From contig OZ076411.1 of the NCBI GenBank assembly GCA_964187785.1, positions 86,614,001 through 86,678,000 of the forward strand: a DNA stretch of 64,000 nt. Direction: 5' to 3'. The notes beneath the pieces were generated by a model. That model did no database searches. It was given only the letters and a program-made list of their open reading frames with translations, and was not told the DNA's origin. This document shows, piece after piece, positions 1-64,000 of this stretch; within the stretch, counting starts at the first letter, position 1; the number at the start of each line of letters is the position of its first letter. Origin of the DNA: Amphiscolops sp. MND2022 (lineage: Eukaryota). A program made the position numbers and the translations under genes.

Positions 1-470
1 TAATGTTGCTCAAAATACTGAATGTGGATATTAACTATTCTTGAAATCTTTTGAAGGTTTCGAGTTTAATATTTGTACATTTTGTTGATGAGTTTATTAA
101 AAGTGCCATGTTTGCTTTAATGTAACACTCAGTTCTCTTCACGCGTCAGTAGCCACGTTCATGATCTTCAGCGCTAACTTCAGTTCGCCGTCCCAAACTG
201 GCGGAATGAAATTGAAAATGATGAAGAAAGGACGCGAAATAGGGGCTTCGAGAGAACGTTGTTTCGCTCTTTCTTGAAAGTGAGAAGATACTGTAAGCCG
301 AATCCCGAGAACGCCTACCTAGGTTGGATTGTTTTGAACAAGCGCTGTAATCGTCCGGCGGGTCTAGAGTAAAGTATGAATACCTGACGCAATATCAGGA
401 AAAAACTCAAGTTTGCTTTCCTCTAAATCTTTGCAGTACTCTTTTTTGAAAATATATTTTTTGATAAAAC

Positions 471-932
471 TGTGAATCCAATTCGCAAATAATATCCAAC
501 TTCGAATCTTTAATTATTGTTTTCGCATAGCATTCTTTAATAGCATTGTTTTCGTTTCTGCCTACAAATTTCGGATTTTATTGCGTTAATTTTGCAAACA
601 ACGTTTCGGCAGTTTGTCTGAATCCATCGTGAGATTCAAAAGAAAATAAACATCAAGACGTTAATTTAACTGTCAACCTAACAATAGGAGATTCAGAAGA
701 GACTCCCCGGCGGAGACTAGACAAGAACCTGAATTAAGTGATCATCAAAGCGGAAAAATTGCAGTTTGTTGGAAAGAGACTTCGATGACAGCACTAATAG
801 AATTGAAAAGAAGGCCCCCAAGAGACTTAAGGATGCTTAAATAGGGCACCGTTAACTTCTAATACTCATTGAGACTCTATCTTCGAAAGTCGACAGTGTA
901 ACTGGGTCGAATCTAGGCCGTTTTAGTTCACA
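471..932 (-). mobile_element. Possible solo LTR
   Basis: Segment bounded by TGTGAA...TTCACA inverted termini, with TATTTAAG and AATAAA in promoter-then-polyA order on the minus strand. No TSD, PBS or PPT found in the flanks. Confidence 0.3.
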
Positions 933-999
933 TCGAGATGTAAACGCGAGAGAAGGTTCGTTATAGAGAATTGCCTAAGAGATAGAGGATTCCCAAGAA

Positions 1000-2700
1000 G
1001 TACCTCAACAAGTCAGTTACGACAGCTACCTGTTTTTTTTGAGACAATGGATAATGAAATTCAAAAATCTGTGAAATAACACGCCACCAGCTAAATGTAA
1101 TTCTACAGGGCGAGGAATCTGAAGAGATGGGGCTTTTTGCACGGAACGAAAACAAAGTTCTGCCAAACATCTGCCAACTTGGTTTGAAACAGGTTCATTT
1201 GGCCGCCCAAATTTGGACTTATGAGCTGCAGGGGACGGGTCACTCTTTGTTTGAGCACTCGTCAAGGCTGTCTTCTTAGTACTAAACAGGCATCTTCTTT
1301 CACCCTGAAGACCACCGCTCCGATAGCGTCTAAACACGGGTCTGGTGATTTCTGGTAAACTTCTTTAAGAAGAGCCGGTACAAGAATGGTAGCTCACGAC
1401 CTAGAGACACAGCAAATTACAACGGTATCTCGCGCCCCTTTGTTGTGAACTTTTTCCATTTTTCGAACAGTGCTTTGCATTAAACATGCAGCATTTCAAC
1501 GTCACTTTGGCTTCATCGAATTCTCTATTTCTCAGTTTGTGATAATTTGGTTTGCCAGAGGGTGACGTTAGAATTTCCATCGGTGTCTACGCTTGATGTC
1601 CCTGTCAAGCGGGGAATAGGAATGCTGTGCCTGTTTGAGGTTTCCGTCTAGTAGACATGTTCAACGAAAGCGCAGGTATTATTAGCTGTTCAGCTTTTGT
1701 CGTGGTTTATTGCTACGTCAAGGTCATCACCTTCGGCTACTTATTGCCTGCAGAACAACTTGTGATTCTTGTTGGTGCCACATTCACAACCGTAATGCAA
1801 ACACTGCAAATTAAAATTTCGTTTGGGACTGTCGCCGTACCACAATCCTGGTCAAACATTGTTCTGAAGACAGAGAGCTCCTAGCTACTACTCTTCTCAA
1901 AATAACTTGTGCTAGTAGCCTCGGTAAAACACAGTCCATTCTTGAGTTCAAAGCGTTTTCCCTTGAAGCAAGGCGATGTGGGTGGCCTACACAAGGCCCT
2001 TAAAAGAAAAAGTGGTTCATGTTTGTTTTCTCATTTTGCTTGAATTACCAGTTAACGGAATCTATTGGGTGTCAATTTAATATACGAAATACGCGATTAT
2101 AATCACTAACAGAAACAAAATATTCCAAAAGTTAGCCACAGTGAGCACCTTCTTCAGTTCAAATGTTTTGCAATTGAGGATTGGAGCCCGTGTGCTCCCA
2201 CCATACTGATTGGTTTTGATGACAGACGTCAAGATGAGTTTTTCATGCAGCAGCGGAATTGTTACGTGAATTCTCAGTTGATGGTGTGAGCAGTCCTTCT
2301 GCAATGTAGATAGGGAAGCTGTGGCCTTTTTCGAGTCCCTCTGCTGTGGGGACCGGTCTTAGCAGTTCGGGAGAGTTCTTAGTCCGACTATATTGTCAAC
2401 TCTGTCAACTCTGGACAGAGCCGGAGTGTCACTAGTTTCTATTGTAACATCTACATCCATTTCCAATGCTGTCGTTGAAGATGTTGACATCGACTAACTG
2501 CAGGCAGCGGTAGTGGTCCGCTTTGAGAAGGTTGCATTCGAGGCACCAAGGTCACCAGTTCGGTGGGAACTAGGTCTTTTCTATCCCATAAGGAGCAGGT
2601 CTGTGACCACGGTTGCACCAGTGCTTTCCCCAGAGTCCTTTTAGCGTTCTCACACTCAATCGCCAATGGTCTCTTACCTGAAATTTAAACCCCTCCCCAA
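1000..2700 (-). pseudogene. Highly degenerate Ty3/gypsy gag-pol remnant
   Basis: Broken minus-strand frames give CCHC-like YLHCRRTAHT..FRCC and a pre-RT-like segment AIGAVVFRVKEDACLVLRRQP.RVLKQRV; many stops and frameshifts. Confidence 0.3.
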
Positions 2701-3044
2701 TAAAACTTGAACCAACAGGGTCATGCTAGTTCGTTACCGGAATGTGTATCGCAATGAACGACGTTTTGTAATTAGTTTTGACTAAGAGTTTGTAAATTAT
2801 TGACTGAGATCTCAAAAGCATCAAGAGAGCTGAAATTTCAATCCCAATTTTGAAACATAATAAAACGCTGTATGAGGGCAAAGTGTTCTCTTCGGTTTTT
2901 AGGCACTGTTGACTGTTTAGTTCTGACTGTTTTCACAAATGGGTACGTCTTCGCTTTTTTGGAAAACGCTCCTTTGGTATTAGCTCTTTTTTAAGTCAAG
3001 ACGCAGCTGTAGCGGTGGCGTTTTTGAAGGGCAGCGAACTGGCA

Positions 3045-3593
3045 GGCTGAATTGTTTATTGCAAGTTAAGCGGTGAAAGTTGTAGTGCCAAGTAAATGTG
3101 AAAACACGGCGTAGAAGTACGGAAACGAGATCAAATGAGCTCCCGTACTTTTACGGCAACGTAACTTGTCAGCAAGCTATTGTCCAATCAGAACTCAGCT
3201 TGTATTATTTGCCGGTTGCGGTCGTTTGACCGTGCTTCAAAGAAATTTAGTGAAAGCTAAGTAATTGGCCGGTTCCGGCCAAATAACCTGATACCTTCTC
3301 AAGACGCTTTTATTTTGTACAAGATCTAATTAGTCCACATATTTGTGGTTCAATCGCCATTACATAATGAAAAGCAACTAATATTAGTGTCTGTATTTTT
3401 AATTGTTTATTTGGTTTGATGTTCGTAAAAACCGGTCTACGGACCTATTCTGGGTAGTAGTTAGAGTATAGTCTCATGCCCAATGGCCTTTCTAGGCAAC
3501 AACTGTAATCATCCAAATGCAATCTGGAGATTATCTCACCCTTATGCCCTTTAAGGCTCGTGTGCTAGCACGTGCCTGAGTATGTCAATGCAT
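3045..3593 (+). repeat. Dispersed hairpin-rich repeat, copy 1 (copy 2 at 13667-14224)
   Basis: Colinear similarity with 13667-14224 over about 550 bp, e.g. shared cgtagaagtacggaaacgag...gagctcccgtacttttacgg, ttggccggttccggccaa and aggctcgtgtgctagcacg. Confidence 0.85.
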
Positions 3594-3631
3594 CTTTTGC
3601 ATTTCAGTGCATTGGCAAGCTGTTTTGCTGC

Positions 3632-3727
3632 CTGTCGTGGAATCCGGGACACGAAAATTGAGAAATGTCGTGGAATCCAGGACAAAATTTCCCTTTGATG
3701 TTGAGCGTGTCTTGGATTTCACGACAG
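3632..3727. repeat. Short foldback / MITE-like element
   Basis: 22-bp imperfect inverted termini ctgtcgtggaatccgggacacg / cgtgtcttggatttcacgacag, plus an internal copy of the tgtcgtggaatcc motif. Confidence 0.6.
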
Positions 3728-5974
3728 TGCTTGTCATGGATTCCACGCCAATACTGCTGCTATAATGATGCTTTTTCCGCTGCTCTCTGATTGGTCTGCT
3801 GATCCTGAGTGATCTTTATTGGAAAATTACCCGGTGTGCCGAAAATTATTGTTCCTAGTTACAACCTAAACTTGCTGAGTTTTACTGTATTTAATCTGAT
3901 TCTCCTAGTAACTATATTCTCAATTTATAAAAGAGGGAATGTAATAGTGTTGTAAATTATTACGATCTCAAACATTAGTAAACAACGCATCAAGCAATCA
4001 AAAAGTCAGCCAAACGCTAAAGTTGCGATATCATTCGCACTTTGATATGCCAAAAATAATCCGTACTGCCAATTCAAGTATTATTGCCATTTTAGTTTTA
4101 TCTGCATTCTTAGTCGTCTTTTACACAAGGAAAAATATAAGGTTATGATCAGTGACGTTCACACTAAGCTCATTCGTTAAAGTAAACCAATCGAAAAGTT
4201 GAAGTTTAACAGCATCTGCCACATTTTGATGACAAGCCTGATAATATAGTAAATGCCAGAATATTATAAAACGTCATTCAAAATTGAGCAATCTTTCCAT
4301 GACACTAAAACGGTATATTAAAATTTCATTAATGGTGTTCTAACCTCTTTGGTAGTTGTTTTCTTACAGTTTAAGATTTGTATGTGGTTTCCACGACACA
4401 TGTATAAAGATATAGTCCTAATTTCCATAGTTGTAGTTCCTTTCGTGGCCATTGAACAATGAAAGCTATTTCGGTGGAAACCACGACAGTATGCTAAAAA
4501 TGGTGGAAACCATGACAATACATCAAATTGTTGTTTGGGTCATTCAGAATCGATAGCTACTTTGATTTTCATCCAATGTTCGAAAAAGTGAAAAACTGTA
4601 AAAGTTATGGTTTGGTTTATGCTATATAATTACGTAAAATTTCGAAACTTTCTCAGTGGTCGGTGTACGAAAAAACATAGCATCAGGCCAATTTCTACAG
4701 TGATCAATTCATATCAATTAATATTTATTCGAATTGAATATCGGAATAAATATATTAGTATTTTCATTAGTTGAAGGCCAACCTATCGAAAAATAGCAGT
4801 TCAGCAAAATTTGCCAAATTATAATATTGAGCCTTTTGTGAATGAATGCCAGGTTCAATTTACTTGCTAAACTGTCAAGGACTTGAAAATAACTTGACGC
4901 ATGTTCTGTTGAGACTAAAATGGAGAAAATGTTGAACACGACATTCACCTATGAATAGAAAATACAGAAGTTCACAGAAAGTGGTTTGCCAAGGTCCTTA
5001 TACTGTATTTTTAGGGGGGCACTCAGCTCGTGAGATATCACACATAATATCACACAAGTCCCACGACAAGCACATGGCCTCCATCAGGTCTCGAAATTTT
5101 AAAAAATATATATGTGAAACGTTAATGGCATTACAGAGGTGGAAGCGATTTGTGACCTTGTTGCTGATTTAATCAGTTGAATATTTTAGCCAATTCACTG
5201 TTGGCGGCTGATCTGATTGAGCCACTTGAGAATGTTGGCGTTGTGTTTTGATTGGAGCAATTATTTGCGTATTATTCGTTTTCTAATCTGCGCTGCTGTG
5301 TGATTGGCTGTTATTGTTATGTGTGCCGCGTGAATGGCTGTTTCTGGCATCTTGTTGATTTCTGTCCTATTCGCGTTGATGTTTGTGCGAATTTGCAAAC
5401 GTCGCTTTTCAAGGTGATGTTATTTGCGTCAATGGTTTGAAAGCTTTTTAAACTCCCGATTAGCACCTTTATTTATTCATGATTAATTTCACCTTCGAAG
5501 TACTTTTGAAACGAACTTCGTTGCCATTACAAGTCAGAGAGGCACAATTAGTCCATCATATCTTTCGTGCGAACAAAATGCCGGCCTATTAGTGCAGTAA
5601 TGTGAATTAGGATTTTAAGATTTTTTGGTCCCAATCGTGAGTAAAAAAGTGCTCATCAATGGGAACAAAATGTTCATGATTAATTTCACGTTTGAATTAC
5701 GTTTTTAGCCACATTTCGTTGCTATTAGAAGTCAGAGCTATTAGAAGTCAACAAAGCTGTGATGCGATTCTTTCAAACAATGATCGTACCCCCAGCCTTG
5801 TGGAATGCTTGCGACATACAATTCAATTTGGTCATACCTCACATCCAAAGTTCAATCAGCTGGGGTAACGCAAGAATAATAATGTTTTAACACGACTGAT
5901 GAAAACGAAAGTGAAGAACAATACTGGGCAACAAAAGAAGCAACTAGATGAAATCCCGCTACCGCAGAACCTAC

Positions 5975-6427
5975 TACAGGTGAGCCCGCGTATAACGACT
6001 CCTCTTACAACGAATTTCTTCATTACCAACTGATTTCGCTGCACTCTGTTTCTACTTCATAAGTTATCACGCTAATACCGAATTGGAGTCTCTTATAACG
6101 AACTTGGTTTCTTAGAAATACATGATTTTACACTATGCATGTTACCATGAACAACCTGTTTTGGCTTTTCTCAATTGCTGTATTGGATAACTATTTGGCC
6201 CAACAATTTGATCAGGAAGTGAACAAAAAGAAATTGAAATTCTGCAAAATAAGTTGTTCAAAAGGTCTAAATTGCAAAAAAGCTAAACTTCGATTTGTCT
6301 TTATTTTGAAAAATGCTATTAAAAGAGTGTTTTTGCAACTTTTTTTCCGGTTTGTTTGAAGCGACGTTCTTCTATAACGACTTTTTTCATTGGACCAAGC
6401 GGTTCGTTATAAGCGGCTTCACCTCTA
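5975..6427. mobile_element. Tc1/mariner-pogo-type MITE
   Basis: About 24-bp imperfect TIRs (tacaggtgagcccgcgtataacga / tcgttataagcggcttcacctcta) ending in TA on both sides; internal repeats of tataacga; no coding capacity. Confidence 0.65.
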
Positions 6428-6449
6428 TAGTAATTCCAATAACTTAGAG

Positions 6450-8160
6450 CGAATTTTGTTCAAGGAAGATATCCTGACTCGGCAATACTTGAAGCAGGGA
6501 ATGTAAAATACCATCAAAGTCTTCTTTCACAACACTCACTCCAGGAATTGTTTCAGTCCCTTAATGGGACAGCCCATAGGAACCCTGGGATATCTATATT
6601 GCGGCAGGAGATCAGGCAAACGTATTACTACACTACCATAGGAAAACACGTCAAAAATTGGGTAGAACGGTTTCAACAATGCACAAAGAACAAAAGAGTC
6701 CCTAATGCAACGATCAAACTTGAATTACTCAACTTGATGCAATGGGACGTCGGACCCGAAGACGTTAGGAAGATCGATCTATTGCTGAATCTTCCACCGA
6801 GTGGAGGATTTGAAAACGTGCTTACCGCAATCGATGTTTTCTCAAATTATTTATTGGCCTACTCTCTCAGATACGTCAGCGATCAACGCGGCGAAGGTTC
6901 TCAATGACATCATGACTAAACACGCATATATACCGACAACATTGATTACCGATAAAGGAACTGCGTTCACTTTCACGAATATTGTGGAAAATAAACGAAT
7001 TTTGGGGATTACACTAAAATGCGCAACAACCAAACATCCACAAACGACCTGGAAACTTGACCGAACACATGCGTCTTTTACAACAAATCTCGAGATGGCA
7101 TGTGGGCAATATCGTCGAAAATTGGACAATTACTTGCCTCTCGCAGTCATGAATCACAACACGAGCTACCATGCGAGTATTGGTTGTGAACCATTTCGAG
7201 TATTCCATGGTCGCATACATTGAACAAGTTTGATCACAAGCATGGAAACAATCCAAATGAGCAGATTACCCCTACAACTGAAATAGCTGAAGAAATACAA
7301 ATTTGAACAAGTCTGCTCATCGATAAAACAAAACAAATTATCATGCACTCCTGTTCTAAAAAAGGAGTATACGATTACAAAGTAAAAGCAGCTCCACTTA
7401 AGGCGAATGACTATTGTTTCGTACTGCAACCTAAAAACTGAGATCATCAATGGATCATTGATCCGGATTTACCGTTGGGTGGGTTCATTTATAGTATAAC
7501 ACGCCGATATAACACAAATAAAGTGCAATTTTTACAACGCATTCGATTCAAAAAAGTTGTTGCCAATAAACCACTGGAAGATTGAGAAATTACAGCCCGA
7601 TGAGGAAATTAACATTCGGCAAGAAGATTTTCATATGAAAACTTGGGAAACAGACTTTCCCGACCAATTAGAGTCACGAGGCAGCGCGTCTAATACGACT
7701 TAGTTGCCGAGCGGTGAACAGCCGGTTACGTCAAAATGACGTCTCAAGCGACGCAGACGAAAATTAGGTGGATTACATAACAAGACGTGACTGTCTGAGT
7801 GACGTCAACGAGACGGCGCAACGACCAAGTGAAAAACTAGACGATGATGTCAGCAAAAAATTTTTACCAGTGAAGCTACCGGAAATGAAAATTCTGATTG
7901 GCATGCTTCGGACGTCTATCAAAAAACCCAGGACAAAAATTTGTCGGAATCGCCCAAAAACCAAGCAAACGATGCAAATTTTACAAAAGGAAACTCTACT
8001 ACTGAAAATAAATGTTGCACAAATTCTTCAATCGTGGGGATGACATCATCGTGCCCGATTTATCCCAAAGTGGAAAAAATCAAAATCTGAGCCCTAGGGG
8101 AGGAAAATATAACCTCAGAAACAATCCCAACCCAAACTACTCAGGAGAATCCAGTTACTA
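6450..8160 (+). pseudogene. pol: Degenerate Ty3/gypsy integrase and pol C-terminus
   Basis: Frameshifted pieces: HGTAHRNPGI...C..C (HHCC), IDLLLNLPPSGGFENVLTAIDVFS (first D), LITDKGTAFT (second D), HPQTT.KL.RTHAS (E region), ending RGGKYNLRNNPNPNYSGESSY*. Confidence 0.8.
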
Positions 8161-8249
8161 AAGAAATGAATTGCTCTCGCAAATGCGTGTTCCTTTCTTT
8201 TCATCTTTTTTCCTCAGTCCCTCCAGAGTTTGTTCTGAATAGAAATGGG

Positions 8250-11200
8250 GACATTAGATGATTTTTTTTTGGAAATAAATAGAGGGATTCCAAACAAGAA
8301 GACAAAACAAATACAAACGAAACAGAAGATACATCAACAAATATACTGTCTGAAAGTACATACGTACATAAGTACATTCAAACTTTAGATGAGCCTTGAG
8401 TAAACTCCCCAGTTACAGAAGAAGTAGTTGACAGTGAAGCTCTCCTCTCCATCCTCATCCGCTTGCTATCACTAGGGGGATGTTATGGCATACTCATCCA
8501 CAACGCAAGCCAAATCTTCTGTCTTTGTACGAACTGGAGTCTTCTTCAGGCTCGTAAGAACGGCTCGAATTGACTACAACAATGACTTGTGGATCTTGGA
8601 ACGACCGAAAGTATCGACATAAGTCCAAAGGTCGTAGGTTGGAGAGAAGGCTGACTGACGAAAAGAGACAGAAAGAAAAGAAATTTTCTCGAGATTGGTT
8701 TCATCACTGCAGAAGGACACAGTCTCACGAACCGCAGCCATATAGTTTTGACCTGGCAGTATCACATCAGTGAATCTACTCCGATGTTCAAAAGTGGTAA
8801 TCCTCCCCAACGTAACACCATGATGGGAAGGACTAATTGTGTTACACAGACATCACTTTTGAAAATGTAGGAGGGCCTGAAGGATTTCGAGTTCTAACTC
8901 CTCGGGTGGGTTTTAGTTATGTCAAAAGTAGGGCCATACACGGTTCGAAGATGGTCAAGGAGTTGCAAATGTTTGTCCTAGCACAAGGAATAGTTTGCGC
9001 AGGTTACCCAAGAGTGAATTGTGAATGTGCTGTGCAAAAAGTCCAAAACGGCGGAGTGCCACTTCCATTGATCTTGCCTTGACTATATTCGAATTGAGCA
9101 CGGTCTGGTGAACAACTTCGTTTATCAGAAACTGAATGTAGTGCTGAACCCAACGTTGATGAATTAAGTCCTGACTGTTTCTGCAGTCTTTTGGATAGCA
9201 GCCCGTTCTGATTGTTTTTTTGCGAAATGGAGACCCTCCGATATTGATTTGCTTGCGCCGGCAACTTTATTTGTCAGCTTATGTCGGATGATGAACTCGT
9301 TCCCAGACATAAAGGTTCCTTCGCTTGTTTGGAATCTTAGGAGCAGAAACAAGGCGTTCTCAAGCGGTGCCATGTCAGGAATATAACAGGGGGAGCGGAG
9401 TTGGTACAGGCATCTGCTAACTTCTCCGCAAAGATAAAAGTAGGGATCACGTCTAAGTTTTTGTAGCCGAATCACTGCAAAGCTGGTAACATCTGGAAAT
9501 ACCAAAATATGTTCGCAATGGGATTTGGAATATATTCGTTTCCCATCCGTCCTTACCCTTCCCTAACCATATCATAAGAAAAGGTGCACATACTTTGGTG
9601 AGTTCAGGGCTTCGCACGACCCATTTTTTCGGTGAGGGAGCCACATAAAGAGACCATCAGCGCCTGTTACACTGAAAAAGGTCTATTCGCCAACTGACTG
9701 GTCAATTGTCCTGGCCAGGTCTATGGGGCATTGCGAACACGCAACAAAATCCGGCTTGGTTGAAACTGTAGATAAAAGTCGGGAAAGCGACCCAACTTCT
9801 CCAGTCTCAGTCGACAGGAGCGCGCTGCGGCAGATGAAGTCACGGCAGAGTTCAAGCTCTTTCCAAATTCTCAGAGACATGTAGAGGAAAACTACAATGT
9901 CATCAAATTCGATGGCGAAGCACTGTTGGGCAGTGACCTGTTCCGCAATCTCACTTACGGCACAGACGAAGCTGTGTTGGAATATTGCCTAGAATGGAAA
10001 ACAAGAATTCCTAAAGCCACATTGGATTACGAGTGTTTCGTGAATATAATACTGACTGATAATTGTTCTTCTAACCAATCGAAGTCGCAAAATGTAGCTT
10101 GGCGATTAGTGAATGCCCCATTCGTGGCCACCAATTTCCTCGGGACTGAAAGGTCCCCGTGGGTTTGGATGAAGTCACCCACTAGGCAAAGTTGGGTTTT
10201 GGCCCGGAACTCAAGATTTACAAGGGATGGTGTGGATATGTTTATTAGGTCTGAGGAAAAAGGGAACCTCTCTCCGATATCCACTGGCTCCAAAGAGATG
10301 AACTTGGGTGGTTCCTTCGTCAGCTCTATCTTTGACAAAATCTCCTAATTACAGCCTGGAACTCAATGTTGTATTATGCCACTGATTGGTTCGACGCTCT
10401 TGAGGTGCTCATAACGCCACTTTGGTCACGTCCTGAATGTTTCTCAGTTCGCTGGTGTCTGCGAATCTCGAGCGGCCCTTTGGACCTTAAAGAGATAATT
10501 TTCTCACAAACATGACTCCAGACCACGTGGGGTTTATGAACGGTCAGCCGGACAGGAGATGAATGACCTGGTTAACCCAGTTTTAGCGAAAAACTCCTCT
10601 CCCAGGTACTCCAAGCTGAACGGATTTTCTTCTTTTTTATTGTTTTTTTGGACATAGAGGAGCCCTGGGTCCTTGCCTCCATTGCTTGTTCTCGGATCGC
10701 GAGTAGGGTGGTGTCCGGACTGCCATAATCTCTAGACTCAAGCACTTCTCGCTGCTGTCCAGATAGTGGTGATGACTAAGCTGGAGCAATGCCACTCGTT
10801 ACGGGGACCTTCTTAAATGACTCTGACATAAGAGCCATATCGGTTGTGCTGTCGCTCTTGCCATGAGAGGATAAATCTCCCGCTTCCTCGGGGCCTGGCG
10901 TGTCCCTGATCCCAGTCTCAGCAGCCGTGTCATTATTCGATTCAGAAGCGCTCGAGTCACTCTCATTTTTACGTCTGGGTGTCTGCGCTCGCTTTTAGTT
11001 CGAAAGTGAGCTGTCCTTGATGGGGCAGTGGTTGGAGAGCCCCTGACCGCGTTTATTATCATTCGCTCCATGGTAGATTACGACACCCTGATTGTTTCAT
11101 CTGAGAGGCCCCTGAGAAGGTGATATATTTGCGGTTCAGTAAAAGCGATAGTAGGTTGTCCGATGGGAACATAGAACAGCTACGTGTCTTCAAAATTTGG

Positions 11201-11952
11201 GCAATTGCGGGAGGACTAGATTCTTTGCTGGTATCAAGCACTCTGGTATCAAAGCTTGACTCGTCGCCTCCATCAGGCCCTGACTCAAATCCTATGGGGT
11301 TGTGGCCGTGTAGTACGAGATGGTTGACTTGGGTTGCTTCATTTGCAGATTTCTGCCCTTCACTTTGATCTGTGAGAAACCGGATTTTGGGCTCACAGCC
11401 GGGCAGAGGAGGGGCATCACAGACGGAGGAAATATTGTCATCGTCAGTTTGCAAAGAAATGGTGGCTACATTGTCTTGGCCTGCATCAGTAGTCGCAAGT
11501 AGTTCAGGCAACTGGCACCTGGAAGTGATGACCACAATGGGGGCAGATTCCAAAGCAGACAGATTGGAATTGGGGCACTCCTCCTCACTGGACAAGATAG
11601 AAGAACTTGATCTACGTACTAATGAAGCCTGCATTGCGGATGGTGTAGAGTGGGACTCTTGAGCCTCAACCGGCGCCATAACAGTTGCGTGGGTGACGCC
11701 AGTTTGATTTGAAGATACCTGGTCTGCTTCCATTCGCTGCACAACAGCTTCTGGGTAGGCAGAAACGTCAGGCTCATCCATACTAAAGGGTGGTGAGATG
11801 ACAGCCTGAACTTGTCCCTGGTGTTCCGGTACCTGGTCTCTGGGTACGGTTGGATTGTCGACTTGGGGCGCAATTGGTCTTGTTACGTTCTCAGTTGTTT
11901 GGTTCTGTAAACAAAAAAAGATGACTCTTGGCGGTATGGTTCCTCTTACCAC
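8250..11952 (-). pseudogene. Long decayed ORF antisense to the upstream gypsy pol remnant; product unknown
   Basis: 297-aa open piece (11059-11952) followed on the minus strand by long coding-like stretches with scattered stops (e.g. DLIHQRWVQHYIQFLINEVVHQTVLNSNIVKARSMEVALRRFGLFAQHIHNSLLGNLRKLFLVLGQ near 9000-9200). Confidence 0.4.
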
Positions 11953-13666
11953 ATTAATTCTTACCGCATTAGAAATGTTGGGACGTCTTCTTTAAATCTG
12001 AATGCGACGTGTTACTGCGTGGCTTAACATGAAACAGGAAGCGAGTGTGAACGAACAAAATTCTCATCAAACTAAGTAAGTTTGTTCAAACGAAAAATCC
12101 AAAGCAACCTGGGTCAGACATTTCCATGAAGCTTGGTATGTCCGGACAGCCAGTCTTGTCGGGAGAAACTGGAGCAAGCGAAAAAGCCAGTTCCGAGACA
12201 GAAAGTTTCAAGTGAAGACGATTGCTTAAGGGAGCACGAAAGAAGTTGGAGATCGTGACTGAAGAAATTTACCAAGCTAATTTTTTGTGGTAATTATTAT
12301 ACATATTTAACGTGAACATGGTGTCTGCCAGCGAAATTTACAAGCTTGTCCTCCTTGCTTACAAGTTAGGGCCCAGCAGGGCATTTTTACCCTGTTTCGT
12401 TTTTCCGTTTCGTTCCGTTTTCCTTCATTCCATATTTATTAGAATTATGGTCATTTGCGTTATTTTAGGTTATTTCATTTTTCCGTTATTTTATCAATCA
12501 TTTTCCTTTTTATTTCTGGTTGAAATTGATTGGCTGAACCCATTCTTGAAAGTTATGTGACGCCAACGCGAAAGGTTTTCACACCTTTTTTGAAGTGAGT
12601 AATGATGGGGGGTAAACAACCGGAATTCAAAGGACACCGACTGAGAAAGAATTCCATTCAAGAAATTTTTCACCGATTGGGGGTAATTTACCAGACGATA
12701 AACCGCCAAATTGAATTGACCGGAAAAAGTTTGACTCGGCTCGATACGGAAACATTAACGGATACAATCTACAACGGATAATCTTCGTCAAGCTCAGTTG
12801 CCATTCAAAATTGCGAAAAAAACTAATGATGCACAGATAAAATTTATCTAAAAGGCTATCTAATGGAATGATCTCAACATCATCGGTTGACTCCGTGATT
12901 TACATCTCCAGCAGTAAGGAAGAGAACAAATCAGATAGCTGGGAGTCCGACTGGTCGACAGACACGAAGCAACAGCGTGATGTGATTGAAGGAAGGGTCA
13001 TGACGGTAGACAACGCAGAGGAAGAAACAGTGGATGGGCCTAGCACAAGTCAGACGTGTGCAGGCGTTACCCGCAAACATGGCAAGTATATTTCGACGAA
13101 AAACTGTGTTTAGCCCCGGTCAAAAAAGATGTCCTGAAAAGAATTCAATTGTGCCAGAGAGTAATTCCTGTCGCAGATTCGCCTATGTCTCCCCGTCCGC
13201 ACGAAAGAATCGACCAGCTTTCAGATTCCAGTTTCAGAGCTGCCTGTCACATCCAAAACACGAAGCCGTATCAGAACGTGAGTGCAATACGGTACACTGG
13301 GTGTTTGGTTTGAGGCCGTTCAGTTGACGCAATTAAAAGAAGGAATGTGGATTTCTAGAGAGATCTACACCGAGAGATGAGGCCGAGCAGGTGACGAGAC
13401 TCAGGAGAGAATCGTATGAAAATGGGCTGATCGCTGGGACCCTTTTATTCTTGGCACTGGCAGTATCCTAGGCTGCCGCCTGTGACGTGACAAAGAACAC
13501 GACATGCGCCGATAGGCAGGATCCAGACCCAGGTACATACCGATATACTAAAACTAAAGCCTTAACCAATGCAAGTTGATATCATTTTCTATTGTTGTTA
13601 TGTTTTAGTTTTGAATAAAAGAAATACTAGTCCGTTAACAATTTATAATGGAATGTTAGAATCGTT

Positions 13667-14224
13667 GGCTGAATTGTTTATTGCAATAAAAGCAGTGAAT
13701 GTTATGGTGCTAAGCAAATGTGAAAACACTGCGTAGAAGTACGGAAACGAGTTCAAATGAGCTCCCGTACTTTTACGGCAGGAACTTGTCAGCAAGCTTT
13801 TGTCGAATCAGAACTCCGCTTGTATCATTAGCCGGTTACGGTCGTTTGACCGTGCTTCAAAGAAATGTAGTCAAAACTAGGCATTTGGCCGGTTCCGGCC
13901 AAATAAGCTAATGCATTCTCAAGAATGCTAATATTTTGTACAATATATAATTAGTCCACATAGATATGGTACAATTACCATTACATGATAAAAGAGCAGC
14001 AAATATTAGCTTTGTAGTATTAATTTTTGATTTGGTTTGATGTTGGTAAATAACGGTCTCCGGACCTAATCCGGGTAGTAGATAGAGTGTAATATTATGC
14101 TCAATGGCCTTCCTAGGCCACTAGACCACTTTCGTAATCATTCAATAAGGAGATTATCTCACCCTTATCCCTTATATTCTTTTGAGGCTCGTGTGCTAGC
14201 ACGCGCCTGAGTCTGTCAATGCAT
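13667..14224 (+). repeat. Dispersed hairpin-rich repeat, copy 2
   Basis: Colinear with 3045-3593, same orientation. Confidence 0.85.
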
Positions 14225-17076
14225 GTTTTGAATACGGGTAATCGTACTTTATCAGTGAAAATATAAAAATATGTTAACGCGCAGTAGTTGTACAAACCGT
14301 TCTATTATTCAAACCCAATTTAAGTTATATTTTCTGATTGAATAATTGAAATATTCATAATCGGACTTACTTCATGCCTCCTACGAGGAAACAGAAAAGC
14401 AAGGCTAGAAAGTCAAGAGAAGCAGAATTGCTGTCGGACTTGGAAAATATGACATAATGCAAGAAGACAATTATCAATTCTAAAGGGAAGATAGTGAATT
14501 TGGAAACTCGGCCAGACGGCCTGACAGCCCTACGATGTGTTGTGACCTACGATGCATTGGTAGGTCATAACACTAATTCACACTCCAACTCTCGTGAAAA
14601 TGAGATTAGGCATTTTATCCGATACAGTCACAACTCGGGAGAAATTGACACCAGTAGTGAGATAAATCGGCTGCCAGGAGAACTTAATCAGGGAATTCAG
14701 AAGAAACGAATGGATTCTTCTTCCATCGAAGTGAAGCAGCGAAGTAATTCAAAACAATCTAACAAAGAAAGAAAAACTAAAAAAAAACTGGGTCATTTTG
14801 ATGAACCATCTCAATCAATAATTTTTGTTGTGAGTCTTATATCCCTATATTGTTTTGTTCGTTGCAATAAAGTGCCCCCATTAAAATGACGGTGTGTTTA
14901 GTTTGTGTTGATTTTGTAAAGTGATACATGAAGTGTGTAATTTGGCAAAACAGGCAATTAATGTGTTCAATCACTATAGTACGTATCCAGCATCGTTTGG
15001 ACTCTGAAGTGAAAGGAGTTGAGGTAAGTTTTTTAGAGAGATTACAAACAGACATGTAGTGTTAGTGCTCATTAAAAGAACAACCAGTATAATACAATTC
15101 AATTCAATTTCTGTGTTGGATGTATGTCAAATGGTAAGTGCCTTTTAGAAATGATAGTTTATTGGTTATTACAGTACAAATCGAGTCTAGATTTCTGTAC
15201 ATAGAAAGGTTGGTTATACATAATATAGTGATATTTTTATAGTTTCGAGTTCTAGTAAATTCCAATTGATGAAATGTTAATAATAATATTTTTCTCATTT
15301 TTTAAAATAAGTCCATCACTTCATCCGGTTCGGCAACTTTTTGAATGTTTTTTGATGATACAAGTGAAATTTCGCTTATAAACCGGCCTTAGTAACTACG
15401 AAATAACGGCGTTAACAAATTGCAAAGTCCCCATATTGTTTTCGGTTTGTCAGCAAAGCTGAAAACGTCATAGTTGATTGGGCAGTTTCCGTTGTGTTCT
15501 GAAATAATACAAGGATACATGCGTGAATCATGTACCTTTCCCTTGTGATACCAATATTTTCACAGTATAATTCGTTTCAAAACGCGATTAATTTTCTTCT
15601 TTAAAAAGAAAAATTTATGATAGAAAGTTTGCTGTATGAAGCGCGCTGTTGCACGCAAACCATAATTTTTGAAGATTGCAAAATAGCAAAATCAGATGCC
15701 TCTCTTAAGTACTGCTTGTTTCTTCTATAGTGCGCTCTGCATAGGTTTTGTCATTCTCAAATGACGAAAAAGTCTGTCACATAAAGCTAGAACTCTTTTA
15801 CTTAAAAATGGTATTATGTATAACCACACATTATGCTGAGACCCGTTTGTCACTGCACTTTCGAAAGATGAACAGATGATTCAGACAACACGAAGTAGAG
15901 CCAAAAAATCACGCTTTCGCACGTGCCTGAAATGTAACTGAAATTATTCATCGATTGTACGCATTTTTGTTTTAAATATGTGTTAAATACGATATATAGT
16001 GAAACTTAGAATATCCAGACTCCAAAAAACATCATCAACGTTTTTATACTTGAGAAAAATTCTATAGTGAGATATTTGAACTCTCAAAGCGTTTGCTCGC
16101 TGCCAATTGGTTAGAAGCATCTAGATAAGGCATCCAAAACTGGATTTGCGTTTTTGTTCTGTATTTTTTGTTCGACATATGTAATTTCGCAAAACTATTT
16201 CGAGAAAATATAGAGGCATTTTATTCGAAGTCACGATATTAAAAGTTTCACTATATTCCTCGAACATCAGAAGAGAAGACATTTTACGATGGCGTATAAA
16301 TTTCCGGAAGAAAATGACGTCCCCGGTACGTATGATATTATTTCTTTGTACTTTTGTCAACCATTTTTCCGCCATATGGTGCAGATACAAAATTGAAAGA
16401 TAACTACTTTCAAAAGATTTTTTAGGATTTGAGAAACGTTTTTAAAACTGTGAGGACAAATGATAACTTGTAGTAATTTTTCTCTTCAGCTTTAAATTTG
16501 GCCAGTGCTAAACATTTTGAAATCGTTCTTTGTTCGTAAAAATCAGTTGTGAAAACATGTATCGACATCTCGATATTAAAAAGGGGTATTTGTTTTAATT
16601 TTGGATGCCGCTTTAAGCTATTTTATCACAATTTTTCACTGCGGTTGTTTTTAGTTGACGCATTTGAGCAGAAATGCGCACGACTAATACAGTGAGTTTT
16701 TTGCCAGATGATAATCTCAAATTGAATGTTTTTTTGTACAATCTCCACCTGACACTCCTGCAGAGGTTGAAAAGCAAGCGCTCCCATTTGTCCCAACACG
16801 CAATATCCGAACTTTCGACGTTATATCCGAGGTAAACTGCGGAAGAAGCGGAAGATCGAAAAAAGCGGTCAAATTTGTCTTAGCACGCTAAATAATAGCA
16901 CGGAAAAGAGGATTAGCTAGAGCTGCAAAGGTAATCAGGTTGCCCAGACGGCACACCTTGGTCCTGCAGTGACCTAAACATTAGTTTTAACACAAAATTG
17001 GTCTCCAGCGGGGACTTTACAAATGCCGATAAGGCTCCCATTTTAGAACTCTGGGCCAACATGATGGCACACTTCT

Positions 17077-17208
17077 TGTTGACAGTAAAAATTCCAAAAC
17101 TTCATACTCTGAAATTCAAACTTTCATTGACTTCTATTTCTACCATTTTTCTAGTTTGTTCACTCTTTCTCAATTCCACTCTTCATTCAAGTTGCTTTAC
17201 TCAAACCA
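17077..17208 (+). repeat. BEL/Pao 5' LTR (132 bp)
   Basis: TGTTGACAGT...CTCAAACCA; differs from the 3' LTR by about 5 transitions and 1 indel by eye. Confidence 0.93.
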
Positions 17209-17213
17209 ATTTT

Positions 17214-17228
17214 TGGTGGCCATTGAAA
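17214..17228 (+). promoter_or_regulatory. Putative primer-binding site of the BEL/Pao element
   Basis: TGGTGGCCATTG starts 5 nt after the 5' LTR end; the tRNA was not identified. Confidence 0.55.
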
Positions 17229-17492
17229 ACAACTTTCATTCAACAAAAAATCGATGCTTTACTGACAAAATAGGCTTGCCAATTACTTTCAAAACAAGCT
17301 TATTTAAACCCCCAACCTTTCAAAAACAAAAAAACAAGCTTTCAGAAAATTTTTCCCCATTCAAAGTTTCAAAGCTATAACGTCAATCCGTACAGGATAC
17401 GTTCCACTGGATACGAAATATTTCAAAGTCCAAGAATTTCCCAAGTATCCAAGGTTTGAAAAATCGACGCATCCAAAGTTTTTAAAGGGAAC

Positions 17493-17880
17493 CTCAAAGT
17501 AACTCAAAGCAATCTTCGTCAATTTTCAAAGATTCAAAGTTCGTAACAACAAATTCAAAGTGACTCACAGCAATCCTCGTCAAAATTCAAAGATTCGAAG
17601 TTTGTAAAGACAAATTCAAAGTGACTCAAAGCAATCCTCGTCAATATTTAAAGATTCAAAGTTTTCAAAGGCAACTTCAAAGTAGTTCAAAGCAATCTCC
17701 GTCAATTTTCAAAGATTCAAAGTTTGTAAAGACAAATTCAAAGTGACTCAAAGCAGTCTTCATCAGTATTCAAAAATTCAAAGCTTGTAAAGACCAATTA
17801 AAGGTAATTCGATTCAGTCTTCGTCAGTCTTCGAAATTTGGAACAGCAAATTCAAAGTAATTTAAAGCAATAATCACCAC
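17493..17880 (+). repeat. ~61-bp tandem repeat (about 6 copies) in the BEL/Pao leader
   Basis: Unit ttcaaagtgactcaaagcaatcctcgtcaattttcaaagattcaaagtttgtaaagacaaa repeated head to tail with divergence. Confidence 0.85.
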
Positions 17881-18021
17881 TCTTCAAAGATATCAAGATT
17901 CTCGCAAAGTATTCAATGTCAAGACCAGCTCAAAGTGCAAAGAAATGTCAAGTAACGTTAAGCCAAGTAAGGAAAAAGAGCTCTGAAACAGCAACAAAAA
18001 ACTACGTGATCAAAAGCCAAA

Positions 18022-19815
18022 ATGACAGAGATTGAAACGCAAAAGAAAAGCCGTGCTTCCCACAAGTCGGTTGCCCTTAAATACTGGACAGAAGCAGAAT
18101 CCCTAATTCTGCCAACGCCCTCTGTAAGCATCGCCGATGCAGTTATCCGGCTCGAACAACTACACAAAAATCTTTCAAGAAAACAAACCTTCCTAAACGA
18201 CCTCAACCTACAAATTCAAGCAAAATTCGAAAACGAAGAAATCTTGGAAACCGACATCCTGCAATCCGAAGAATTTGACGATAAACTAGTTCAACAGCTA
18301 GACCAGATAGACCGATTCATCAAAAGCATCACACCAGCTCTACGTGGAACAACATCAACATCATCATCAATTACAAGAAGCACACCCCCATTAACTACAG
18401 CGAAGTTGCCAAATCTGGATCAACCAACCTTTTCAGGAGATTATCTCCCATGGACAACATTCTTCGACTTGTTCACAGGAGCAGTTGATAACAACGGCAT
18501 CCTGCAGAACAGCCAGAAGCTCCAGTATCTCAAAGCATCTTTGAAAGGCGATGTAGCAAAGCTCCTAGCATCGGTAACAATCACTGACGCTGATTACCCT
18601 GTCGCCTTGAAGATGTTGCGAGACCGCTACCAAAACAACCGCATGATCTTCCGCGCCCATGTACATGCCATATCTACACAGAAACAGCTTACCAATGAAA
18701 CCGCTAAAGATCTTCGTCAACTTGTAGAAAACGTGGAAAAACATCGTTTGGCCCGGGAGAACATGGGTCAACCAGTCAACCAGCAAGACATCTTTCTCGT
18801 ATATCTCGTCAACGAAAAACTCCCTGCTGACACGAGGAGGTTTTGGGAGCTCTCAACGCCTGGAACGGATCCTCAAACTTACAACGTTTTGAAAAAATTT
18901 CTGGAAGCTCGATGCTTGGCTTTGGAAGCATCAACACTCTCAGGGCCAACTATTTCATCACAGCATCGGGTTACAACTCGTGAAAACAACAACCAACAAT
19001 CGCGTTCCTCACAACGGAACTACAATACCAATACGACGACTAACGAAATCAATTGCGAGTGTTGCAATGGCACTCACAAATTACATCCAAAATTCAAGCA
19101 ACTTTCAGTCCCAAATCGAGCTGATTTCGTGAAAATGAAGAAACTTTGCTTCAACTGCTTGCGAGCAGGTCACCGACAACAAGAATGCAAAGGATCGAAC
19201 TACAAAAATTGCAACCTGAAGCACCACACTCTACTTAACCTACAATCACCACGACAAACACGTTCTGTCAACAGTACAGTTGCGGATAACAATCGACACA
19301 ATGAATCAGAACAAACAACTAATACGGAATCACCGCCACCAGAACAGTTCACAGCTACTTCGCTTTCTCCTCAAACAACCCGAACAGTGTTCTTACAAAC
19401 AGCCATGATACCAATCTTGGTAAACTGTGAAACCACCCTCTGCCGAGCACTTCTCGATTCAGGTTCCCAAAGTAACCTCATCACTGAGAATCTAATCACA
19501 CAACTAGGTCTTCCAGTGAAAAAACAACAAGTGCGCATCTTTGGTCTGGGCGCCAAGGATGAGCTACAACATCGCGGAACCACAGACTTCCTTATCACCC
19601 CGAAAAGAGCAGCAGCTATTCCAGTGAGAGCCTTTGTAATGTCAAAGCTCACCAACATCTTGCCTTCATGCAAGGTTTCCACTTCGTCTTTCAAACATCT
19701 TCCAAACCTCAAGCTCGCCGATCCAACATACCTTCTGGAATCGACATGCTCATTGGAGTTGAACTTTATGAAACCATCATGTTGGATGCACGGATCAAGG
19801 AAAACAACAATGTAA
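18022..19815 (+). CDS. gag: BEL/Pao Gag (DUF1759-like, Cys/His knuckles) plus aspartic protease; frameshifted at its 3' end
   Basis: KLPNLDQPTFSGDYLPWTTFFDLF, QKLQYLKASLKG, LCFNCLRAGHRQQEC...CNLKHHTLL, protease ALLDSGSQSNLIT. Confidence 0.9.
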   Translation: MTEIETQKKSRASHKSVALKYWTEAESLILPTPSVSIADAVIRLEQLHKNLSRKQTFLNDLNLQIQAKFENEEILETDILQSEEFDDKLVQQLDQIDRFIKSITPALRGTTSTSSSITRSTPPLTTAKLPNLDQPTFSGDYLPWTTFFDLFTGAVDNNGILQNSQKLQYLKASLKGDVAKLLASVTITDADYPVALKMLRDRYQNNRMIFRAHVHAISTQKQLTNETAKDLRQLVENVEKHRLARENMGQPVNQQDIFLVYLVNEKLPADTRRFWELSTPGTDPQTYNVLKKFLEARCLALEASTLSGPTISSQHRVTTRENNNQQSRSSQRNYNTNTTTNEINCECCNGTHKLHPKFKQLSVPNRADFVKMKKLCFNCLRAGHRQQECKGSNYKNCNLKHHTLLNLQSPRQTRSVNSTVADNNRHNESEQTTNTESPPPEQFTATSLSPQTTRTVFLQTAMIPILVNCETTLCRALLDSGSQSNLITENLITQLGLPVKKQQVRIFGLGAKDELQHRGTTDFLITPKRAAAIPVRAFVMSKLTNILPSCKVSTSSFKHLPNLKLADPTYLLESTCSLELNFMKPSCWMHGSRKTTM

Positions 19816-22800
19816 CATACCGTGATTCATTGTTTGGGTGGGTTGTCATTGGAGGTTCGCCTTCAGTGTCAATTCAAACCCTCACAACCTGCCTTAGCTC
19901 ATTGAGTTCGACTCCCGAAGAAGAAATCCTCATGAGATTTTGGGAGATTGAAGATCTTCCTCAAAGCCATCACTTCACTAAAGAAGAACAAGCACGCGAA
20001 CAACACTTTCAACAAACCACAACCCGGAATGAAGATGGACTATTCATTGCCAGACTACCTTTCAAAGAAGACGCCTTACCCCTTGGTGACTCTTTTCAGC
20101 AAGCAAAACGTCGCCTCGAAACACTTCTCCACCGACTTTCTAAAAATGAGAGCCTCTATACTAGATACGCAGCCTTCATCAAGGAATTTTTGGATCTGGG
20201 ACACATGGAGAAAATCCCGGAGTCTGAAATTCCAATCGCAACCAGCAAGTCATTCTACCTGCCACACCACTGTGTTCTCAAGGAATCCAGCACGACAACC
20301 AAACTTCGGATGGTTTTTGACGCCTCGGCGAAAACAACCTCCGGAGTCTCATTAAACGACAACCTTATGCTTGGTCGAAGATCCAAAAAGACCTGTTCGA
20401 GATCTTGATCAGGTTCAGATTTCACGAGGTGGCTTTTCAGCCGACATTGCCAAAATGTACCGCCAGGTACTTCTCGACAAAGGAGACAAAGATTTTCACA
20501 GACTACTTTGGAAAGAAACACCATCATCAACTCTAGAATATTACCGCATGACTCGAAACACTTACGGTGTAACATCAGCTGGTTTCCATGCCATACGACC
20601 CTTGTTCGAGTTAGCCGAGACAACACAGCACCCCACCGCCGCCCTAGCGCTCAAATCGGACATGTACGTCGACGATCTATTAACCGGAACCGCCTCCAAA
20701 GAAGAAGCTGAACTACTGCAAGTTACCCTCATCAAACATGTAGCTAATGCCGGTTTCCATCTACGCAAGCGGTCATCGAGTGATCTTTCACTCGTTGAAC
20801 GCCTTCCCGAAACATATCGAGAATCAGCCGACACCAGACACATCGAGTCTGAAGAGTATTTCATCAAAACACTTGGCGTCGTCTGGAAACCTTCAACGTG
20901 AAATCGGCCGATAAAGCCCCACAAACGAAACGACAAATACTCTCTGAAGTCACCCGCATCTTTGACCCGTTGGGTCTCCTTTCACCAATTGTCATCCAAT
21001 TGAAGTCGTTCATTCAAGCACTTTGGTTGGATAATTTGTCTTGGGATCAACCATTGAATCACAAGCTTTCACAACAATACAAACATCTCAGTGGCGACCT
21101 CAAGTCAAACGAAGATATCGACACCCCGAGATTCATTCTCGATAAGAATGAACCTTCCAAAAACACACTTCAACTACATTGCTTTTGTGACGCCTCTACA
21201 ACTGCTTACGCCGCAGTTGTCTACATTCGCCAACCCGTCAGCCAAGGACACTTTCGAAGCCAGCTTCTCGTCGCATAAACACGAGTGGCAACAATCAAAA
21301 CACTTTGTATTCCTCGATTAGAGCTCTGTGCAGCTCTTTTGGGAGCGCAACTTGTTCAATCGATCAGAATCGCCTTGGATGACGAACGATTTCCCGACCT
21401 CGAAGTTTTTGCTTGGACCGATTCTAAAATCACACTGGCTTGGATAAAAAATCATCCGAGACGTTGGAAAACTTTCTTTGCTAATCTCGTAGCGAAGATT
21501 CAAAAGTCAGTCCCGGCAGAAAACTGGAAACATGTCCCCACTGAATCCAATCCAGCCGACTGTGCCAGCAGAGAAATGTCGCCTCAAAAACTTCAAAGTC
21601 ACCATCTGTGGTTGCAAGGACCTCAGTGGCTGCGCATGCCAGCTTCAGCGTGGCCTCAAATTGACATTTTTTTGCCAGAAGAAAGTCTAAAAGAAGCTAA
21701 AAGGCTAAACAACTCTGTTCAGCTTGACAACAGAAAACTTGTGATTATTAACATTCACGACGACACAACCCAGAAACACCCAAGTCTTGTTTACCTGCCA
21801 GTCCGTAAACAAGCAATCCTGAACCACAACAAACGAGAAACAGCAGCAACAGCAAAAACACCAGAAGAAGAAGAAGAACCGAAAGAACAAGCAAACGATT
21901 AAGAAGAAGAAGAACAACAACAACAACAAAAAGAAGAAGTAGAAGAACAAGAAGAAGAAGAAGAAGAAAAAAAAGAAGATAATCAAGAATGAGAGAAAGA
22001 ACCACAGCCACATCTGGAGAACTCCTCACAATCACACCAGTCCAATCGCACCTCCAGAGATTACACTGATGCCGACAATGCAATAATCGTTGCAGCCAAT
22101 AAATTTTCGAGTTTCAAGAAGCTCGTCAACGTTTTCGCTTTCGTCCTCAGGTTTATTTCAAATGTGAAACAAAACAAGAAACCGACAGAAGAAAGAAGAA
22201 GACATTCAACACACAATATGCAAAGGATAGCCCCCTTTCCGCCGCCGGAATTGAAGAAGCAAGAATACTTATTTTCCGAACATTTAAAAACAGCACCTCA
22301 CAGAGTTTGAAGTCCTCAAACAACAAAAGATTGCCCCGCAAGAGCACACATAGGGCCCTTGCTCCCTTTTTTGACGAAGAGGAAAAATCCGCCGATTTGG
22401 TGGACGTCTCGCCAACAGCAACAGTCATCATGTGGATTTCAAATACCCAAACATTGTACCCCGGCAATCGATTATCAACGCACCCCTAATCCGAGAAACA
22501 CACCTTCATTGCCTCCACGGAGGTTGGCAACTAACATTGTCAACTCTACGACAAACAGTTTGGATACCGAACGTAACTCGCCTTTTCCAATCCATCATTC
22601 GAAAATGTCCTCAATGCGCTCGCTTCAACAGCCATCAACGTCAACCTCAAATGGGAGACTTACCGCAAGAACGTATCTCTCCTTCAACACCCTTCAGCCA
22701 CACCGGTCTAGACTATTGCGGCCCTATCACCACAAAAACAGTAAAAATCTACGTCGCATTTTTCATCTGTTTCTCAACGAAAGCAGTTCATTGAGAACCT

Positions 22801-23504
22801 GTCAACTCACTCACCAAAGAAGCCCGGCTTTCTACCCTACAACGTTTTATTTTGCTCGCCGCGGACTACCAAGTGCCATCTACAGTAACAAATCTCGAAC
22901 CTTTACAGGAACACACGCTGAACTCGAAGTACAACGGATGTTAGCAGAACAAAACATTACCGAGTCCCTTGAACCCTTCACAGCCTATCACAAGATTCAA
23001 TGGCTCACAATCCCGCCACGTTCACCCCACTTCGGCGGTCTTTGGGAAGCAGCCGTTAAGTCTTTCAAACGACATGTTCTAAAAACCACAGGCAAGACAA
23101 CTCTACCTCTAGAAGAATTAACAACATTACTGCCCCAAATCGAAGCCATTATGAATTCTCGTCCATTAACTTCACCATCCAATGACCCAAACGACTTTCC
23201 AACACTAACACCTGCACACTTCCTAATTGGACGACCACTGCTGACAGTTCCATACTCTGATCCACCCGACAAAGCGGACCTCACACTCATCAGAAGATTC
23301 CAACAACGCCAGCAAGCATCAATTTTTTTCTGGAAACGATGGTCCTTAGAATATCTCACAACTCTTCAACAGCGAACTAAGTGGACAGCGGAACAAGAAA
23401 ACCTGCAAATTGGAGACATCGTTTTCTTGAGGACGTCACCAATGATGTGGCCGATGGCTAAAGTCATTAAAGTTTTAATGGGAATGACCAATTGTCTGCG
23501 TTGA
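19668..23504 (+). pseudogene. pol: BEL/Pao pol (RT, RNase H, integrase) broken by frameshifts and stops
   Basis: YLPHHCVLK..TTKLRMVFDAS, ADIAKMYRQV, YVDD, LHCFCDASTTAYAAVVY, IPRLELCAA, WTDSKITLAW, NPADCASR, HLHCLHGG, TGLDYCGP, PHFGGLWEAAVKSFK spread over several frames. Confidence 0.92.
21835..22010 (+). repeat. GAA/CAA-rich simple repeat inside BEL/Pao pol
   Basis: Runs of gaagaagaa and caacaacaa between the RNase H and integrase segments. Confidence 0.85.
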
Positions 23505-24140
23505 TGAAATCCGGACCCGAAGAGGATCATACGTGCGGCCAGTCCATCGGCTATCATTATTCCTTCCGGCAGAAGTATCCCATGGAAACAACCAAGACAT
23601 CAACCAGTAACAAAGTCATCAACGAAAAAGAAACTTGCAGCATTGGATTGGTTTCAAAGTTAACAACAAAGACCAGAAGATAAAAACTAAAGATAAAGAT
23701 AGCAATCCTACATCCAGTTTTCATTTACCTCATCATCGTAACGTAACTATTCAACAACATCATTAACAGATTTTCAAGAAACGAAGTAATCGCATAAATT
23801 CCCTGTAAAACAAGTTTCATTATTTAAATGAGCTTGTTTTTTGGTTCTTCCAAAAACGTTTACACCCAGTTCCGTCCTTCTTCGTCACGCCGTTTTTGTT
23901 TATTCCGTATTTGTGTTATATTATGGGTACTGGGTCTTGTTTTTTGTCTCTACTGCTCTTCAATTGGAACTTGGTATGGATACCCGTCGTGTCAACTATT
24001 CAACTTAACCAAAGCTTAGTATAAATTCTTTTTTCAAAACAATGCCTTTTTTTCACTAAGTCATACAAATGCTACTTTGTACCCTGTATGTTTGCAGGAC
24101 CTCCACCAAGCTATTGAACCCGTTCAAGGGGGCCTGTATA

Positions 24141-24271
24141 TGTTGACAGTAAGAACTCCAAAACTTCATACTCTGAAACTCAAACTTTACTGACTTCTAT
24201 TTCCACCATTTTTCTAGTTTGTTCACTCTTTCTCAATTCCACTCTTCATTCAAGTTGCTTTACTCAAACCA
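24141..24271 (+). repeat. BEL/Pao 3' LTR (131 bp)
   Basis: Near-copy of 17077-17208; preceded by purine tract AAGGGGG at 24126-24132. Confidence 0.93.
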
Positions 24272-26487
24272 CTCCTAGTCCGGACAAGCGCGTAAAAACG
24301 AAGCCCAGGGTTCCTGAGTGCTCCCAGCATACCTCCGAGGTCCGAAAATTGCAATTAGGCGAAATTGATTAAACTGGCAATAAGTAGCAAAAATGATAGA
24401 TCTGCAAATTCATACTTTTACAAAAACCTGAAATACAATACATATGTCTGCCAATGAAACATCGAATCAAGGCCTGTCTTTTCATTTTCAAGTTCTACTG
24501 GTTGTGTTCAATGATATCATAGTGATACGTGGTGATACGTGAGTTGAGGTCACGTGATGGATGTGTCGGATGGTATTTTTCGTCTTCCATCCTGGCTTTG
24601 GTTACCTGCCAGTCTTCAAGCACTCATCATTGTTTGTGTAGTATTTCGAACGAGTTTTTGGTCACCAGGCTGATGGACGTTACATTCCGTCCGTAGATCT
24701 TAGTCACTTTCACATCCAGAGAATTGGCGTTTTGATCTACTTTTCCGATATTGAATTCCTCTTCATCGTGATCCTTTGCGTTACTCGCACTCATGGGTTG
24801 ATAATTCAAAAGATTTTCCGTTCACCTAATTTTTTTGACAAGTAAAAAGTAATTGAAGCGTTGGAGTTTACCAACATTGACAAGAGTTTACCACTTCCCC
24901 GTCAGAGAGCTGTTGTTCAGGTTAAATGTTAAGGATGCCTCTCAGCAGTCTTGTTTTTAACTTTTTTTATGCATGTACTAGGTACAGTGTAAAAACGTTT
25001 TGAGAAATAAACTGAAAAGTATCCCAAAATTTCAAAGCACAATACCCAAAAAAGTCTTTTTGATGACACAAAACGATCGAATGTGGGTAAAATAACAACG
25101 CATGGGTGAACCAGGAATTTACTTGACAAAAAACAACATGACGTTGTGGTACTGTTTTTGGACTTTCAGAAAATGTTGACACGCAGGTTTCCAGAGTTTT
25201 CACGAAAAAACACGAGCAATCCCGCTACTACCAAAAACAAACATGTGAGTGGAACGTAAGCAATGTTTCTCCACAAATTTCTGCAATGAGACTTGATTTT
25301 TGGCATTTCCCAGACATTCTACTTCGTTTTTCACAATTTTGTTCCCACTCGTTTCTTTCTGTCTGAGTGATTTTCACAAAAGGTATCAGCGAACATATGT
25401 CATCAAGCATGGGCTCTAGTTCCTGCGAAACTTCGGACAGACTTCCAGATCAGCTGTTGTTACACACACTTCTTACATATATCTTCAAAAATAAGCCGAG
25501 AAAAGCATAATTTTCACCAAATAGCGCAGTTAGCAGTGCTTGAGGATTGAAGGAACAAAATCATGTGTTCGAAGCAAGCAATTTTGAATTATTGAACTGC
25601 ATTTCTGATACTATCAGATTGTCTAGGGATGATCGTTGAGCTCGGAGCTGAACTACAAACCATACAACGCTTGTAAGCCATACTACATCTTGTAAAAATT
25701 ATTGGCGTTTATCGCGGAAAACGCACTTTTTTAACCAAGTGATAATCCGATCCTTTCAACTATGCATCATCTAATGTAATATAAAAATGAAAAACAATGA
25801 ATGTTCCCCTTTGAACAGAACTTTTTGGAGCTAACTCTGAGTGTAATCAAGGCAACACCAAAAAGCGCAATGCAAAAGGATATTCTCAGATTTTTAAGTT
25901 TCTATTCACTTTGTGTCTTAACACCGGAAGCTGGAAACGTAACGAAGAAACTCTTGACTTACTTGTTTTTCTCCATTTCATAACTAATTGTCAATTAAAA
26001 ACAAGCCGCCAGGACCAGCACAAGTCGGCGCCATATCTACGGCCCAAAAACAGCAAAAGGACTTCAAAGTGTCAAAGTAGTCTCTTCTACAGAACCAGTT
26101 GGAATTTTTTTTGAAAAAAAGTCTCGAAATGCTGAAAAAACTAAAAAGGGGACCTTTTGGTCTCGTCCGGTATTGTATGTTACGTGGGAAACCTTTTTGG
26201 TTCAGTTCCCTGGGCCAACAGGGGCAATTTAAAATTTTGTAGAACTCTTGGTACAACTATTTCGTCACTTCAGGTGTATCGAAAAAATTTTTTTGAATAA
26301 AAAAAACACTGACAAAAAGCCATGAGTATAGTCGGCTCTTTTCAAGAAAAGCGGCGACTAAGAAGGGATATTTGATTTTGTATATTCCAATTTAAACTTC
26401 ATTTGATTTCAGGCAAAAATAATTCATCGGCCTGGCAGAAAGTTAAAAATCGAAAACTTTTTTATCGTTTTCAAAATGTTATTCCAG

Positions 26488-26658
26488 GTCAATTGGTTGA
26501 TGTACCTTCGTCACCTGAAGAATGGCAAGAAATCTCAGCTCGAACAATTTGTGAAATGGATCCAGTCAAGAAGAAGCAATACGAGTATTTGCATAAGATG
26601 CTTCTGAAAGGACAGGAAAAAAGTCGGAATCCTTTCCACACCTTTGTTCTTCTCATTG
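26488..26658 (+). CDS. Candidate isolated coding exon, unknown gene
   Basis: ttccag| ... |gtaagc boundaries, 171 nt, symmetric phase 1, open frame GQLVDVPSSPEEWQEISARTICEMDPVKKKQYEYLHKMLLKG... Confidence 0.35.
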
Positions 26659-27970
26659 GTAAGCCAACTTAGCCTTCTACTTTGTGATAAAACTGTTAAA
26701 AACTAGTTGTGTTATTGTTCTAATTTCTTATAGTGAGTACATAAGAAGTCTAAGTTTCTTAACAGTGGTATCGTCTAAGTTCTAAGGTACTACTAGCTAG
26801 CTATTTCTATTTTCAATATCTCTGAGATCTCAGTTTGGTCCTTCTTCGAAGAGGAGACTCTTCTTCAGTTAAGATCCTATTTTTCTCCGAGTAGATATGT
26901 TCTACAATTTCATTAATGATTATAGTTATTTAAATTTTCTTCTAATCAATCAGAAGCGACAACAATAAGATGGGTTACTAATGACATTATCCCAAAATGT
27001 TGATTAGGTATTAATGAAGTTATCTTCAAGTGTCAGCAATCTAGTAAACTTCAATTATTTTCGAAATGGAGTGACATCTGTCTTTATAAAAGTGAGTGAT
27101 TTCAAATTTAGATAAATATTTGAAAGTTCTTGAGGACATGCATCATGTCATCACAGATAACAAAATTGTAATGAAAATGAGGATTTTGTTATTGGACTAC
27201 TATACCATTATGGGTGGGAAAGATTGCCAAATGTTCTTTTTTTTATACTAATTTTTGAGCAACCAAAAAATCAAAGGAACAAACCTTCCGCAAGTTTTTT
27301 TAAGGCAAGAACTCCACTGCCAGCCGTACGTGCTGTTGTCGTGAATGGTTTGCAGGATTCACAAGAATTTGAACCGTTTTTCAAAATGTGTCCAAATACC
27401 ATGTTCTCAGATGAAGTGACCTACTTTTAGCTCAAATATTTTAAAAAGTTATCAAGTAGCCTAAGTCAGGAAAAAAGCAAGAAAAGATATCGTGATGCGT
27501 CATATTTGTTTCGAATCAAAATCATTGAAACTCCGTTTACAAAAGTTATCAACCAACCAAAAATTTTTAACACTCACGCTCCTACTCAGTTTTACATCAC
27601 AGAAAATTGTTACCTCTCGTCTTAAATATTTTACGTTTCCCGTTTTTTCGCGTTTTGCGTTTTCATTCTACTAAGGGCTACTGAAAGGCCTAGCGATTAC
27701 CGCTGATTACTTTGACTGGTGACGGGGCCTCTAGAACCGGAGTTTTGAGCAGGAGTCCCGCACTAGGCCAATTTATTGGACACATAATGCCCCTTGTTTT
27801 TTGGAACTGTGCTGCTCTTTCCTGTTTCTTCAAATCCGAGGTTCCCCTTTTTGAGATTTAGCTATGAAAAAGACTTTTTGCTAGCGGAATACATCCCTAG
27901 GGTTATTTGGCATTGTGCGACGTACCTAAGGAAATTATTCACGAAAATATTTTTTGGAAAAACAATGCAG

Positions 27971-29461
27971 TGTCGCACGCATGGATAAATTTCAGTTCTA
28001 CTTTTTTACAGTTTCCTCTTTTAGAGGGGAATTCCAAATTTGTTATCCGTATTAGTCAGCTCAGCTGTTACAACATTTTGCAAAGTGCTTTTCAGACAAC
28101 TGTTGTTTTATTGAAGTAGAACAAGTAGAAAAGTCTCAATAACTTAATTTTTTGTAATACCGAAAAGAAAGTGCCTTGCGTGTACGTGCGAACAAAGGAA
28201 CTTGCGTGAGTAAGTGCAAGGCAGTGAATGTAAATGAGCTCTCTGAACTATAAAAAAAAAGCATATGTTAGCAAACTTGTTGAATTACATAAAAGAGCTG
28301 AACTTCAGGACATAATAAAATTCTTCAGACATAACAGTTTTTATTCAACTGTTTACAATATTCAGTCAACTCACCAAATTTATTTACCAGCAACAGAAGT
28401 AATAACTTAGCTATTTCAATCTAGGGCACAAATTGATGAATACATTTAGCATCGAAGGAAATTCATAGTAATTTCCTTTAGTTCGAAGAAAGTTTTTTAC
28501 GAAAAATTCAGTTTCGGTGTTGTAATAACTTAGACAACACTATTTAATTTTATAGTCTCTACTCCTTTTCTTTTAGGAATAGCATTAAGACTTTTTTGAA
28601 TATGGGAATGGTAAAGACAAATTGGTTAATAGGGGAAAACCGCAGAATTAAATCAGCGAAATTATTCTAAGATATAATTTTAACAACCGCAGAATTGAAT
28701 CAACGGAATTATTATAAGATAGAATCCGCGGAATTAAATCAGCGGAATTATTCTAAGATATAATTTAGTTAGAAAGAGGGAGAGTAAAAAAATCTCCTCT
28801 AAAAGAAAAAATCTAAGATATTTTCGACTCACCAAACTGGAGACCAAGTTGAATTGAAGAGAATTTTCTAAGATAGAAAATTCTGTTGGGGAATAGAGAA
28901 AAAGCAAAGATAAGTTTTTACTTGAGAGAAGGGAGAAAAGGAGGAAAGTTAGACTTTATAAGTCAGAGATAAGGCAAGTGCAAAGTAAGCAAAGAGAAAG
29001 TTGGGGAATAAGAGTCGAGGGAGAGAAGGGGAAGAGTATGTGTAAGAGAAGTGGAGGGATTGAGAAGTTGAGGAGAGAGAGAGCTGTAAGTTGAGCTCAG
29101 CCGTCCGGCGGGAAAGAATGAATCTCCAGCCTGTGCGCGCGGTATAAAAACAGTTCAGCACAGCTGTTGAAGTGCCTGGCCGGCATGTGTTGCATGCTAC
29201 CAATGGTAGCTCAGCTTTAAAATTCAAATATCCGCGGTAAGAAATAGAAATTTTCACTAGTGCAATTCCTTTCCCGTAGTATTCCATTACTTATTACTCC
29301 ACTTCGAGGCCGCCGCGTTATGGCCGCCGCCATATTTACTTCAACTTTCCACTCTCCACACAACGTTAGTTCAAGTTTTATGTTTCTCTTTGCACGTGTT
29401 ATTTTTTTATAATAGAAAGCGCCTTTTGGTGATTCGTTAGAGCGTTAGTCATAGCGCGACA
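27971..29461 (-). repeat. 3' LTR of the gypsy element
   Basis: Copy of 44270-45760 at offset 16299; minus-strand TATAAAG at 28954-28960 and AATAAA at 28340-28345 and 28107-28112. Confidence 0.97.
28640..28766. repeat. Three ~40-47-bp repeats inside the LTR (also 44939-45065)
   Basis: ccgcagaattaaatcagcg(a/g)aattattctaagata unit starting at 28640, 28687 and 28726. Confidence 0.8.
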
Positions 29462-29473
29462 GCTCACCCCCCT
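29462..29473 (-). promoter_or_regulatory. Polypurine tract
   Basis: Minus-strand AGGGGGGTGAGC directly abutting the 3' LTR start. Confidence 0.8.
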
Positions 29474-29575
29474 GGCAGGGTGAAAAAGCAACAACTTTAC
29501 TAGAGAAATTTGGGGTCAGGTCAAGAAAGAGGTATTAGGTGAAAGAGCATGAGGGAAGGGGGACATGTTTTAGCA

Positions 29576-30478
29576 CTAGGGTTTAGAAAAAAGGGGTCTG
29601 TCAAATTGAATTTGGATTATGACGGAGTCATTGTTTAGGAAGGCTTCTCTAAAGTTTACCAGGAGTTTTGTGTGCGCGATGAAGTCTTCTCTCATCAGTC
29701 CTGGGAGTGTGTAGTCGTTCTTGTGCGGGTCTTCATACTCTTCTGTTTTGGAGGGATAGGGAAAGGAGATGGACCATTTGTTGTTCTTGTCTTTTTGGTC
29801 TATGATTGAGACGATCAATTGTTGCTCGAAAGGCCACGTTCGTGGGAGAGTGAAGTCGCTGGGGTGTAGATCACAAGAAATTGAGGAATGGGTTCCGCGG
29901 AAGATGTTGGCGCCATAAGGGAATAGTCTGAGGGATATTTTGCAGCCGGTTAGGTGGGTAGTGTAGATAGGGCTAGTGAAGCTATTTTTGATGTTGTTCA
30001 ACGCATCATTCGGGGAGGTCTTTGCTTTTCTGTATAGTGTGGAAAAAGCGGGTATGTGCCAAAGGATGGGTTCACCGCTTCTTGCGTCTAATACGTTGGT
30101 TTTGTTGAGTAGGGCGCCTTGAAACTTGATTGTCGCTTGTAGATCGGATATTGTGAGTTCCAAGTGATTACATTTAGTCCGCGTTTCTTCTGTCAAGTTT
30201 TGGAGTTGTTTCATTTCACTAGCAAGCTTTGTTCTAGACTGTTTTATGTCGGTTATGGGGAACGATTTCCTTAGGATCGGGGTTACCTTTTCACTTTGTG
30301 GGCTAGTTGAGACTTCTAGTTCAGCGATCCATTTGTTCAATCTTTTGATTCCCTCGAGTGTCTCGAGGTCATCTTTATTCTCTGTCCTGGATAGAGGTGG
30401 CCAGTCGTTAGCTTTGGGGAAGTAAGGAGTGCTTTTTGGGATGAAGGGGATAGCGTCTGGGTTTAGCCTCCGATTCAT
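29576..30478 (-). CDS. PAM2 motif + coiled coil + TRAF-type MATH domain protein (300 aa), retroelement accessory gene
   Basis: N-terminal RRLNPDAIPFIP (PAM2 LNPxAxxFxP); heptad region LASEMKQLQNLTEE...LELTISDLQATI; TRAF-C motifs GEPILWHI, FTSPIYTT..GCKISLRLFPYG...RGTHSSI, WPFEQQLIVSIIDQ, FIAHTKL, FLNNDSVIIQIQFD. No RING or zinc fingers. Confidence 0.9.
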   Translation of the reverse strand: MNRRLNPDAIPFIPKSTPYFPKANDWPPLSRTENKDDLETLEGIKRLNKWIAELEVSTSPQSEKVTPILRKSFPITDIKQSRTKLASEMKQLQNLTEETRTKCNHLELTISDLQATIKFQGALLNKTNVLDARSGEPILWHIPAFSTLYRKAKTSPNDALNNIKNSFTSPIYTTHLTGCKISLRLFPYGANIFRGTHSSISCDLHPSDFTLPRTWPFEQQLIVSIIDQKDKNNKWSISFPYPSKTEEYEDPHKNDYTLPGLMREDFIAHTKLLVNFREAFLNNDSVIIQIQFDRPLFSKP

Positions 30479-31077
30479 TGTGCTGAGATGGCTCTTAGGG
30501 GGACCGTTAGTCTTTGTCCCTTTAGGGCTGGGTTCTCTATGGTGTACTCTTGTCTCTTGTTATCCCAGAAAACGATTTTCCAAGTTGAGAATTGTGGGAG
30601 GAGAGTGTATTTCAACTCTGTGTTGAATCTGGGTTTCTTAACGTGTCTGGCTCGTTTAGTGAAGTACTCCCGCTTGTGTTGTTTCTTCAGTGGCGTGTCA
30701 TCTGTTATTTTGTCATTCCATTGTTGTTGGTGTTTCCTGGGTAGTGCCCGTCTTATGTCTTTTCCGCCGAAGCGGGGTGGATGTTGGGGCGATCGAGGTG
30801 GATGTTGAGTTGATGGGATAGGCGCTACCTCTTCTGTAAATGACAGCGGAAAGGGGAGTTGTAGTGATGTCGTTGGAGAGGGTGTTGTTGTTAGGGCGCT
30901 TGGAATCGGAGAAGGAACTGTTGAGTCTGGGGGATCTAGGAGAAAGGTAATAGTTGTGGGAGAAGCAGTTGACAGCAGGTCAGAAGGTGATAAGGGTTCT
31001 ATCTGCAAGTCGTCTTCTAAGATAGAGTTAGGGATGTCGTCGTCCAGGTTTGGGAGGTCGAATAAGGGTTCTAAATT
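30475..31077 (-). CDS. AUG-less open frame (~200 codons): acidic/Pro-Thr-Ser-rich N-part, basic NLS-like segment, small beta-rich C-terminal domain; probably a spliced exon
   Basis: Open from 31077 to TGA 30475 with no Met (the track start at 31008 is TTG); tttag acceptors at 31078 and 31071; stop overlaps the next AUG (AUGA). Confidence 0.6.
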   Translation of the reverse strand, partial: NLEPLFDLPNLDDDIPNSILEDDLQIEPLSPSDLLSTASPTTITFLLDPPDSTVPSPIPSALTTTPSPTTSLQLPFPLSFTEEVAPIPSTQHPPRSPQHPPRFGGKDIRRALPRKHQQQWNDKITDDTPLKKQHKREYFTKRARHVKKPRFNTELKYTLLPQFSTWKIVFWDNKRQEYTIENPALKGQRLTVPLRAISAQ

Positions 31078-31108
31078 CTAAACGTAAACTACGAAATGAG
31101 ATAATAAT

Positions 31109-33256
31109 TCATATTGGAGCAACAAAGCTCTGTACCGAGGGATATAGTGATTCCTCTTTTTGTTTTAGGATTTGGAGTTCTACTCCTTTTTCTTCGTCTT
31201 CTGTTTTTACCCTTTTGTCTTCGATGCTATCCTCGAAAGGGGCCCGCGGGGTAAATACGGAAGTTAAAACAGAGGTAAAGAAAAGGTTATACGAAGCACT
31301 GAGCAAGGTTTTAGTGAAGCTCAGTGTGTTACCCGTAAGGTGACGAAGTTCGAAGTAGCGGAAGACTAGTACCGTGATATCTATGACGAACTTGATAAAA
31401 AGGAAAGCGCCAAAGTACGCTCCGCAGAGTTCTAGTACATAAGATATACTTCCGAATGTTTCGAGGAACTGATTTTTAAAGTAGTCGGGTGAAATCATTC
31501 CGTCGACATAGAAATCTGTACGAGGTGCGTAATACGCGAAGGATTCTGGTCCGCTGTGGGCCATGGAGGGTATGATGAGCTCTCTTGAGAACTTCTGGAG
31601 GGCATTACGTGATGCGGCGCTGATGAGGATGTTGTCCCAAAACTCGGAGAGTTGCTTGGGAGTGTACATTCCCGCGTCCTGTGATCCTGGGAAAGATCTG
31701 GTAATCATTGGCTGGATGTCTTTGGGTCCGAAGATAGCAGGCCGGTCCCGATGTTCGGGTGAAGGTGTAAGGGTGAACCAGGAGTCCTTGTCTTCCATGT
31801 CCAGTTGGAAGAGGTTCTTAATACGATCTGTGCAGTTTTGTACGTTCGCGTTAGGATATGTTTGTCGGGTTATGGGGTCTACAAAGGCGACCACTCCCTT
31901 GTAGAAGATTGGTATGCGGTCGTAGCATTGGTTCATCGTGTGAAGAGGTGAGTGGGATTCCGGGCAGTGGTAGAGCCATGCGAGGCTACCATCTGTGTTC
32001 AGGAACATCGAGCGATTTCCCGTGAGCATGTATCCGGCGAGTCGTGGGTTTTCCATGGATAACATCAGGATGGTAAGGATTTGTGTTCGTTCTTGCTCAC
32101 ATTGAGCTTTCAATAGCTGGATCTCTGAAGCTTCGAGTAAGCGGGTGCTCTCAAAGAAGAGATAATCTAACTTGGTTCCTTGGTGGAGTTCGTAATCCAT
32201 GTTGAGATAATGTGGTGTGTTGGGGTTGGAGTCGCTGGGGCCTCTGAAGAGGTGGAGTCTGCCATTACCAGAACCATCGTTGGGTGAGTAATATTGAAGT
32301 TTGGAGGTTTCTCCCATGGAGATGCCGAGTCGTCTGCCAGAAGTCATGTCGAAGCCACCAAATTGGGTCGAAACGTAGAGGGATTCGTAATTGGTAGGGT
32401 AGACATCATCGGGTTTGTTGCAGTATTTCTGTGGCCTGTTGTATATTTCGAATAGGAACTTGGTAGTGGAGTCGTTGCCGCTAACTATATAGTAGTTAGA
32501 GCCATGTTTGATCATATTCACTATTTCTTTTCTGTGGACTGCGAGCACGCAGTTATCTGGCTCTGCCCATGTATAGGCGTACGGGTCCAATGACGTGGTT
32601 TCGCAGCCGAGTTGTTCCAGGGGGCAGGGGAGAACCATCTGGAAGGGTGTGAGGATTTTCCCGTCTCTGGTTTTGACTGATAATTCTACGTCTTGAATAT
32701 GAGATTCGAAGGTTTCGCGTTTAATCCATCCGCCTGTCTTGCACTCATTACGGGTATCAGGGTCACGTACTCCATCCCAACTTTTTCCGTATTTGGCGTT
32801 TCTCGTCTGTACTTGTTTGACTCCTTTCTTAAATTTGAGGGGTTGTCCATGGATCATGACTTCTTTGCCTTCGCCCATGGCCTTACAGGTTTCGGGTGAC
32901 AAGGAAATATCGCTGGTGATTCCGTTGTGTAGGATTGACATACTGGAGTGGTCATTATGACCACAATGCCATTCTTCACTCTGGTGTTTCACACGGCACA
33001 TAGTAGCGTTGATAGTGCGACGAAAGTGTTTAGTGTATAACGTCACGCTAGCACGACTTACTTCTAAGTTTTCCGGGGCCACATTGCATTGCTCTACTTG
33101 ATTTAAGGCGTAGAGCTTATTTTGTGTCATTTCGCCGCAGTCGAAATGAGTTACTCGCAATTTTTTAGCAACGCTAGCGAGGTTTGGCGTTGAACGTTGT
33201 GAGTTCACAACGGGCGCGAAATTGGCGCATAAGAAGAGTAAGAAAAATAATTTCAT
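31109..33256 (-). CDS. env: Envelope glycoprotein, chuvirus-G-like / class III fusion type (715 aa)
   Basis: Signal peptide MKLFFLLFLCANFAPVVNS; HFDC..x..LYALNQVEQC; CRVK..x..HCG; MDYELHQGTKLDY; QCEQERTQILTILMLSMENPRLAGY; DGSLAWLYHCP; QCYDRIPIFY...FVDPITR...NC; C-terminal TM ISYVLELCGAYFGAFLFIKFVIDITVLVF. Confidence 0.88.
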   Translation of the reverse strand: MKLFFLLFLCANFAPVVNSQRSTPNLASVAKKLRVTHFDCGEMTQNKLYALNQVEQCNVAPENLEVSRASVTLYTKHFRRTINATMCRVKHQSEEWHCGHNDHSSMSILHNGITSDISLSPETCKAMGEGKEVMIHGQPLKFKKGVKQVQTRNAKYGKSWDGVRDPDTRNECKTGGWIKRETFESHIQDVELSVKTRDGKILTPFQMVLPCPLEQLGCETTSLDPYAYTWAEPDNCVLAVHRKEIVNMIKHGSNYYIVSGNDSTTKFLFEIYNRPQKYCNKPDDVYPTNYESLYVSTQFGGFDMTSGRRLGISMGETSKLQYYSPNDGSGNGRLHLFRGPSDSNPNTPHYLNMDYELHQGTKLDYLFFESTRLLEASEIQLLKAQCEQERTQILTILMLSMENPRLAGYMLTGNRSMFLNTDGSLAWLYHCPESHSPLHTMNQCYDRIPIFYKGVVAFVDPITRQTYPNANVQNCTDRIKNLFQLDMEDKDSWFTLTPSPEHRDRPAIFGPKDIQPMITRSFPGSQDAGMYTPKQLSEFWDNILISAASRNALQKFSRELIIPSMAHSGPESFAYYAPRTDFYVDGMISPDYFKNQFLETFGSISYVLELCGAYFGAFLFIKFVIDITVLVFRYFELRHLTGNTLSFTKTLLSASYNLFFTSVLTSVFTPRAPFEDSIEDKRVKTEDEEKGVELQILKQKEESLYPSVQSFVAPI

Positions 33257-33336
33257 TGTTGAAATTCTTCAGTCTGTTTTTGAATCAACCGTGTAATCGC
33301 TCCCTGTTAAAGAATCAGTTTAAGTGTTTAGTAGAG

Positions 33337-33788
33337 ACCGTAAAGAGGCAAGCCGTAATATCAAACCGGCAGCTTAGCTGGCACAACACTAAGCGGAGGT
33401 TAAAATTTTATAGTAGTAACCTCACTACTGTTAAAACGTGCCGAGGGGAACGATAAGTATTTTATTATTTCAGGGAAATAGGTGTGTGTTCCAGAAAGGA
33501 GGATTCGTAGTAAGGCCGTAAAAAGGCAAGTCGTAATATCAAACCGACAGCTTAGTGGGCACTAGCACTAAGCGGAGGTTAAAATTTTATAGTAGTAACC
33601 TCACTACTGTTAAAAAAGTGCCGAAGAGTAGGTTAATTATTGAAGCTTTAGTATATTTTATTATTGAGGATCCGTTATAAGGCCGTAAAAAGGCAAGCCG
33701 TAATATCAAACCGGCAGCTTAGTGGGCACTAGCACTAAGCGGAGGTTAAAATTTTATAGTAGTAACCTCACTACTGTTAAAAAGTGCC
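33337..33788 (-). ncRNA. Three tandem copies of a ~107-nt structured cis-RNA module (double pseudoknot plus two hairpins) upstream of env
   Basis: Copies at 33337-33442, 33515-33622 and 33682-33788; complementary segments AGUAGU/ACUACU, GAGGUU/AACCUC, GCUUAGUG/CACUAAGC, GGCAC/GUGCC, GCCG/CGGC; compensatory change GCCG/CGGC to GUCG/CGAC in the middle copy. Confidence 0.75.
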
Positions 33789-33833
33789 AAAATAGGAAGT
33801 TAAAAGAGACTAACTTCAACCATTGCTGAAAGT

Positions 33834-34178
33834 TCAATTGTAGTTGTCACGGATTGATTGTAGACTGGGAGAGGTTTTGTTTCGTCGTCTCAATTCGAGG
33901 AAGTCAATGAGCTTGTTGAGGAGGAACAGTGTTAGAGGGTGGATGTGGTCGAGATAGGCAATTTGCCTATATTCCTTTAGTGCGAGTGAGAGATCAGTAG
34001 CCTCTTGGGAGTTGGTGTCAACTGGGATGAGCCAATGTCCTGGGTTTTGTGGTCGGAGGCTATGGAGTTCGATTTGTAGTGAAGGTGCGTTTTCTTTCCA
34101 AGCGATAGAGAGAATTTCGAGAAGTGTATTTGTTTCAGGGTGGCGCCAGAGAAACTTGAGCTGAATCTTAAACATCAT
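33834..34178 (-). CDS. Small accessory ORF A4 (114 aa), unknown function
   Basis: ATG-initiated, overlaps the A3 stop by 11 nt, same A/C-rich sense-strand composition as gag-pol, shares a motif pattern with A1-A3. Confidence 0.65.
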   Translation of the reverse strand: MMFKIQLKFLWRHPETNTLLEILSIAWKENAPSLQIELHSLRPQNPGHWLIPVDTNSQEATDLSLALKEYRQIAYLDHIHPLTLFLLNKLIDFLELRRRNKTSPSLQSIRDNYN

Positions 34179-34563
34179 AAGTGTCGACTAGGCTGTGAAG
34201 GTATTTGATTCTAACTTCTTCTTCAAAGGGGTTGGAGGTGAGAGTGATGTCCATAAAGTAAACCAAGTCGTCGAAAGCCTTGTCTTTGAGGACTGCAGGG
34301 TGTTGGAGTATATATTGCTTGAACGATAGGAATAAGTAAGCGTATTCCTTGGAGCCGAAGTGAATAGGGAAGAGGACTAGAGCTTCTTTGTCTTCTGGTG
34401 TGAGTATACGCACTTGAATTGCAGAGGTAGTGATCTCGTAGAAGATTGACTGTATTTCGTATTGGCCCTTGAGTTGTATGGGGGTCCAAGGAACAGGAGG
34501 TTGAAACTGTGTGTGGAAGTAGTAATTATTTCCGCGGAACACGGCGACTGCGGGAGAGGACAT
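34168..34563 (-). CDS. Small accessory ORF A3 (131 aa), unknown function
   Basis: Starts in a TAATG stop-start overlap with A2. Confidence 0.7.
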   Translation of the reverse strand: MSSPAVAVFRGNNYYFHTQFQPPVPWTPIQLKGQYEIQSIFYEITTSAIQVRILTPEDKEALVLFPIHFGSKEYAYLFLSFKQYILQHPAVLKDKAFDDLVYFMDITLTSNPFEEEVRIKYLHSLVDTYDV

Positions 34564-34784
34564 TAAATGACTGACTTGGCTCTTGTGACGACTTCAGTAG
34601 GGGTGTTGTTATATAGCAAGCTCTCCAGTAGAGGGTAGATGGGTGATGCTGGCACACAAGTGTAGGTTTCACTTTCTTCTTCAGCTATTGCGTATGCTTG
34701 TATGATGATGTTTTGCGTTGAGGGTTCCTTCTGGATATCGGTGATTTGTGAAAGACGGTTGTCAATTTTGAAGATTATGATCAT
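34563..34784 (-). CDS. Small accessory ORF A2 (73 aa), unknown function
   Basis: ATG directly preceded by acceptor-like tatctcacag; ends in TAATG. Confidence 0.6.
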   Translation of the reverse strand: MIIIFKIDNRLSQITDIQKEPSTQNIIIQAYAIAEEESETYTCVPASPIYPLLESLLYNNTPTEVVTRAKSVI

Positions 34785-35029
34785 CTGTGAGATACTTCAG
34801 TGTTCACTGTTGTTCAAACATAGCAAATCTGAGAATGGAATCATCAGTTATTTCATTGCCTTTGGGAACTTATGTATTTGAAACATATGAACATGACCCT
34901 TTTTGGGGCACATGGTTGCATGCAGAAAAGTAAAGAATCGACATTGGTCTGTATTGTGTGATAGTGAGGTATATGATTAAATAAATAGGTGTTATAAATT
35001 TCTATTACTAGGTATTTATATAGTTTTAC

Positions 35030-35731
35030 ATGACTTTTGATAAGCACAATGTTGTGTTTAGAATGAGCAACAATCAGAACTTTTCGGACTACTACGAGGA
35101 GTCCTCGACCGACGAAGAGTCGGGGAATGGCCCGACAACTGTGTCTTCTAGTTCTTCTGCAGCTGGTCCGTCCTCTGCTGCTGTTAGTGCTGTGTCCTCC
35201 GCTTCGTCTTCTGCTGGTCGGCCCTCTACTGCTGTTAGTTCTGTGTCCCCTGCTTCTTCAGCAGGTCCGTCCTCTAGTGGTGGGTCGTTCGTGGCGGTTG
35301 TGGCCCCGAGGACTGACAGTATTGTGCCTCAAGCGCCTGCTACTATTGCCCGGGGAGAGCTGGAGAACCCGGCTGAGCAGAGCTTTATGGGGCTCTATAC
35401 CCGCCGAGACGTGAACCGCCTGGAAAACTGGGCGTCTCTAACCAGTTCTCTTCGGGGGACTCCAGGGTTCTCTGTCTCGGGGCCTCCCGGTCCCAATTCA
35501 TTATTTAGTTTCATGCGGGCTAACCTGGGGGCCCGTTGGGAGCAGACCCTATTGTCCCCTCTTGGTGAAATCATAATTTTCCAGTTGCGAGCCTACATAA
35601 ACGGCTTTTCGCAACTGACCAGTTTCGAGAGGGGACAGTGGTCCCGTCTGTATTCTTTGTGGACCATGGGAGAGCGGGCGGCTCAGCTGCGGCGCTTGGC
35701 GGAGCGAGGAGGGTTCCTGGAGATTGAGTAG
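35030..35731 (+). CDS. Antisense accessory ORF (222-233 aa; Ser/Ala-rich N-half, predicted helical C-domain)
   Basis: 702-nt open frame opposite to all other element ORFs; second ATG at 35063 directly follows tttag. Confidence 0.65.
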   Translation: MTFDKHNVVFRMSNNQNFSDYYEESSTDEESGNGPTTVSSSSSAAGPSSAAVSAVSSASSSAGRPSTAVSSVSPASSAGPSSSGGSFVAVVAPRTDSIVPQAPATIARGELENPAEQSFMGLYTRRDVNRLENWASLTSSLRGTPGFSVSGPPGPNSLFSFMRANLGARWEQTLLSPLGEIIIFQLRAYINGFSQLTSFERGQWSRLYSLWTMGERAAQLRRLAERGGFLEIE

Positions 35732-35888
35732 GCGTACATCGCCTCTCATCTCCAGGAAATTACTATTTTTCTATGCTTCTGTGCTTGTGGCTTTTCGTAA
35801 GTCATGTTCGGGATTGCACAAAAAATATCGATAAACTAAAGTAAAGTAAATTAATGGTAATACATCGTTAATAGGTTAAATGTGCCGG

Positions 35889-36275
35889 CTAGGAGCTAGG
35901 TGAGGAAATAGTGGAGCAGCAGAATAGGTCCTTCTGAGTATTAGGTGGTGAAGGTTGTAGGTCAGGAATTAGGGTAGGCATGTAGGATAAGAGTTCTTCT
36001 AGGATAGGGTCGTGATGGTTGACTGCATGGTATGCTAGGTGTTGATATAGTTGAGCAAACGTTTTTGATTCTGGGTGAACATGAAGATTTGATTTTCGGG
36101 GCGTAGGTTGTTTGTGGGGGCTCGGGTCTGGGTCGTTGGAGTAGAAGCAAATTCTAACTAGTTTGTTTGTGTAGGTCCAGTAGATTTTTGTGATTGTAAC
36201 GTGTAGAACGTTTAAAGATTGGAGTTCTCGTGGAACTTGCCATGGTAGGTTTAGGTAAACTTTATGACAAGGCAT
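35889..36275 (-). CDS. Small accessory ORF A1 (128 aa), unknown function
   Basis: ATG 8 nt after the pol stop; shares a motif pattern with A2-A4. Confidence 0.65.
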   Translation of the reverse strand: MPCHKVYLNLPWQVPRELQSLNVLHVTITKIYWTYTNKLVRICFYSNDPDPSPHKQPTPRKSNLHVHPESKTFAQLYQHLAYHAVNHHDPILEELLSYMPTLIPDLQPSPPNTQKDLFCCSTISSPSS

Positions 36276-36283
36276 GACGCAGA

Positions 36284-39200
36284 TTAGGCTTTGTAGCCTA
36301 CTCGAGTTTTTTGTCGAAGTATGGACAATGGTGCTGGTTGATTGGGTTGTGCTCGCTGATAGCGGGGATTTCTCTCGACGTGACTTGCCACCGCTCGTCT
36401 GAGTTCTTGTAGGGGTGTCAATGATTTAGTCGAAGTCGTCGGAGTGGTAGTCAAGGGTTCGGGTGTTATTTGTTGCGTCAGTGTTTGGATAGGAGTAGTT
36501 GAACCAGGAGGACGGGATGTAGTAGGCTGATCCGGAGTTGTTGGTGTTCCCAACCGGTGATTTTCTGGGGAAATAATACCAGAGTCGGTGCTCTGGGGAG
36601 TTCTCACTCGTTTTTGTGCGGTGGTCTGTCTTTGTTGGTTTCGGACTGGTAAAATGCAGAGATCCCCGAGTATCTGTGGTTCTGAAACATTAAGTCGTTC
36701 TATTCTTCCTTTGACAAAATTGTTATAGAAATCCGTGTCTCCACGGTAGGGAGTTGTGTATTCTTCTATAAGAGGGGGGAGTGTTTCCTCTTTGGGAAAG
36801 TATTCTATTAAATGATTTCTATGGACAGTTCGGAGATTTTCGGGGTTCTGATCGTCTTTTATTTGGTATGTTGTGTTGGTGATTCTCTTGGTAACCGTAA
36901 ACGGTCCTAATCGCAGTTGTTGAAGTTTTTGACTTTTGGAGAGGTCTTTCCGATGGTTTTCTAACAAAACCTTTTGTCCGATGTTGAGATGGCTGCCTAG
37001 TTTAAATCTGTTTCTGTAGGCATGAGATCGAGCTGTTTGTTTTCTGCATTTTTCGTAAGTGGACGAATAGATTTTCTTGAAGGCGGTCTCTCTTTCAAGC
37101 AGGTTTTGAGATAGTTGAGGTCTTAATAGTCCATTCAGCAGTTCGTTTTTAACTTGGTTTTCGCTGTGGCAGTGAGGAGGCAGTCCGTTGCAGAACTGTG
37201 ATCTGCAATTCTTGTTTTTATTACGGTATAGACCCAACTTAAGACTCATAGGTATCTGTGGTTTATTGCAGAAGACTATTTCGTATGGTGTCTTTCCAGT
37301 GGTATAGTTGACGCTTGTGTTGTGGGCAAATGCGAATTTAGCAGCTAGTTGGGCCCAGTTGTTTCCTGAGTCGTTTAAGAAGTTTCTCCAGTACCTTGCA
37401 ATGTGTTGGTTTTGGGTTTCCACTTTTCCGTTAGTCCAGGGTGAGTGTGCAGTTCTTGGCCGGAGAGTGATGCCTAACTCTTTAGTCCAATTGACGAATT
37501 CAGTGTTTACGAAAGCCGTTCCTCTATCGTGTATGATAGACTGCGGTATCCCATAGTGCATAATCCATTTTTCCATAGCGTTGATTGTTGACTGTGCACC
37601 TGTGTCTCTAACTGGGTATGCCATCAAGTAGCGTGAAAATGCGTCGATGATGAGGAGGCAATGTGAATTTCCACGACTGGGAGGGTTGAGTGGTCCCTTG
37701 TGATCGATATGAACAGTTCTGAATACTTGGGTCTCGGTTTCACAGTCCTCCAGTGGGACTTCGTAATTTCTTCTTTGTTTGGATTTGTTAGATTGGCAGC
37801 TAACGCAATCTTGTGTGAGGGCACAAATCCAGTCGTGCATCCCGGGCCAGTAGTAGAATCTTTTAGCATTTAGGTAGGTTTTCTCGGCTCCCATATGGCC
37901 TCCGAGGTCGTTGTAGTGTCCTAATCGGAAGCAGGCGAGAAATAAGGAGAGTGGTAAGCATATTCGAAGATTTTCTTCTTCCGTCTTATCTGTAGGTTCA
38001 TTGTAGCACAGTAGGTTTCCGTTTTCTTCTATGGTCAATCTATCAAACTCTTGGGAATAGCGCATGAGTCCTTTAGAGTGTTGTAATTCTGGTGATTTTG
38101 GCGTAGGCCTGTTTCCGGTTTGTATCCATCGTCGAACCACACTGAGCACCGGGTCATTGATCTGTTCTTGTAAGATTGTTGTGACGTCTAGATCCACTTC
38201 TTTTGATATTTTGTCGAGTTGACTGACGAGCTCTCGGGCTGGGGTCTTGTGTTTTTCCGTTGAATTTGTAGGTAGACTGAGGTGTTCTATTGCCTTTGCA
38301 TTTTCGGGAATACCTGTGTTACGTGCGGTGAGATCTTCAGTGTTGAGCTCGTAGTTGGTCTCGTTTACTTCATGACTTTGGTTGTCTGTGCAGGCTTCAT
38401 CATCTGCATCGCTATTGATGGAGCTGTAAGTATTCTGAGACGAATCGGAAGTGCTATCCCTTGTCCCGGATCTGATTTTTAGCTCTGAAAATTTTCCTAG
38501 TTCTCTTCCAGCGTCGAGACAACTCTGTGCTGACTCTATTTTCGGCAGGTTAGGTTCCTCGTAGATATTGTTAACTGTGAAGTTATTTCCATCGTTTTGT
38601 AGGTGAAGAATTTTTCGTTCATCTCCTTTTTCGTACAGGATGGGGTAGAAATCGTTTTTTGACGTTTCTTCGTTTTCTTCGTGTTTTATTTTGTAGTGTA
38701 TTTGGGTTCCATGCTCGTCGAAGAAGTGAATATCGTTCGGTAGGATTTTGTGACTGAGTTGATGTTTTTTGTGTTCTTCTATCGATACGTTTCTGCTGAG
38801 TATATCAGGGAAGGCTAAATTGCTTCCTGGGGTCCAAATTATCTTGAGATTTGGGAATTTAGAGATTATTACTTGGTACCTGAAGAAACGCGGTGAAACT
38901 TGTCCTTTTCGTCCCCAGAGATAAAGAATTGGTTTGTGGTCACAATATAAGTAAATTGGAAAGGGAGATCCAATGATATAGTGTTCGTAGGTTTGTAATG
39001 CTGAGACTATTCCACATAGTTCTCTATGTAGAGTAGACATTTTTTGTTCTTCTTTTGCGAAGACTCTGGAATTGAAAGAAATGATCCGTTTCCCTTCTGG
39101 AAATTGTTGTATGAGGATACATCCTGTCCCTACGTTGGAAGAGTCGACGTGTATATGAAAGGGATATTTTGTTGAAGGTACTGCAAGAACTGTGTCTTCG

Positions 39201-41791
39201 CTGATTCTTTTCTTTATTTGTTGGAAGAGGTCTTCATGTTCTTGGTTCCAACAGAAATTTGTATCCTTTTTTGTGAGTTCGTAAAAGGGTCGACTATCGA
39301 CGTGAAGGTTCTTGATGTAGCAGCTGTAGAAACCTAAGGCTCCCAAGAAGCTTTTCACTTCGGTTTTGGTTTTTGGTGATTTGAGATTATGTAGGTCTCT
39401 TACTCGTTTAGCTACGGGTTGTATTCCTTCTGCTGCAATCACATGTCCCAAAAACTTGACTTTCCTCAAGAAGAAGAGTGTTTTGTCAGGTGCCGCTTTT
39501 AGTCCCGCTTTCCGTAGTAGGTTATGGTATTCTTGAATCACTGTGAACATTTCTTGTTTACTTTTCGCTTGCATCAACGTGTCGTCTATGTAGGTGATTG
39601 CTTGTTTCTTTTTAATGAGAGGTTCGAAGTGAATTGTCATCATTCGGCTAAAGAAGCTTGGTAACCCTTTAAGTCCGTAGAATCCTCTGGTGAAGGTGTA
39701 TTGTTTCCCGCCTATGATGAAGCTTGTAAGTTTTTGTGTAGGCTCGTCTAATGGGACTTGGTGAAATGCACAGGAGAGATCACTTACTGAGAAGATGTTC
39801 CCGTTGATTAGTGTCATTATGGTTTGGATCGGTTCTAAGGGCCAGGAGTAGTTTGTTAGATCCGTCACTGAATTTAGGTATCTTGCGTCTATGATCAGTT
39901 TTACATAGTCGTGTTTTGGTTGTAGTATAATAGGATTTACGAATAAGGATCCCATTTCGTCGTCATCGCCCATCTCTCTGATAATATCGGCGTCTTTGAG
40001 TTGTGTGAGTAGCTTCTCTAACTTTTCTCTTAGGTGAAGTGGTACTTTGCTGGGTCTCTGTCTCTTCAGGATTGCTCCAGGTTCGAGTTTGATGTTAAAT
40101 TTCTGTCTGGTTTTTCCTACGTCGAATTTGTGTTGGGAGTATACATCTCTCGCATCCATTAGTTGGTCTATTAGGAGCACAAGTTCCTCGTCAGTAAGGT
40201 CTGAGTAGCGAAAGTCGAATTCTTTGATGTATTGCACTGCTTCTTTGTTCTGGTACTGAAGGTAATACTCGATCAGTCTTTCGTTGTCTTCTTTTTGCCT
40301 GAAGATTTTAAATTGCTCATCGCAGGGTGGTTGACAAGACTTTGCGTCACTCGTAAAGTCTGTCTCCAGCTCTCTATGTTTAAGGTGAAATTGCTCGGAA
40401 AATTGTTGTATCTCGTCTTCCAGCGCGTATTCGGGGTCTCCTCTCGTAGTCATAGCATAGACGTCTAGTTCATTTCTTGTATAAATTCGGAGTTGTATTT
40501 CCGAGTAGGCAAAAACATCTTGAATAATTTGTGTCACATCTTGCCATTGGAAATCTTCTAGTTCTGACGCTTCTCGTAACATAGAAATGGTCTTGATACA
40601 ATTCATTTTGGCGTGTGCTTTTAGAGTCTCTAGCGTTTGGACTAAGATTTGTGGGTCGATTTTGTCTTTTGATTTAGCTTTTGTGATTAGGACGTATATG
40701 AATCGTTTTAGATTCATGTCCCAGTAAGGTATTGTATCCCCTTTGAGTGGTTTCTGTTTTGCGCAAGATTCTTTTAACAAGGGTATGTTCGTTAGGATTT
40801 CTTTCGAGAAGCCTTTGGCTGGCTTCAGATCTGCCGGGACAAAGATCATGATGGAGTCGGGTCTGCTGAGGATTGTAGTAGAATTTCCTCCTTCTATTCT
40901 GATGCAATCGTTCATATCTTGTGAAGGGATGGTGGAGTGCAACAGGAAACAGTCATTGTATTCTTCGTTTTCGTTTAGGATAGCGTAGGCGAGTTCCGTA
41001 GGGTTTCTAACTTGGTATTTTGGAATTTCTTGGTCTAATACGTCGAGCAGAGAGTATCCAATAGTTCCTTTTACTAGGGTGATTGTATGGTTTTTGTTAT
41101 TTTCCATGACGATTGGCAAAGTCTTCTCAAATCTTGTACAAAGGACATTTATAAAATTTAGTCCTGTAGAGACTGCTTTTCTGTTGGGTAGGAACGTAGA
41201 TCCGGGAGGAAAGGAGTTCTTGGGGTTTTCCGGTGCAAATTTGTAACATCTTGTCGTCTTTGGTTCGATATACATTGAGTGAGGAATTCGGACTGAGAGT
41301 ATTTGTGATACGTAGGGGTAACATTTGTTGAGTTGTAGACTGCCATAGCAGAAAGTATTTATAGGTCTTTTGAGTTCTATGCCAGGAAGATCAAAGTGTA
41401 TTTTGTTAACTTGTTCTTGACAGAAGTTCATTCCAAGGAGGTTTTGGGTCTTCATCTCTGTTATCCAGACTGTCAGTGGGAAGTTATGTTGTCCATCGGA
41501 ATCGTAGTAGAGTTTAAGGGTGATGTATCCCATCATAGGGATGATCTGCCCAGAGTAGTTCCGTGTTGTGTTGTTACTTCTGCTGAGTTCGAGGTCTTGT
41601 TGAAATTGACAGAGTTCTCTAAAGGTCCTGTAGTTAATGATTGAAGATGTTGCCCCAGTGTCTAGTAGAAATTCGATTTCTAAGCCACTATCTTTTTGTG
41701 AGTCTCCGGCAGCAAAATAATAAAGATTAAGACTAAATTTTAGTGGGGCAGTGCTGCTGTTACGGTTTTTCGGAGACCTTAATAGTTTAAA
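36284..41791 (-). CDS. pol: Pol (protease, macrodomain, RT, RNase H, integrase with GPF/Y tail), expressed by -1 frameshift
   Basis: Frame open from 41791: FLLDTGATSS (PR, near 41660), RT DLSCAFHQ / FYGL / YIDD / FLGH, RNase H HVDSS / RELCG / YCDHKP, IN HYNDLGGHMG..CVSC, HIDHKGP, IHDRGTAF, NGKVE, LGPFTV. Confidence 0.96.
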   Translation of the reverse strand, partial: FKLLRSPKNRNSSTAPLKFSLNLYYFAAGDSQKDSGLEIEFLLDTGATSSIINYRTFRELCQFQQDLELSRSNNTTRNYSGQIIPMMGYITLKLYYDSDGQHNFPLTVWITEMKTQNLLGMNFCQEQVNKIHFDLPGIELKRPINTFCYGSLQLNKCYPYVSQILSVRIPHSMYIEPKTTRCYKFAPENPKNSFPPGSTFLPNRKAVSTGLNFINVLCTRFEKTLPIVMENNKNHTITLVKGTIGYSLLDVLDQEIPKYQVRNPTELAYAILNENEEYNDCFLLHSTIPSQDMNDCIRIEGGNSTTILSRPDSIMIFVPADLKPAKGFSKEILTNIPLLKESCAKQKPLKGDTIPYWDMNLKRFIYVLITKAKSKDKIDPQILVQTLETLKAHAKMNCIKTISMLREASELEDFQWQDVTQIIQDVFAYSEIQLRIYTRNELDVYAMTTRGDPEYALEDEIQQFSEQFHLKHRELETDFTSDAKSCQPPCDEQFKIFRQKEDNERLIEYYLQYQNKEAVQYIKEFDFRYSDLTDEELVLLIDQLMDARDVYSQHKFDVGKTRQKFNIKLEPGAILKRQRPSKVPLHLREKLEKLLTQLKDADIIREMGDDDEMGSLFVNPIILQPKHDYVKLIIDARYLNSVTDLTNYSWPLEPIQTIMTLINGNIFSVSDLSCAFHQVPLDEPTQKLTSFIIGGKQYTFTRGFYGLKGLPSFFSRMMTIHFEPLIKKKQAITYIDDTLMQAKSKQEMFTVIQEYHNLLRKAGLKAAPDKTLFFLRKVKFLGHVIAAEGIQPVAKRVRDLHNLKSPKTKTEVKSFLGALGFYSCYIKNLHVDSRPFYELTKKDTNFCWNQEHEDLFQQIKKRISEDTVLAVPSTKYPFHIHVDSSNVGTGCILIQQFPEGKRIISFNSRVFAKEEQKMSTLHRELCGIVSALQTYEHYIIGSPFPIYLYCDHKPILYLWGRKGQVSPRFFRYQVIISKFPNLKIIWTPGSNLAFPDILSRNVSIEEHKKHQLSHKILPNDIHFFDEHGTQIHYKIKHEENEETSKNDFYPILYEKGDERKILHLQNDGNNFTVNNIYEEPNLPKIESAQSCLDAGRELGKFSELKIRSGTRDSTSDSSQNTYSSINSDADDEACTDNQSHEVNETNYELNTEDLTARNTGIPENAKAIEHLSLPTNSTEKHKTPARELVSQLDKISKEVDLDVTTILQEQINDPVLSVVRRWIQTGNRPTPKSPELQHSKGLMRYSQEFDRLTIEENGNLLCYNEPTDKTEEENLRICLPLSLFLACFRLGHYNDLGGHMGAEKTYLNAKRFYYWPGMHDWICALTQDCVSCQSNKSKQRRNYEVPLEDCETETQVFRTVHIDHKGPLNPPSRGNSHCLLIIDAFSRYLMAYPVRDTGAQSTINAMEKWIMHYGIPQSIIHDRGTAFVNTEFVNWTKELGITLRPRTAHSPWTNGKVETQNQHIARYWRNFLNDSGNNWAQLAAKFAFAHNTSVNYTTGKTPYEIVFCNKPQIPMSLKLGLYRNKNKNCRSQFCNGLPPHCHSENQVKNELLNGLLRPQLSQNLLERETAFKKIYSSTYEKCRKQTARSHAYRNRFKLGSHLNIGQKVLLENHRKDLSKSQKLQQLRLGPFTVTKRITNTTYQIKDDQNPENLRTVHRNHLIEYFPKEETLPPLIEEYTTPYRGDTDFYNNFVKGRIERLNVSEPQILGDLCILPVRNQQRQTTAQKRVRTPQSTDSGIISPENHRLGTPTTPDQPTTSRPPGSTTPIQTLTQQITPEPLTTTPTTSTKSLTPLQELRRAVASHVERNPRYQRAQPNQPAPLSILRQKTRVGYKA
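40480..40910 (-). other. TARG1/OARD1 (Poa1p)-like macrodomain inserted in Pol between PR and RT
   Basis: RFIYVLITKAKSKDKIDPQILVQTLETLKAHAKMNCIKTISMLREASELEDFQWQDVTQIIQDVFAYSEIQLRIY aligns by eye with the C-terminal half of human TARG1 (RYIYYLITK...LQKSLEAMKSH...[34 protein letters not shown]). Confidence 0.82.
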
Positions 41792-43233
41792 GGGCGAATA
41801 TCGGCGACAGAGTTCACCGAGTAATCTGTTTCGAGAAACTGTACGGTGTTATGTCTTCCCATGTCGTTAGTTCTAGGGAACCTTTGTTCGTAGGTTTGAG
41901 TGGGGGTGTTTGGTCTTTCGTTTCTGTTTTGTGGTCTATTAAAGACTGAGTTATTCCTTGGTGGAAGAGGCTGTATGTTGCGGTTGAAGGAGTTAGGCTG
42001 GTCTCTGTTGAAGCTGAACGGAGATCTTGCTCTTTGGGGCCCAGGAGAAACACTTCTGGAATTGTTAGAATTGTTTAGAAAAGGTCTTCTTCCTTCTTGT
42101 GAAAATCTTTGGTTACCAGGACTGAATCTTGTATTCATAGGTCGGCGTTCTGGGTTGAAATTTCTTCTTTGTGGTCTATCATATTGGTTCCGGGCAGGGT
42201 TTGACTGCATGGCTCCAGCAAGTGCTAGTTGATGTGCCACAGCCATATGTTTTCTGATTTCTGAATCGGGTAGTCTAGTTTGGAATCTAGAACCATGTCC
42301 AGGTCCAGTTCTTTTGTTGTAATCGTTGGTGAAAGTTATTCGTCTCTCTGGGTTGGATTCATTTTGAACTTTCTTGATTTCTTCATCTCTCATCTTCTTT
42401 CTGCACCAGTTAGGCGTATGCCCATTTGTTCGGCAGTAGCTGCAAAACCTGGTGGCCATTCTACGTCCTGTTGCGTTCGGATCAACAGTTTTCTCTATTG
42501 CATTGATAGTGTTGTTCGTCTGTTCTTTGATTTGTAGCTTGATTCCTTTGATGTCTTCTCGCAATTCTTGGATGAGTGGGTCTGCGTGTGATTCTCCACC
42601 GGTGAGAGAGGTAGTTACTGTGTAAGAAAGGTCTTTGTTTATTACAGCTTGAGAGAACTGCTCCCAGGTTGCATTCGGATGATCCATTAAGTATTCGTGT
42701 GCCTTTTCCCTCAGTTTCGGGGGTCGAAGGCCTCTCAGTGAGTAGTCAATGCACCTCTGTCTTCTTTGTCTGTCTTGTGCTGCTCTTTCGGCGTCTCTAT
42801 TGTTCTGTGCGACTCCGGCTAGATCATCTGGCCATCCTTTTCCGACTACTATTTTAATTCTGTGTAGGAAGTTCTTTATTTCTTCTCCATCTCGTCTGAT
42901 GACGTGTTCGGCTTCCATTCTGTGTCTAAATTTGTTTCTGCCATCTGCGAATCGCGTTATGAACCTCTCTCTGATTTCTACCCAAGTGTTAGCGTCTGTG
43001 ATGCTGGTCTCGAACCACTCTGCTGCGGGTCCTCTTAATAGTGTAGCAAAATAGGATTTTCTTCTGAAGTTGTAGTCATCAAGTGCTGGTCCGTTGGCCG
43101 GGGTATCACCGTGAGAAAACCGGAACTTCTTTTCAATGAGCTGTATGAATTGTTCAGGATCTTGATCTGGGTCTGTTCCTGTGAATTGGTCTCGGCCTAG
43201 GTCTGGATAAGCCAAGTAATTTTGCGCAGCCAT
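41779..43233 (-). CDS. gag: Gag (484 aa) with one CCHC knuckle
   Basis: Retrotransposon capsid-like LRGPAAEWF...W.EIRERFITRF; CSYCRTNGHTPNWC (CX2CX4HX4C); Arg/Asn/Pro-rich tail. Confidence 0.93.
   Translation of the reverse strand: MAAQNYLAYPDLGRDQFTGTDPDQDPEQFIQLIEKKFRFSHGDTPANGPALDDYNFRRKSYFATLLRGPAAEWFETSITDANTWVEIRERFITRFADGRNKFRHRMEAEHVIRRDGEEIKNFLHRIKIVVGKGWPDDLAGVAQNNRDAERAAQDRQRRQRCIDYSLRGLRPPKLREKAHEYLMDHPNATWEQFSQAVINKDLSYTVTTSLTGGESHADPLIQELREDIKGIKLQIKEQTNNTINAIEKTVDPNATGRRMATRFCSYCRTNGHTPNWCRKKMRDEEIKKVQNESNPERRITFTNDYNKRTGPGHGSRFQTRLPDSEIRKHMAVAHQLALAGAMQSNPARNQYDRPQRRNFNPERRPMNTRFSPGNQRFSQEGRRPFLNNSNNSRSVSPGPQRARSPFSFNRDQPNSFNRNIQPLPPRNNSVFNRPQNRNERPNTPTQTYEQRFPRTNDMGRHNTVQFLETDYSVNSVADIRPLNY
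41785..41791 (-). promoter_or_regulatory. -1 ribosomal frameshift heptamer U_UUA_AAC
   Basis: Gag reads CCT TTA AAC TAT TAA; the heptamer is in the correct X_XXY_YYZ phase and the -1 frame is the open pol frame. Confidence 0.8.
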
Positions 43234-44248
43234 TGTGAGCTATTGAGGTTATAAAAGATAGAAGATGAAGTAAGGAAAAATAAGCCAAAGACTCTATGAG
43301 GTATGATACTCCTGGTTTTTGAGAGTAACTATAAAGAGCGGAAGTAAAAATTGTTTGTACAATGATTCTAACAGTGATAATTATTAGGCAGGTCTGACAA
43401 AACATATACTCCGTAATTCGCTGCTAGTAAAAATGAAATTAGCGCATCTCAGCCCAGGATAGGCACATTCCCAGTATTTATTACTGAAATTTCAAAATTT
43501 TTAGGGGATACTTACAAATCCCGCTTGTGTTACGATTACCGTAAAAAGGGTAGTTCGGAGTATACCAATCCTCCGAGTTAAGCTTAAAAGATTGGAGAGT
43601 ACAGTCGGTCCAGTAGGTCTTCAATTCGCTAGACTAGCCTTTCAATGGCTTTTGTACAAGTAGTACTAGAACTAACCAACAGAGGGAGTCACTCTCGTCC
43701 TCAGGATTAAGTGCGCGGGGCCAAGATCACTATCATGCAAACACTCGGGTACTATCACTAGAATACTAGGTTTCCCACTTGGAATGCTACACAGGTTCCG
43801 GGACACCCACTGGGCTCACGGCCTTCAACCAGTCTCCGAGGAGACCTAGGCGGGCTTTTACTTAATGTGTGTCCGTCTGGACTTGAGTGAACTTCCCAAC
43901 TGTAAGTTTAAATTCCGTGTTAGAGGGCAGTTTCATTCTTGTTTAGGACCGAATGTAGTCTAGCATTTCCGTAAAAATAGATCAGCGCTAACCTTTTTGT
44001 GGATTGAGAGGACTAAGTTGGGTAGAGCACAGTCTCTTCCAACGGCTGTTAAGCTGGAGAGATTCTATTAGAGTATTTACTAGCAGTTCTGTAATTTATA
44101 TAGACTAAAGAAGCCACATATTGGGGCAGTAGGAGAAAAAAGAAAATCAGAAGTAAGATTAAGAGAAATAGGTAGTTAACCCTAACTTCAGAGAGTAGGG
44201 ATTCGAACAGATTGCTCATTTACTTCTCTATAGTAAGAGAAAAAGGAA

Positions 44249-44266
44249 GCCTCACTGGTCGCACCA
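44249..44266 (-). promoter_or_regulatory. Primer-binding site (18 nt)
   Basis: TGGTGCGACCAGTGAGGC begins 3 nt after the 5' LTR end; complementary to a tRNA-like 3' end ...GCCUCACUGGUCGCACCA. Confidence 0.85.
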
Positions 44267-44269
44267 GTT

Positions 44270-45760
44270 TGTCGCACGCATGGATAAATTTCAGTTCTAC
44301 TTTTTTACAGTTTCCTCTTTTAGAGGGGAATTCCAAATTTGTTATCCGTATTAGTCAGCTCAGCTGTTACAACATTTTGCAAAGTGCTTTTCAGACAACT
44401 GTTGTTTTATTGAAGTAGAACAAGTAGAAAAGTCTCAATAACTTAATTTTTTGTAATACCGAAAAGAAAGTGCCTTGCGTGTACGTGCGAACAAAGGAAC
44501 TTGCGTGAGTAAGTGCAAGGCAGTGAATGTAAATGAGCTCTCTGAACTATAAAAAAAAAGCATATGTTAGCAAACTTGTTGAATTACATAAAAGAGCTGA
44601 ACTTCAGGACATAATAAAATTCTTCAGACATAACAGTTTTTATTCAACTGTTTACAATATTCAGTCAACTCACCAAATTTATTTACCAGCAACAGAAGTA
44701 ATAACTTAGCTATTTCAATCTAGGGCACAAATTGATGAATACATTTAGCATCGAAGGAAATTCATAGTAATTTCCTTTAGTTCGAAGAAAGTTTTTTACG
44801 AAAAATTCAGTTTCGGTGTTGTAATAACTTAGACAACACTATTTAATTTTATAGTCTCTACTCCTTTTCTTTTAGGAATAGCATTAAGACTTTTTTGAAT
44901 ATGGGAATGGTAAAGACAAATTGGTTAATAGGGGAAAACCGCAGAATTAAATCAGCGAAATTATTCTAAGATATAATTTTAACAACCGCAGAATTGAATC
45001 AACGGAATTATTATAAGATAGAATCCGCGGAATTAAATCAGCGGAATTATTCTAAGATATAATTTAGTTAGAAAGAGGGAGAGTAAAAAAATCTCCTCTA
45101 AAAGAAAAAATCTAAGATATTTTCGACTCACCAAACTGGAGACCAAGTTGAATTGAAGAGAATTTTCTAAGATAGAAAATTCTGTTGGGGAATAGAGAAA
45201 AAGCAAAGATAAGTTTTTACTTGAGAGAAGGGAGAAAAGGAGGAAAGTTAGACTTTATAAGTCAGAGATAAGGCAAGTGCAAAGTAAGCAAAGAGAAAGT
45301 TGGGGAATAAGAGTCGAGGGAGAGAAGGGGAAGAGTATGTGTAAGAGAAGTGGAGGGATTGAGAAGTTGAGGAGAGAGAGAGCTGTAAGTTGAGCTCAGC
45401 CGTCCGGCGGGAAAGAATGAATCTCCAGCCTGTGCGCGCGGTATAAAAACAGTTCAGCACAGCTGTTGAAGTGCCTGGCCGGCATGTGTTGCATGCTACC
45501 AATGGTAGCTCAGCTTTAAAATTCAAATATCCGCGGTAAGAAATAGAAATTTTCACTAGTGCAATTCCTTTCCCGTAGTATTCCATTACTTATTACTCCA
45601 CTTCGAGGCCGCCGCGTTATGGCCGCCGCCATATTTACTTCAACTTTCCACTCTCCACACAACGTTAGTTCAAGTTTTATGTTTCTCTTTGCACGTGTTA
45701 TTTTTTTATAATAGAAAGCGCCTTTTGGTGATTCGTTAGAGCGTTAGTCATAGCGCGACA
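44270..45760 (-). repeat. 5' LTR of the gypsy element
   Basis: 1491 bp, no differences from 27971-29461 noticed by eye; followed by TSD GCAG. Confidence 0.97.
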
Positions 45761-48700
45761 GCAGTTAAACTCTAATGCAACCCTAACTCAATGCAACCCT
45801 AATCTCTTCTCCACAATGATAACCTGTGATGATGAAAACATAATTTGAAACTTTTGTCCTGTTGATAACTCGCGTGTTATTTTTGACAACGATGCTTCGT
45901 GCGTAATCTAAAACTCACTGAAAGAAAACATTTGACACCCTTGAATGTTCCATGACTAAATTAAAACAAATTTCGTAACAAATTAACAATAACGTCTTTC
46001 ACTTTTTGACAATAGACTAATTTCCTATATTTGTGGCGATCAAGAGCATCACTTATACCGAAATGAAACACCAAAGGCCAATTCATGGTTAATTTATTGG
46101 GTTTTCATCTTCTTTCATCATCCATGGCATCATGGCTTTTCATCAATGATCATCCATGAATCATGGATATCTTTCCATGATCATGAAAAGATTCTCTGCA
46201 TGGTGTACCATGCATGAATCATGGATGATAAACAATGATCGGTAAACCTAGGAAACGTTTCATTGACCAAATGTTTTAGTTTGGGGTATTTAAATCAGAT
46301 GAAACAAGAAGAAATCAATGGTAGAATGAAATTATGCACATTGCTTATGCTTGGTTTTAAAATAGGTAAGGGTGAAAGCGCTACAACTTACGTCAGTCAA
46401 TAAAACAGCTAGAAAAAGTCATTATTAGGTCAAAATTTAGGCGAATACCGAGTGTACGAACTATGTTACTGTTTATATTATTATTAGCGTCGGTCCCAGC
46501 CGAATATGCTAAATTAACGTGCGTCGAAGAATCAAAATTACGGCGAAGAATAATGTAGAACAAACTGAGTTTTTGTCTGTTACAACTGACTATCGGGGTG
46601 TTGCTTGAGGCAGCCATTTTGGATTTTATAGGCCTTGAAGGTGGAGCTGTGAAGGTGTTTCCGGTTTCAGAGTCAGAATTCCCTAAATTTTGCAAATTAC
46701 AGGTTCTTAACAGTAGGTGCAATTAACTTCAACATCGCCTTTTTGTTTTCAGCTAAGATTTTAGCGAGATCAGACATGTTTCAATTTCGTCAAGATTTTC
46801 GAGTTGCACTCTTGGGGATTTGCTAAGTCCGGCTATGATAATCTCAGAAGGAACATTTTCAACTATTGGAGTTTCATGATCTCCTGCGACTACATCTTCT
46901 ACAGCGTTTCTTTTCTGACTTCTAGTTTTCAATTTCGAACAGAAGGAAGGATATTTTGAGAACTTTGAGTTCAAACTTTGACGTTTTGTCAACGTTAGAA
47001 AAGCAGGCAACAAAGATAATTAATGAACTGAACTGTAACATTTCTACCAAAGTATATGTAGCTCCCTAGAACCATTTGTTCCCCACTTAAAAATCCTAGG
47101 TATCTTAGGAATCAGGTTTGTTCACTAAAAAACTTTGTTAATTTATATCATTTCAGTCCAACATCCCAAATTCAGCTATCTAAACTCCTGGTTGCGTCAA
47201 ATATTTGTCAACTCTGTTGAAATCATTTTTGTTCAGGCTACCACATTTCCTGCTTAAACATCACAATGGCGGCAAATTATGAGTCTACTTAAATTTTATC
47301 GATGAAAGCACGCTGGCGTGAACGAATAGTCAATTTTCAAGTTAAGAATTAGGAACGATCGAGAGAAAAGTATGACTATCAAAAATGGCGATGTAACTAG
47401 AACGGAGCAAAGTAGCTCAAAGGCCAAAATAGTTAAGAGTCAACGGGGAAGAACGAATGATACTAGAATGCCGTATTTGTTGCAAAATACATTTCAAGGA
47501 AAATTACATGCTTATTTTGTCAACATAATTCCAATACATTCGGAACAATTCTTTCACATTTTATCCTGGGAAATAATTATTAACTAAGCGAAACACAACG
47601 AAAACATAACGATTAGTACCATATTGAGCACTTCATACTAAAAAACATAATCATCAATCGTACATGATTTTAACTTGCAAGTTTAACTAGCAACAGGTAT
47701 TTGACTATCGAACAAAAATATATAAAACACCAGCACTTTCAACTAGAAAACTGCAACATTTATAGATTAACATATCATCAATTCGCGAATGACATTACCG
47801 TTGACCTTACAATACTTTTCCAATTATCTACCAAGTCAGATTGAATAACATGTTGAAACTTTCTTTTACGGCCCGAAGGAAAATATTTTATGTAAAGTAT
47901 AATCAACGTAGCTGCTTGAATAATTCTGACGTACAGAATATAAACAAAGAGATTCGATTCTCAAGCACACTTTTCTAGAGATGAAAAACAACTTCACAAC
48001 GTATCTCACAACACAGCTATTGACTAACTGGATCGTTTTTTCCGAACTTAATAACTTCAGCATTTTCTGTAAAAAATATTCTATCCATTTTATGTCCATC
48101 ACGATACATGTGCCGCAACGAACTAGCAAGATCTTGCTAGTTCGATTAACAGCCAATAAAAACGCGTCATTATTTCAAATACGCGTTACGTGTTTTGCTC
48201 GTTACACGGTGTGATTTGGACTGTACACTACGCACTGTACACTGTACAGTAGTGAACTTTACACTATGCACTGTTTGACTAAAATACGGTTCGCTCTCGT
48301 TTTACGGAAAATACACTTTACACTTGATGATAAACTCCACTTTTGCGGCATATGTACCGTAATGTCTAGATCTTCATTCTAATTGAGACATTTTTACAAT
48401 TGCAAAGTAGTGTCTCAGTGTGTATTAAGACTGGCTATAGCTGAGCCGCGGTTGACGGGGCGATTGCGGCGAGCTCAGAAAACATTATATTTCTCTGGCT
48501 AGTGACGTTACAAAAGTTATTTTTATTTGAGCGCAAATTAGCGGTCATTGGCTCGACGCTATTGGTCTGTTGAGCTAGTAAAACAAAATATCAACCTTGC
48601 TGAGGGATGCGTCAGTTACGTTGTATTTATTTGCTAAAGTTACACGCTCGCAATCTCGGTAAATTTTGGCAGCTACTTTGTACCAAATCTGTTGTGCTAT

Positions 48701-49766
48701 TTTGGTTACTTGTTTCATCTCAGGTTGTTTGTTATGTGTTGGGATTGCGGATTTAAATGTTGTTTTCAGTTTTCTTTTGGATTTTGTGTTCTCGTTTCGA
48801 TATTTCGATTGGTATGGAACTAGCCCAAGAGATAAAACCGGAAACAAAAAATAATTATTCGTGAATTGTTAGACCGGAAGTTTTGGTTCGAAAACTCATT
48901 TAGTCCAGTTTTTTGCGCTACTTGTACGTCAGTTTTTATGTTCTTAAGTCTCCTCCAAGTTATTCAGCTTTGTTTTAAGTGAAGTTTAGACTTAAAGTTG
49001 GTTGATACTTCCGAGTTCCAGCACTCGTGTATTTCAATGTTCGAGTGCCAATGTTGAACGAAGTTTCAGCTGACTGAACAAATTGACCAGCCTCAGAGAC
49101 TGTCACTCAACAACGATTCAATGCGAGATTTGTTATTCTAGTATGCAAAATTTGAGTTTAATTATTGAAGCTGGTCTAACCCGACTTTTTTCCCTGAGCA
49201 GAATTTAGCAGAATTTTTTTAAAACTAAAGCTGCAGAAAATGGCTAATGGAGCAGCAGAAACTATTATGAAAGCTAATATTGAGTACTGTTTGGTCAGTA
49301 AAGAAACCATTTAGGTAATCGTCAGTGCATATTGATTTTTTGTTGACTAAACTCCGCTGGCAAATTCAAACCTTTATTTGCGTTTCAATGGTTACGTTGA
49401 AACGCTTTACAATGCAAATGCCGATCTGTCTGTTCTACGTAGTTGCTTCAGTTCATGTTCATTCAGTTTAGAAAAAAAGAAATTATAGAAGGTTTTGTAA
49501 TCACCATATGATAATGAAAACATTTTCATTTGTGAGGTTAACTGAGTTTTGATTCGGGTTTCGCTCCTCTTTCGAAGACCCACAATGCGAATTAGTTCTC
49601 AAGACTAGAAAAATGTCTACGAGAAACGAAAAATGATGTCTTTCATCGTAGCGCGTTTCCACGAAAATTTTCGCCATGAATTTTCGGCATGATTTCTTTT
49701 GTACTACAAATAGTATTGTTATTTTATTGCGAATAAAAAATAGTTTTTACCTTCAATGTTTTTAAG

Positions 49767-50638
49767 GGGTTTCCGTTTTAGGAGAGACGGGGGCAGGAAA
49801 GTCTTCCACGCTTAACCATTTGATGGGATTGAATATGATCGGAACTTCTTCCACTAGATCTGAAACCAGGTCATCGACTGCTTACACAGGGAAACTAGAT
49901 GTGGACGCTCTGGGCATGAGGGGGTTAAAATTGAGTGTTGTGGACACTCCGGGTTTCAATGACACCTCTGGATTCGCACAGGACGCCTGTAATTTGAGGG
50001 CAATCCAAAATTTCTGTGCTAAGCATATAAGCTCAACTTGTGCTATGGCGCACCCAAACTTGATTATACTATGCGTGAGGGCAACCGATAACCGCTTCGA
50101 TGGCGACAAAAGTTGTTTCACAAAAGGTCTCCAAATATTGGAGGCAATGCGCATTATTGACAGCAAGAACGTGAACTTAATCTTAGTAATGACAATGGTG
50201 TGTCAGCTTTCCCGAAACCCAAAGGAGTGGAAGGAAGAGGCCAGTGCAAGAGGAAAAGATTTCAAAAAAGTGATCAAGGAAAAGTTGAATTTAGAAGTTC
50301 AAGTCATTTACATCGAAAACCATCCCTTTGATAATGGACTGGTAAGAATCGGAAAAACAAGCTTGCTACCAGATGGAACGAAGCAACCTGAAAATTTGCT
50401 CCAAGGAATTCTTCACCAATTGAAAGAAAACGGGGATGAGATTGGATACTACACTCTACAACAAGTTTGTGCAGAAGACTCGCTGAAAAATTTCCATCAG
50501 AGTGTCTCGGTGGAAGCCAAGATGGCAGTTCCAGACGGATCCAATCTAGACTCAGATGAGAATCAATGTCTGTTAATTCTTCAAGACGTTTCAGGAGCTT
50601 CTCAGGCAATCAAAAACCTCAAAGAGGAATATGAAAGG
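49767..50638 (+). CDS. Main exon of an AIG1/GIMAP-like (TRAFAC class) P-loop GTPase
   Basis: VSVLGETGAGKSS (G1, upstream of the track start), VVDTPGFNDT (G3), LIILCV, VIYIEN; donor AGG|GTATGA at 50639. A candidate first exon starts at ATG 49240 (exact junction unresolved). Confidence 0.8.
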
Positions 50639-50859
50639 GTATGAGACGTGTTCCATGAGTTCAATATTGACTGGTAAAATCAAATTTTTAGCAGAATCAC
50701 TGGAAAATCACGCCTTGAGAGATGAAACTGAACAATCTTATTCCGAAAAGTTGATTTCAAAACGTAGTTTTAATCAGAGCTTCCACAGTTCCAAAGAACT
50801 TCTACAAAGACTAGATGAAATCTACTATCTTTCACTGAAAACCTGGTGTGCATTAATTT

Positions 50860-51125
50860 CAACCCAAATCATTTCACCCCTCGATCATTTCACACCATGT
50901 TCATTTCAAAGCACGTTTATTTCACGCCATACTGTAATTATACAAAAACGTCTCGCCTTATTTAACAACATAACGACTAAACTTTGATGTTTACTGTCTC
51001 ATTTGAGTCAGCTTTGATTTATTTGTCAGCTTCTGATGTGTGAAAGGAATTTGAGGGGTGAAATGAACGTGGGGTCAAATGAATTGGGGGTTAATCGAAC
51101 GTGGGATGAAATGAACGTGAGTTAA
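50860..51125. repeat. MITE-like element with inverted subrepeats in the GTPase intron
   Basis: atttcac(c/a)cc motifs on the left mirrored by gg(g)gtgaaatgaacgtg motifs on the right. Confidence 0.45.
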
Positions 51126-51231
51126 AATGATACTAATCCTGTAAATTTATCAAATTTCAAGTTTCAAATCTAGGTCGGGGTCGAACTCTTGTTGCAAGAT
51201 TTTGTCGCCAGTTCTTTTCCTTTTATTTCAG

Positions 51232-51546
51232 ATGTACCAAGAAAACAAAACGAATAATGAACTGCGTCAACAGCAAGATGACAAAATAAAGTCTCTAATG
51301 AGCAAAGTGGAACAGAGTGAAAAGAAAGTCAATGATCAAATGAAGATGCATATGAGCGAGAAACTTGATATGGAGAAATATCAGAGAAATATGCAAAAAT
51401 CATTCGAGGACAAAATGAAAGAGGCTGAAATCAGACAACAAGATGAAATTCGACAGCTCAGGATGCTTCAAGAGGCGTCTGATCAGAATAACAGACGTCT
51501 GCAAAGACAAATAGAGTGGATGAAAACAAATCAACAAACCACGTAA
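51232..51546 (+). CDS. Coiled-coil exon of the GTPase gene
   Basis: ttttatttcag|ATG acceptor in phase 0, giving ...LKEEYER|MYQENKTNNELRQQQDDKIK...; Glu/Gln/Lys-rich heptads. Confidence 0.75.
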   Translation: MYQENKTNNELRQQQDDKIKSLMSKVEQSEKKVNDQMKMHMSEKLDMEKYQRNMQKSFEDKMKEAEIRQQDEIRQLRMLQEASDQNNRRLQRQIEWMKTNQQTT

Positions 51547-52042
51547 GTAAGATGGAAAGCCATTATTTTCGACAAAATGAAAAAGTTATGAAAAACGACA
51601 TTTTTTCGAGATGACATTAAAGCAAGTAATATTTAGCCTCATGTCTGGCTTTCAATACTTTCCAATACCGAAACGATCGGGATTCGGTTCACACCGCAGC
51701 GAAAACTGAAATCCTTGACATGATTTTGTGTCAGGGTTTTGACAATTTGGAAGCGTTTGGCTGACATCAAAATCACGCAGTTTTTAATGAATGCGGATTT
51801 CAGATGCTGGGTACACGTTTTGTCTAAAACTTTACGTCTTTCGAAACTTTGTCAATTTTCTTAGGAACTATGCTGCCATTATTTTTATAAAACATCCATA
51901 ACGTTACGTGACCTTTTTTCGGCGTATAAACAAATGCTGATAACATAATACGTCGGGACTTTACCACGAAGCAAACACTTTTGGAACAAAGTGCTCGCGA
52001 AATAACGTGCTAGTGGTAACACCTATGTCGTCACTTAATTGC

Positions 52043-52182
52043 NNNNNNNNNNNNNNNNNNNNNNNNNNNNNNNNNNNNNNNNNNNNNNNNNNNNNNNNNN
52101 NNNNNNNNNNNNNNNNNNNNNNNNNNNNNNNNNNNNNNNNNNNNNNNNNNNNNNNNNNNNNNNNNNNNNNNNNNNNNNNNNN
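52043..52182. other. Assembly gap (140 N)
   Basis: Run of N. Confidence 1.
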
Positions 52183-53327
52183 GTCGGTCTGCCAGCACAA
52201 ACCGCATAAGGTCGAACATTTACACTCACATTTTACCAGTCGAACAAAAGCGGTCGAACTTGCACATAAATGCGGTCGAACATGCACATTCTATCTCTGG
52301 CTGTATGAGGCTAAGACAGATAGTAAAAAACACATGCCTTGGTAGGACATTAACACAAACTTGACAGTGTTGTGAAATAGCTAATTTTATGCACCTTTGC
52401 TCCTCTCCTAATCTAACTATAACGAATTATAGTTTTTTGTTCTAATTTTGGCTGTAAAAATTAATCAATTCTCACGCATTCCTTAGTAAATCCTCCCCCA
52501 TTGGTAAGAACAAATCCAGAAATCCTTGCACTCAATGATTTTGACGTTTGGAATGTTTTTCATTCTCTAAAAACTTAATTCCAGCTTGTATTTCGGAATT
52601 TTTTTAAACTTTCGGAAAACAAAAACATACACAGCAGATGTGTGATCGCTAACATCGCTAATGGCTTGATTTCATCGCTATCGGTACAACAAAATGGGTT
52701 TGCTAATCGCTATCGCTAATTAAAAAATCAGATTTTCAAGATAGTATAAAAAATTGTACTTGAAAAGGAACAAAATTTGAAAACTTTTTGGGAAAAATCG
52801 CCTTGCGTTCTGCACGTCTCCAGGCACACCGAATAACCGTTCGAAAGAAAGTAAAAACCAAGCCAAAGCCAATAAGATGTGTCAAGTTAAAGTTATACGC
52901 ATTAACTTATTGCATTAGGTAATTTTGAATTCTTTCAGCGAATAAAAAAGTTCGTTAACGCTTTAACTTGTCGCTAACTATCGATATCACTAATTCGAGC
53001 TGTATTGTTGCTACCGCTATCGCTGGCACAACTCTGATACACAGTTGGAATCTCTGCTGCAATTATTAGTTCCTTCCTCTACTCAACCCCTAACTCTCTC
53101 GCATTTGTAAGTTCGTTTACCTAACTCCTAATTTGAAAAAAAAATAAGGAAATAGTTAGACAGTTGATGCTTTTAACGCCGGGATTACTTCAACAAATGG
53201 TGAATTCAGGAAACTCAACTGAATAAGCAGAAGCAATAACTCAACAAAGTCTGTTTTAAAATTTTTCAAATTCATTGAACAAGTGAAAAAGTTTTGAATT
53301 GAAAGTCTTTGGTATTGCCTCCAGTTT

Positions 53328-53810
53328 TCATTTTCTTGCATCGCTGACCTGCATATTCCTCCTTTTGTCCTTGATATCCTGCCACTTTTGTGCATGAGGA
53401 TACCTCTTCATTGCTTCCAAACAGACATCTTGTCCGGGCAGACGCCCTTCCATCATTTCTTTTCGAAATTCCTTTCTCAATGCCTTTTCTTGATCTTTCG
53501 GCCATTGTCGTCTGGTGGCACCTTTTGGCCTTCCAGCAGTTGTTCTCTTCTTTTTCTTGGGCCTTCTTTGTTCGGGCTCTTCCTCAGAACCATGGGAAGC
53601 TTCATCTGCTTGGAATGAAGCGTCATCGTCTAAGTTTTCTTCCTTGTCGTTGTCGTCGTCATCATCATCGTCATCATCATCGTCATCTTCATCAAACTCA
53701 TCCTTCTTCCCTTTCTCTTTGGTTCGTTGTGATGTGCTGCCGCTTGAAGTCGCCTTCGAGGAACTCGGAAGATTTGAATCAGCAGGAGTTTCTACGTCTT
53801 CACCTGCATC
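53328..53810 (-). CDS. Terminal exon: poly-Asp tract, NLS, GRP (AT-hook-like) motif and Myb/SANT-like helical domain
   Basis: actttccag| acceptor then 160 open codons: ...DEDDDDDDDDDDDDNDKEE...RRPKKKKRTTAGRPKGATRRQWPKDQEKALRKEFRKEMMEGRLPGQDVCLEAMKRYPHAQKWQDIKDKRRNMQ...*; absent from the ORF track because it has no start codon. Confidence 0.65.
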   Translation of the reverse strand, partial: DAGEDVETPADSNLPSSSKATSSGSTSQRTKEKGKKDEFDEDDDDDDDDDDDDNDKEENLDDDASFQADEASHGSEEEPEQRRPKKKKRTTAGRPKGATRRQWPKDQEKALRKEFRKEMMEGRLPGQDVCLEAMKRYPHAQKWQDIKDKRRNMQVSDARK

Positions 53811-53883
53811 CTGGAAAGTTCAAAATTGGGGAAATTATGACACGAATACGTGATTTTGCTTGCAGCTTTTCGAAGAGCAAACT

Positions 53884-54545
53884 TCTCAAACACCGTATGC
53901 TACTATTTCAACAAAGAACTCAAGAAACTAAACTCCGACACTTGTTTGATTGTTAATTCAATTCGAAGTGAAATCAGTATTCTCAAACACCGGGCGTTGC
54001 TATTTCAACAACGAATTCAAGAAACTAAACTCCAACACTTTTTTAATTGTTAATTCAATTCGAAGTGAAATCAGTATTCTCAAACAGCGGGCGTTCCTAT
54101 TTCAACAACGAATTCAAGAAACTAAACTCCGACACTTTTCAATTGTTAATTCAATTCGAAGTGAAATCAGTATTCTCAAACACCGGGCGTTGCTAATTCA
54201 ACAACGAATCCAAGAAACTGAACTCCGACACTTGTTTAATTGTTTATTCATTTCGAAGTGAAATCAGTATTCTCAAACACCGGGCGTTGCTAATTCTACA
54301 AAGAATTCAAAAACCTTAACTCCGACACGTTTTTTAACTGTTAATTCAATTCGAAGTGAAATCAGTATTCTCAAACACCGGGCGTTGCTATTTCAACAAC
54401 GAATTCACGAAAGTAGACTCCGACACTTTTTTAAATGTTAATTCAATTCGAAGTGAAATCAGTATTCTCAAACACCGGGCGTTGCTATTTCAACAACGAA
54501 TTCAAGAAACATAACTCTGACACTTTTTTAATTGTTAATTCAATT
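53884..54545. repeat. ~97-bp tandem repeat, about 7 copies
   Basis: tctcaaacaccgggcgttgctatttcaacaacgaattcaagaaactaaactccgacac...aattcgaagtgaaatcagtat starting at 53884, 53981, 54078, 54174, 54271, 54369 and 54466. Confidence 0.92.
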
Positions 54546-55072
54546 GAGAATGAAGTACATATAAGAATGTGATTAGAATTTCGTAATTCCGTTTGCGAAC
54601 CATGCCGGGACTGAACGAAATTTTGTGACGTCTTCGTTAAAACGGTTAATTCTTTTTCGATTCAAAATGGTGATAAATGCAAGAAACTTTGCTATAGCTA
54701 CATAATAGAGTGTGTGCATGCATAAATTTATTGGAAGATCAATAAATCATTGCAAAAAATGATTCATTAGAAAGCTTTTGACTTTACATATTTTATTGGC
54801 AGAAAGCAATAGATAAAATTTATCATACCATGTAAAGAATTTCTCCATTTTGAGACGTTCTGTTTACTGCTATTAAATAAATTGAACGAAAGAGCAACGA
54901 CCGGTGCTGAGAACACTATTTGATGAACCAAACAAAAGAGCAACGCCCGGTGCGGAGAATACTGCTAATAAACAGCGTCCAGTTGATATATATGATGCAA
55001 AACTCAAAAATTATATTCATGTTATTTGTGCGGGGGGTCTTGACTGAATTATTTTAGAAATACAAGAAACTT

Positions 55073-55625
55073 TGCTAAGGCCTACATACTTTTTCTATTC
55101 TCAAGCCTTTGAAAAAATGATTGGACTTATTCCAAAAAAAATTAAACTGAATAGAATTAGTTAGACTTTCAGTTTATTGTTTTAGGTAATTTCTTTTTCG
55201 TTTCATTTTACTTTTTGGCTTGGGGGGGCTTGGTGTAAGAATAATACTTTATGAATGAAATAAACTGCTAAAGCATACATATTTCCTCCATTCTCAAGCC
55301 TTTCTAAAATTGATTGGACTCATTCCAAAAAGTAAATTAAATAAACTATTGAGAGTTTCATGAGTTTCATATTATTGTGTTAGGTAATTTCTTTTTCGTT
55401 TCATTTTACTTTTTGGCCTCGCGGGGGGGGTGTGTTGAATAAATTACTTTATAACTGCATAAAATTTCGCCAATGCATATACAATTTTTTCATTCTAAAA
55501 TTTTCTTGAAATTGGTTGAATTTATTCCAAAAAACTAAGTGAAATGTCAAGACTTCAAGTTATCCATGATCACTATTTTCCATTTTTTTTTTCGTTTTAT
55601 CCATGTTGCGTGGGGGGGGTTCGTT
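55073..55625. repeat. ~195-bp tandem repeat, 3 copies
   Basis: Recurring cattctcaagcc...attggacttattccaaaaa...taggtaatttctttttcgtttcattttactttttggc...ggggggg blocks. Confidence 0.75.
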
Positions 55626-58589
55626 GATAAACTAATGCGTAAAAATTACTAAAAAAAACTTTTACTACAAAAGGTAGAACATTGTGTGAAAATTCTTCCT
55701 TAATACTTGTGGATGGTTCACAGTGATATCTGATACTCGTCGGACGTTCAATTCATCTAGTGACGTCATTTTGAACTATTTGGAATGCTTATTCGCCTCG
55801 TGAGTTAATACATTGTTCCTTTGTCGAAAGAAGCACTGATGACACACTCGGTCACCGCGACAAGGTCGGACATAGAATTGACCTCGGAATTGACCAATCA
55901 GAGAGCAGCATCACTTTTCGCTCACTTGGTCGAATTTACACAGGAATTCGTTCAACCAATCAAAAACGCCGGATTCGTGACACTCTTTCGCCGCTGGTCG
56001 GCGCTATGAAAATGTATAAAATCTAACATTTTGTCACTTGGTAGGACAAAGTCTTAAATTAATCCTGAGGCCATTTGAAGCATTTTCCACTATTCAGAAT
56101 AGCATGTTCGACCAATTATGACCCACGAAGTGCGGGTTCGACCAAGTGCTAGGCAAAAAATCGAAACCTCAATCATCATACCACCTGAACAAGTCAAGTC
56201 TGGTCATCATGTTCATTGTTTTGAAAAGTGAATCTTACAAAGATCGTCTGGATTTCATTTGTGAAGGCAAGCACTGAGCGTTTGTTACGAGACACCAGAA
56301 TGTAGGAACAGGTACCATGAAAATGGTCCGGGACAAACCACCATGACACCCGCTCATTTTACCTCCTCTAGTAGAGGTTGCCGGTCCCGATGAGGGGGAA
56401 CCGTCTTAATGGACGCTCTGTGGACTGATACCAGTCTGTTACTGCTAAGAATCACGGGATTTGCACTGCGATTTGCATCCACCACGTAGATATCTCATGA
56501 AAAACTGTTTGTGTGTTTGAATCTTTTCATACGTAAATGGAACATGTATCGAAATAACAACAGCCCTCGGGCGTATTTCGATCTAAATACATAATAGAAC
56601 ACACAAATTAAGATAATTTATTCAAATTCGGCGAAATTGTGGAAATTGGGTTGTCGTGGCACCAGCGCTCGAGCTGGACACAACCCCGGACACGGGCAGA
56701 TTCTTTGAGCTGTCTTCAGAAACTCTGGGTTCAGTACCGAAAAATACAGGATTTTCCGGGCAACACCGTGGTATGGATCGTTTTTAGCTTTCATCTACCG
56801 TCTGTTTTCTCGGTCGTATCGAGAGGTGGCTTTCTTGATGTTTGCTCTGCAATATTCTGGAAGGTACTTCTTCGAAAACATGCTCAGCATGCCACGTCAG
56901 TTTTGAGCGAAATTTTCCAAATCCGTCAAAATTTCGTCTGGTCAAAGGATGCCGTTACACCACTCCCTGGATCTCTGGCTTGTCGTCCCTGGCAAGCATC
57001 TCAGGACCTCGTTCACGAACGGGGTTCCTTCCACTGCTGTGGATACAGTGCTAGCTGTCGTATAACAAGGATGAATCCTTGTTTGCCATCTGCATCTCTA
57101 GCGCCGTCTATCATCCTACTGTTTTTTACCTCACGACTTCGTTTTCCTACATGAACGACAATTTTTCTAGCACCAGCTCGAGAGCTAGGATTGTTGTGTA
57201 GCATCTACAATTTTCGAAGCACTTTCAGAGGTAAATTTTTTTGGCGGTTATTGCCAGCTAGAAGATATTTTGACATCAGTTTTTTTACCTAAAGTTTTGC
57301 AGTTTTCATGTCAAAACTTCTGTTTCTTAAGAACGCGCAGGCTCCGCGACTACAAGGACAACTGATAGAGTTCACACGAGACAAGAATAGTGCTACAGCT
57401 TGGGGTAAAAGCTTCTTCTCTTGCCTTTCCCACTTTTGGACTCATTTTTGCCAACACCGCGCGGGGTGCGAAGGAGCAACATCAAAGAGGTTAATTTGTA
57501 CACTATTTCTTTTTAAACCGTGGTTGAGTTTGGTCATTCAAGCACGCGAGGCAGGCGCAGTCTGAGGGAGGCCATACACCCGCGGCACAAAATGAATACA
57601 GACTAAATATGTAACATGTACTAAAAATGCTCCCCAGACGTAAGCACCATTAAGTACATAATGGCAACAAGTTTTGCAAGAGTTCATCAGTTTATTGACA
57701 GCTTTCCGGTGAGCCCGTCAGCTCACTTACCTTGTTTTGGCATGCTTTACTGCACAGCAGACTTATGTCGACTGCAAGCGGTTACTTCTGAAGCAGAGAA
57801 ATCTTCGCCCACGGAAGCTCGGCGTCTAGGTGACGACACCAAAGTCTCTGTATCTGTGTCAAGAGTTAAGCCGTCGATTGGTTAAACGAATGCAGCCATC
57901 GTGGTAAGTTCTGCGGCCTGTTCCCCAGATTGTACTGGCGTCAAGAGCTGATCCACTGGAGCAGAGGGCTCTTCGGCGTTAGCAGGAGCATCTACAGTCA
58001 ATGGCTGAGTCAGGGACATAGCCATCGTTGGAGTCCGGTTGTGTGGCTGAGCTAGTGCCCGAGCACACTCAGCTTCAGCTCTGCTAGCGGCAGCTACGGC
58101 CAAACGTTTCGAGAACCGGTCAGGTTGTTTTCAGAGTCCGCTAGCTCGTTTCCAGTCGTCGAAACCGGCAATTTCTAATTTGAGGCGCTCATCTACCCAC
58201 GGGGCGCGCAACTCTGGACCGGTGACCGATTTAATTACATCGTGCAGCACCAGCAACTTTTCGCTTGACATGGTCATCTTGCCTTGGGGTTCCATGCAGG
58301 TTCATAGTGCACAAGTGCCATGCGGCGGGATAAGTCGCGCTGCCGCACCTGCACAGCTGCCTCAATCCAATGTTGCACTCGTGTCCAATAACAGCAATTG
58401 GTGATCCGGGCGTTCTTGACCACGAGCCATGGGACGCACACGAGGACAACCCACAGGCTCTTTCCAATAATGGTTCAGGATTTGGATAAAATTGAAGGAA
58501 TAGTTCGAATTAGCATGAAGACTAGCGCGCAAGCTAGCACCAATCACTTTCCTTAGGAGGTCATCCGACCAGGGAAACCAGAACGATGT

Positions 58590-59230
58590 CCATCCAGACC
58601 CAGAGGAGCATTGTACCAGTTGATAGGGCTATACTCCCGGGGCAGAGCACTTGCATTTCAGAAGCGGGTCATCCTCCATGTCCATATAGGGCTGTACAGG
58701 CAACGCTGCCCTTAGCCCGCCACATTCAGGTCGGGAATAAGTGCTCTCCACTGGCTTCTGTTCTGGGCTGTTTCTTTACACAGATCAAACCACTGTGCCT
58801 CCCACTTCTTCAGCGTCATCTTTGGAGGTTTTATAACTTTCTTCGGCTTTTCACGGACAATTTTTCGCCAGGATTTGCGTACGCCGCAGGGGGGTCTTCT
58901 CCAGTTTTCACCTTTTTCAAACTCAACTACTGCATTAGAAATTTCCGAGGACTTCATACGGAGTACATGTCTTAGCCATTTCAAGCGTCTCTTTTGTATC
59001 GTAGGGGTAAGAGGGTCACATTTTGCAGTAGGAGTGATCAATGAGTTGGGCAGGTCGTGTCCCTTATGGAGTATACGTCGCAGACAGCGGTTTTCGAAGG
59101 ACTGTAAGCTGCTTACGTCGGATTCCTTAACTGGCCAGCTCTCGCATCCGTACAGAACACTTCTCACGCATGTATTGTAGATTTTCACTTTTAGTGGCTG
59201 TGGGATACTCCTCTGGTTCCAAACTCTTTA
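58590..59230 (-). mobile_element. 5'-truncated RTE-clade LINE fragment (RT C-terminus and 3' UTR)
   Basis: KIYNTCVRSVLYGCESW, FENRCLRRIL, RRLKWLRHVLRM, RRPPCGVRKSW, AQNRSQWR match the typical RTE ORF end. Confidence 0.85.
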
Positions 59231-59299
59231 TGACCATCAGGTGCGGGTCAGTATGACCATCATCATGTTTTCCTCTGACTGCTGCTCTGTCTTGATGGT

Positions 59300-62200
59300 C
59301 GTGTATGCCTGTGGCACCTCGCTACTCAGGAGATCACGAGCGGCATACTCGTAACTCATTGGTAATACGTCTTAGAGGTAGTAGCCGATGGAGAGCGTTA
59401 GCACCAGCACCACCACAGAGATGGGTTTCTTCGGGTAATGCAAGATCCCGATTGGTCCGAAGATAGGGACTGCACTAGCTATTGAGGCATCGGGAACCCA
59501 GCGTTTCCAACAGGCAACTGGGTTTACGAGTTGTGAAATGCGAATCAGGCCGGACGCGAACACCAAAGAAGAATACAGTCATTGCTGTAGGGAGGCAAAC
59601 AATCTCAACAAGGGTTCAGGTTATTCTTGCTTGTTCTGGAGGAACAACACCTCGCCCACACTGATCAGGCTATTCGTTTTGCCCTGAGCCAGCACTAGGT
59701 AAGTGTAGAACTCGATTGGGTTGCAGGCAGCAACCATGCCAACTAAAATGTCTAGAGGACCAGTCACGATTTTTGTAGCACCCTGTTAATGGTCATTGCT
59801 TCCAATGTATCGTGCAGTTTTTTAAACTTGAGTTTTGTTTAGTTTGAAATCGTCGGTCACTACATTTAGATTCCAGCAGAGTCCGAAAATTGTTACCAAG
59901 GTAGCAAGAGATACTGACAGCGCGCGAGTTGTCTCAGGTAGTGTTGTTGTCGCGAATTGAGCATGATACCACTCGGCATATGTAAGTTGGCAAGCTTGCA
60001 CGGCCTGTCCAAGGACAACGGCTTCTTGGGCCATCATATATTGTAGACACAGTGGCATTTTTATGATTTCAGTTCCGTTGGCAAAACGAACCTGGGGAAT
60101 GGATCATTCCACTTCACGATTCACTGGCAATCTACCATTTTGATCCCATACGGCAGCCAGTTCAGCCTTCAAGGTGGTCGGGTGACCTTCGCGAAGCACC
60201 CAGTTGTGTCGACGCTTGTTTTCTCGTTCTGTCAGCGTGTCGTCACCTGGATCTTTCTGATCAAACGTGAGGTATCCCCCGCGCATGCTGTGATCATAGT
60301 ATACCTGTTGGACCTTCCCACACTGCTCCGTGACTGTAGAATGCGCGAAATGGCCTCCAGATATGCATGTGCAGAGTGCGTGACAGGGCGCAAGTTTTAC
60401 TGTCCAACGCACAAGTTGGATGCACAGATGAAAAATTCTACTCATGGGGCCACTCACACTTCAGTCCGCATATACACAAATTGTTGCAGAGCACGACCGC
60501 AATACAATTTTCCTGGAGGAGATACAAACATCGACGGAGTATTTAGTTGCATGAGCAACATCTCGGCGGCTCTTTCCACGGCAGTTGCCGCTTGTTGAAG
60601 CAACCGCGCAACCTCATTACTGGCTGCCTCGACGGCGCCCATGTCTCTCAGAAATCGTGGCAAATTTTGAAGGACACCGCCACAAGCCCACAGATTAATA
60701 AGATTGGCGAATATCACTTTTTCAAGAGGTGGTTTTTAAAGAGCCCTCGAGCTCCTGAGCAAATATTGACACAACCACCTCTGACACTTCCGGCAGATGT
60801 GATAGCGGCATTGTGACAACCATCACGTCAGGTACCACATTATCATAAGGTAGGTCGCAAGGAATAGTCGAGTCTACCATCACAAAATACCCGGTCCGCT
60901 GGGCCAGATTCGTGCGGATTAGTTTTAACGATTGGAGGCTGCAGGCATACACACCATGAGTTTCCCGGATTTTACCCGCGCGCAGAACATATGTTCCTGG
61001 GGACTGTTCGGTTAGGTGATGTTGTAGCGCACGCAGGTAATTGTCAAGTCCTTGGTACAGTTTTGTACGGACGCGCTGTTCCCTCATCTGTCCGCCAATG
61101 CGCCCTCAGCGTGCATGGCATATGGGCAATAATACATAGATTTGGCCTCAGCGCTTAGTCTGCGTTGGATGGCGGAACGCACTGTCGATCTGGTGTTCGG
61201 TCATGTCAGGCGCATTTTCCCAGATACGGTTGGGGTCACGCGTAATCAGCGAGGATACTATATGCCGGACTAATGGCTGGCTTAGATGTGGAAGCTGCCA
61301 CAGTTAAAGATTCTGCGGAGGGGGACAACTAGTTGGGATGTCGCCATGTTTTGGCGTGCCGGCTATTTCATGCGGTGACGCTGGTTTGAGATCAGCTCAT
61401 CCGATACAGGTGAAAGCGCTCTGAGGTCCGACGTGCTGGGCCCTGCCCCTTGACTTGTGACTAGCATGCAGCTCTTGGGCTGCACAGGAGTATCTAACAA
61501 CGTTTGTAATCCTGATAGAGTGCGAAAGATAGTTTGTACGATGCTCCTCGATACAGGGTTGTTGGCCGCGATATCCTCTTGTACACTGGGCGTTCGATTA
61601 GACATGTTGGGAGGTGCGACAGGTTGAACTGACTGCACGCTAGCGCTTGATGCTTGACTGGAGCCCGCAGACTCCAGAGCAAGTTGCAGGACAGTGGTTT
61701 GATGAGGCGGTCCGAAGCGTTAGGGCTGGGACTTGATGTTGGTGTGCTTGCCGCTACTTGTCTCAGTGCGGACACTAACTGCGGAGGCTGATGATGATCA
61801 AATGTATTGGCATTTGGGCCGGTTGTGGAGTTTGTGGGTCCAGTCTCGAGCAGCCTCATAAGGACGGACAGTGCCAGCAGGGACTGAGGGGGGCGCTGAT
61901 TGACCTGGTGTTTGATAATAGGTCATGTTCGTAGCATAGGTCTGAAATAAGGTACCCGTTAGACCCAAGGTTCAGTGGTGCAGTCAGCTAAGGTGCAGTA
62001 GGTAGTTTAAAATTTGACCGAAGAGCGCCTTAAGGGGGCTCAACTACATACATGTGGCTATCACTACGGTTATGTAAAGACTAGCTAAGAGTAAAAGTTA
62101 GCATTGAGAGAAGCGCCTCCATCAGGAAGATTAAAGCATTAGGTTAAACTAAGCTACTGTTAACTAAAAAGTTAGAGCGTTAAAGTTTAGTGAAAGAATG

Positions 62201-63700
62201 ATTAAGAGAAAGGGGTTAAACCCGAATGGGATCACTATTCTCACACCTCGATACCGAGATTCGACACAAATACACGGTTGTACAGAACCACATTAATGTT
62301 GAGCCCAGCAACAAGGTCCATCATTACATAATACAGATTGACCAGAGGTTATACTGGTCGCTCGGGGTCCAGTATGGGGAAGTGGATACTTGGCGCTCCT
62401 TTGTCACCAAGAAAAGCATCTGATATCAGCGACGCACGCTGATTAGCTCGCACTATCAACAAATGAAACGGTTGAGGGGAAGGTTAGTCAACGCAGGTGT
62501 CAACGTCAAGATTTCCCTTACTTTGGGTCGCGAGGAGAAGACTTGCCTCTTCCACACTTGCGCAACACTTGGCGCAGTGAACCAGAGCCAGTTTCCAAAT
62601 CAGCTGGGCGGGCCAATGCAATGTCCCCTTCTGCCTGCAAGAAGTCGGTCATGTCGTAGGAAGATGTATCCCACCAAGTTGGGACGCAAGATGCCGGGAT
62701 ATTTCCCAGGCAGCGGTTCCTCAAAGGTGTGTGTCCCCACATCCAACAAGTGGATTCGCGGATAGCTGGCAAAACAAGTGATAATCAGTTCCAGCCACTA
62801 GCTGAACTTCACATTGTTCCCAATACCAATCATTAATAAGTAAGCACAGAATCAGAATCAGCTCTTCCGTAGTGGAAGTCCTCAGACTTTCCAGACATGG
62901 GAGCAAGTGTTGTGGGCTGACCAGTGCCCCATCCGGTGGAGCGGTGACCACCAACTACCAGTATGGTGCTGTGCTAAAAATGCCGCCAGGCTCAACCTGC
63001 ACGCCATCGCGGTCGAGCTGGAGCTCAGATGTTATACAACATGTCATCTGTACTGGCTCTCACTGGAATTTGAACGGGTCAATTACATTGCTAGGAGGAA
63101 CAGGAGGGACCACTGTGGCAAACGTGAACTCCATCACCTTTGCCATTACTGGTCCACTCTTTGACATAGCGCAACCCCCAGGTACTTTTTTTTGGAAAAT
63201 CACATCAATGGGATAATCCTCCGTTCGTTGAACTCCTGAATATGTCTCCTCGGCTCGCACTGTGATACGATGAACCCATCCATCAGCTTCTTGTCACAAT
63301 GAAACATATTCACAGTCAAGATACAGACACAGTTGCGCAGCCCACACGTTGCACACATGTACCGAGGCTGGCGCTTCTTTCGCCATTGGTATCGATCTTT
63401 GCAGCCGAAGCTACCTTTTTTCCTGCCAACGATAGTCATTGGTTCGTTGAGATAACCCATCAGCAGTGCGATGCTGCGCCCTGGGACGATGTTCGACACG
63501 AAAGGGTACTTTTCAATTGCAATTATTCATCGACCGATGAAAATTTGATCAATGCAATGCGAGCCTCGATCAAGAGAGAGCCTGATTGTCCACTCTCAGA
63601 GTGAACCCTCGCAGACACAAGTAACTGTGATTTTTGACAATAAAATAGTAGGCGGCGAACATCTCAAGCTCTGAGTAGCGGTCGGTGTCTCGCTACCGTG
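59300..63700 (-). pseudogene. GC-richer decayed coding-like region of an unidentified element
   Basis: Series of 70-120-codon minus-strand frames that join across single stops; base composition differs from the AT-rich flanks; no domain recognised. Confidence 0.3.
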
Positions 63701-64000
63701 GACATTTGGTCTAAAGCGTCGCTCCCCTCGAAGACATTGCCACAGTTGCAAGTTACCAGAGAATGCAAGGGCACTGGCGTCAGAGTCTAGTACGAACTCG
63801 CCTTCAGAGTTTTCTGAGCTAGAGCAATCGCCTCAATCGATGCCTATTTTAATCTCATTGAAGGCATGTTGTTGTTTGGACCTTTTGCGAAAGTGGGATT
63901 CAATCCAGTGGTAGCATGCAGAGGTGCTACCACCTTGGCATGCCACAGAATGCACTCGCGGTAGTAGTTAGCAAAGCCGACAAAACTTTGCATCTCGGCT

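Follow-up and report, generated by a model that had tools for sequence, protein, structure and literature searches.

It is customary to regard accessory gene sets and regulated splicing as a trait of vertebrate retroviruses, and the Rev/Rex regulators and the HBZ antisense gene are the retroviral points of comparison. Among Ty3/gypsy-type elements, Cer1 of C. elegans produces a spliced mRNA for CERV, a protein described as required for the export of genomic RNA (PMC10309623). Gypsy elements bearing env (PMC13524379) or MATH cargo (PMC6431247) have also been reported, so the contrast with "typical Metaviridae" drawn in the original prediction for the locus studied here stands in a weaker form than claimed. 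With respect to size, fish foamy-like endogenous retroviruses reach 17 kb (PMC6431247).

The window, a stretch of 64,000 nucleotides from the acoel Amphiscolops sp. MND2022, contains an LTR-to-LTR element on its minus strand (27971-45760; Table 1). On balance, we favour its interpretation as a young, multicopy, env-bearing Ty3/gypsy-type element with seven selected accessory genes, which would regulate itself as complex retroviruses do, by means of E, a protein whose mRNA is predicted to be spliced across an intron containing env and three pseudoknot RNAs.

Table 1. Positions of the features of the element, given in window coordinates and ordered along the minus strand.
Feature	Position	Strand	Evidence or remarks
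5' LTR	44270..45760	-	1,491 nt, TG...CA ends
PBS, complementary to 3' end of tRNA-Met(CAT)	44250..44266	-	3 nt from 5' LTR
gag, 484 aa	41779..43233	-	Retrotrans_gag E 3.8e-4; dN/dS 0.05-0.10
Slippery heptamer U UUA AAC, predicted -1 gag-pol frameshift	41785..41791	-	Sequence conservation
pol: protease, macrodomain, RT, RNase H, bridge, integrase	36284..41848	-	Pfam
TARG1/OARD1-like macrodomain inside pol	40466..40858	-	E 3.4e-10 to TARG1; dN/dS 0.06-0.09
ORF A, 128 aa	35889..36275	-	dN/dS 0.05-0.15
Antisense gene AS, 233 aa	35030..35731	+	dN/dS 0.21-0.35
Conserved non-coding block, ends in candidate splice acceptor upstream of B	34829..34859	-	Sequence conservation
ORF B, 73 aa	34563..34784	-	dN/dS 0.03-0.06; homolog in L075
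ORF C, 131 aa	34168..34563	-	dN/dS 0.02-0.08
ORF D, 114 aa	33834..34178	-	dN/dS 0.07-0.10
Predicted mini-exon: ATG and two codons, then GTTAGT donor, phase 0	33809..33823	-	Conservation
Three copies of 81-82 nt structured RNA: H-type pseudoknot and two hairpins	33352..33778	-	Covariation
env, 715 aa, Monjiviricetes-type fusion glycoprotein	31109..33256	-	PF24664 E 5e-31; dN/dS 0.03-0.04
ORF E, 200 codons without Met, predicted second exon of regulator	30475..31077	-	dN/dS 0.06-0.12
ORF T, 300 aa: PAM2-like motif, predicted coiled coil, TRAF-C/MATH domain	29576..30478	-	dN/dS 0.17-0.21
Short purine tract before 3' LTR, AGGGGGGTGAG	29463..29473	-	Same sequence in 10/10 sisters
3' LTR	27971..29461	-	1,491 nt, TG...CA ends

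Organization of the element and its gag, pol and env genes

Alignment of the two LTRs revealed 0 differences over 1,491 nt each, and the GCAG target duplication flanks both of them. The equal LTRs, target duplication, PBS and PPT noted in the original prediction are all present, the purine tract being short. The PBS has 319 exact matches in genome G000 against 0 for the control, and a tRNA gene fitting it was called at one of the four loci examined (nine pattern matches). About ten ORFs had been predicted, and ten genes were counted: gag, pol (1,854 codons from stop to stop) and env, which are free of stops as anticipated, and seven accessory ORFs (A, AS, B, C, D, E and T), all located between pol and the 3' LTR. 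Four more listed ORFs, one of 112 aa in the LTR and three antisense ones of 95, 106 and 113 aa, are shadows that fail in sister copies.

The element appears to be of the Ty3/gypsy type rather than a retrovirus. It shows the Metaviridae features of TG...CA LTR ends, a 4-bp target duplication, a PBS, a PPT and the PR-RT-RH-IN order, with the GPF at the integrase end visible in the translation. The best PDB match of pol is Ty3 Gag-Pol (E 2.7e-56), and the RT-RNase H region scores 115 bits with Ty3 versus 82 with foamy virus and 63 with MLV. A tether domain together with a second RNase H marks Retroviridae, Lokiretrovirus and Odin. Here a single RNase H with its catalytic residues directly adjoins the RT; the bridge that follows (251 aa) gave no Pfam match and no RNase H match in the PDB. 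In a quick RT tree, built with neither reference set nor outgroup, a clade of 27 rows (SH-aLRT 100, branch length 1.11) is separated from 28 other rows at no more than 32% identity. Troyka elements, defined by CG...CG ends, a 3-bp duplication and no env (PMC12440569), were discarded as a match, since the element has TG...CA ends, GCAG and env. All 11 of 11 elements in the comparison, which reached as far as 55% pol identity, have the slippery heptamer, and so does the metagenome locus L073; we infer that pol would be produced by a -1 frameshift at this site.

The macrodomain inside pol had been proposed as part of a host-modulation kit. In the alignment, the GCGLD motif of TARG1 lies opposite ASELE, and a Glu occupies the site of TARG1 G123; GCGLD is retained in the macrodomains of some distant families. 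The TARG1 G123E variant is described as inactive, with ADP-ribose binding abolished (PMC5928194). Because of this Glu, the macrodomain of the window family has probably lost ADP-ribose binding, and its role as a host-modulation enzyme is doubtful and found no support.

Monjiviricetes_fusion is the only Pfam family matched by env, which is not of the retroviral type and had no sequence match in the PDB. The protein has four N-glycan sites and a C-terminal hydrophobic stretch beginning near residues 603-619; its signal peptide was called by eye, and a scan for furin motifs found none. With its intact env, which has a signal peptide and a membrane anchor, the element belongs among the errantiviruses in the wide sense, and env could enable particles to pass from the soma into the germ line.

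Sister copies, selection and the accessory genes

The element is young, multicopy and recently active. Besides the window copy, the accessory region has 17 other full-length matches, and nine of the ten sister insertions checked have their own 4-bp target duplication, with 0-2 LTR substitutions. Together with the identical LTRs, these copies bear out the recent activity originally proposed, and they rule out a chimeric assembly. With three diverged sister lineages as reference, all ten genes are under purifying selection; the seven accessory genes, intact in sisters, have dN/dS values of 0.02-0.35 (every Fisher p<1e-7), which are not near 1. The four shadow ORFs would agree with a plain env-gypsy element that had captured neutral DNA, or with a chimeric assembly. 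However, the strong selection on seven ORFs, the many dispersed copies, each with its own target duplications, and the existence of homologs in other samples have already refuted this explanation, to which we give practically no credence.

Families with 91% and 75% identity in pol have an unchanged gene order, and env-E-T plus small ORFs are retained at 55%. The gene-by-gene dS against one sister family spans 0.01 to 3, which shows an exchange of modules. The L073 contig has two E homologs after env, no small ORFs and no MATH gene, so the wider clade can do without most of the cassette. No relative was found in an IMG/VR search. A genome search with P0004 gave, among the 61 scored of 9,084 candidates, no family nearer than 59%, a hint at another host.

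The predicted antisense gene is supported: AS is the sole open frame among six in 5/5 lineages, and its homolog in L075 shares 41% identity (E 2.6e-28). The non-coding block upstream of B has 48 matches in G000 against 0 for the control and is present in L075 too. With profiles built without them, five of six ORF A members outscore all 899 shuffled or reversed controls, and four of six ORF D members score above every control; ORF C members reach no more than 7.1 bits against a higher control maximum of 8.0. Pairwise paralogy among A, C and D is weak (hhalign E 1e-3 to 0.17). These comparisons suggest that A and D are likely members of one duplicated small domain and that C possibly belongs there; they would be diverged copies of an interaction domain. 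ORF B, whose stop overlaps the start of C, is not supported as a member. A chromo-like fold, guessed by eye, found no support in PDB sequence searches, and the ESM Atlas gave no usable match for ORF C.

ORF T, whose ATG overlaps the stop of E, matches MATH_2 (E 9e-12) and TRAF5 and TRAF4 (E ~2e-7), in agreement with the TRAF domain originally proposed. The accompanying PAM2 claim holds as a PAM2-like motif (E 0.009), under the Pfam cut-off in the window and above it in one of three sisters scanned. T could act as a RING-less TRAF-type adaptor competing in host TRAF signalling, and it may bind poly(A)-binding protein. T looks like the only host-derived accessory gene; for the other six, the libraries searched offered no named relative.

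ORF E, its predicted splice and the pseudoknot repeats

The frame of ORF E lacks a Met and starts directly after TTTAG, with a phase-0 acceptor, in 25/25 loci. The mini-exon was found in 28/28 loci, which represent about six independent sequence types, against a background of 0.34% per 75-nt window. Against the splice, GTTAGT makes a poorer donor than the GTAAGT of the host, and only seven of the 25 acceptors pass a pyrimidine cut-off of 8 of 12, the type present in the window scoring 7/12. The E of distant families begins with an ATG of its own; there, a GTTAG donor lies 13-72 nt upstream of env and an AG upstream of E. A GTAAGT donor at env codon 66 was also considered as the end of the first exon of E; it is kept in four of six close elements and absent in L035 and L037, and the mini-exon fits better. 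It is therefore likely, from this conservation, that an env-skipping mRNA encodes E, the mini-exon (33823-33815) being predicted to join E at 31077.

The host genome has an acoel spliced leader (SL), located in SL arrays, in line with the invertebrate host originally predicted. The small ORFs might form an operon-like cassette resolved mainly by SL trans-splicing of the host and by stop-start reinitiation, the element itself encoding no regulation, a proposal that draws on these arrays, the pyrimidine-AG sites upstream of B and AS, and the stop-start overlaps at B/C and E/T. However, the SL exon cannot start E, because it lacks an AUG and ends in a phase-0 TAG, and E, itself under selection, is matched by a donor in cis. 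The spliced leader was rejected as the source of the E start codon, and the cassette proposal is quite improbable. The SL route may serve B and AS alongside the predicted cis-splice of E.

E has an acidic N-end (10 of its first 35 residues are acidic), a basic helix (17 basic residues in positions 101-150) and a predicted SH3/KOW-like barrel. Foldseek searches with its structure model (pLDDT 84.9) gave no match at E<=0.001; Spt5 was the top match (E 0.014), and Spt5/NusG KOW and Tudor barrels lead the list. Relatives number 105 among 50%-identity clusters; in the ESM Atlas only unnamed clusters, under 0.9, were obtained for E.

The triplicated RNA structure of the original prediction is a covarying pseudoknot: nine of 24 pairs are changed on both sides, values attained by 0-2 of 500 shuffles. 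An Rfam search gave no match at E<=1, and a known RNA family or ribozyme was discarded as its identity. In close families, the repeats sit inside the predicted E intron, directly before env, and contain a TATAAA word. The tandem structured repeats of distant families are a different motif, upstream of the env donor and outside the E intron. A regulator mRNA that lacks the response element, as in Rev/Rex systems, agrees with the splice predicted for close families and not with where the repeats lie in distant ones.

By analogy, E could bind the repeated RNA and permit the export or expression of the intron-keeping genomic and env RNAs in the fashion of Rev/Rex, a step to which we give slightly less than an even chance. 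The main alternative keeps the same genes and splice and makes E a transcription activator similar to Tat, Tas or Tax, the repeats serving env translation or RNA stability (by internal initiation or as an exonuclease-resistant element) or marking an internal promoter. The acidic N-end and the Spt5/NusG and Tudor barrels agree with an activator, as do the repeats directly before env with their TATAAA word and the internal env promoter described for some Tor elements (PMC4402516). However, the double-sided pair changes argue for an RNA structure rather than a DNA site, and the repeats lie within the predicted E intron in close families; we consider this alternative unlikely.

Comparison with known systems

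The "ancient errantiviruses" (Chary and Hayashi 2026, PMC13524379) share with this element the gag-pol-env order, multicopy intact elements and marine invertebrate hosts. If PF24664 is equated with gB, as we infer, their HSV/gB-type env is probably of the same class. The word "accessory" is absent from the main text of that paper, and no acoel is named in its text or seven supplements. Its LTR step dropped pairs more than 14 kb apart, and the pair described here is 16.3 kb apart, a hint that length-limited surveys overlook the largest elements that carry env. The RT of the element forms its own long branch in a tree that left out the sequences of PMC13524379.

The planarian giant gypsy element Burro/GYPSM1 shares a mononegavirus-like env, MATH/TRAF cargo and accessory ORFs (PMC6431247). 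However, Burro is described with cargo and env in a polyprotein of about 4,900 aa, env lying between gag and pol, whereas here the small genes stand apart, accompanied by an antisense gene and by a regulator that is predicted to be spliced. CERV of Cer1 provides a gypsy-type precedent for a spliced export factor, likened to E by description, although one regulator is reported there against seven accessory genes here (PMC10309623). Anakin, a retrotransposon of an insect, carries a chuvirus glycoprotein, likewise captured from Monjiviricetes (PMC7642597; PMC12440569); it is likened by description. The Tor elements of Oikopleura are env-bearing LTR elements of a marine invertebrate with a spliced or internally promoted env, and the account in PMC4402516 describes no accessory gene set.

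New in this analysis are the prediction of an env-skipping regulator, the covarying pseudoknot repeats, the small-domain duplication, the macrodomain Glu and a layout shared down to 55% pol identity. For two protein families and one structured RNA of the element, no named relative turned up in the libraries searched. As a tentative proposal, which we rate as less likely than not, it may represent an undescribed deep acoel LTR lineage in which complex-retrovirus gene control evolved independently of Retroviridae. An env-skipping spliced regulator, of a new SH3/KOW-like family, would have tandem pseudoknot RNAs as its target, and it would be joined by an antisense gene, a TRAF decoy and a duplicated small-domain family, all of them exchanged as modules among active enveloped families.

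The complex Retroviridae (deltaretroviruses, lentiviruses and foamy viruses) share with the element its size, an env-skipping spliced regulator (predicted here), an antisense gene and several small genes. Unlike them, the element has an RT-RNase H closest to Ty3, no second RNase H detected and a non-retroviral env. With its seven accessory genes under selection, this young, multicopy gypsy lineage of an invertebrate offers a testable case of convergence with these viruses.

Integrity and recent transposition of the element

The original prediction described LTRs of equal length and alike by eye; once aligned, they measure 1,491 nt each and show 0 differences. Each LTR starts with TG and finishes with CA, and GCAG is found outside both. 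Across the 1.07-Gb genome, the 17-nt primer site is present 319 times (0 for the control). Its match is to a tRNA-Met gene, at the 3' end, and that tRNA is called in one of the four loci examined, from nine pattern matches. The gag/pol overlap spans the heptamer U UUA AAC, kept in 11/11 elements compared, and pol encodes, in this order, protease, macrodomain, RT, RNase H, bridge and integrase. Env matches Monjiviricetes_fusion with an E value of 5e-31.

The 6.8-kb accessory region has at least 18 full-length matches, itself included (23 scored of 481 candidates): five others at 99% and 12 at 94%, with further partial matches at 74-100%. Sister LTRs are 1,454-1,661 nt long. In the ten sisters examined at both ends, 0-2 substitutions separate the two LTRs of a pair, and gaps take up 0-55 columns. 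Nine of these ten have their own 4-bp duplication, and the remaining one abuts another element. Env is intact in 14 of the 17 full-length sisters, and each of the 17 keeps A, B, C, D, E and T open. Full-length copies with their own duplications, near-identical LTR pairs and open ORFs rule out a chimeric assembly and show that the family transposed recently. In one sister copy, L059, the arrangement suggests tandem elements with a common LTR.

Features of the window and of related loci
Feature	Sequence	Position	Strand	Remarks
Element	window	27971-45760	minus	paired LTRs
Triple 44-nt repeat	window	28637-28766		within LTR
BEL/Pao-type element	window	18010-23504	+	broken; DUF1759, protease, DUF5641
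292-aa frame	window	49766-50644	+	N-terminus AIG1/dynamin-like GTPase
Tandem array	window	17410-17892		unit 61 nt
Tandem array	window	53845-54624		unit ~97 nt
Extra 176-aa ORF	L035 (family at 75% pol identity)	7716-8243	-	between AS and B; MATH-like by eye, no Pfam hit
Stem-loop, tandem copies	L039 (distant family)	~2020-2530	element-sense	differs from the element's repeat; 8 matched
Same stem-loop as L039	L043, L045, L047 (distant families)	~2850-3600	element-sense	2-4 per element by strict pattern
Two E homologs	L073 (metagenome)	9741-12095		after env
PBS directly after 3' LTR	L059 (sister copy)	G000:C1 near 42.09 Mb

Accessory genes, predicted splicing and repeat RNA

Pairwise counting against three sister lineages, with dS close to saturation in places, gave dN/dS values of 0.05-0.15 (A), 0.21-0.35 (AS, the antisense gene), 0.03-0.06 (B), 0.02-0.08 (C), 0.07-0.10 (D), 0.06-0.12 (E), 0.17-0.21 (T) and 0.03-0.04 (env), with Fisher p < 1e-7 for all eight. 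Accessory genes lie at 0.02-0.35, not at the value near 1 that would have spoken against them; against the family at 75% pol identity they lie at 0.10-0.42. Since AS is the sole open frame among six in 5/5 lineages, its selection signal is not a shadow of a sense gene. Four other ORFs, one in the LTR and three short antisense ones, were rejected as genes, showing frameshifts, stops, lost starts or no match in sisters. Against one sister family dS is 0.01 for env, E and T, 1.5 for RT and 3 for AS, a spread which indicates that gene modules have been swapped among families.

Two parts look derived from a host: T and the macrodomain of pol. T carries a PAM2-like motif (16.1 bits, below the cut-off of 20; one of three sisters reaches 20.7), together with a predicted coiled coil and a RING-less TRAF-C domain. 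The pol macrodomain, aligned to TARG1, carries Glu at the G123 position, a substitution reported in PMC5928194 to abolish binding and activity. The macrodomain is still under selection, and the motif at this site is retained in some distant families.

E lacks a Met, and in 25/25 loci the reading frame starts immediately 3' of TTTAG; only 7 of the 25 pass a stricter pyrimidine cut-off at this acceptor. Directly after the D stop, ATG, two codons and GTTAGT are found in 28/28 loci (background 0.34%). These loci represent about six independent types of sequence, in one of which the codons differ; the donor is in phase 0, as is the acceptor. This mini-exon would be spliced to E, env and the repeats being removed as the intron that contains them. 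In distant families E has its own ATG, and a GTTAG donor before env and AG before E are kept. E begins with an acidic stretch, followed by a Pro/Ser/Thr linker, then a basic segment and a C-terminal domain, modelled as one helix and five strands (pLDDT 84.9). In Foldseek the hits are KOW barrels of Spt5/NusG and Tudor barrels, the best at E 0.014 and none at 0.001; E has no family in Pfam, and its 105 relatives all lack a name. The splice is an inference, and so is any RNA binding of E.

The 16 distinct repeat units show 94% paired cells, and 9 of 24 pairs are changed on both sides, three within the pseudoknot helix. Of 500 shuffles, 0-2 attain the values observed, and the slid controls drop to 23-58%, a generous control because the structure was drawn from the same related sequences. 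No Rfam match was obtained. Distant families carry a different repeat outside the env intron, which counts against a clade-wide Rev-type model. The stem-loop of L039, L043, L045 and L047 shows a double-sided stem change, and its location in the element varies.

Wider lineage and host

At pol identities of 91% and 75%, families retain the gene order in full. Two families at ~55% keep env-E-T and have their own small ORFs upstream of env, which are mutual paralogs (hhalign E values reach 1e-35, with the weakest links at ~1e-4 to 1e-2); in one of them, four strands and three helices are modelled (pLDDT 82.6). A small-domain profile of 57 sequences, none from A, C or D, was compared with 899 controls (best 8.0 bits): 5/6 A and 4/6 D sequences outscore this maximum and the C sequences fall under it. 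The clade also occurs in other samples. For instance, the metagenome locus L073 (RT 69%) has gag-pol-env without small ORFs between pol and env, and another, L075, has homologs of AS and B. In a quick RT-RNase H tree, made without a reference set (55 rows, after 114 were thinned at 88% identity), the clade stands on a long branch with support 100, and all named sequences fall outside, at identities of 32% or below.

From the acoel spliced leader published in PMC9911081, a 25-nt piece has 2,663 genomic matches with up to 2 mismatches (0 for the control), some of them in tandem arrays of 904 nt that have a GTAAGT donor. This makes an acoel the very likely host. At L078 and L079, dispersed copies of this exon are joined straight to other sequence, without a GT donor, and may be retrocopies of trans-spliced mRNAs.

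Comparison with known elements

No description of this lineage or gene set was present among the top literature matches listed, a scope that left aside most subscription journals and Repbase. The claim that the element is built like a complex retrovirus stands for its layout, in which it behaves like one, and probably for its splicing; it does not extend to membership of Retroviridae, outside which the env test places the element. Gypsy elements with env are widespread (PMC13524379), Burro has a MATH cargo and a mononegavirus-like env (PMC6431247), and Cer1 has a spliced export factor (PMC10309623). The TRAF-C/MATH protein T and the Monjiviricetes-type env resemble those of Burro, and E, as a predicted spliced regulator, would parallel the factor of Cer1. 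The element is real, and env, MATH cargo and the possible spliced export factor each have a gypsy-type precedent.

Follow-up and report, generated by a model that had tools for sequence, protein, structure and literature searches.

A TRAF gene with an N-terminal PAM2-type motif in an env-bearing Gypsy-type retroelement of Amphiscolops

Results

An env-bearing retroelement with a TRAF gene in last position

The window, by which we mean the whole 64,000-nucleotide stretch of contig OZ076411.1 (Amphiscolops sp. MND2022) that was analyzed, contains a Gypsy-type gag-pol-env element of 17.8 kb, at positions 27971-45760 (Table 1). The identical LTRs and the target-site duplication indicate a recent insertion. 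The genes run in the order gag, pol, four small ORFs, env, a 200-codon ORF, and a TRAF ORF. Together with the LTRs, the target-site duplication, gag, and env, the order PR-RT-RH-IN within pol identifies this as a Ty3/Gypsy element with an env gene. The small ORFs between pol and env had no family match in Pfam.

The 200-codon ORF had no match in Pfam or the PDB, but it is conserved: its C-terminal ~70 amino acids have 26 invariant columns across families A-D of related elements (the window's element belongs to family A), and its dN/dS is 0.06-0.23. The ATGA by which this ORF overlaps the start of the TRAF gene is also present in the subfamilies and in family B. The pyrimidine-rich tract near the beginning of the ORF may act as a splice acceptor, judging from its sequence.

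Table 1. Features of the window (positions are those of the 64,000-nucleotide stretch)
Feature	Position	Strand	Details
BEL/Pao-type element	17077-24271	plus	DUF1759, DUF5641, protease; ~130-bp terminal repeats and 61-bp tandem array
Target-site duplication	27967-27970 and 45761-45764		4 bp
3' LTR	27971..29461	minus	1491 bp, TG...CA
PAM2-TRAF accessory ORF	29576..30478	minus	300 aa from ATG; single unbroken frame, intron-less
TRAF-C (MATH) domain	29606..30064	minus	residues 139-291
Long helix, equivalent of TRAF-N coiled coil	30104..30256	minus	residues 75-125
PAM2-type motif RRLNPDAIPFIP	30437..30472	minus	residues 3-14, in a tail predicted to be disordered
ATGA overlap	30475..30478	minus	stop of upstream ORF and start of TRAF ORF
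Upstream ORF without ATG	30475..31077	minus	200 codons; directly precedes the TRAF gene
Pyrimidine-rich tract with tandem AG	31071..31095	minus	splice-acceptor-like; same place in families A-D
env	31109..33256	minus	715 aa; Monjiviricetes-type fusion glycoprotein, E 5.1e-31
Tandem repeat	33329-33803		~170 bp
Two small overlapping ORFs	33834..34563	minus	114 and 131 aa; purifying selection
Small ORF between pol and env	35030-35731	plus
Small ORF between pol and env	35889-36275	minus
pol frame	36284..41848	minus	protease-like motif, RT, RNase H, integrase
gag	41779..43233	minus	484 aa; Pfam E 3.8e-4, below cut-off
Slippery-site-like heptamer	41794		near the end of gag
Primer-binding-site-like TGG	44266
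5' LTR	44270..45760	minus	identical to 3' LTR
Tandem array	53845-54624		~97-bp units

The protein is a TRAF without a RING

With only 114 bases between its end and the 3' LTR, the TRAF ORF is the last internal ORF of the element, and the preliminary description was right to call it an intron-less ORF in that position. Its product matches two Pfam families above their cut-offs, MATH_2 (E 8.9e-12, profile positions 3-135 of 136) and TRAF-mep_MATH (E 1.3e-10), and its top sequence matches in the PDB are TRAF5, TRAF4, TRAF3, and TRAF2. An AlphaFold model, built on a 21-row alignment, has a mean pLDDT of 74.6 and a pTM of 0.54. In this model, an unstructured stretch (residues 1-34) precedes a shorter helix (35-57), a longer one (75-125), and a sandwich of eight strands. 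When the model was searched with Foldseek, TRAF domains filled the top ranks (best E 1.2e-11). The longer helix aligns with the coiled coil of the donor family described below. Thus, the profile and structure searches that had been proposed as a check returned MATH/TRAF, in agreement with the original reading of a coiled coil followed by a complete MATH domain. TRAF domains are trimers (PMC6125299), and by analogy we predict that this protein forms one as well.

No RING or zinc finger was matched in the 300-residue protein by Pfam, so the protein can be described as a RING-less TRAF; whether a RING was lost is considered with the candidate donor gene.

TRAFs bind receptors by hot spots in strands 3-7 (PMC6125299); in the canonical adaptors TRAF1/2/3/5 these are R-x-Y, a serine triad, and FxRP...SGC. 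In the window protein, R184 is kept, a Tyr is replaced by Phe, and both the serine triad and the FxRP motif of the groove are gone; the loop concerned (residues 244-256 of TRAF-C) has low model confidence. More broadly, the groove motif (F/Y-x-R/K-P) is kept in canonical TRAFs, in the candidate donor, and in families C, D, E, F, and G, and is lost in families A and B only. The donor lacks the serine triad too and retains FQRP.

The N-terminal motif is conserved

PAM2 motifs are recognized at five structural positions (L3, P/V5, A7, F10, and P12) and have N/S at position 4, with E preferred at position 9 (PMC2854688). Residues 5, 6, 7, 9, 12, and 14 of the TRAF protein fit L3, N4, P5, A7, F10, and P12, and there is a P at PAM2 position 9. 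The motif scores 16.1 bits against the Pfam PAM2 model (PF07145), whose cut-off is 20. Three of the four related N-termini that were scanned score 20.0-20.7 bits; the scores of individual relatives are 20.0 (L031), 20.7 (L048), 20.5 (L039), 16.7 (L036), and 15.3 (P0050, from family F).

The pattern L[NS]xxAxxFxP arose in 155 of 200,000 shuffles of the TRAF protein. Among the 127,996 residues that the window yields in six frames, it occurs just once, in the TRAF ORF, and within 1.7 million residues from 144 loci it is confined to the start of these TRAF proteins. The motif is carried by 39 of 42 loci of families A and B. Two of the other three are broken copies, and the third (L037, from family B) is otherwise open but has lost the motif's Phe. 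Not included in this count are L038, whose start is masked; L042-L045, which are missing the 5' part; and L048-L050, which repeat loci that were already counted.

Across five subfamilies, mean identity is 0.76 over residues 1-14 versus 0.25 over residues 15-24. Furthermore, the fixed residues of the motif are encoded by differing synonymous codons in different subfamilies, which implies that the constraint acts on the peptide. Family B, with a protein 36% identical to the window's, also has the motif, as does family F, which comes from another assembly. Family F comprises 352 clusters; of the 120 proteins listed, 79 extend to the motif position and 67 have the motif at their N-terminus. P0050, which was found by a profile search over 1.84 billion representatives, has it at residue 3. 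This protein is not in the host genome, where its best matches are 34-44% identical. Among the first 167 proteins collected, the motif was present in 12 (P0050 and 11 proteins like those of A and B) and in none of the canonical TRAFs. The PAM2-type motif noticed in the preliminary description is, then, a conserved N-terminal feature.

It is quite improbable that the motif only looks like PAM2 and is kept for another partner or for the needs of the coupled start site. That the window, family B, and family F all score below the threshold would fit that explanation, as would the motif's location directly after the stop-start junction. However, the positions that are fixed across three families whose linkers cannot be aligned are exactly those that contact MLLE, and the codons beneath them have changed synonymously.

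The host genome encodes two MLLE domains. One is PABP-like and has the signature motif; the other adjoins a HECT domain. A UBR5-like exon, at L052:1126-1650, has matches to both MLLE and HECT. The affinities of PAM2 motifs range from 300 nM to 300 uM, and host PAM2 proteins all use one shared site (10.64898/2026.01.10.698208). With so wide a range, a match to the motif may mean weak binding.

Intact copies and purifying selection

The TRAF protein has 132 scored matches in the host genome. Forty-seven of these span residue 1 to at least residue 295 without stops, including 19 at 98-100% identity and 28 at 57-68%; the other 85 are partial or contain stops. In all 30 loci taken from the top of the match table, env, the upstream ORF, and the TRAF gene occur in that order. 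Broken TRAF copies often have a broken env as well. Three near-identical, internally deleted copies (L043-L045) have nothing left but fragments of env and the final third of TRAF, which suggests a non-autonomous derivative that spread.

Between subfamilies, the dN/dS of the TRAF gene is 0.12-0.18 (dS 1.2-2.6), and that of the TRAF-C domain alone is 0.10-0.14; no pairwise value is near 1. The corresponding values for env are 0.03-0.04, with 95-96% identity versus 58-67% for TRAF. Pairs within a family gave ratios of 0.46-3.3, but these rest on only 8-13 differences, which is too few to read.

We also considered whether the gene might be neutral cargo of a successful element. The 85 partial or interrupted matches would be expected if so, but the 47 open ones, the low dN/dS (with dS saturated), and the gene's constant place in four families make this explanation hardly tenable, and we rejected it. 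The ORF is not decaying cargo, an outcome that the preliminary description had named as one that would count against its reading.

The TRAF gene was probably captured from a host mRNA

The candidate donor is a single-copy TRAF gene on contig C3 of the same genome, and other assemblies hold close relatives of it. Two GT-AG introns interrupt it, 595 and 407 bases long. In families C and F, the sequence runs colinearly and without a break across both intron sites, and in the window protein it does so across the second. The exons of the donor share 37-47% identity with family C; the window lineage is 29% identical to the donor exon. When we searched ~100 kb upstream of the donor for a RING exon, we found none, and just one zinc-finger-like stretch. 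So, although the protein does lack a RING, this search gave no support to the idea that a RING was lost.

Families C and D (L055, L057, L060, L080, L083-L096) are env elements with the TRAF gene in the same place and no PAM2 motif. The TRAF part is therefore useful by itself, as these elements thrive without the motif. In the search with the TRAF profile that revealed them, 150 of 440 candidates were scored, and C and D account for 28 of the 30 loci retrieved.

Phylogenetic placement, which the preliminary description had suggested with host TRAFs, gave two answers. In a 43-row tree, A and B join F, G, and two further proteins (support 99/95), and this group lies within the clade of the donor gene (99/98), separate from the canonical TRAFs. 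In a 26-row tree with few outgroups, A and B lie beside other host TRAFs and outside the donor clade, a placement that carries a long-branch warning. AU tests did not reject placing A and B outside the donor clade (p 0.29), nor did they reject a single capture for all of the env-element TRAFs (p 0.32). Profile scores were 185.7 for families F and G, 158.3 for the donor, and 153.7 for canonical TRAFs.

Overall, the capture of a TRAF by way of host mRNA, as originally proposed, fits a donor-like gene whose introns are absent from the element genes. From these sequence comparisons, such a capture is well supported for the donor clade and likely for the fast-evolving lineage of the window.

The link between family F and env is a single env-TRAF fusion protein (P0090), and blastp found no match when the frame that precedes the A start was compared with the one before the F start. 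Searches of viral contigs gave 75 pattern matches with no relative among them, and searches of metagenome contigs gave 50 loci of generic TRAFs (25-48% identity), none with the motif or env.

Possible roles of the protein

Because the receptor-groove motif is lost in A and B while TRAF-C is still constrained, we favor a two-ended adaptor. We give a little less than an even chance to the specific reading in which a trimeric adaptor grips PABP-coated mRNAs through the predicted binding of PAM2 to MLLE. The preliminary description had proposed either an immune antagonist or an adaptor that links mRNPs to innate signaling, and the mRNP adaptor is the better of these two options.

As we picture it, this accessory gene, which selection maintains, likely derives from the spliced mRNA of a host TRAF. 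A spliced sub-genomic mRNA would carry the upstream ORF and the TRAF ORF, which the stop-start overlap would couple. The TRAF trimer would then display three PAM2 tails to the MLLE domain of the host's poly(A)-binding protein, would gain avidity on poly(A) tails coated with PABP, and would compete there with the host's own PAM2 proteins, which govern termination and deadenylation. At the other end, the remodelled TRAF-C would hold a partner other than a canonical receptor peptide. The element might gain control over the fate of mRNPs, so that its own RNA is stable and translated; alternatively, it might gain by tethering a host response factor to mRNPs. Points against this reading are the window's score below the Pfam cut-off, the P at PAM2 position 9, the wide span of PAM2 affinities, the success of families C and D without the motif, the lost Phe of L037, and the second MLLE protein of the host, which offers an alternative target.

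That second protein could instead be the one bound. In this alternative, the PAM2 tail recruits the UBR5-like HECT ligase by way of its MLLE domain, in place of a RING, and proteins held by TRAF-C become ubiquitinated. The MLLE domain of human UBR5 binds PAM2 peptides, such as that of PAIP2, and has targets in common with PABPC1 (PMC11572963); a second MLLE next to a HECT domain is encoded in this genome. Also, the motif occupies the place that the effector RING has in TRAFs. However, nothing in the motif favors UBR5 over PABP, and PABP is more abundant than UBR5. PABP also greatly outnumbers its PAM2 partners (10.64898/2026.01.10.698208). We consider hijacking of the ligase to be improbable.

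A third explanation, which we consider unlikely but less so, is that the protein is a decoy of the host's TRAF pathway: it would co-assemble with the donor TRAF or take its partners, and the PAM2 tail would park TRAF partners on mRNPs or granules, damping a defense or cell-death signal. There is precedent in TRAF2, which becomes a dominant negative when it is cut at the N-terminus (PMC2196258). Four families of env elements, as well as the unrelated multi-copy family E, carry TRAFs of this host lineage, a sign that it is worth copying. Both PAM2 and the FxRP motif are present in family F, the genome has 29 matches to TIR domains, and TRAF diverges faster than env does. On the other hand, A and B have no groove motif, the window lineage is only distantly similar to the donor exon, the donor was found without a RING, and dN/dS between subfamilies never approaches 1. 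Searches of the host genome for Rel-homology and TNFR domains had no matches, although a blank in such a search is not the same as absence. The more specific proposal, a RING-less dominant negative of TNFR/TLR/NF-kB signaling, is weakly supported, given the lost groove motif, the donor without a RING in the stretch searched, and the two blank searches, though TIR domains are present.

The adaptor and the ligase readings share a core, to which we give about an even chance: the captured TRAF would be either a trivalent clamp on PABP or a recruiter of an MLLE ligase, and would rewire either mRNA fate or ubiquitination.

Relation to known systems

As cargo, a TRAF is of a known kind, given the MATH_TRAF_C domain of planarian Burro and the RING-bearing TRAF of ISKNV. 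Burro (GYPSM1) is an env-bearing Gypsy-type element in which MATH_TRAF_C is a separate accessory ORF in one species; otherwise, MATH is in or before a gag-env-pol polyprotein of 5,000 amino acids, along with BIR, BCL2, and ankyrin (PMC6431247). In the window's element, the TRAF is a separate last gene after env, and it groups with the host lineage's own TRAF. It also has a PAM2 tail, and the description of Burro that we consulted mentions none (PMC6431247). The env-carrying Ty3/gypsy elements known as ancient errantiviruses have the same gag-pol-env order, LTRs, multiple copies, and viral fusion glycoprotein (PMC13524379). The window's element has at least five extra ORFs, whereas the main text of the errantivirus survey never mentions TRAF, MATH, PAM2, or accessory (PMC13524379). 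ISKNV ORF111L, like the window protein, is a TRAF of ~300 amino acids with a coiled coil and MATH, but it is encoded by a DNA virus, keeps its RING, and promotes apoptosis via TRADD; the account of it that we consulted reports no PAM2 (PMC3352826).

RING-less TRAFs are known from cells (PMC7586133). TRAF1 and truncated TRAF2 are RING-less like the window's TRAF and have kept the receptor hot spots (PMC6125299, PMC2196258). The window lineage differs from them in that the hot spots are lost and a PAM2 tail has been added. Cellular PAM2 proteins, such as eRF3, PAIP1/2, ataxin-2, TOB, and PAN3, have a 12-residue motif in a disordered region (PMC2854688), as is the case here, but the window's motif is encoded by a mobile element and is joined to a predicted trimer. 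The PABPC-interacting element of LINE-1 is another case of a retroelement protein that engages PABP; in contrast to the motif described here, it is predicted to bind RRM1, not MLLE, and is part of a replication protein, not an accessory one (10.1101/2025.10.09.680815). In the literature we searched, which excludes most subscription journals, we found no published PAM2-TRAF fusion and no element-encoded PAM2.

Complex retroviruses are typified by accessory genes directed against the host, and little is known of such genes in the env-bearing retroelements of invertebrates. If the motif does bind, it would be an element-encoded PAM2 ligand, and PABP or the UBR5-like ligase would be a point of conflict. 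The derived states are all present: TRAF alone (C and D), PAM2 with an intact groove (F), and PAM2 with a remodelled groove (A and B). As the likely donor, these states, and recent copies all exist, the birth of the gene should be traceable.

A TRAF family outside env elements

Family E is a multi-copy TRAF of the donor lineage that lies outside env elements (L128:2590-3690, with further loci at L129-L135, L138, L139, L142, and L144). Of the two intron positions, only the last is retained, and the gene is flanked by inverted arms of ~2.1 kb. Neighboring ORFs resemble what we take to be an HUH-type endonuclease and a PC4-like protein, a resemblance without support from Pfam. Family E probably arose when a DNA element made a second capture. 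The repeated uptake of one atypical host TRAF points to a pathway by which this group of hosts may hold mobile elements in check, and, if our reading is true, this adaptor was taken up by mobile elements of two differing classes.

Follow-up and report, generated by a model that had tools for sequence, protein, structure and literature searches.

The window analyzed here is a 64,000-nt stretch of Amphiscolops sp. MND2022 contig OZ076411.1, and an open reading frame on its minus strand at 31109–33256 raises the question of whether a Ty3/gypsy retrotransposon has captured a chuvirus-type class III envelope gene and, if so, whether it did this independently. The original prediction, made from the sequence, proposed exactly this, on the premise that such envelopes are known mainly from BEL/Pao elements. 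That premise is out of date, and the novelty it conferred is removed, because Chary and Hayashi (eLife 2026, PMC13524379) report that gB-type env genes are widespread in Ty3/gypsy elements; using a mosquito BEL/Pao chuvirus-like glycoprotein as bait, they found 114 such gypsy elements. The accessible text of their study argues that env was acquired long ago and from a source other than baculoviruses, excludes a single origin of such env genes, and states that the entry mechanism of the elements is unknown. The view that ties such envelopes mainly to BEL/Pao is explained by an earlier survey (PMC10084718), whose accessible text describes most arthropod Jingchuvirales glycoprotein endogenous viral elements as flanked by gypsy fragments, without a clear case of capture by gypsy.

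An intact envelope gene

The env ORF occupies exactly 31109–33256 on the minus strand and runs from ATG to stop for 715 aa with zero internal stops. It is annotated as a predicted class III (gB/chuvirus-G type) glycoprotein on the combined basis of the ORF scan, Pfam, hydropathy, a structure model and an alignment. The hydropathy scan finds a hydrophobic N terminus at aa 1–21, with a predicted signal peptide at about aa 1–19, and a strong hydrophobic segment at aa 601–638 (peak 2.09) that is the predicted C-terminal transmembrane (TM) anchor, followed by a second, weaker hydrophobic helix at aa 650–669 and a short tail. With the helices in the structure model, this gives a type I topology of signal peptide, ectodomain and C-terminal TM. 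Thus, the intact frame, signal peptide and TM anchor of the original prediction all hold up. Env has 16 cysteines, 14 of them in the ectodomain (aa 40–475), and four N-glycosylation sequons. A furin-type motif was sought across the 715 aa and none was found, and the motif is also absent from 45 of 46 long env relatives.

Env relatives were picked for length and diversity out of 266 that were fetched, and 85 of them were aligned. Every one of the 14 ectodomain cysteines is retained in 90–98% of non-gap rows of this alignment, among relatives that span about 24–76% identity, and the 46 long relatives mostly retain the hydrophobic N terminus. Because the cysteines are conserved over such distances and the hydrophobic N termini are kept, these comparisons indicate long-term constraint on the env fold.

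A complete Ty3/gypsy provirus surrounds env

The env gene is part of a complete Ty3/gypsy element of 17.8 kb that has full provirus anatomy and open gag, pol and env frames. On the minus strand, it starts with a 1,491-bp 5′ LTR with TG...CA ends (44270–45760) and finishes with a 1,491-bp 3′ LTR (27971–29461) that is 100% identical to it. A 4-bp target-site duplication lies at 27967–27970 and 45761–45764, a primer-binding site beginning with TGG lies 3 nt internal to the 5′ LTR (44250–44266, minus strand), and a purine-rich tract immediately precedes the 3′ LTR (29462–29473, minus strand). The element therefore has all of the hallmarks by which LTR retrotransposons are recognized, namely TG...CA LTRs, a target-site duplication, a primer-binding site and a polypurine tract. 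The 64-kb window contains no tRNA genes to which the primer-binding site could be assigned. With identical LTRs and a 4-bp target-site duplication, the insertion is very recent, and the LTR identity could come in part from assembly collapse.

The gag gene (41779–43233, minus strand) encodes 484 aa with a CCHC knuckle and has a Pfam match of the Retrotrans_gag type that lies under the cut-off. Within the gag/pol overlap is a slippery heptamer, an in-phase X XXY YYZ (41785–41791, minus strand), at which a −1 frameshift would join the two frames. No strong RNA structure was found 3′ of this site (−8.6 kcal/mol over 80 nt, a value without a shuffle control). The pol frame (36284–41848, minus strand) is open for 1,854 codons and encodes, in order, a protease (PR), a macrodomain, reverse transcriptase (RT), RNase H (RH) and an integrase (IN) with a GPY/F-type tail.

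Env starts ~3.03 kb past the pol stop. The pol–env spacer (33834–36275) contains four small putative ORFs, of 128 aa (35889–36275, minus strand), 233 aa (35030–35731, plus strand and hence antisense), 131 aa (34168–34563, minus strand) and 114 aa (33834–34178, minus strand). Pfam gives no convincing family for any of the four (best E 0.062), nor do they occur among 398 fetched proteins; the 131-aa and 114-aa ORFs resemble one another weakly, at an E of about 0.03 that we do not count as a relationship. Nearer to env lie three imperfect direct repeats of ~170 nt each (33329–33803, minus strand), for which a regulatory role is a guess, and then a candidate splice acceptor, read by eye, with a branch point, pyrimidines and an AG ending at 33304 (33304–33325, minus strand), 48 nt before the env ATG. 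Downstream of env, a frame of 200 codons without an ATG and without a family match (30475–31077, minus strand) separates it from an accessory TRAF-like ORF.

The element belongs to a multi-copy family. A cluster with 96%-identical env has 128 member sequences, and one whose Pol is identical across RT-RH has 36, counts that may each pool several assemblies. There is no second env copy within the 64-kb window, and env is fused to Pol in none of 120 Pol matches.

This anatomy bears directly on the reading of the glycoprotein gene as a non-retroviral endogenous viral element that by chance came to lie in or next to a gypsy copy. Such a coincidence would recall the gypsy-flanked arthropod glycoprotein insertions of PMC10084718. 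Here, however, env lies between identical LTRs and inside the target-site duplication, on the same strand as an intact gag and pol and downstream of them; its base composition is that of the surrounding element, its family is large and multi-copy, and in another database record env is joined to the TRAF-like ORF. We regard a chance insertion as very improbable and as already largely refuted by these observations.

Pol is of the Ty3/gypsy type

The original prediction that the carrier is Ty3/gypsy and not BEL/Pao is borne out by Pol. Its Pfam domains are of the gypsy type, and Pfam and motifs together give the order PR-RT-RH-IN. Of 14 PDB matches to this RT, the best is that of Ty3 (E 6.5e-30), and the named Pol matches outside the element's own clade include gypsy/412-type polyproteins at ~24–31% identity. 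The domains DUF1759 and DUF5641 are associated with BEL/Pao elements. Pfam finds neither in this gag and pol, and finds both in a separate relic in the window (18010–23504).

In a quick RT-RH tree, the element belongs to a clade of 33 rows that has zero named members and is set apart by a long stem (1.67 changes per site, SH-aLRT 100). This tree was made from 73 of 108 long matches without BEL or copia outgroups, and so it displays a long-stem clade and does not classify Pol. A sister Pol group (P0299–P0349), at ~44% RT identity, has single Gag-Pol frames of up to 2,742 aa with the protease ~1,200 aa in, and its clusters have up to 2,153 member sequences.

Env is predicted to be a class III fusion protein

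Pfam assigns env to one family, PF24664 Monjiviricetes_fusion, at an E of 5.1e-31 (107.8 bits versus a cut-off of 27), which is far beyond chance, and 15 of 15 distant env relatives that were scanned match PF24664 alone. Sequence-only searches of the PDB, with the env protein or with an 86-row profile, gave nothing significant.

Env was modeled twice. The first model, full length and from 50 alignment rows, was good only over about aa 60–310 and weak through the C-terminal half (pLDDT 56.5). For that reason, a deeper alignment of the ectodomain (aa 22–607, 86 rows) was folded, which gave a pLDDT of 81.5 and a pTM of 0.57. With the first model, all 42 of 42 rows among the Foldseek PDB matches listed are herpesvirus gB (best E 4.2e-8), at a whole-chain TM of just 0.12–0.13. 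With the ectodomain model, VIA comparison with 48,161 solved chains places gB in the best seven rows (Z 9.5, rmsd 15.0, 428 aligned), followed by the G proteins of the rhabdoviruses Chandipura and rabies and the GP of Bourbon virus; Thogoto GP and GP64 rank further down. The solved class III fusogens share 9–16% identity with env. At the level of domains, the solved-structure matches are to gB domain IV and a PH-like domain, and domain IV of pseudorabies gB taken alone superimposes at an rmsd of 3.4 over 154 aligned residues (Z 6.3, VIA). By these matches, the model has the class III fold common to gB, G and GP64, which is characterized by an extended beta fusion domain set within a PH-like domain, a long central helix and a beta crown; whole-chain superpositions are poor (rmsd 12–15 Å in VIA).

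Among predicted viral structures, the best BFVD match to the ectodomain model is the G protein of Tacheng tick virus 4, of the Chuviridae (E 2.5e-31, 17% identity), and the second is a chu-related virus G (E 4e-31). Xinmoviruses (3e-28 and 3e-27) and a qin-related virus also belong to the best matches, and the first herpes gB appears at rank 25 (E 1.4e-14). Over the best nine rows, identity to env is 12–17% and whole-chain TM is 0.42–0.51. Since chuvirus and xinmovirus G come first among the viral models and gB first among the solved structures, we conclude that env is, by its predicted fold, a class III fusion protein. The searches that might have overturned this part of the original prediction, by placing proteins other than class III fusogens first, instead returned gB and chu-/xinmovirus G, in line with the PF24664 match. 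What needs adjustment is the chuvirus label. A Chuviridae G is indeed the best BFVD match, but Chuviridae, Xinmoviridae and qin-related viruses are interspersed in the ranking, and because the xinmovirus and qin-related glycoproteins score almost equally, the label is slightly too narrow; env is closest to Monjiviricetes glycoproteins in general.

Env is thus like the G proteins of Chuviridae and Xinmoviridae (PF24664) in its best profile family, its best predicted-structure matches, and its similar length and layout, and unlike them in being encoded by a retroelement, not by a negative-strand RNA virus, and in the low identity just given. It is like herpesvirus gB, rhabdovirus G and thogotovirus GP/baculovirus GP64 in that these are its best solved-structure matches, but, unlike in the herpesvirus gB system, the element has no gH/gL-like partners.

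We infer that env has fusion activity. The fusion-loop positions were placed from secondary structure alone, and by that placement the predicted tip of the first loop reads H-N in env, while the first of these two residues is hydrophobic in 27 of 62 relatives; a hydrophobic residue occupies position 96 in 60 of 61 rows and position 178 in 73 of 75. The polar tip in this copy counts against fusion activity and would fit a different reading, in which env is intact yet no longer a particle fusogen. On this reading, spread would be intracellular, and env would either ride along in a copy that is still young or serve another role, such as blocking receptors or mediating contact between cells. Open frames are to be expected in any young insertion, whatever their function, and many env relatives in the databases are fragments, one of them having the env C terminus fused to the TRAF-like ORF. 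Against this, 14 of 14 ectodomain cysteines are conserved across relatives at the identities given above, and the long relatives have mostly held on to a hydrophobic N terminus. We consider the loss of fusogenic function quite unlikely, and we favor env as a fusogen.

The element is of the gB-type errantivirus kind, probably with an old envelope

A Ty3/gypsy POL with intact GAG, POL and gB-type ENV is the definition of an HSV/gB-type errantivirus in PMC13524379, and this is what we find. Therefore, env belongs to a published kind of Ty3/gypsy element, the pairing of gypsy with a gB/chuvirus-type env is already known, and it is no longer surprising. As in the elements of that study, there is a Ty3/gypsy Pol with LTRs, a primer-binding site, the order gag-pol-env and multiple copies, and the gB-like env, class III by prediction, has a signal peptide, a TM, conserved cysteines and no need of a furin site. 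The element differs from them in its greater size (17.8 kb), in the macrodomain built into its Pol and in its additional ORF of the TRAF-C type; the words TRAF, MATH, macro and accessory are absent from the main text of PMC13524379. The survey in that study used filters of a 1-kb gap and a 3-kb extension, and because env here begins ~3.03 kb downstream of the pol stop, past both limits, this element may have escaped it. The elements may be akin to ones in acoel worms. The phylum list in the accessible part of PMC13524379 does not include Xenacoelomorpha, and a 10-nt piece of the primer-binding site was not found in its master table; the lineage may nevertheless be among its elements. Anakin-type BEL/Pao elements (Dezordi et al., as far as the accessible text describes them) likewise use a chuvirus-like class III glycoprotein as the env of an LTR retrotransposon, but the carrier here is Ty3/gypsy and is without DUF1759 and DUF5641.

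The remaining part of the original prediction is that a gypsy lineage captured a Monjiviricetes (chu-/xinmo-like) glycoprotein independently of BEL/Pao and of the other gypsy gB-type envs. The ranking of chu-/xinmovirus G far above herpes gB in BFVD (E 1e-31 versus 1e-14) would fit such an event, as would a Pol clade with a long stem and zero named members in the quick tree. However, identity to the best nine viral matches is only 12–17%, lower than among env relatives, and a chuvirus-like glycoprotein beside gypsy pol already occurs in the 114 elements of PMC13524379. Overall, we find an independent capture somewhat doubtful. The env family is deep, with 1,232 clusters at E ≤ 0.001 and full-length members down to about 27–30% identity, and because the family spans this many clusters while its best viral matches are so distant, the sequences make a recent env capture unlikely. 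We conclude that the env–pol association is probably old, rather than newly taken from a chuvirus. An ancient, separate acquisition of env is possible; it would fit the published picture and would not be surprising.

TRAF-like and macrodomain passenger genes

The less usual features of the element, namely its accessory TRAF-like and macrodomain genes and its long-branch Pol, lie outside the ORF that was originally noted. The accessory ORF (29576–30478, minus strand) encodes 300 aa with a PAM2-like N terminus, a predicted helical or coiled-coil middle and a TRAF-C/MATH domain. The last of these matches Pfam MATH_2 (E 9e-12) and, in the PDB, TRAF5/4/3/2/1 (best E 1.7e-7), whereas RING and zinc-finger domains have no Pfam match in the ORF and six relatives. 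The PAM2 match on the first 30 aa reaches 16.1 bits versus a cut-off of 20 (E 0.009) and is not listed for the full-length protein; it recurs at an E of 0.014–0.057 in five of six relatives, the sixth having no N terminus. Relatives of the accessory ORF number 12 among 349 candidates, at 57–98% identity. In one database record, the env C terminus (93% identical over 106 aa) is joined to the TRAF-like ORF, apparently by deletion, and thus the linkage of env to the TRAF-like ORF is shown in another copy.

The macrodomain region between PR and RT (40451–40888, minus strand) is TARG1/OARD1-like (E 3.6e-10). It is present in 8 of 120 Pol matches, all of which fall inside a 10-row subclade around this element, and the PR–RT distance is 539 aa with the macrodomain versus 354–383 aa in most relatives that lack it, with two exceptions at 449 and 461 aa. 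The GCGLD loop of the macrodomain is kept in five sister copies and has been lost in this copy and its closest relatives.

Each type of passenger domain has precedent in other retroelements. The giant planarian gypsy element Burro/GYPSM1 (PMC6431247) also combines env with MATH_TRAF_C, which in one species forms a separate accessory ORF. Unlike here, the Burro env is gypsy Env-like (F-type) and in frame between gag and pol, and the Burro TRAF domain is upstream, alongside BIR, BCL2 and ankyrin domains. Macrodomain ORFs have been noted in fish endogenous retroviruses (PMC4977317). Among the top-listed papers of our literature searches, which do not extend to subscription journals or Repbase, none describes TRAF-C, a macrodomain and a class III env together, and the same holds for searches on acoel env elements; the accessible text of 10.1101/2021.11.30.470311 does not bear on the subject.

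RING-less TRAFs act as dominant negatives. A tentative reading, which we would not yet bet on, is that the element represents an undescribed, deep and "complex" lineage of enveloped gypsy elements. In addition to a working class III fusogen, such a lineage would have a RING-less TRAF-C protein that serves as a dominant-negative decoy of TRAF immune signaling and whose PAM2 tail could bind poly(A)-binding protein, together with a macrodomain of the TARG1 type that counters ADP-ribosylation; its host group or genome architecture would have been missed by the published survey, and its env may have been acquired separately. If the TRAF-like and macrodomain passengers are indeed immune antagonists, accessory genes would have evolved in an invertebrate gypsy lineage much as in complex retroviruses. 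The value of the find is mainly in these accessory genes and in its use as a test substrate, since a copy this young, its LTRs identical and its frames open, would be well suited to the first experiments on the function of a class III fusogen from a retroelement.

Proposed replication cycle

We consider it probable that the ORF is the env gene of an HSV/gB-type errantivirus, an intact Ty3/gypsy element that inserted very recently into an invertebrate-type animal genome and has a fusogenic particle cycle and an old env–pol association. In this cycle, transcription from the 5′ LTR would produce genomic RNA, from which Gag and, through the −1 frameshift, Gag-Pol would be made. Env would come from a spliced or subgenomic RNA, with the candidate acceptor at 33304, and would enter the ER and be glycosylated to form a trimer anchored by its TM. 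The trimer would presumably be uncleaved, since neither env nor 45 of its 46 long relatives has a furin motif. Env trimers would then be taken into budding particles, and the particles would fuse with the target-cell membrane through class III refolding, for which the trigger, by analogy with rhabdovirus G and GP64, is probably endosomal acidification. The element would in this way move between host cells, most plausibly towards germline or stem cells.

Other features of the window

The relic mentioned above is a broken BEL/Pao-type element (17077–24271, plus strand) with DUF1759, DUF5641 and terminal repeats that are 95% identical over 132 nt; it contains a 61-nt tandem array at 17410–17892 and a low-complexity stretch near 21800–22010. 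Direct repeats at 3045–3602 and 13667–14233 are 83% identical and 10.6 kb apart, and between them lies a degraded integrase (6837–7202) with a weak tblastn match to this Pol; together, these are probably an older LTR element. On the other side of the provirus, an AIG1/GIMAP-like GTPase frame followed by a coiled-coil-like frame (49766–51546, plus strand; Pfam AIG1 E 1e-7) is possibly a host gene or pseudogene. Beyond an N gap near 52040–52190 are tandem arrays with periods of ~97 nt and ~197 nt (53845–55534), and a frame at 58712–59227 on the minus strand may be the C-terminal end of an ORF from a non-LTR retrotransposon.

What the first reader, a model, noticed from the sequence alone, without database searches (positions are those of the whole stretch)
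33337..33788. Triplicated double-pseudoknot RNA module with covariation, directly upstream of env
Seen, read on the minus (genomic RNA) strand: 5'-GGCAC(U), then an H-type pseudoknot (S1 AGUAGU/ACUACU, S2 GAGGUU/AACCUC, loop AUAAAAUUUU), then hairpin GCUUAGUG/CACUAAGC whose loop CUAGUGCC pairs back to the 5' GGCAC, then hairpins GCCG/CGGC and GCC/GGC. The middle copy changes both partners of one pair (T33531 with A33547 instead of C-G), and the last copy keeps a G-U pair in the final hairpin only on the minus strand. Both loops pair on their 3' side, which is sterically sensible only on this strand. Established: tandem pseudoknots act as Xrn1-resistant RNAs (flavivirus 3' UTR, luteo/umbravirus intergenic xrRNAs) and nested pseudoknots form dicistrovirus IGR IRESs. 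Inference: an undescribed retrotransposon xrRNA or IRES that produces or translates an env subgenomic RNA.
Basis: partly seen in the sequence, partly recalled or inferred. Interest (0 to 1): 0.9.

Follow-up and report, generated by a model that had tools for sequence, protein, structure and literature searches.

The report
Conserved structured RNA array before env
A thrice-repeated, folded stretch of non-coding RNA sits just before the envelope gene of a young virus-like retrotransposon; relatives keep its folds through matched base changes, so it is a real and undescribed regulatory RNA, but it lies inside an intron and nothing shows it to be an exonuclease blocker.

Summary
The host is an intact 17.8-kb env-carrying Ty3/gypsy element (27971-45760, identical LTRs). 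Related elements whose env is 56-74% identical keep the module in one to three copies. Three helices (S2, the 8-bp hairpin and GCCG/CGGC) are kept by many compensatory changes, and G-U pairs favour the sense strand. The two helices that would make pseudoknots (S1 and GGCAC/GUGCC) never vary, so they are unproven.

The array starts about 25 nt after a conserved start codon plus two codons plus splice donor. That mini-exon supplies the start codon of a Met-less accessory ORF downstream of env. One genomic copy (P0149) carries the two exons already joined. The array therefore lies at the 5' end of an env-containing intron, in an ATG-free env leader.

My best reading (about 0.4) is a protein-binding control element for intron-retaining RNA, similar in logic to an RRE or CTE. 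A translation-leader role and a packaging role are the main rivals. An xrRNA is unlikely and an IRES is not excluded. There is no Rfam match.

The parts
44270..45760 (-). 5' LTR (1491 bp, TG..CA)
   Evidence: Identical to 27971-29461 with 0 mismatches. A 4-bp CTGC repeat lies on both outer flanks.
44249..44266 (-). Putative primer-binding site, starting TGG, 3 nt after the 5' LTR
   Evidence: Read. Called from its position only; not matched to a tRNA.
41779..43233 (-). gag ORF (484 aa), open
   Evidence: Weak Retrotrans_gag match, E 3.8e-4.
36284..41536 (-). pol ORF (1750 aa), open; domain order RT, RNase H, integrase
   Evidence: Pfam RVT_1, RT_RNaseH(_2), Integrase_H2C2, rve, Integrase_p58_C.
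33834..36275 (-). Region with three small sense ORFs (36275-35889, 34563-34168, 34178-33834); no known domains
   Evidence: The same ORFs are called in sister copies L001-L010. Sense ATGs are very sparse from 34563 down to env.
33809..33823 (-). Start-codon mini-exon ATGGTTGAA (33823-33815) followed by splice-donor-like GTTAGT (33814-33809)
   Evidence: The same arrangement lies 5' of the array in L011-L014, and four lineages encode M-V-E with different codons. Protein P0149 starts MVE and then continues directly as ORF X.
33680..33788 (-). Module copy A
Evidence: Covariance model score 105 bits.
33513..33622 (-). Module copy B (carries the U-A for C-G exchange in the GCCG/CGGC hairpin)
33335..33442 (-). 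Module copy C (U-G wobble in the 8-bp hairpin, G-U in the last hairpin)
33304..33334 (-). Branch-point-like CTACTAAAC, a pyrimidine-rich stretch and AG (33305-33304): putative proximal acceptor before the env ATG
   Evidence: Read. A pyrimidine tract plus AG lies between the last module and the env ATG in L012, L013, L014 and L022 too. Its use is inferred, not shown.
31109..33256 (-). env ORF (715 aa), open, with a signal-peptide-like N-terminus
   Evidence: Pfam PF24664 viral fusion glycoprotein, E 5e-31. 280 homologues found. No relative among solved structures by sequence.
31078..31100 (-). Pyrimidine-rich tract ending TTTAG: distal acceptor just after the env stop
   Evidence: The ORF X frame opens on the first base after this AG. 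The same holds in L011-L014.
30475..31077 (-). ORF X, second exon of a spliced accessory gene (200 codons, no Met codon)
   Evidence: The C-terminal ~75 aa is conserved in all lineages. 75 representative homologues. No Pfam match. The model shows a basic helix plus a small sheet, with no significant fold match.
29576..30478 (-). MATH/TRAF-domain ORF (300 aa); its ATG overlaps the ORF X stop
   Evidence: Pfam MATH_2 E 8.9e-12. Present after env in L001-L010, L013, L014, L015, L022, L023 and L024.
29463..29473 (-). Polypurine-tract-like AGGGGGGTGAG next to the 3' LTR
27971..29461 (-). 3' LTR

Best explanation
The three modules are a cis-acting structured RNA array on the sense transcript of an intact, complex env-carrying Ty3/gypsy element.

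Shown:
1. Each module folds into at least three short hairpins. These are S2 with a 16-nt invariant loop, an 8-bp hairpin whose loop carries GUGCC, and GCCG/CGGC with an 11-nt invariant loop. Compensatory changes keep them in relatives.
2. The array begins about 25 nt after a conserved unit of start codon, two codons and splice donor.
3. That mini-exon belongs to an accessory ORF (ORF X) downstream of env. ORF X has no Met codon of its own and opens right after a strong acceptor. A genomic copy exists in which the two exons are already joined.
4. The array therefore lies at the 5' end of an intron that contains env. It is present in full-length RNA and in any env mRNA that keeps this donor unspliced, and absent from the spliced ORF X mRNA.
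5. The stretch from the mini-exon ATG to the env ATG has no ATG in any of five lineages.

Inferred: the conserved loops are repeated binding sites for a protein, either host-encoded or element-encoded (ORF X is one candidate). That protein would mark intron-retaining transcripts and control their fate, by holding back splicing at the adjacent donor and/or allowing export and use of env and genomic RNA. The logic is that of retroviral RRE/CTE elements. Related lineages carry different hairpin repeats at the same place, as expected for a co-evolving RNA-protein pair.

Confidence that this is a real, selected, structured sense-strand RNA is about 0.9. Confidence in the specific role is about 0.4.
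For: - Repeat and helices.
- Conservation: the module is found in L011 (3 copies), L012, L013, L014, L021 and L022. Module identity between lineages is 69-88%. That equals or exceeds the 65-70% identity of the env coding DNA.
- Covariation.
- Strand: 10 G-U cells against 3 A-C cells.
- Mini-exon and donor in five lineages.
- Met-less ORF X opening after TTTAG in exactly the five module-bearing lineages, while the four module-free lineages have an early Met.
- P0149 is MVE followed by ORF X, joined at the predicted junction.
- ATG-free leader: 0 observed against 14.1 expected. Only three other sense ATGs lie in the 920 nt before env.
- Extra bulged hairpins with conserved loop and bulge in L012-L014: 100% paired, 4 of 8 pairs with double changes.
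- Other tandem hairpin repeats at the same site in L015, L023 and L024.
- Background that RRE-type elements sit in env-region introns and serve unspliced and partly spliced RNA: abstracts of PMC9517694, PMC7912102 and PMC3292498.
Against: - No binding, export or splicing data exist.
- There is no similarity to any Rfam family, RRE included.
- The ORF X model shows no recognisable RNA-binding fold.
- A proximal acceptor-like site before the env ATG could remove the array from env mRNA. The array would then be confined to full-length RNA.
- I could not fetch the DNA of the P0149 contig, so the processed-copy reading rests on the protein alone.
- Only five lineages were available, from three or four assemblies of unnamed hosts.
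- CAT is depleted as strongly as ATG (2 observed against 13.7 expected). Scanning does not explain that.
Confidence: 0.4

Rival explanations
1. The array is a translation leader. It belongs to the scanned leader of a polycistronic env mRNA and helps ribosomes reach the env AUG, by reinitiation after the very short upstream ORF, by shunting, or as an IRES-like recruiter.
For: - No ATG lies between the mini-exon ATG and the env ATG in five lineages, and ATGs are sparse for about 1.3 kb upstream.
- If the donor is not used, the mini-ORF stops after 5-7 codons in the window, L012, L013 and L014. That stop lies 8-11 nt before GGCAC (read).
- All helices are short, about -5 kcal/mol each, so scanning could pass through them.
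- A pyrimidine tract precedes the env ATG.
Against: - An ATG-free leader only shows that ribosomes pass through it, not that the structure helps them.
- In L011 the mini-ORF runs 23 codons into the first module.
- Copy number (1-3) and the distance to the env ATG (about 38 to about 115 nt) vary, which is unlike fixed IRES geometry.
- The helices are far weaker than known shunt stems.
- No IRES family matches.
Confidence: 0.2
2. The array is a packaging and dimerisation signal. It would be present only in unspliced genomic RNA and bound by Gag, with self-complementary stretches linking two genomes.
For: - If env mRNA uses the proximal acceptor, the array is intronic for both spliced mRNAs and therefore specific to genomic RNA.
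- It offers repeated conserved loops.
- The S2 loop holds a 10-nt self-complementary stretch, UAAAAUUUUA.
- L012-L014 carry loop-less palindromes that stay self-complementary through double changes: CGACGUCG against CCACGUGG, and AAUAGCUAUU against AGUAGCUACU.
Against: - The ATG-free state suggests the region is also part of a translated mRNA leader.
- P0149 implies that a spliced RNA lacking the array was once reverse-transcribed and integrated.
- The palindromes could equally be DNA sites.
- No data exist on particles.
Confidence: 0.12
3. The array is an internal promoter or enhancer at the DNA level. The repeats would be transcription-factor sites with a TATA-like box (TATAAAA inside the S2 loop) driving an env transcript.
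For: - A TATA-like string lies in each module, and again in L014 (TATAAATA) and in the different repeats of L024.
- Tandem repeats with variable copy number are common in retroelement control regions.
- ACGT-core palindromes occur in L012-L014.
Against: - The S2 hexamers change in sequence while staying complementary (seven variants, six of them fully paired). That marks base pairing, not a protein half-site.
- G-U pairs are tolerated on the sense strand.
- A transcript starting inside the array would make the conserved acceptor before env pointless.
- The resemblance to a TATA box rests on my memory of the consensus. It is a lead, not a test.
Confidence: 0.08
4. One reading: each module stalls a 5'-to-3' exonuclease and leaves a protected env subgenomic RNA.
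For: The modules are tandem and compact, with two possible pseudoknots and a 5' GGCAC that could pair into a downstream loop. Tandem duplication is also typical of known xrRNAs (from general knowledge).
Against: - No xrRNA family matches at E up to 5.
- The supported fold is three separate hairpins with no three-way junction.
- Both knot-forming helices lack covariation.
- In L011 the 5' GGCAC survives only before the first module and GUGCC only in the last loop, so a per-module ring is not conserved.
- A decay product would be uncapped.
- Splice signals already provide a route to subgenomic RNAs.
Confidence: 0.05
5. The array is a stable intron RNA or a small-RNA source. It would be cut out as a short intron (33814 to 33304), persist because of its structure, or be processed into small RNAs.
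For: - Donor-like and acceptor-like sites bracket the array closely in five lineages.
- Module-free lineages have a 42-52-nt stretch bounded by GT and AG at the same place in the env leader.
- T-runs follow the last hairpin.
Against: - No microRNA, snoRNA or tRNA-like match was found.
- The stems are too short for microRNA precursors.
- Use of the proximal acceptor is not shown.
Confidence: 0.05

Closest known systems
Retroviral response and transport elements (lentiviral RRE, type-D retrovirus CTE and their kind)
   Same: A multi-stem, repeated, cis-acting RNA that lies in the env region. It is removed from the fully spliced accessory mRNA and kept in unspliced and partly spliced RNA. The accessory gene has a tiny first coding exon upstream of env.
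   Different: There is no sequence or structure match. The array sits at the very 5' end of the intron, before env, not inside or after it. It is built of tandem modules of three short hairpins. The host is an invertebrate Ty3/gypsy element. No binding partner or export effect is known.
Xrn1-resistant RNAs of flaviviruses and plant viruses
   Same: Tandem duplicated compact modules with possible pseudoknots that involve the 5' end.
   Different: No junction or ring is supported, the pseudoknot helices do not covary, no Rfam match was found, and the array lies in an intron flanked by splice signals rather than at the 5' edge of a 3' UTR fragment.
Dicistrovirus intergenic IRES
   Same: Structured RNA between ORFs, directly before a structural-protein gene, with possible pseudoknots.
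   Different: env starts at an ordinary ATG in good context. The distance from the last module to the ATG varies (about 38 to about 115 nt), and so does copy number. No Rfam match was found.
Ribosome-shunt leaders of plant pararetroviruses
   Same: A very short upstream ORF ends 8-11 nt before the first structural element in four of five lineages.
   Different: The helices are short and weak. The interior has no ATGs that would need bypassing. The comparison rests on general knowledge only.
Env-carrying Ty3/gypsy elements ('errantiviruses') of metazoans (PMC13524379)
   Same: The host element has LTRs, gag, pol in the order RT, RNase H, integrase, and a viral fusion-glycoprotein env after pol.
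   Different: This family also carries several small ORFs, a spliced accessory ORF and a MATH-domain ORF. That paper's text holds no occurrence of 'splice', 'pseudoknot' or 'tandem repeat'.

Membership tests
Flavivirus-type or plant-virus-type xrRNA | Match to a curated covariance model of an xrRNA family | tested here: not met
   An Rfam 15 scan at E up to 5 over 27000-46500, and at E up to 1 over L011-L014, gave no match in the array.
Flavivirus-type or plant-virus-type xrRNA | A junction or ring fold closed by a pseudoknot around the 5' end | tested here: not met
   Covariation supports three consecutive independent hairpins only. S1 and GGCAC/GUGCC never covary. In L011 the GGCAC and GUGCC partners survive in different modules.
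Flavivirus-type or plant-virus-type xrRNA | Stalling of a 5'-to-3' exonuclease, leaving a stable downstream RNA | not testable with these tools
   No RNA end data for the host were available.
Dicistrovirus IGR IRES | Match to the curated IRES models | tested here: not met
Dicistrovirus IGR IRES | Fixed three-pseudoknot unit that abuts the first codon and needs no AUG | tested here: not met
   env starts with ATG. The last module ends from about 38 to about 115 nt before it, depending on lineage, and copy number is 1-3.
Retroviral RRE/CTE-type element | Lies in sequence that is intronic for fully spliced mRNA and retained in unspliced RNA | tested here: met
   Conserved mini-exon and donor 5' of the array, a Met-less ORF X opening after a strong acceptor 3' of env, and P0149 joining the two.
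Retroviral RRE/CTE-type element | Several stem-loops that offer repeated binding sites | tested here: met
   One to three modules, plus one to four bulged hairpins with conserved loops.
Retroviral RRE/CTE-type element | Homology to a known RRE or CTE | tested here: not met
   No Rfam match. I therefore do not file it as a member, only as working in a similar way.
Retroviral RRE/CTE-type element | Bound by an export adaptor and needed for export of intron-containing RNA | not testable with these tools
   The ORF X model gives no recognisable fold.
Pararetrovirus ribosome-shunt leader | Short upstream ORF ending a few nt before a long, very stable stem | tested here: inconclusive
   The upstream ORF and its spacing fit in 4 of 5 lineages. 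The structure is weak: helices are at most 8 bp, and z is -0.7 to -1.3.
Env-carrying Ty3/gypsy element (Metaviridae, errantivirus-like) | LTRs, gag, pol in the order RT, RNase H, integrase, and an env ORF after pol | tested here: met

The most novel reading that the evidence does not exclude
An invertebrate Ty3/gypsy lineage has evolved complex-retrovirus-style post-transcriptional control independently of the Retroviridae. A spliced accessory protein (ORF X, whose start-codon mini-exon lies upstream of env) would recognise a tandem structured RNA array at the 5' end of the env intron. Through it, the protein would switch expression from its own spliced mRNA to env and genomic RNA. The array would be a new RNA family that may contain an H-type pseudoknot with no linker on either side of the inner strand.
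Probability: 0.2. Interest if true: 0.85.

Novelty: new variant of a known kind. Interest (0 to 1): 0.62.

Why it matters
Env-carrying Ty3/gypsy elements were recently shown to be widespread in animals (PMC13524379), but how they express env and any accessory genes is almost unknown outside Drosophila. This family shows three things together: a covariation-supported RNA structure with no Rfam counterpart, a split accessory gene that spans env, and an ATG-free structured env leader. These are the ingredients of regulated splicing and export in complex retroviruses. If the array is the cis target of such control, that layer of regulation arose more than once in reverse-transcribing elements. Even if not, the module is a clean new RNA family, with enough natural variation to be modelled and searched for in invertebrate genomes.

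Tried and rejected
- Tandem Repeats Finder sees nothing, because the spacers differ.
- Rfam gave no hit in the array in two scans.
- ARAGORN found no tRNA-like gene.
- Exact-pattern scans of viral and JGI metagenome contigs for the invariant core found nothing.
- An env-based scan found three short JGI contigs, one with a decayed module, and nothing in viral contigs.
- Minimum-free-energy z-scores do not single out the sense strand: -0.7 to -1.3 sense against -1.8 to -2.9 antisense. I rely on covariation and G-U counts instead.
- No sense-strand partner for the two invariant loops exists elsewhere in the element.
- The eleven sister copies are too alike to show selection: 2 variable sites in 327 module positions.
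- L025, chosen as an intermediate relative, lacks the pre-env region.
- env has no sequence relative among solved structures.
- ORF X has no Pfam match and no significant fold match.
- I considered and set aside a pol III small-RNA unit and a closing stem GUAGU/ACUAC. The first does not explain the S2 covariation. The second is present in only some copies.
- The host species could not be named.

Full report
**1. The observation**

Read on the minus strand, 33788-33335 holds three copies of a unit of about 108 nt, separated by unrelated spacers. Start-to-start spacing is 167 and 179 nt. A 28-nt core occurs exactly three times in the 64-kb window, against 0 expected. So are the U-A for C-G exchange in the middle copy (T33531 and A33547) and the G-U pair of the last copy. 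Tandem Repeats Finder misses the array because the spacers differ.

**2. The host element**

The array lies in an LTR retrotransposon on the minus strand, 27971-45760.
- The two 1491-bp LTRs (TG..CA) have no mismatch and are flanked by a 4-bp CTGC repeat.
- Gene order is gag, pol (RT, RNase H, integrase), three small ORFs, the array, env (Pfam PF24664 viral fusion glycoprotein, E 5e-31), an ORF of 200 codons (ORF X), and a MATH-domain ORF.
- All of these ORFs are open, and I found no broken gene in this copy.
- It is an env-carrying Ty3/gypsy element of the kind recently catalogued across animals (PMC13524379).
- Ten further copies with an identical env lie on long contigs of one ENA assembly, and all have three modules.

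**3. Relatives and covariation**

I fetched the DNA around env homologues that are 39-83% identical. I searched it with a covariance model built from seven modules.
- The module is present three times in L011 (env 74% identical).
- It is present once each in L012, L013 and L014 (env 56-63% identical), in one JGI contig (L021, decayed) and in L022 (which lacks its 5' part).
- It is absent from L015-L018 and L023-L025.
- Between lineages the module is 69-88% identical, equal to or above the 65-70% of the env coding DNA.

On 12 distinct sequences, 93.6% of cells pair, against 24-55% when partners are slid. No shuffle out of 500 reaches the observed values.
- S2 has double changes at 5 of 6 pairs. 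The window has GAGGUU/AACCUC. Relatives have GAGAUU/AAUCUC, GAGGCU/AGUCUC, GAAGCU/AGCUUC, GGAGCU/AGCUCC and GUAGCG/UGCUAC.
- The 8-bp hairpin has double changes at 5 of 8 pairs, and GCCG/CGGC at 2 of 4.
- The S2 hexamers are bracketed by invariant sequence, so their alignment is not in doubt.
- RNAalifold returns the same three helices.
- G-U pairs number 10 cells, against 3 A-C cells that would be G-U on the other strand. The sense strand is therefore the folded one.

**4. What is not shown**

S1 (AGUAGU/ACUACU) never varies, and L013/L014 lost one base of its 3' strand. Five pairs with a bulge, or a shifted 4-bp helix, remain possible there. GGCAC and GUGCC are invariant wherever present.

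In L011, GGCAC survives only before the first module and GUGCC only in the loop of the last. In L012-L014, GGCAC lies 60-160 nt before the single module. If that helix forms, it more likely closes the whole array than each module.

S1 alone and S2 alone are equally stable, at about -5 kcal/mol each. They may form a knot, with no linker on either side of the inner strand, or they may be alternatives. Nested folding energies are unremarkable. The word 'pseudoknot' therefore remains a hypothesis.

**5. Context: a splice donor, a split gene and an ATG-free leader**

About 25 nt before the first GGCAC, every module-bearing lineage has a start codon, two codons and a donor-like site:
- window: ATGGTTGAA|GTTAGT
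- L012: ATGGTTGAG|GTGAGT
- L013: ATGGTAGAG|GTTAGA
- L014: ATGGTGGAA|GTAAGA
- L011: ATGACCCAG|GTTAGT

Four of these encode M-V-E with different third bases.

Downstream of env, ORF X has no Met codon in 200-236 codons in exactly these five lineages. Its frame opens on the first base after a pyrimidine tract ending TTTAG. The four module-free lineages have a Met within the first 2-18 codons.

A search with ORF X found P0149, from a 456-kb contig. It reads M-V-E and then the ORF X N-terminus, and ORF X residue 2 aligns with P0149 residue 5. The gene callers used on such assemblies do not splice. So that DNA carries the two exons already joined, as a copy made from spliced RNA would.

The array is thus the 5' end of an intron that contains env. 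A second acceptor-like site (pyrimidine tract plus AG) lies between the last module and the env ATG in the window, L012, L013, L014 and L022. Its use is inferred only.

No ATG occurs between the mini-exon ATG and the env ATG in any of the five lineages. That is 0 observed against 14.1 expected under a dinucleotide model, the most depleted trinucleotide. In the window only three other sense ATGs lie in the 920 nt before env. CAT is depleted almost as much (2 against 13.7). Stems explain that only in part, and I cannot explain the rest.

**6. Other structured repeats at the same place**

L012-L014 carry, between GGCAC and the module, one to four bulged hairpins with a conserved 7-nt loop and a 2-3-nt bulge. 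They are 100% paired, and 4 of 8 pairs show double changes. L015, L023 and L024 lack the module but have their own tandem hairpin repeats before env, and a 42-52-nt stretch bounded by GT and AG in the leader. The site, rather than one sequence, seems to be what is kept.

**7. Mechanism**

The conserved single-stranded loops (16 nt, 8 nt with GUGCC, and 11 nt), their repetition, and the position next to a donor in an env-containing intron point to a protein-binding platform on intron-retaining RNA. I take control of splicing at that donor and/or export and use of env and genomic RNA as the most likely role (0.4). This is the logic of RRE/CTE elements (abstracts of PMC9517694, PMC7912102 and PMC3292498). 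It is not membership, because no known family matches.

ORF X is one candidate partner. It has a disordered acidic N-terminal half, a basic helix and a small conserved sheet. It has no Pfam match and no significant fold match.

Rivals:
- Translation leader (0.2). The short upstream ORF stops 8-11 nt before GGCAC in four lineages, and the leader is ATG-free.
- Packaging or dimerisation signal (0.12). There are self-complementary stretches, two of which stay self-complementary through double changes.
- Internal promoter (0.08). The TATA-like strings are a lead from memory.
- xrRNA (0.05).
- Stable intron or small RNA (0.05).

**8. Novelty**

The element class is known. The RNA module, the split accessory gene and their arrangement are not described in the papers I could search, and the module is not in Rfam. 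I rate it a new variant of a known kind, namely a retroelement cis-regulatory RNA.

**9. Limits and a slip**

The data come from five lineages in three or four assemblies of unnamed hosts, probably marine invertebrates, since relatives occur in Tara Oceans data. No expression data were available.

The brief forbids this. I stopped, used none of them as a query or as evidence, and write none of them here.

Noticed in passing
window 29576-31077 (-); L013-L015, L022-L024: Two accessory genes follow env in most lineages. One is ORF X, with a conserved C-terminal ~75 aa and no known domain. The other is a MATH/TRAF-domain ORF, whose ATG overlaps the ORF X stop in the window.
   Followed up: partly
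P0149 (ENA contig of 456 kb, not fetched): This protein reads MVE and then ORF X without the intron, and runs on in frame into the N-terminus of the MATH ORF. It is probably a copy made from spliced RNA.
   Followed up: partly
L012 (ena:ERZ26859043:ctg60967_13.85x_c, 17516 bp): A whole related element sits on a contig whose name carries the assembler's circular flag. It could be an extrachromosomal circle or an artefact of the LTR repeat.
   Followed up: no
L012 2790-2800 and 2892-2901; L013 2836-2846 and 2947-2956; L014 2866-2876: Loop-less palindromes stay self-complementary through double changes: CGACGUCG against CCACGUGG, and AAUAGCUAUU against AGUAGCUACU. They could be RNA-RNA contact sites or DNA sites.
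   Followed up: no
window 33257-33820 (-) and the same stretch in L011-L014: CAT is depleted almost as strongly as ATG (2 observed against 13.7 expected). Scanning does not explain this.
   Followed up: partly
L015 2700-2890; L023 2400-2760; L024 2400-2700: Lineages without the module carry other tandem hairpin repeats before env. They also have a conserved GGTTAGC motif about 100 nt before the env ATG, followed 42-52 nt later by a pyrimidine tract and AG.
   Followed up: partly
L011 1-3000: In this relative gag lies within 2 kb of env, with no pol between them. It is a pol-less derivative that still keeps three modules.
   Followed up: no
window 35030-35731 (+): A 233-aa ORF antisense to the element, containing three 30-nt repeats spaced 48-51 nt apart. 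Gene callers pick an antisense ORF here in several relatives and sense ORFs in others.
   Followed up: no
window 28391-28766 and 44690-45065: Four copies of a 44-nt repeat lie inside each LTR.
   Followed up: no
window 18022-23504 (+): A remnant of a BEL/Pao-type element (DUF1759, Pao peptidase, RT, DUF5641). Its gag-pol coding is split into at least five ORF pieces, so there are at least four interruptions. I did not resolve what kind they are.
   Followed up: partly
L017, L018 (Tara Oceans, PRJEB4352): Distant relatives (env 39% identical) have six small ORFs of 75-103 aa in a row after env, and no module.
   Followed up: no
window 52043-52182: A run of 140 N. I left it as it is.
   Followed up: no

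What the first reader, a model, noticed from the sequence alone, without database searches (positions are those of the whole stretch)
33834..36275. Four small accessory ORFs share a hidden motif pattern: possible paralog array of a new domain
Seen: block 1 A1 TITKIYWTYTNKLVRICF, A2 QITDIQKEPSTQNIIIQA, A3 EIQSIFYEITTSAIQVRI, A4 EILSIAWKENAPSLQIEL (I-x-x-I-x-aromatic-x6-h-x-h); block 2 A1 HVHPESKTFAQLYQHL, A2 TCVPASPIYPLLESLL, A3 PIHFGSKEYAYLFLSF, A4 PVDTNSQEATDLSLAL (S-x-x-[YFA]-x-x-L-x3-[LF]). Identity is low, so homology is an inference. The beta-beta-beta-alpha layout recalls the C-terminal half of PH/FERM-F3 folds. Diverged duplicates are typical of host-interaction factors in an arms race.
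Basis: partly seen in the sequence, partly recalled or inferred. Interest (0 to 1): 0.7.

Follow-up and report, generated by a model that had tools for sequence, protein, structure and literature searches.

The report
Triplicated unknown protein in animal retrotransposon
An intact, envelope-carrying jumping gene holds three (possibly four) distantly related copies of a small protein with no recognisable family or fold, probably used to bind host or viral partners as the accessory genes of complex viruses do.

Summary
The four ORFs and all eight quoted blocks are real. They lie between pol and env of an intact 17.8-kb Ty3/Gypsy element (identical 1,491-bp LTRs, gB-like env, OARD1-type macro domain, TRAF-C gene). 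Each ORF has relatives elsewhere, A3 down to 29% identity. A1, A3 and A4 are paralogs: A3-A4 and A3-A1 profile E about 7e-5, leave-one-family-out HMMs rank the omitted ORF next among 479 window ORFs, and W, I, I, L are invariant in 18 sequences. The direct A4-A1 link is weak. A2 is unproven: no profile test detects it, though it fits 8 of 10 template positions (13 of 5,000 shuffles). The A3 model (pLDDT 84) has five strands and a helical C-terminal half; no library gave a family or fold match, and PH-like domains scored at background. Conserved columns are hydrophobic core plus two Ser/Thr; there is no membrane segment. Best reading: an old duplicated family of soluble binding modules, co-expressed by stop-start coupling, probably acting on host proteins. 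That function, translation and any arms race are inferred, not shown.

The parts
44270..45760 (-). 5' LTR, 1,491 bp
   Evidence: 0 mismatches to the 3' LTR, TG...CA ends, 4-bp target duplication
41779..43233 (-). gag, 484 aa; ends on a slippery heptamer, pol follows in the -1 frame
   Evidence: Retrotrans_gag E 4e-4, below Pfam cut-off; junction and protease motif upstream of the pol ATG
36284..41848 (-). pol frame: PR, macro domain, RT, RNase H, integrase
   Evidence: RVT_1, RT_RNaseH_2, rve, Integrase_H2C2 above cut-off; frame open from 41848
40478..40708 (-). OARD1/TARG1-type macro domain inside Pol
   Evidence: phmmer to solved OARD1, E 3.6e-10
35889..36275 (-). A1, 128 aa, paralog family member; starts 8 nt after the pol stop
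   Evidence: 7 relatives at 57-99%; profile link to A3 E 7.8e-5; gap
35030..35731 (+). antisense ORF, 233 aa, Ser/Ala-rich first half; not a member of the family
   Evidence: 0 of 2,000 shuffles of the region give an ORF this long; no Pfam or PHROG match; relatives not searched
34563..34784 (-). A2, 73 aa, conserved gene; possible truncated fourth paralog
   Evidence: 6 relatives at 71-96%; profile tests negative; template 8 of 10; acceptor-like AG directly before its ATG
34168..34563 (-). A3, 131 aa, full-length paralog; start overlaps the A2 stop by 1 nt
   Evidence: 4 relatives at 29-89%; model pLDDT 84, pTM 0.79; junction
33834..34178 (-). A4, 114 aa, paralog; overlaps the end of A3 by 11 nt
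   Evidence: 12 relatives at 55-99%; A3-family HMM 20.2 bits, 0 of 5,000 shuffles; profile E 6.8e-5
33335..33803 (.). three imperfect copies of a 167-179 bp repeat between A4 and env
   Evidence: repeat families D8, D10, D12; no Rfam match; one copy folds no better than shuffles
31109..33256 (-). env, 715 aa, gB-like/Monjiviricetes-type fusion glycoprotein with a C-terminal membrane segment
   Evidence: PF24664 E 5e-31; hydrophobic windows starting at residues 603-619
30475..31008 (-). ORF of 177 codons, Pro/Thr-rich then basic, no ATG; overlaps the next start by 4 nt
   Evidence: no Pfam or PHROG match; junction
29576..30478 (-). TRAF-C/MATH protein, 300 aa, no RING match
   Evidence: MATH_2 E 9e-12; TRAF5/TRAF4 structures E 2e-7
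27971..29461 (-). 3' LTR, 1,491 bp

Best explanation
A1, A3 and A4 are three anciently duplicated copies of one small soluble alpha/beta domain, carried as accessory genes by an intact env-bearing Ty3/Gypsy element; A2 may be a fourth, shortened copy (about even odds). Shown: the genes are conserved in related sequences, three are homologous, and what they share is a hydrophobic core. Inferred: A1 is made by reinitiation after pol or from a subgenomic RNA; A2, A3 and A4 are made from one subgenomic, probably spliced RNA by stop-start reinitiation; the proteins are non-enzymatic binding modules whose diverged surfaces grip different partners, most likely host defence or signalling proteins, alongside the element's macro domain and RING-less TRAF protein. 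My odds: paralogy of A1/A3/A4 0.9; real translated genes 0.9; host-protein-binding role about 0.5.
For: Paralogy: A3-family HMM (4 sequences) scores A4 20.2 bits (0 of 5,000 shuffles; rank 2 of 479 window ORFs) and A1 8.0 bits (2 of 5,000; rank 3). Leaving one family out, the omitted ORF ranks next after the training ORFs (E 0.034, 0.001, 0.0017). An A4 relative finds A3 by tblastn, 32.5%, E 0.002. W26, I37, I40, L77 are invariant in 18 of 18. Real genes: relatives for all four; substitutions more conservative than neutral for A1, A2, A3 (23, 8, 21 of 500 runs); codon usage like gag/pol/env; tight junctions of 8, -1 and -11 nt. Binding module: of 22 conserved columns 20 are hydrophobic and 2 Ser/Thr, none Cys/His/Asp/Glu/Lys/Arg; no 19-residue window above 1.52 hydropathy in 23 sequences. 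Context: macro domain and TRAF-C gene. Precedent: Vpr/Vpx are duplicated retroviral accessory genes that act on host proteins (PMC3990706, passages); planarian Burro elements carry TRAF-C, BIR and BCL2-like domains (PMC6431247 section 7).
Against: hhalign probabilities are only 62-63% and the profiles are shallow (Neff 1.4-2.2). The direct A4-A1 link is weak: E 0.016, 33 of 100 shuffles. A1 is E 0.13 against the A3-only HMM when all 479 ORFs are counted. A4's substitutions are not clearly more conservative than neutral (76 of 500). A2 fails every profile test. Several relatives are truncated or frameshifted copies. Only A3 was modelled, so the folds of the paralogs were not compared, and there was no run with A3-family sequences alone to show that the paralogs raised the model's confidence. 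No UGGGA TURBS motif lies within about 100 nt upstream of the three A-gene junctions. No transcript, peptide, partner or dN/dS data: the function is inference.
Confidence: 0.5

Rival explanations
1. Same paralog family, but the proteins are particle components: a matrix-like or assembly layer linking the capsid to the Env tail, with coupled translation fixing their ratio.
For: They lie directly upstream of env and are tightly coupled. The Gag capsid-like match begins at residue 61, which leaves little room for a matrix domain (inference). Size and alpha/beta layout suit a small structural protein.
Against: No membrane segment, and A3 is acidic (pI 5.2-6.4 in 4 of 4). No Gly2 in any of the four. 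Paralogs at 13-23% identity are more divergent than one would expect for a shared lattice (inference).
Confidence: 0.2
2. Same paralog family, but they bind nucleic acid and regulate the element's own RNA (export, splicing, protection from silencing), as CERV does for Cer1.
For: The element has donor- and acceptor-like sites and so probably needs to export unspliced RNA (CERV abstract, PMC10309623). A1 and A4 families are mostly mildly basic (pI 7.8-9.1 for A1). Pur-alpha, Whirly and SsgB, strands-then-helix folds, appear among the weak structural rows.
Against: Those rows are at background (Z 2.8-3.0, rmsd over 4 A; Foldseek E over 1). No Lys/Arg column is conserved across families. A2 and A3 are acidic.
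Confidence: 0.18
3. The ORFs are unrelated accessory genes and the shared pattern is convergence on alternating strands plus an N-capped helix.
For: Pairwise identities 13-23%; single-sequence scores for A1-A3 and A1-A4 are marginal (p 0.06); A4-A1 profile link not above shuffles. For A2 this reading remains fully open.
Confidence: 0.07
4. The ORFs are untranslated by-products carried along in a high-copy element.
For: No expression data; several database relatives are broken; the databases hold only predicted open frames, which favours intact-looking hits.
Against: Full-length A3 relatives at 53, 34 and 29% keep the same start and end; random decay to the tested identities leaves a stop in 95-97% of 500 runs for A1, A3, A4 and 64% for A2; a confident fold.
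Confidence: 0.05

Closest known systems
gB-type env-carrying Ty3/Gypsy elements ('ancient errantiviruses', Chary and Hayashi, PMC13524379)
   Same: LTR-gag-pol-env layout, Ty3/Gypsy Pol domains, signal-like N-terminus plus C-terminal membrane segment in a class III-type Env, recent insertion.
   Different: At least seven extra coding units (A1-A4, antisense ORF, ORF177, TRAF-C) and a macro domain in Pol. A word search of that paper's main text found 'accessory' 0, 'macro' 0, 'TRAF' 0 times; its supplements were not read.
Burro/GYPSM1 giant Gypsy elements of planarians (PMC6431247 section 7)
   Same: Gypsy element with env homology and a TRAF-C/MATH domain, read as meddling with host apoptosis and ubiquitin systems.
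   Different: Burro fuses most extras into one polyprotein of about 5,000 aa; here they are separate small genes, and no duplicated small-domain array is described in that section.
Hapavirus PMIP genes U1/U2/U3 (rhabdoviruses; PMC4334499, passages)
   Same: A run of small duplicated accessory genes of low mutual identity and unknown function; stop-start junctions occur in the same virus family.
   Different: Negative-strand RNA viruses; PMIPs have no universally conserved motif, whereas this family has four invariant residues; no sequence or fold link was found.
Lentiviral Vpr/Vpx (PMC3990706, passages)
   Same: Duplicated small accessory genes between pol and env of a retro-element.
   Different: An analogy of arrangement only; Vpr/Vpx are helical (recalled) and their host targets are known.
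MDG1-group sORF1/sORF2 (PMC11952523, abstract and section 7) and bdelloid ORF3s (PMC5408684, passages)
   Same: Small extra ORFs in invertebrate LTR retrotransposons; the MDG1 ones are shown to be translated.
   Different: sORF2 is a membrane fusogen upstream of gag in env-less elements; bdelloid ORF3s are single captured enzymes or env-like; A1-A4 are soluble and, for three, paralogous.

Membership tests
Ty3/Gypsy LTR retrotransposon (host element) | Two direct LTRs with target-site duplication | tested here: met
   1,491 bp, 0 mismatches, 4-bp duplication
Ty3/Gypsy LTR retrotransposon (host element) | Pol order PR-RT-RNase H-integrase | tested here: met
Ty3/Gypsy LTR retrotransposon (host element) | RT phylogeny within Metaviridae and clade assignment | not tested
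   no reference RT set was on hand
gB-type errantivirus | Separate env ORF after pol, class III-type ectodomain with membrane anchor | tested here: met
   PF24664 E 5e-31; membrane segment; no solved-structure match by sequence; Env was not modelled
Paralog family A1/A3/A4 | Profile similarity above shuffled and window-ORF controls | tested here: met
   met for A3-A4 and A3-A1 and in leave-one-out; direct A4-A1 not above shuffles
Paralog family A1/A3/A4 | Same three-dimensional fold in each member | not tested
A2 as member of the paralog family | Profile similarity above controls | tested here: not met
   hhalign E 0.85, 0.069, 0.16; combined profile E 0.34, 161 of 200 shuffles as high; HMM 2.0 bits, below several unrelated ORFs
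A2 as member of the paralog family | Ten-position template taken from A1/A3/A4 | tested here: inconclusive
   8 of 10 (lacks the Trp and the aromatic); 13 of 5,000 shuffles; 3 other of 435 window ORFs also reach 8; 4 of 4 full-length relatives keep 8
PH / FERM-F3 fold | Three strands followed by a helix (C-terminal half layout) | tested here: met
   E35-43, E48-54, E63-68, H72-87 in the A3 model; a common arrangement
PH / FERM-F3 fold | Seven-stranded sandwich closed by one C-terminal helix (definition recalled) | tested here: not met
   the predicted model has five strands and four helical segments; a model, not a structure
PH / FERM-F3 fold | Structural superposition on solved PH-like domains | tested here: inconclusive
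   see Tried and rejected
PC4/Pur/Whirly-type nucleic-acid-binding fold | Structural superposition | tested here: inconclusive
   see Tried and rejected
sORF2/FAST-like small fusogens | Transmembrane helix with adjacent basic patch | tested here: not met
   highest 19-residue hydropathy 0.29-1.52 in 23 sequences, against up to 2.1 in Env
TURBS-type termination-reinitiation | Overlapping or adjacent stop and start codons | tested here: met
   A2/A3 1-nt overlap, A3/A4 11-nt overlap, pol/A1 8-nt gap
TURBS-type termination-reinitiation | UGGGA motif upstream of the junction | tested here: not met
   0 of 3 A-gene junctions within about 100 nt; present 96 nt before the ORF177/TRAF junction

The most novel reading that the evidence does not exclude
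A1-A4 are four copies of a protein domain with a fold not yet in the PDB, and form a diversified anti-defence cassette. With the macro domain, the RING-less TRAF protein and an antisense gene they make this element a 'complex' Gypsy virus with a lentivirus-like accessory repertoire, and their targets would name the retroelement restriction factors of an invertebrate host.
Probability: 0.25. Interest if true: 0.8.

Novelty: new variant of a known kind. Interest (0 to 1): 0.56.

Why it matters
Extra ORFs in Gypsy elements are known, and so are duplicated accessory genes in viruses. A duplicated array of one uncharacterised, foldable domain inside a recently inserted env-carrying Gypsy element did not turn up in ten literature searches (open-access library only, judged mostly from listings). 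The proteins are small, soluble and predicted with confidence (A3), so they are easy to express, solve and use as bait. If they bind host proteins, they give a direct handle on how an invertebrate restricts retroelements; if they are particle proteins, they show how a Gypsy capsid with little room for a matrix domain gets its envelope.

Tried and rejected
Family libraries: Pfam gave nothing under E 0.06 for the four ORFs and nothing shared among 18 aligned members (best E 0.013, one member); PHROGs best E 0.023 for A2; PDB sequences by profile best E 1. ESM Atlas: no usable hit for A3; only leads under 0.9 for P0004. Fold searches with the confident A3 model: Foldseek PDB 0 matches at E 0.001, best E 0.089; the DENND3 PH-like domain was rank 2 at E 0.16, TM 0.20, rmsd 15.4. 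BFVD 0 matches at E 0.001. VIA over 48,161 chains: best Z 6.3, rmsd 2.2, 55 residues, helical half only; none at Z 8; the strand half was barely tested. VIA on Foldseek's top 999: none at Z 5; best PipX Z 4.2, rmsd 4.6, 82 residues; PH-like 3b77 Z 3.2 and 4xuu Z 3.1; Pur-alpha and SsgB Z 3.0. These blanks do not show that the fold is new. Single-sequence folding of A3 failed (pLDDT 45). An A3 + A4 complex prediction gave no answer (score 0.00, alignments not used), which is evidence neither way. No DNA similarity among the four ORFs (best E 0.19) and no second copy in the window. A dUTPase-like stretch that I suspected by eye in Pol found no solved relative. No Rfam match in the element. A guess that the host is an acoel (recalled, from no call) was not supported or refuted by a literature search; the host is unidentified.
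Full report
Verdict. The finding is mostly right: three of the four ORFs (A1, A3, A4) are homologous, the fourth (A2) is a real conserved gene whose membership is unproven, the PH/FERM resemblance got no support, and the function is inferred.

Setting. The ORFs lie in a 17.8-kb element on the - strand, 27971-45760. Its LTRs are 1,491 bp with 0 mismatches and a 4-bp target duplication, so the insertion is recent. Gene order is gag, pol, A1, an antisense ORF, A2, A3, A4, three 167-179 bp repeats, env, a 177-codon ORF and a 300-aa ORF. Pol has RT, RNase H and integrase matches above Pfam cut-offs, and Env matches Monjiviricetes_fusion at E 5e-31. Gag ends on a slippery heptamer with pol, including a protease motif, in the -1 frame. 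Pol holds an OARD1-type macro domain (E 3.6e-10). The last ORF is a TRAF-C/MATH protein. This is an env-carrying Ty3/Gypsy element; an animal host is inferred from the TRAF gene and a neighbouring BEL/Pao element, and was not identified.

Observation. All four ORFs and 8 of 8 quoted blocks are present. A2 lacks the aromatic residue of block 1; the strict pattern matches 3 of 479 window ORFs and the relaxed one 4 of 479, a circular count. Single-sequence alignments are significant only for A3-A4 (3 of 2,000 shuffles); A1-A3 and A1-A4 give p about 0.06 and the A2 pairs 0.10-0.68.

Are they genes? A3 has 4 relatives among 1.84 billion representatives, at 89, 53, 34 and 29%; the first is frameshifted, the other three are full length with matching ends. 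A4 has 12 hits of 14 candidates (55-99%), A1 7 of 14 (57-99%) and A2 6 of 6 (71-96%); none has a name or a Pfam domain, and several are truncated or frameshifted. Random decay to the identity of one distant full-length relative per gene left a stop in 97, 64, 96 and 95% of 500 runs (A1-A4), and gave substitutions as conservative as observed in 23, 8, 21 and 76 of 500. The databases hold only open frames, so the stop test is biased in favour. Codon adaptation is 0.73-0.79, like gag, pol and env (0.70-0.74) and above two alternative frames (0.65, 0.55), though strand bias explains part of that. One A4 relative and one A1 relative, both at 83%, list the same longest contig length, which suggests that they sit together in another copy; gene order in relatives could not be checked.

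Paralogy. For the profiles I dropped near-identical and broken rows: the 18-row alignment keeps 3 of 4 A3, 6 of 12 A4 and 6 of 7 A1 relatives; scripts used 4 of 6 A2 relatives, all 6. An HMM of the A3 family alone scores A4 at 20.2 bits (0 of 5,000 shuffles; E 1e-5 among 479 ORFs) and A1 at 8.0 (2 of 5,000; E 0.13, rank 3), A2 at -1.6. hhalign gives A3-A4 E 6.8e-5 (probability 63), A3-A1 E 7.8e-5 (62), A4-A1 E 0.016 (3), and E 0.85, 0.069, 0.16 for the A2 pairs. Column shuffles reach the real score in 1, 0 and 33 of 100 for the first three pairs. With one family left out, the omitted ORF ranks directly after the two training ORFs each time (E 0.034, 0.001, 0.0017). An A4 relative finds A3 by tblastn (E 0.002). 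W26, I37, I40 and L77 of A3 are invariant. In a tree each family is one group (support 98/96, 94/92, 97/95) on stems of 1.6-2.1 changes per site, and no DNA similarity is left: the duplications are old.

A2. A ten-position template taken from A1/A3/A4 is met at 8 positions, reached by 13 of 5,000 shuffles and by 3 other of 435 window ORFs; its four full-length relatives also score 8. It lacks the Trp and the second long helix. I put it at even odds as a shortened paralog.

Structure. A3 alone folds poorly (pLDDT 45); with the 18-row alignment pLDDT is 84.2 and pTM 0.79, with strands 6-10, 13-26, 35-43, 48-54, 63-68 and helices 72-87, 89-93, 95-108, 114-130. Of 22 columns conserved across the three families 20 are hydrophobic and 2 Ser/Thr, one at the start of the first helix: a shared core and no shared catalytic set. 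No member has a membrane segment. Family and fold searches found nothing above background (details under Tried and rejected), which leaves the fold unassigned, not proven new.

Expression, inferred. A1 starts 8 nt after the pol stop, A3's start overlaps A2's stop by 1 nt and A4 overlaps A3 by 11 nt. Such stop-start pairs are used for reinitiation in rhabdoviruses (PMC4334499, passages), but the usual UGGGA motif is missing at 3 of 3 junctions. Of 12 branch-plus-acceptor-like sites in the element, one lies 45 nt before A2 and one 47 nt before env; a donor-like site lies in the leader, and an AG sits directly before the A2 ATG. A spliced A2-A3-A4 RNA is plausible; an internal promoter in the AT-rich gap at 34800-35060 is the alternative.

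Mechanism. Best reading (0.5): soluble binding modules that diverged after duplication to grip different partners, probably host defence or signalling proteins, since the same element carries an ADP-ribose-removing-type domain and a RING-less TRAF. Rivals: particle or matrix-like proteins (0.2), regulators of the element's RNA (0.18), unrelated genes (0.07), non-genes (0.05). No step of the function was tested, and positive selection could not be measured.

Comparison. gB-type env-carrying Gypsy elements are widespread in animals (PMC13524379: abstract, word search, first parts of sections 5 and 6; supplements not read and could list this family). Extra ORFs are known in bdelloid elements (PMC5408684, passages), MDG1 elements (PMC11952523, abstract and section 7), Cer1 (PMC10309623, abstract only) and Burro, which also carries TRAF-C (PMC6431247, passages and section 7). 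Duplicated accessory genes are known in rhabdoviruses and lentiviruses (PMC3990706, passages). Ten searches showed no paper on this domain or on such an array in a Gypsy element; the library lacks most subscription journals and repeat databases. It works like a duplicated viral accessory-gene cassette and is a member of none of the named protein families tested. Rating: new variant of a known kind, interest 0.56.

Noticed in passing
window 35030-35731 (+): 233-codon antisense ORF between A1 and A2; 0 of 2,000 shuffles give one so long. Ser/Ala-rich first half, more ordinary second half; TATA-like words on both strands at 34993-35022 suggest a divergent promoter. Relatives not searched.
   Followed up: partly
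window 40478-40708 (-): OARD1/TARG1-type macro domain between protease and RT in Pol (E 3.6e-10). A search for macro domains in Gypsy Pol listed 2 unrelated papers.
   Followed up: partly
window 29576-30478 (-): TRAF-C/MATH gene with an upstream helical stretch and no RING match, just inside the 3' LTR; a possible decoy of host TRAF signalling.
   Followed up: partly
window 30475-31008 (-): 177-codon ORF without ATG, preceded by an acceptor-like site at 31017 and overlapping the TRAF start by 4 nt, with a UGGGA 96 nt upstream of that junction.
   Followed up: partly
window 33335-33803: Three imperfect 167-179 bp repeats between A4 and env, each with acceptor-like AG sites on the - strand; no Rfam match, no unusual folding.
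   Followed up: partly
window 41779-41848 (-): gag ends on a U-UUA-AAC-type slippery site with pol in the -1 frame; a hairpin is predicted downstream (-17.7 kcal/mol, no shuffle control).
   Followed up: partly
window 17077-24271 (+): A separate, broken BEL/Pao element (DUF1759, Peptidase_A17, DUF5641; short terminal repeats 94-97% alike).
   Followed up: no
window 53845-54624; 17410-17892; 3045-3602 and 13667-14233: A 97-bp tandem array, a 61-bp tandem array, and a dispersed repeat of about 550 bp in two copies 10.6 kb apart.
   Followed up: no
window 49820-50644 (+): 274-codon ORF with weak GTPase-family matches (AIG1 and Dynamin_N, E 0.08).
   Followed up: no
window 52043-52182: A run of 140 N (assembly gap), outside the element.
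   Followed up: no
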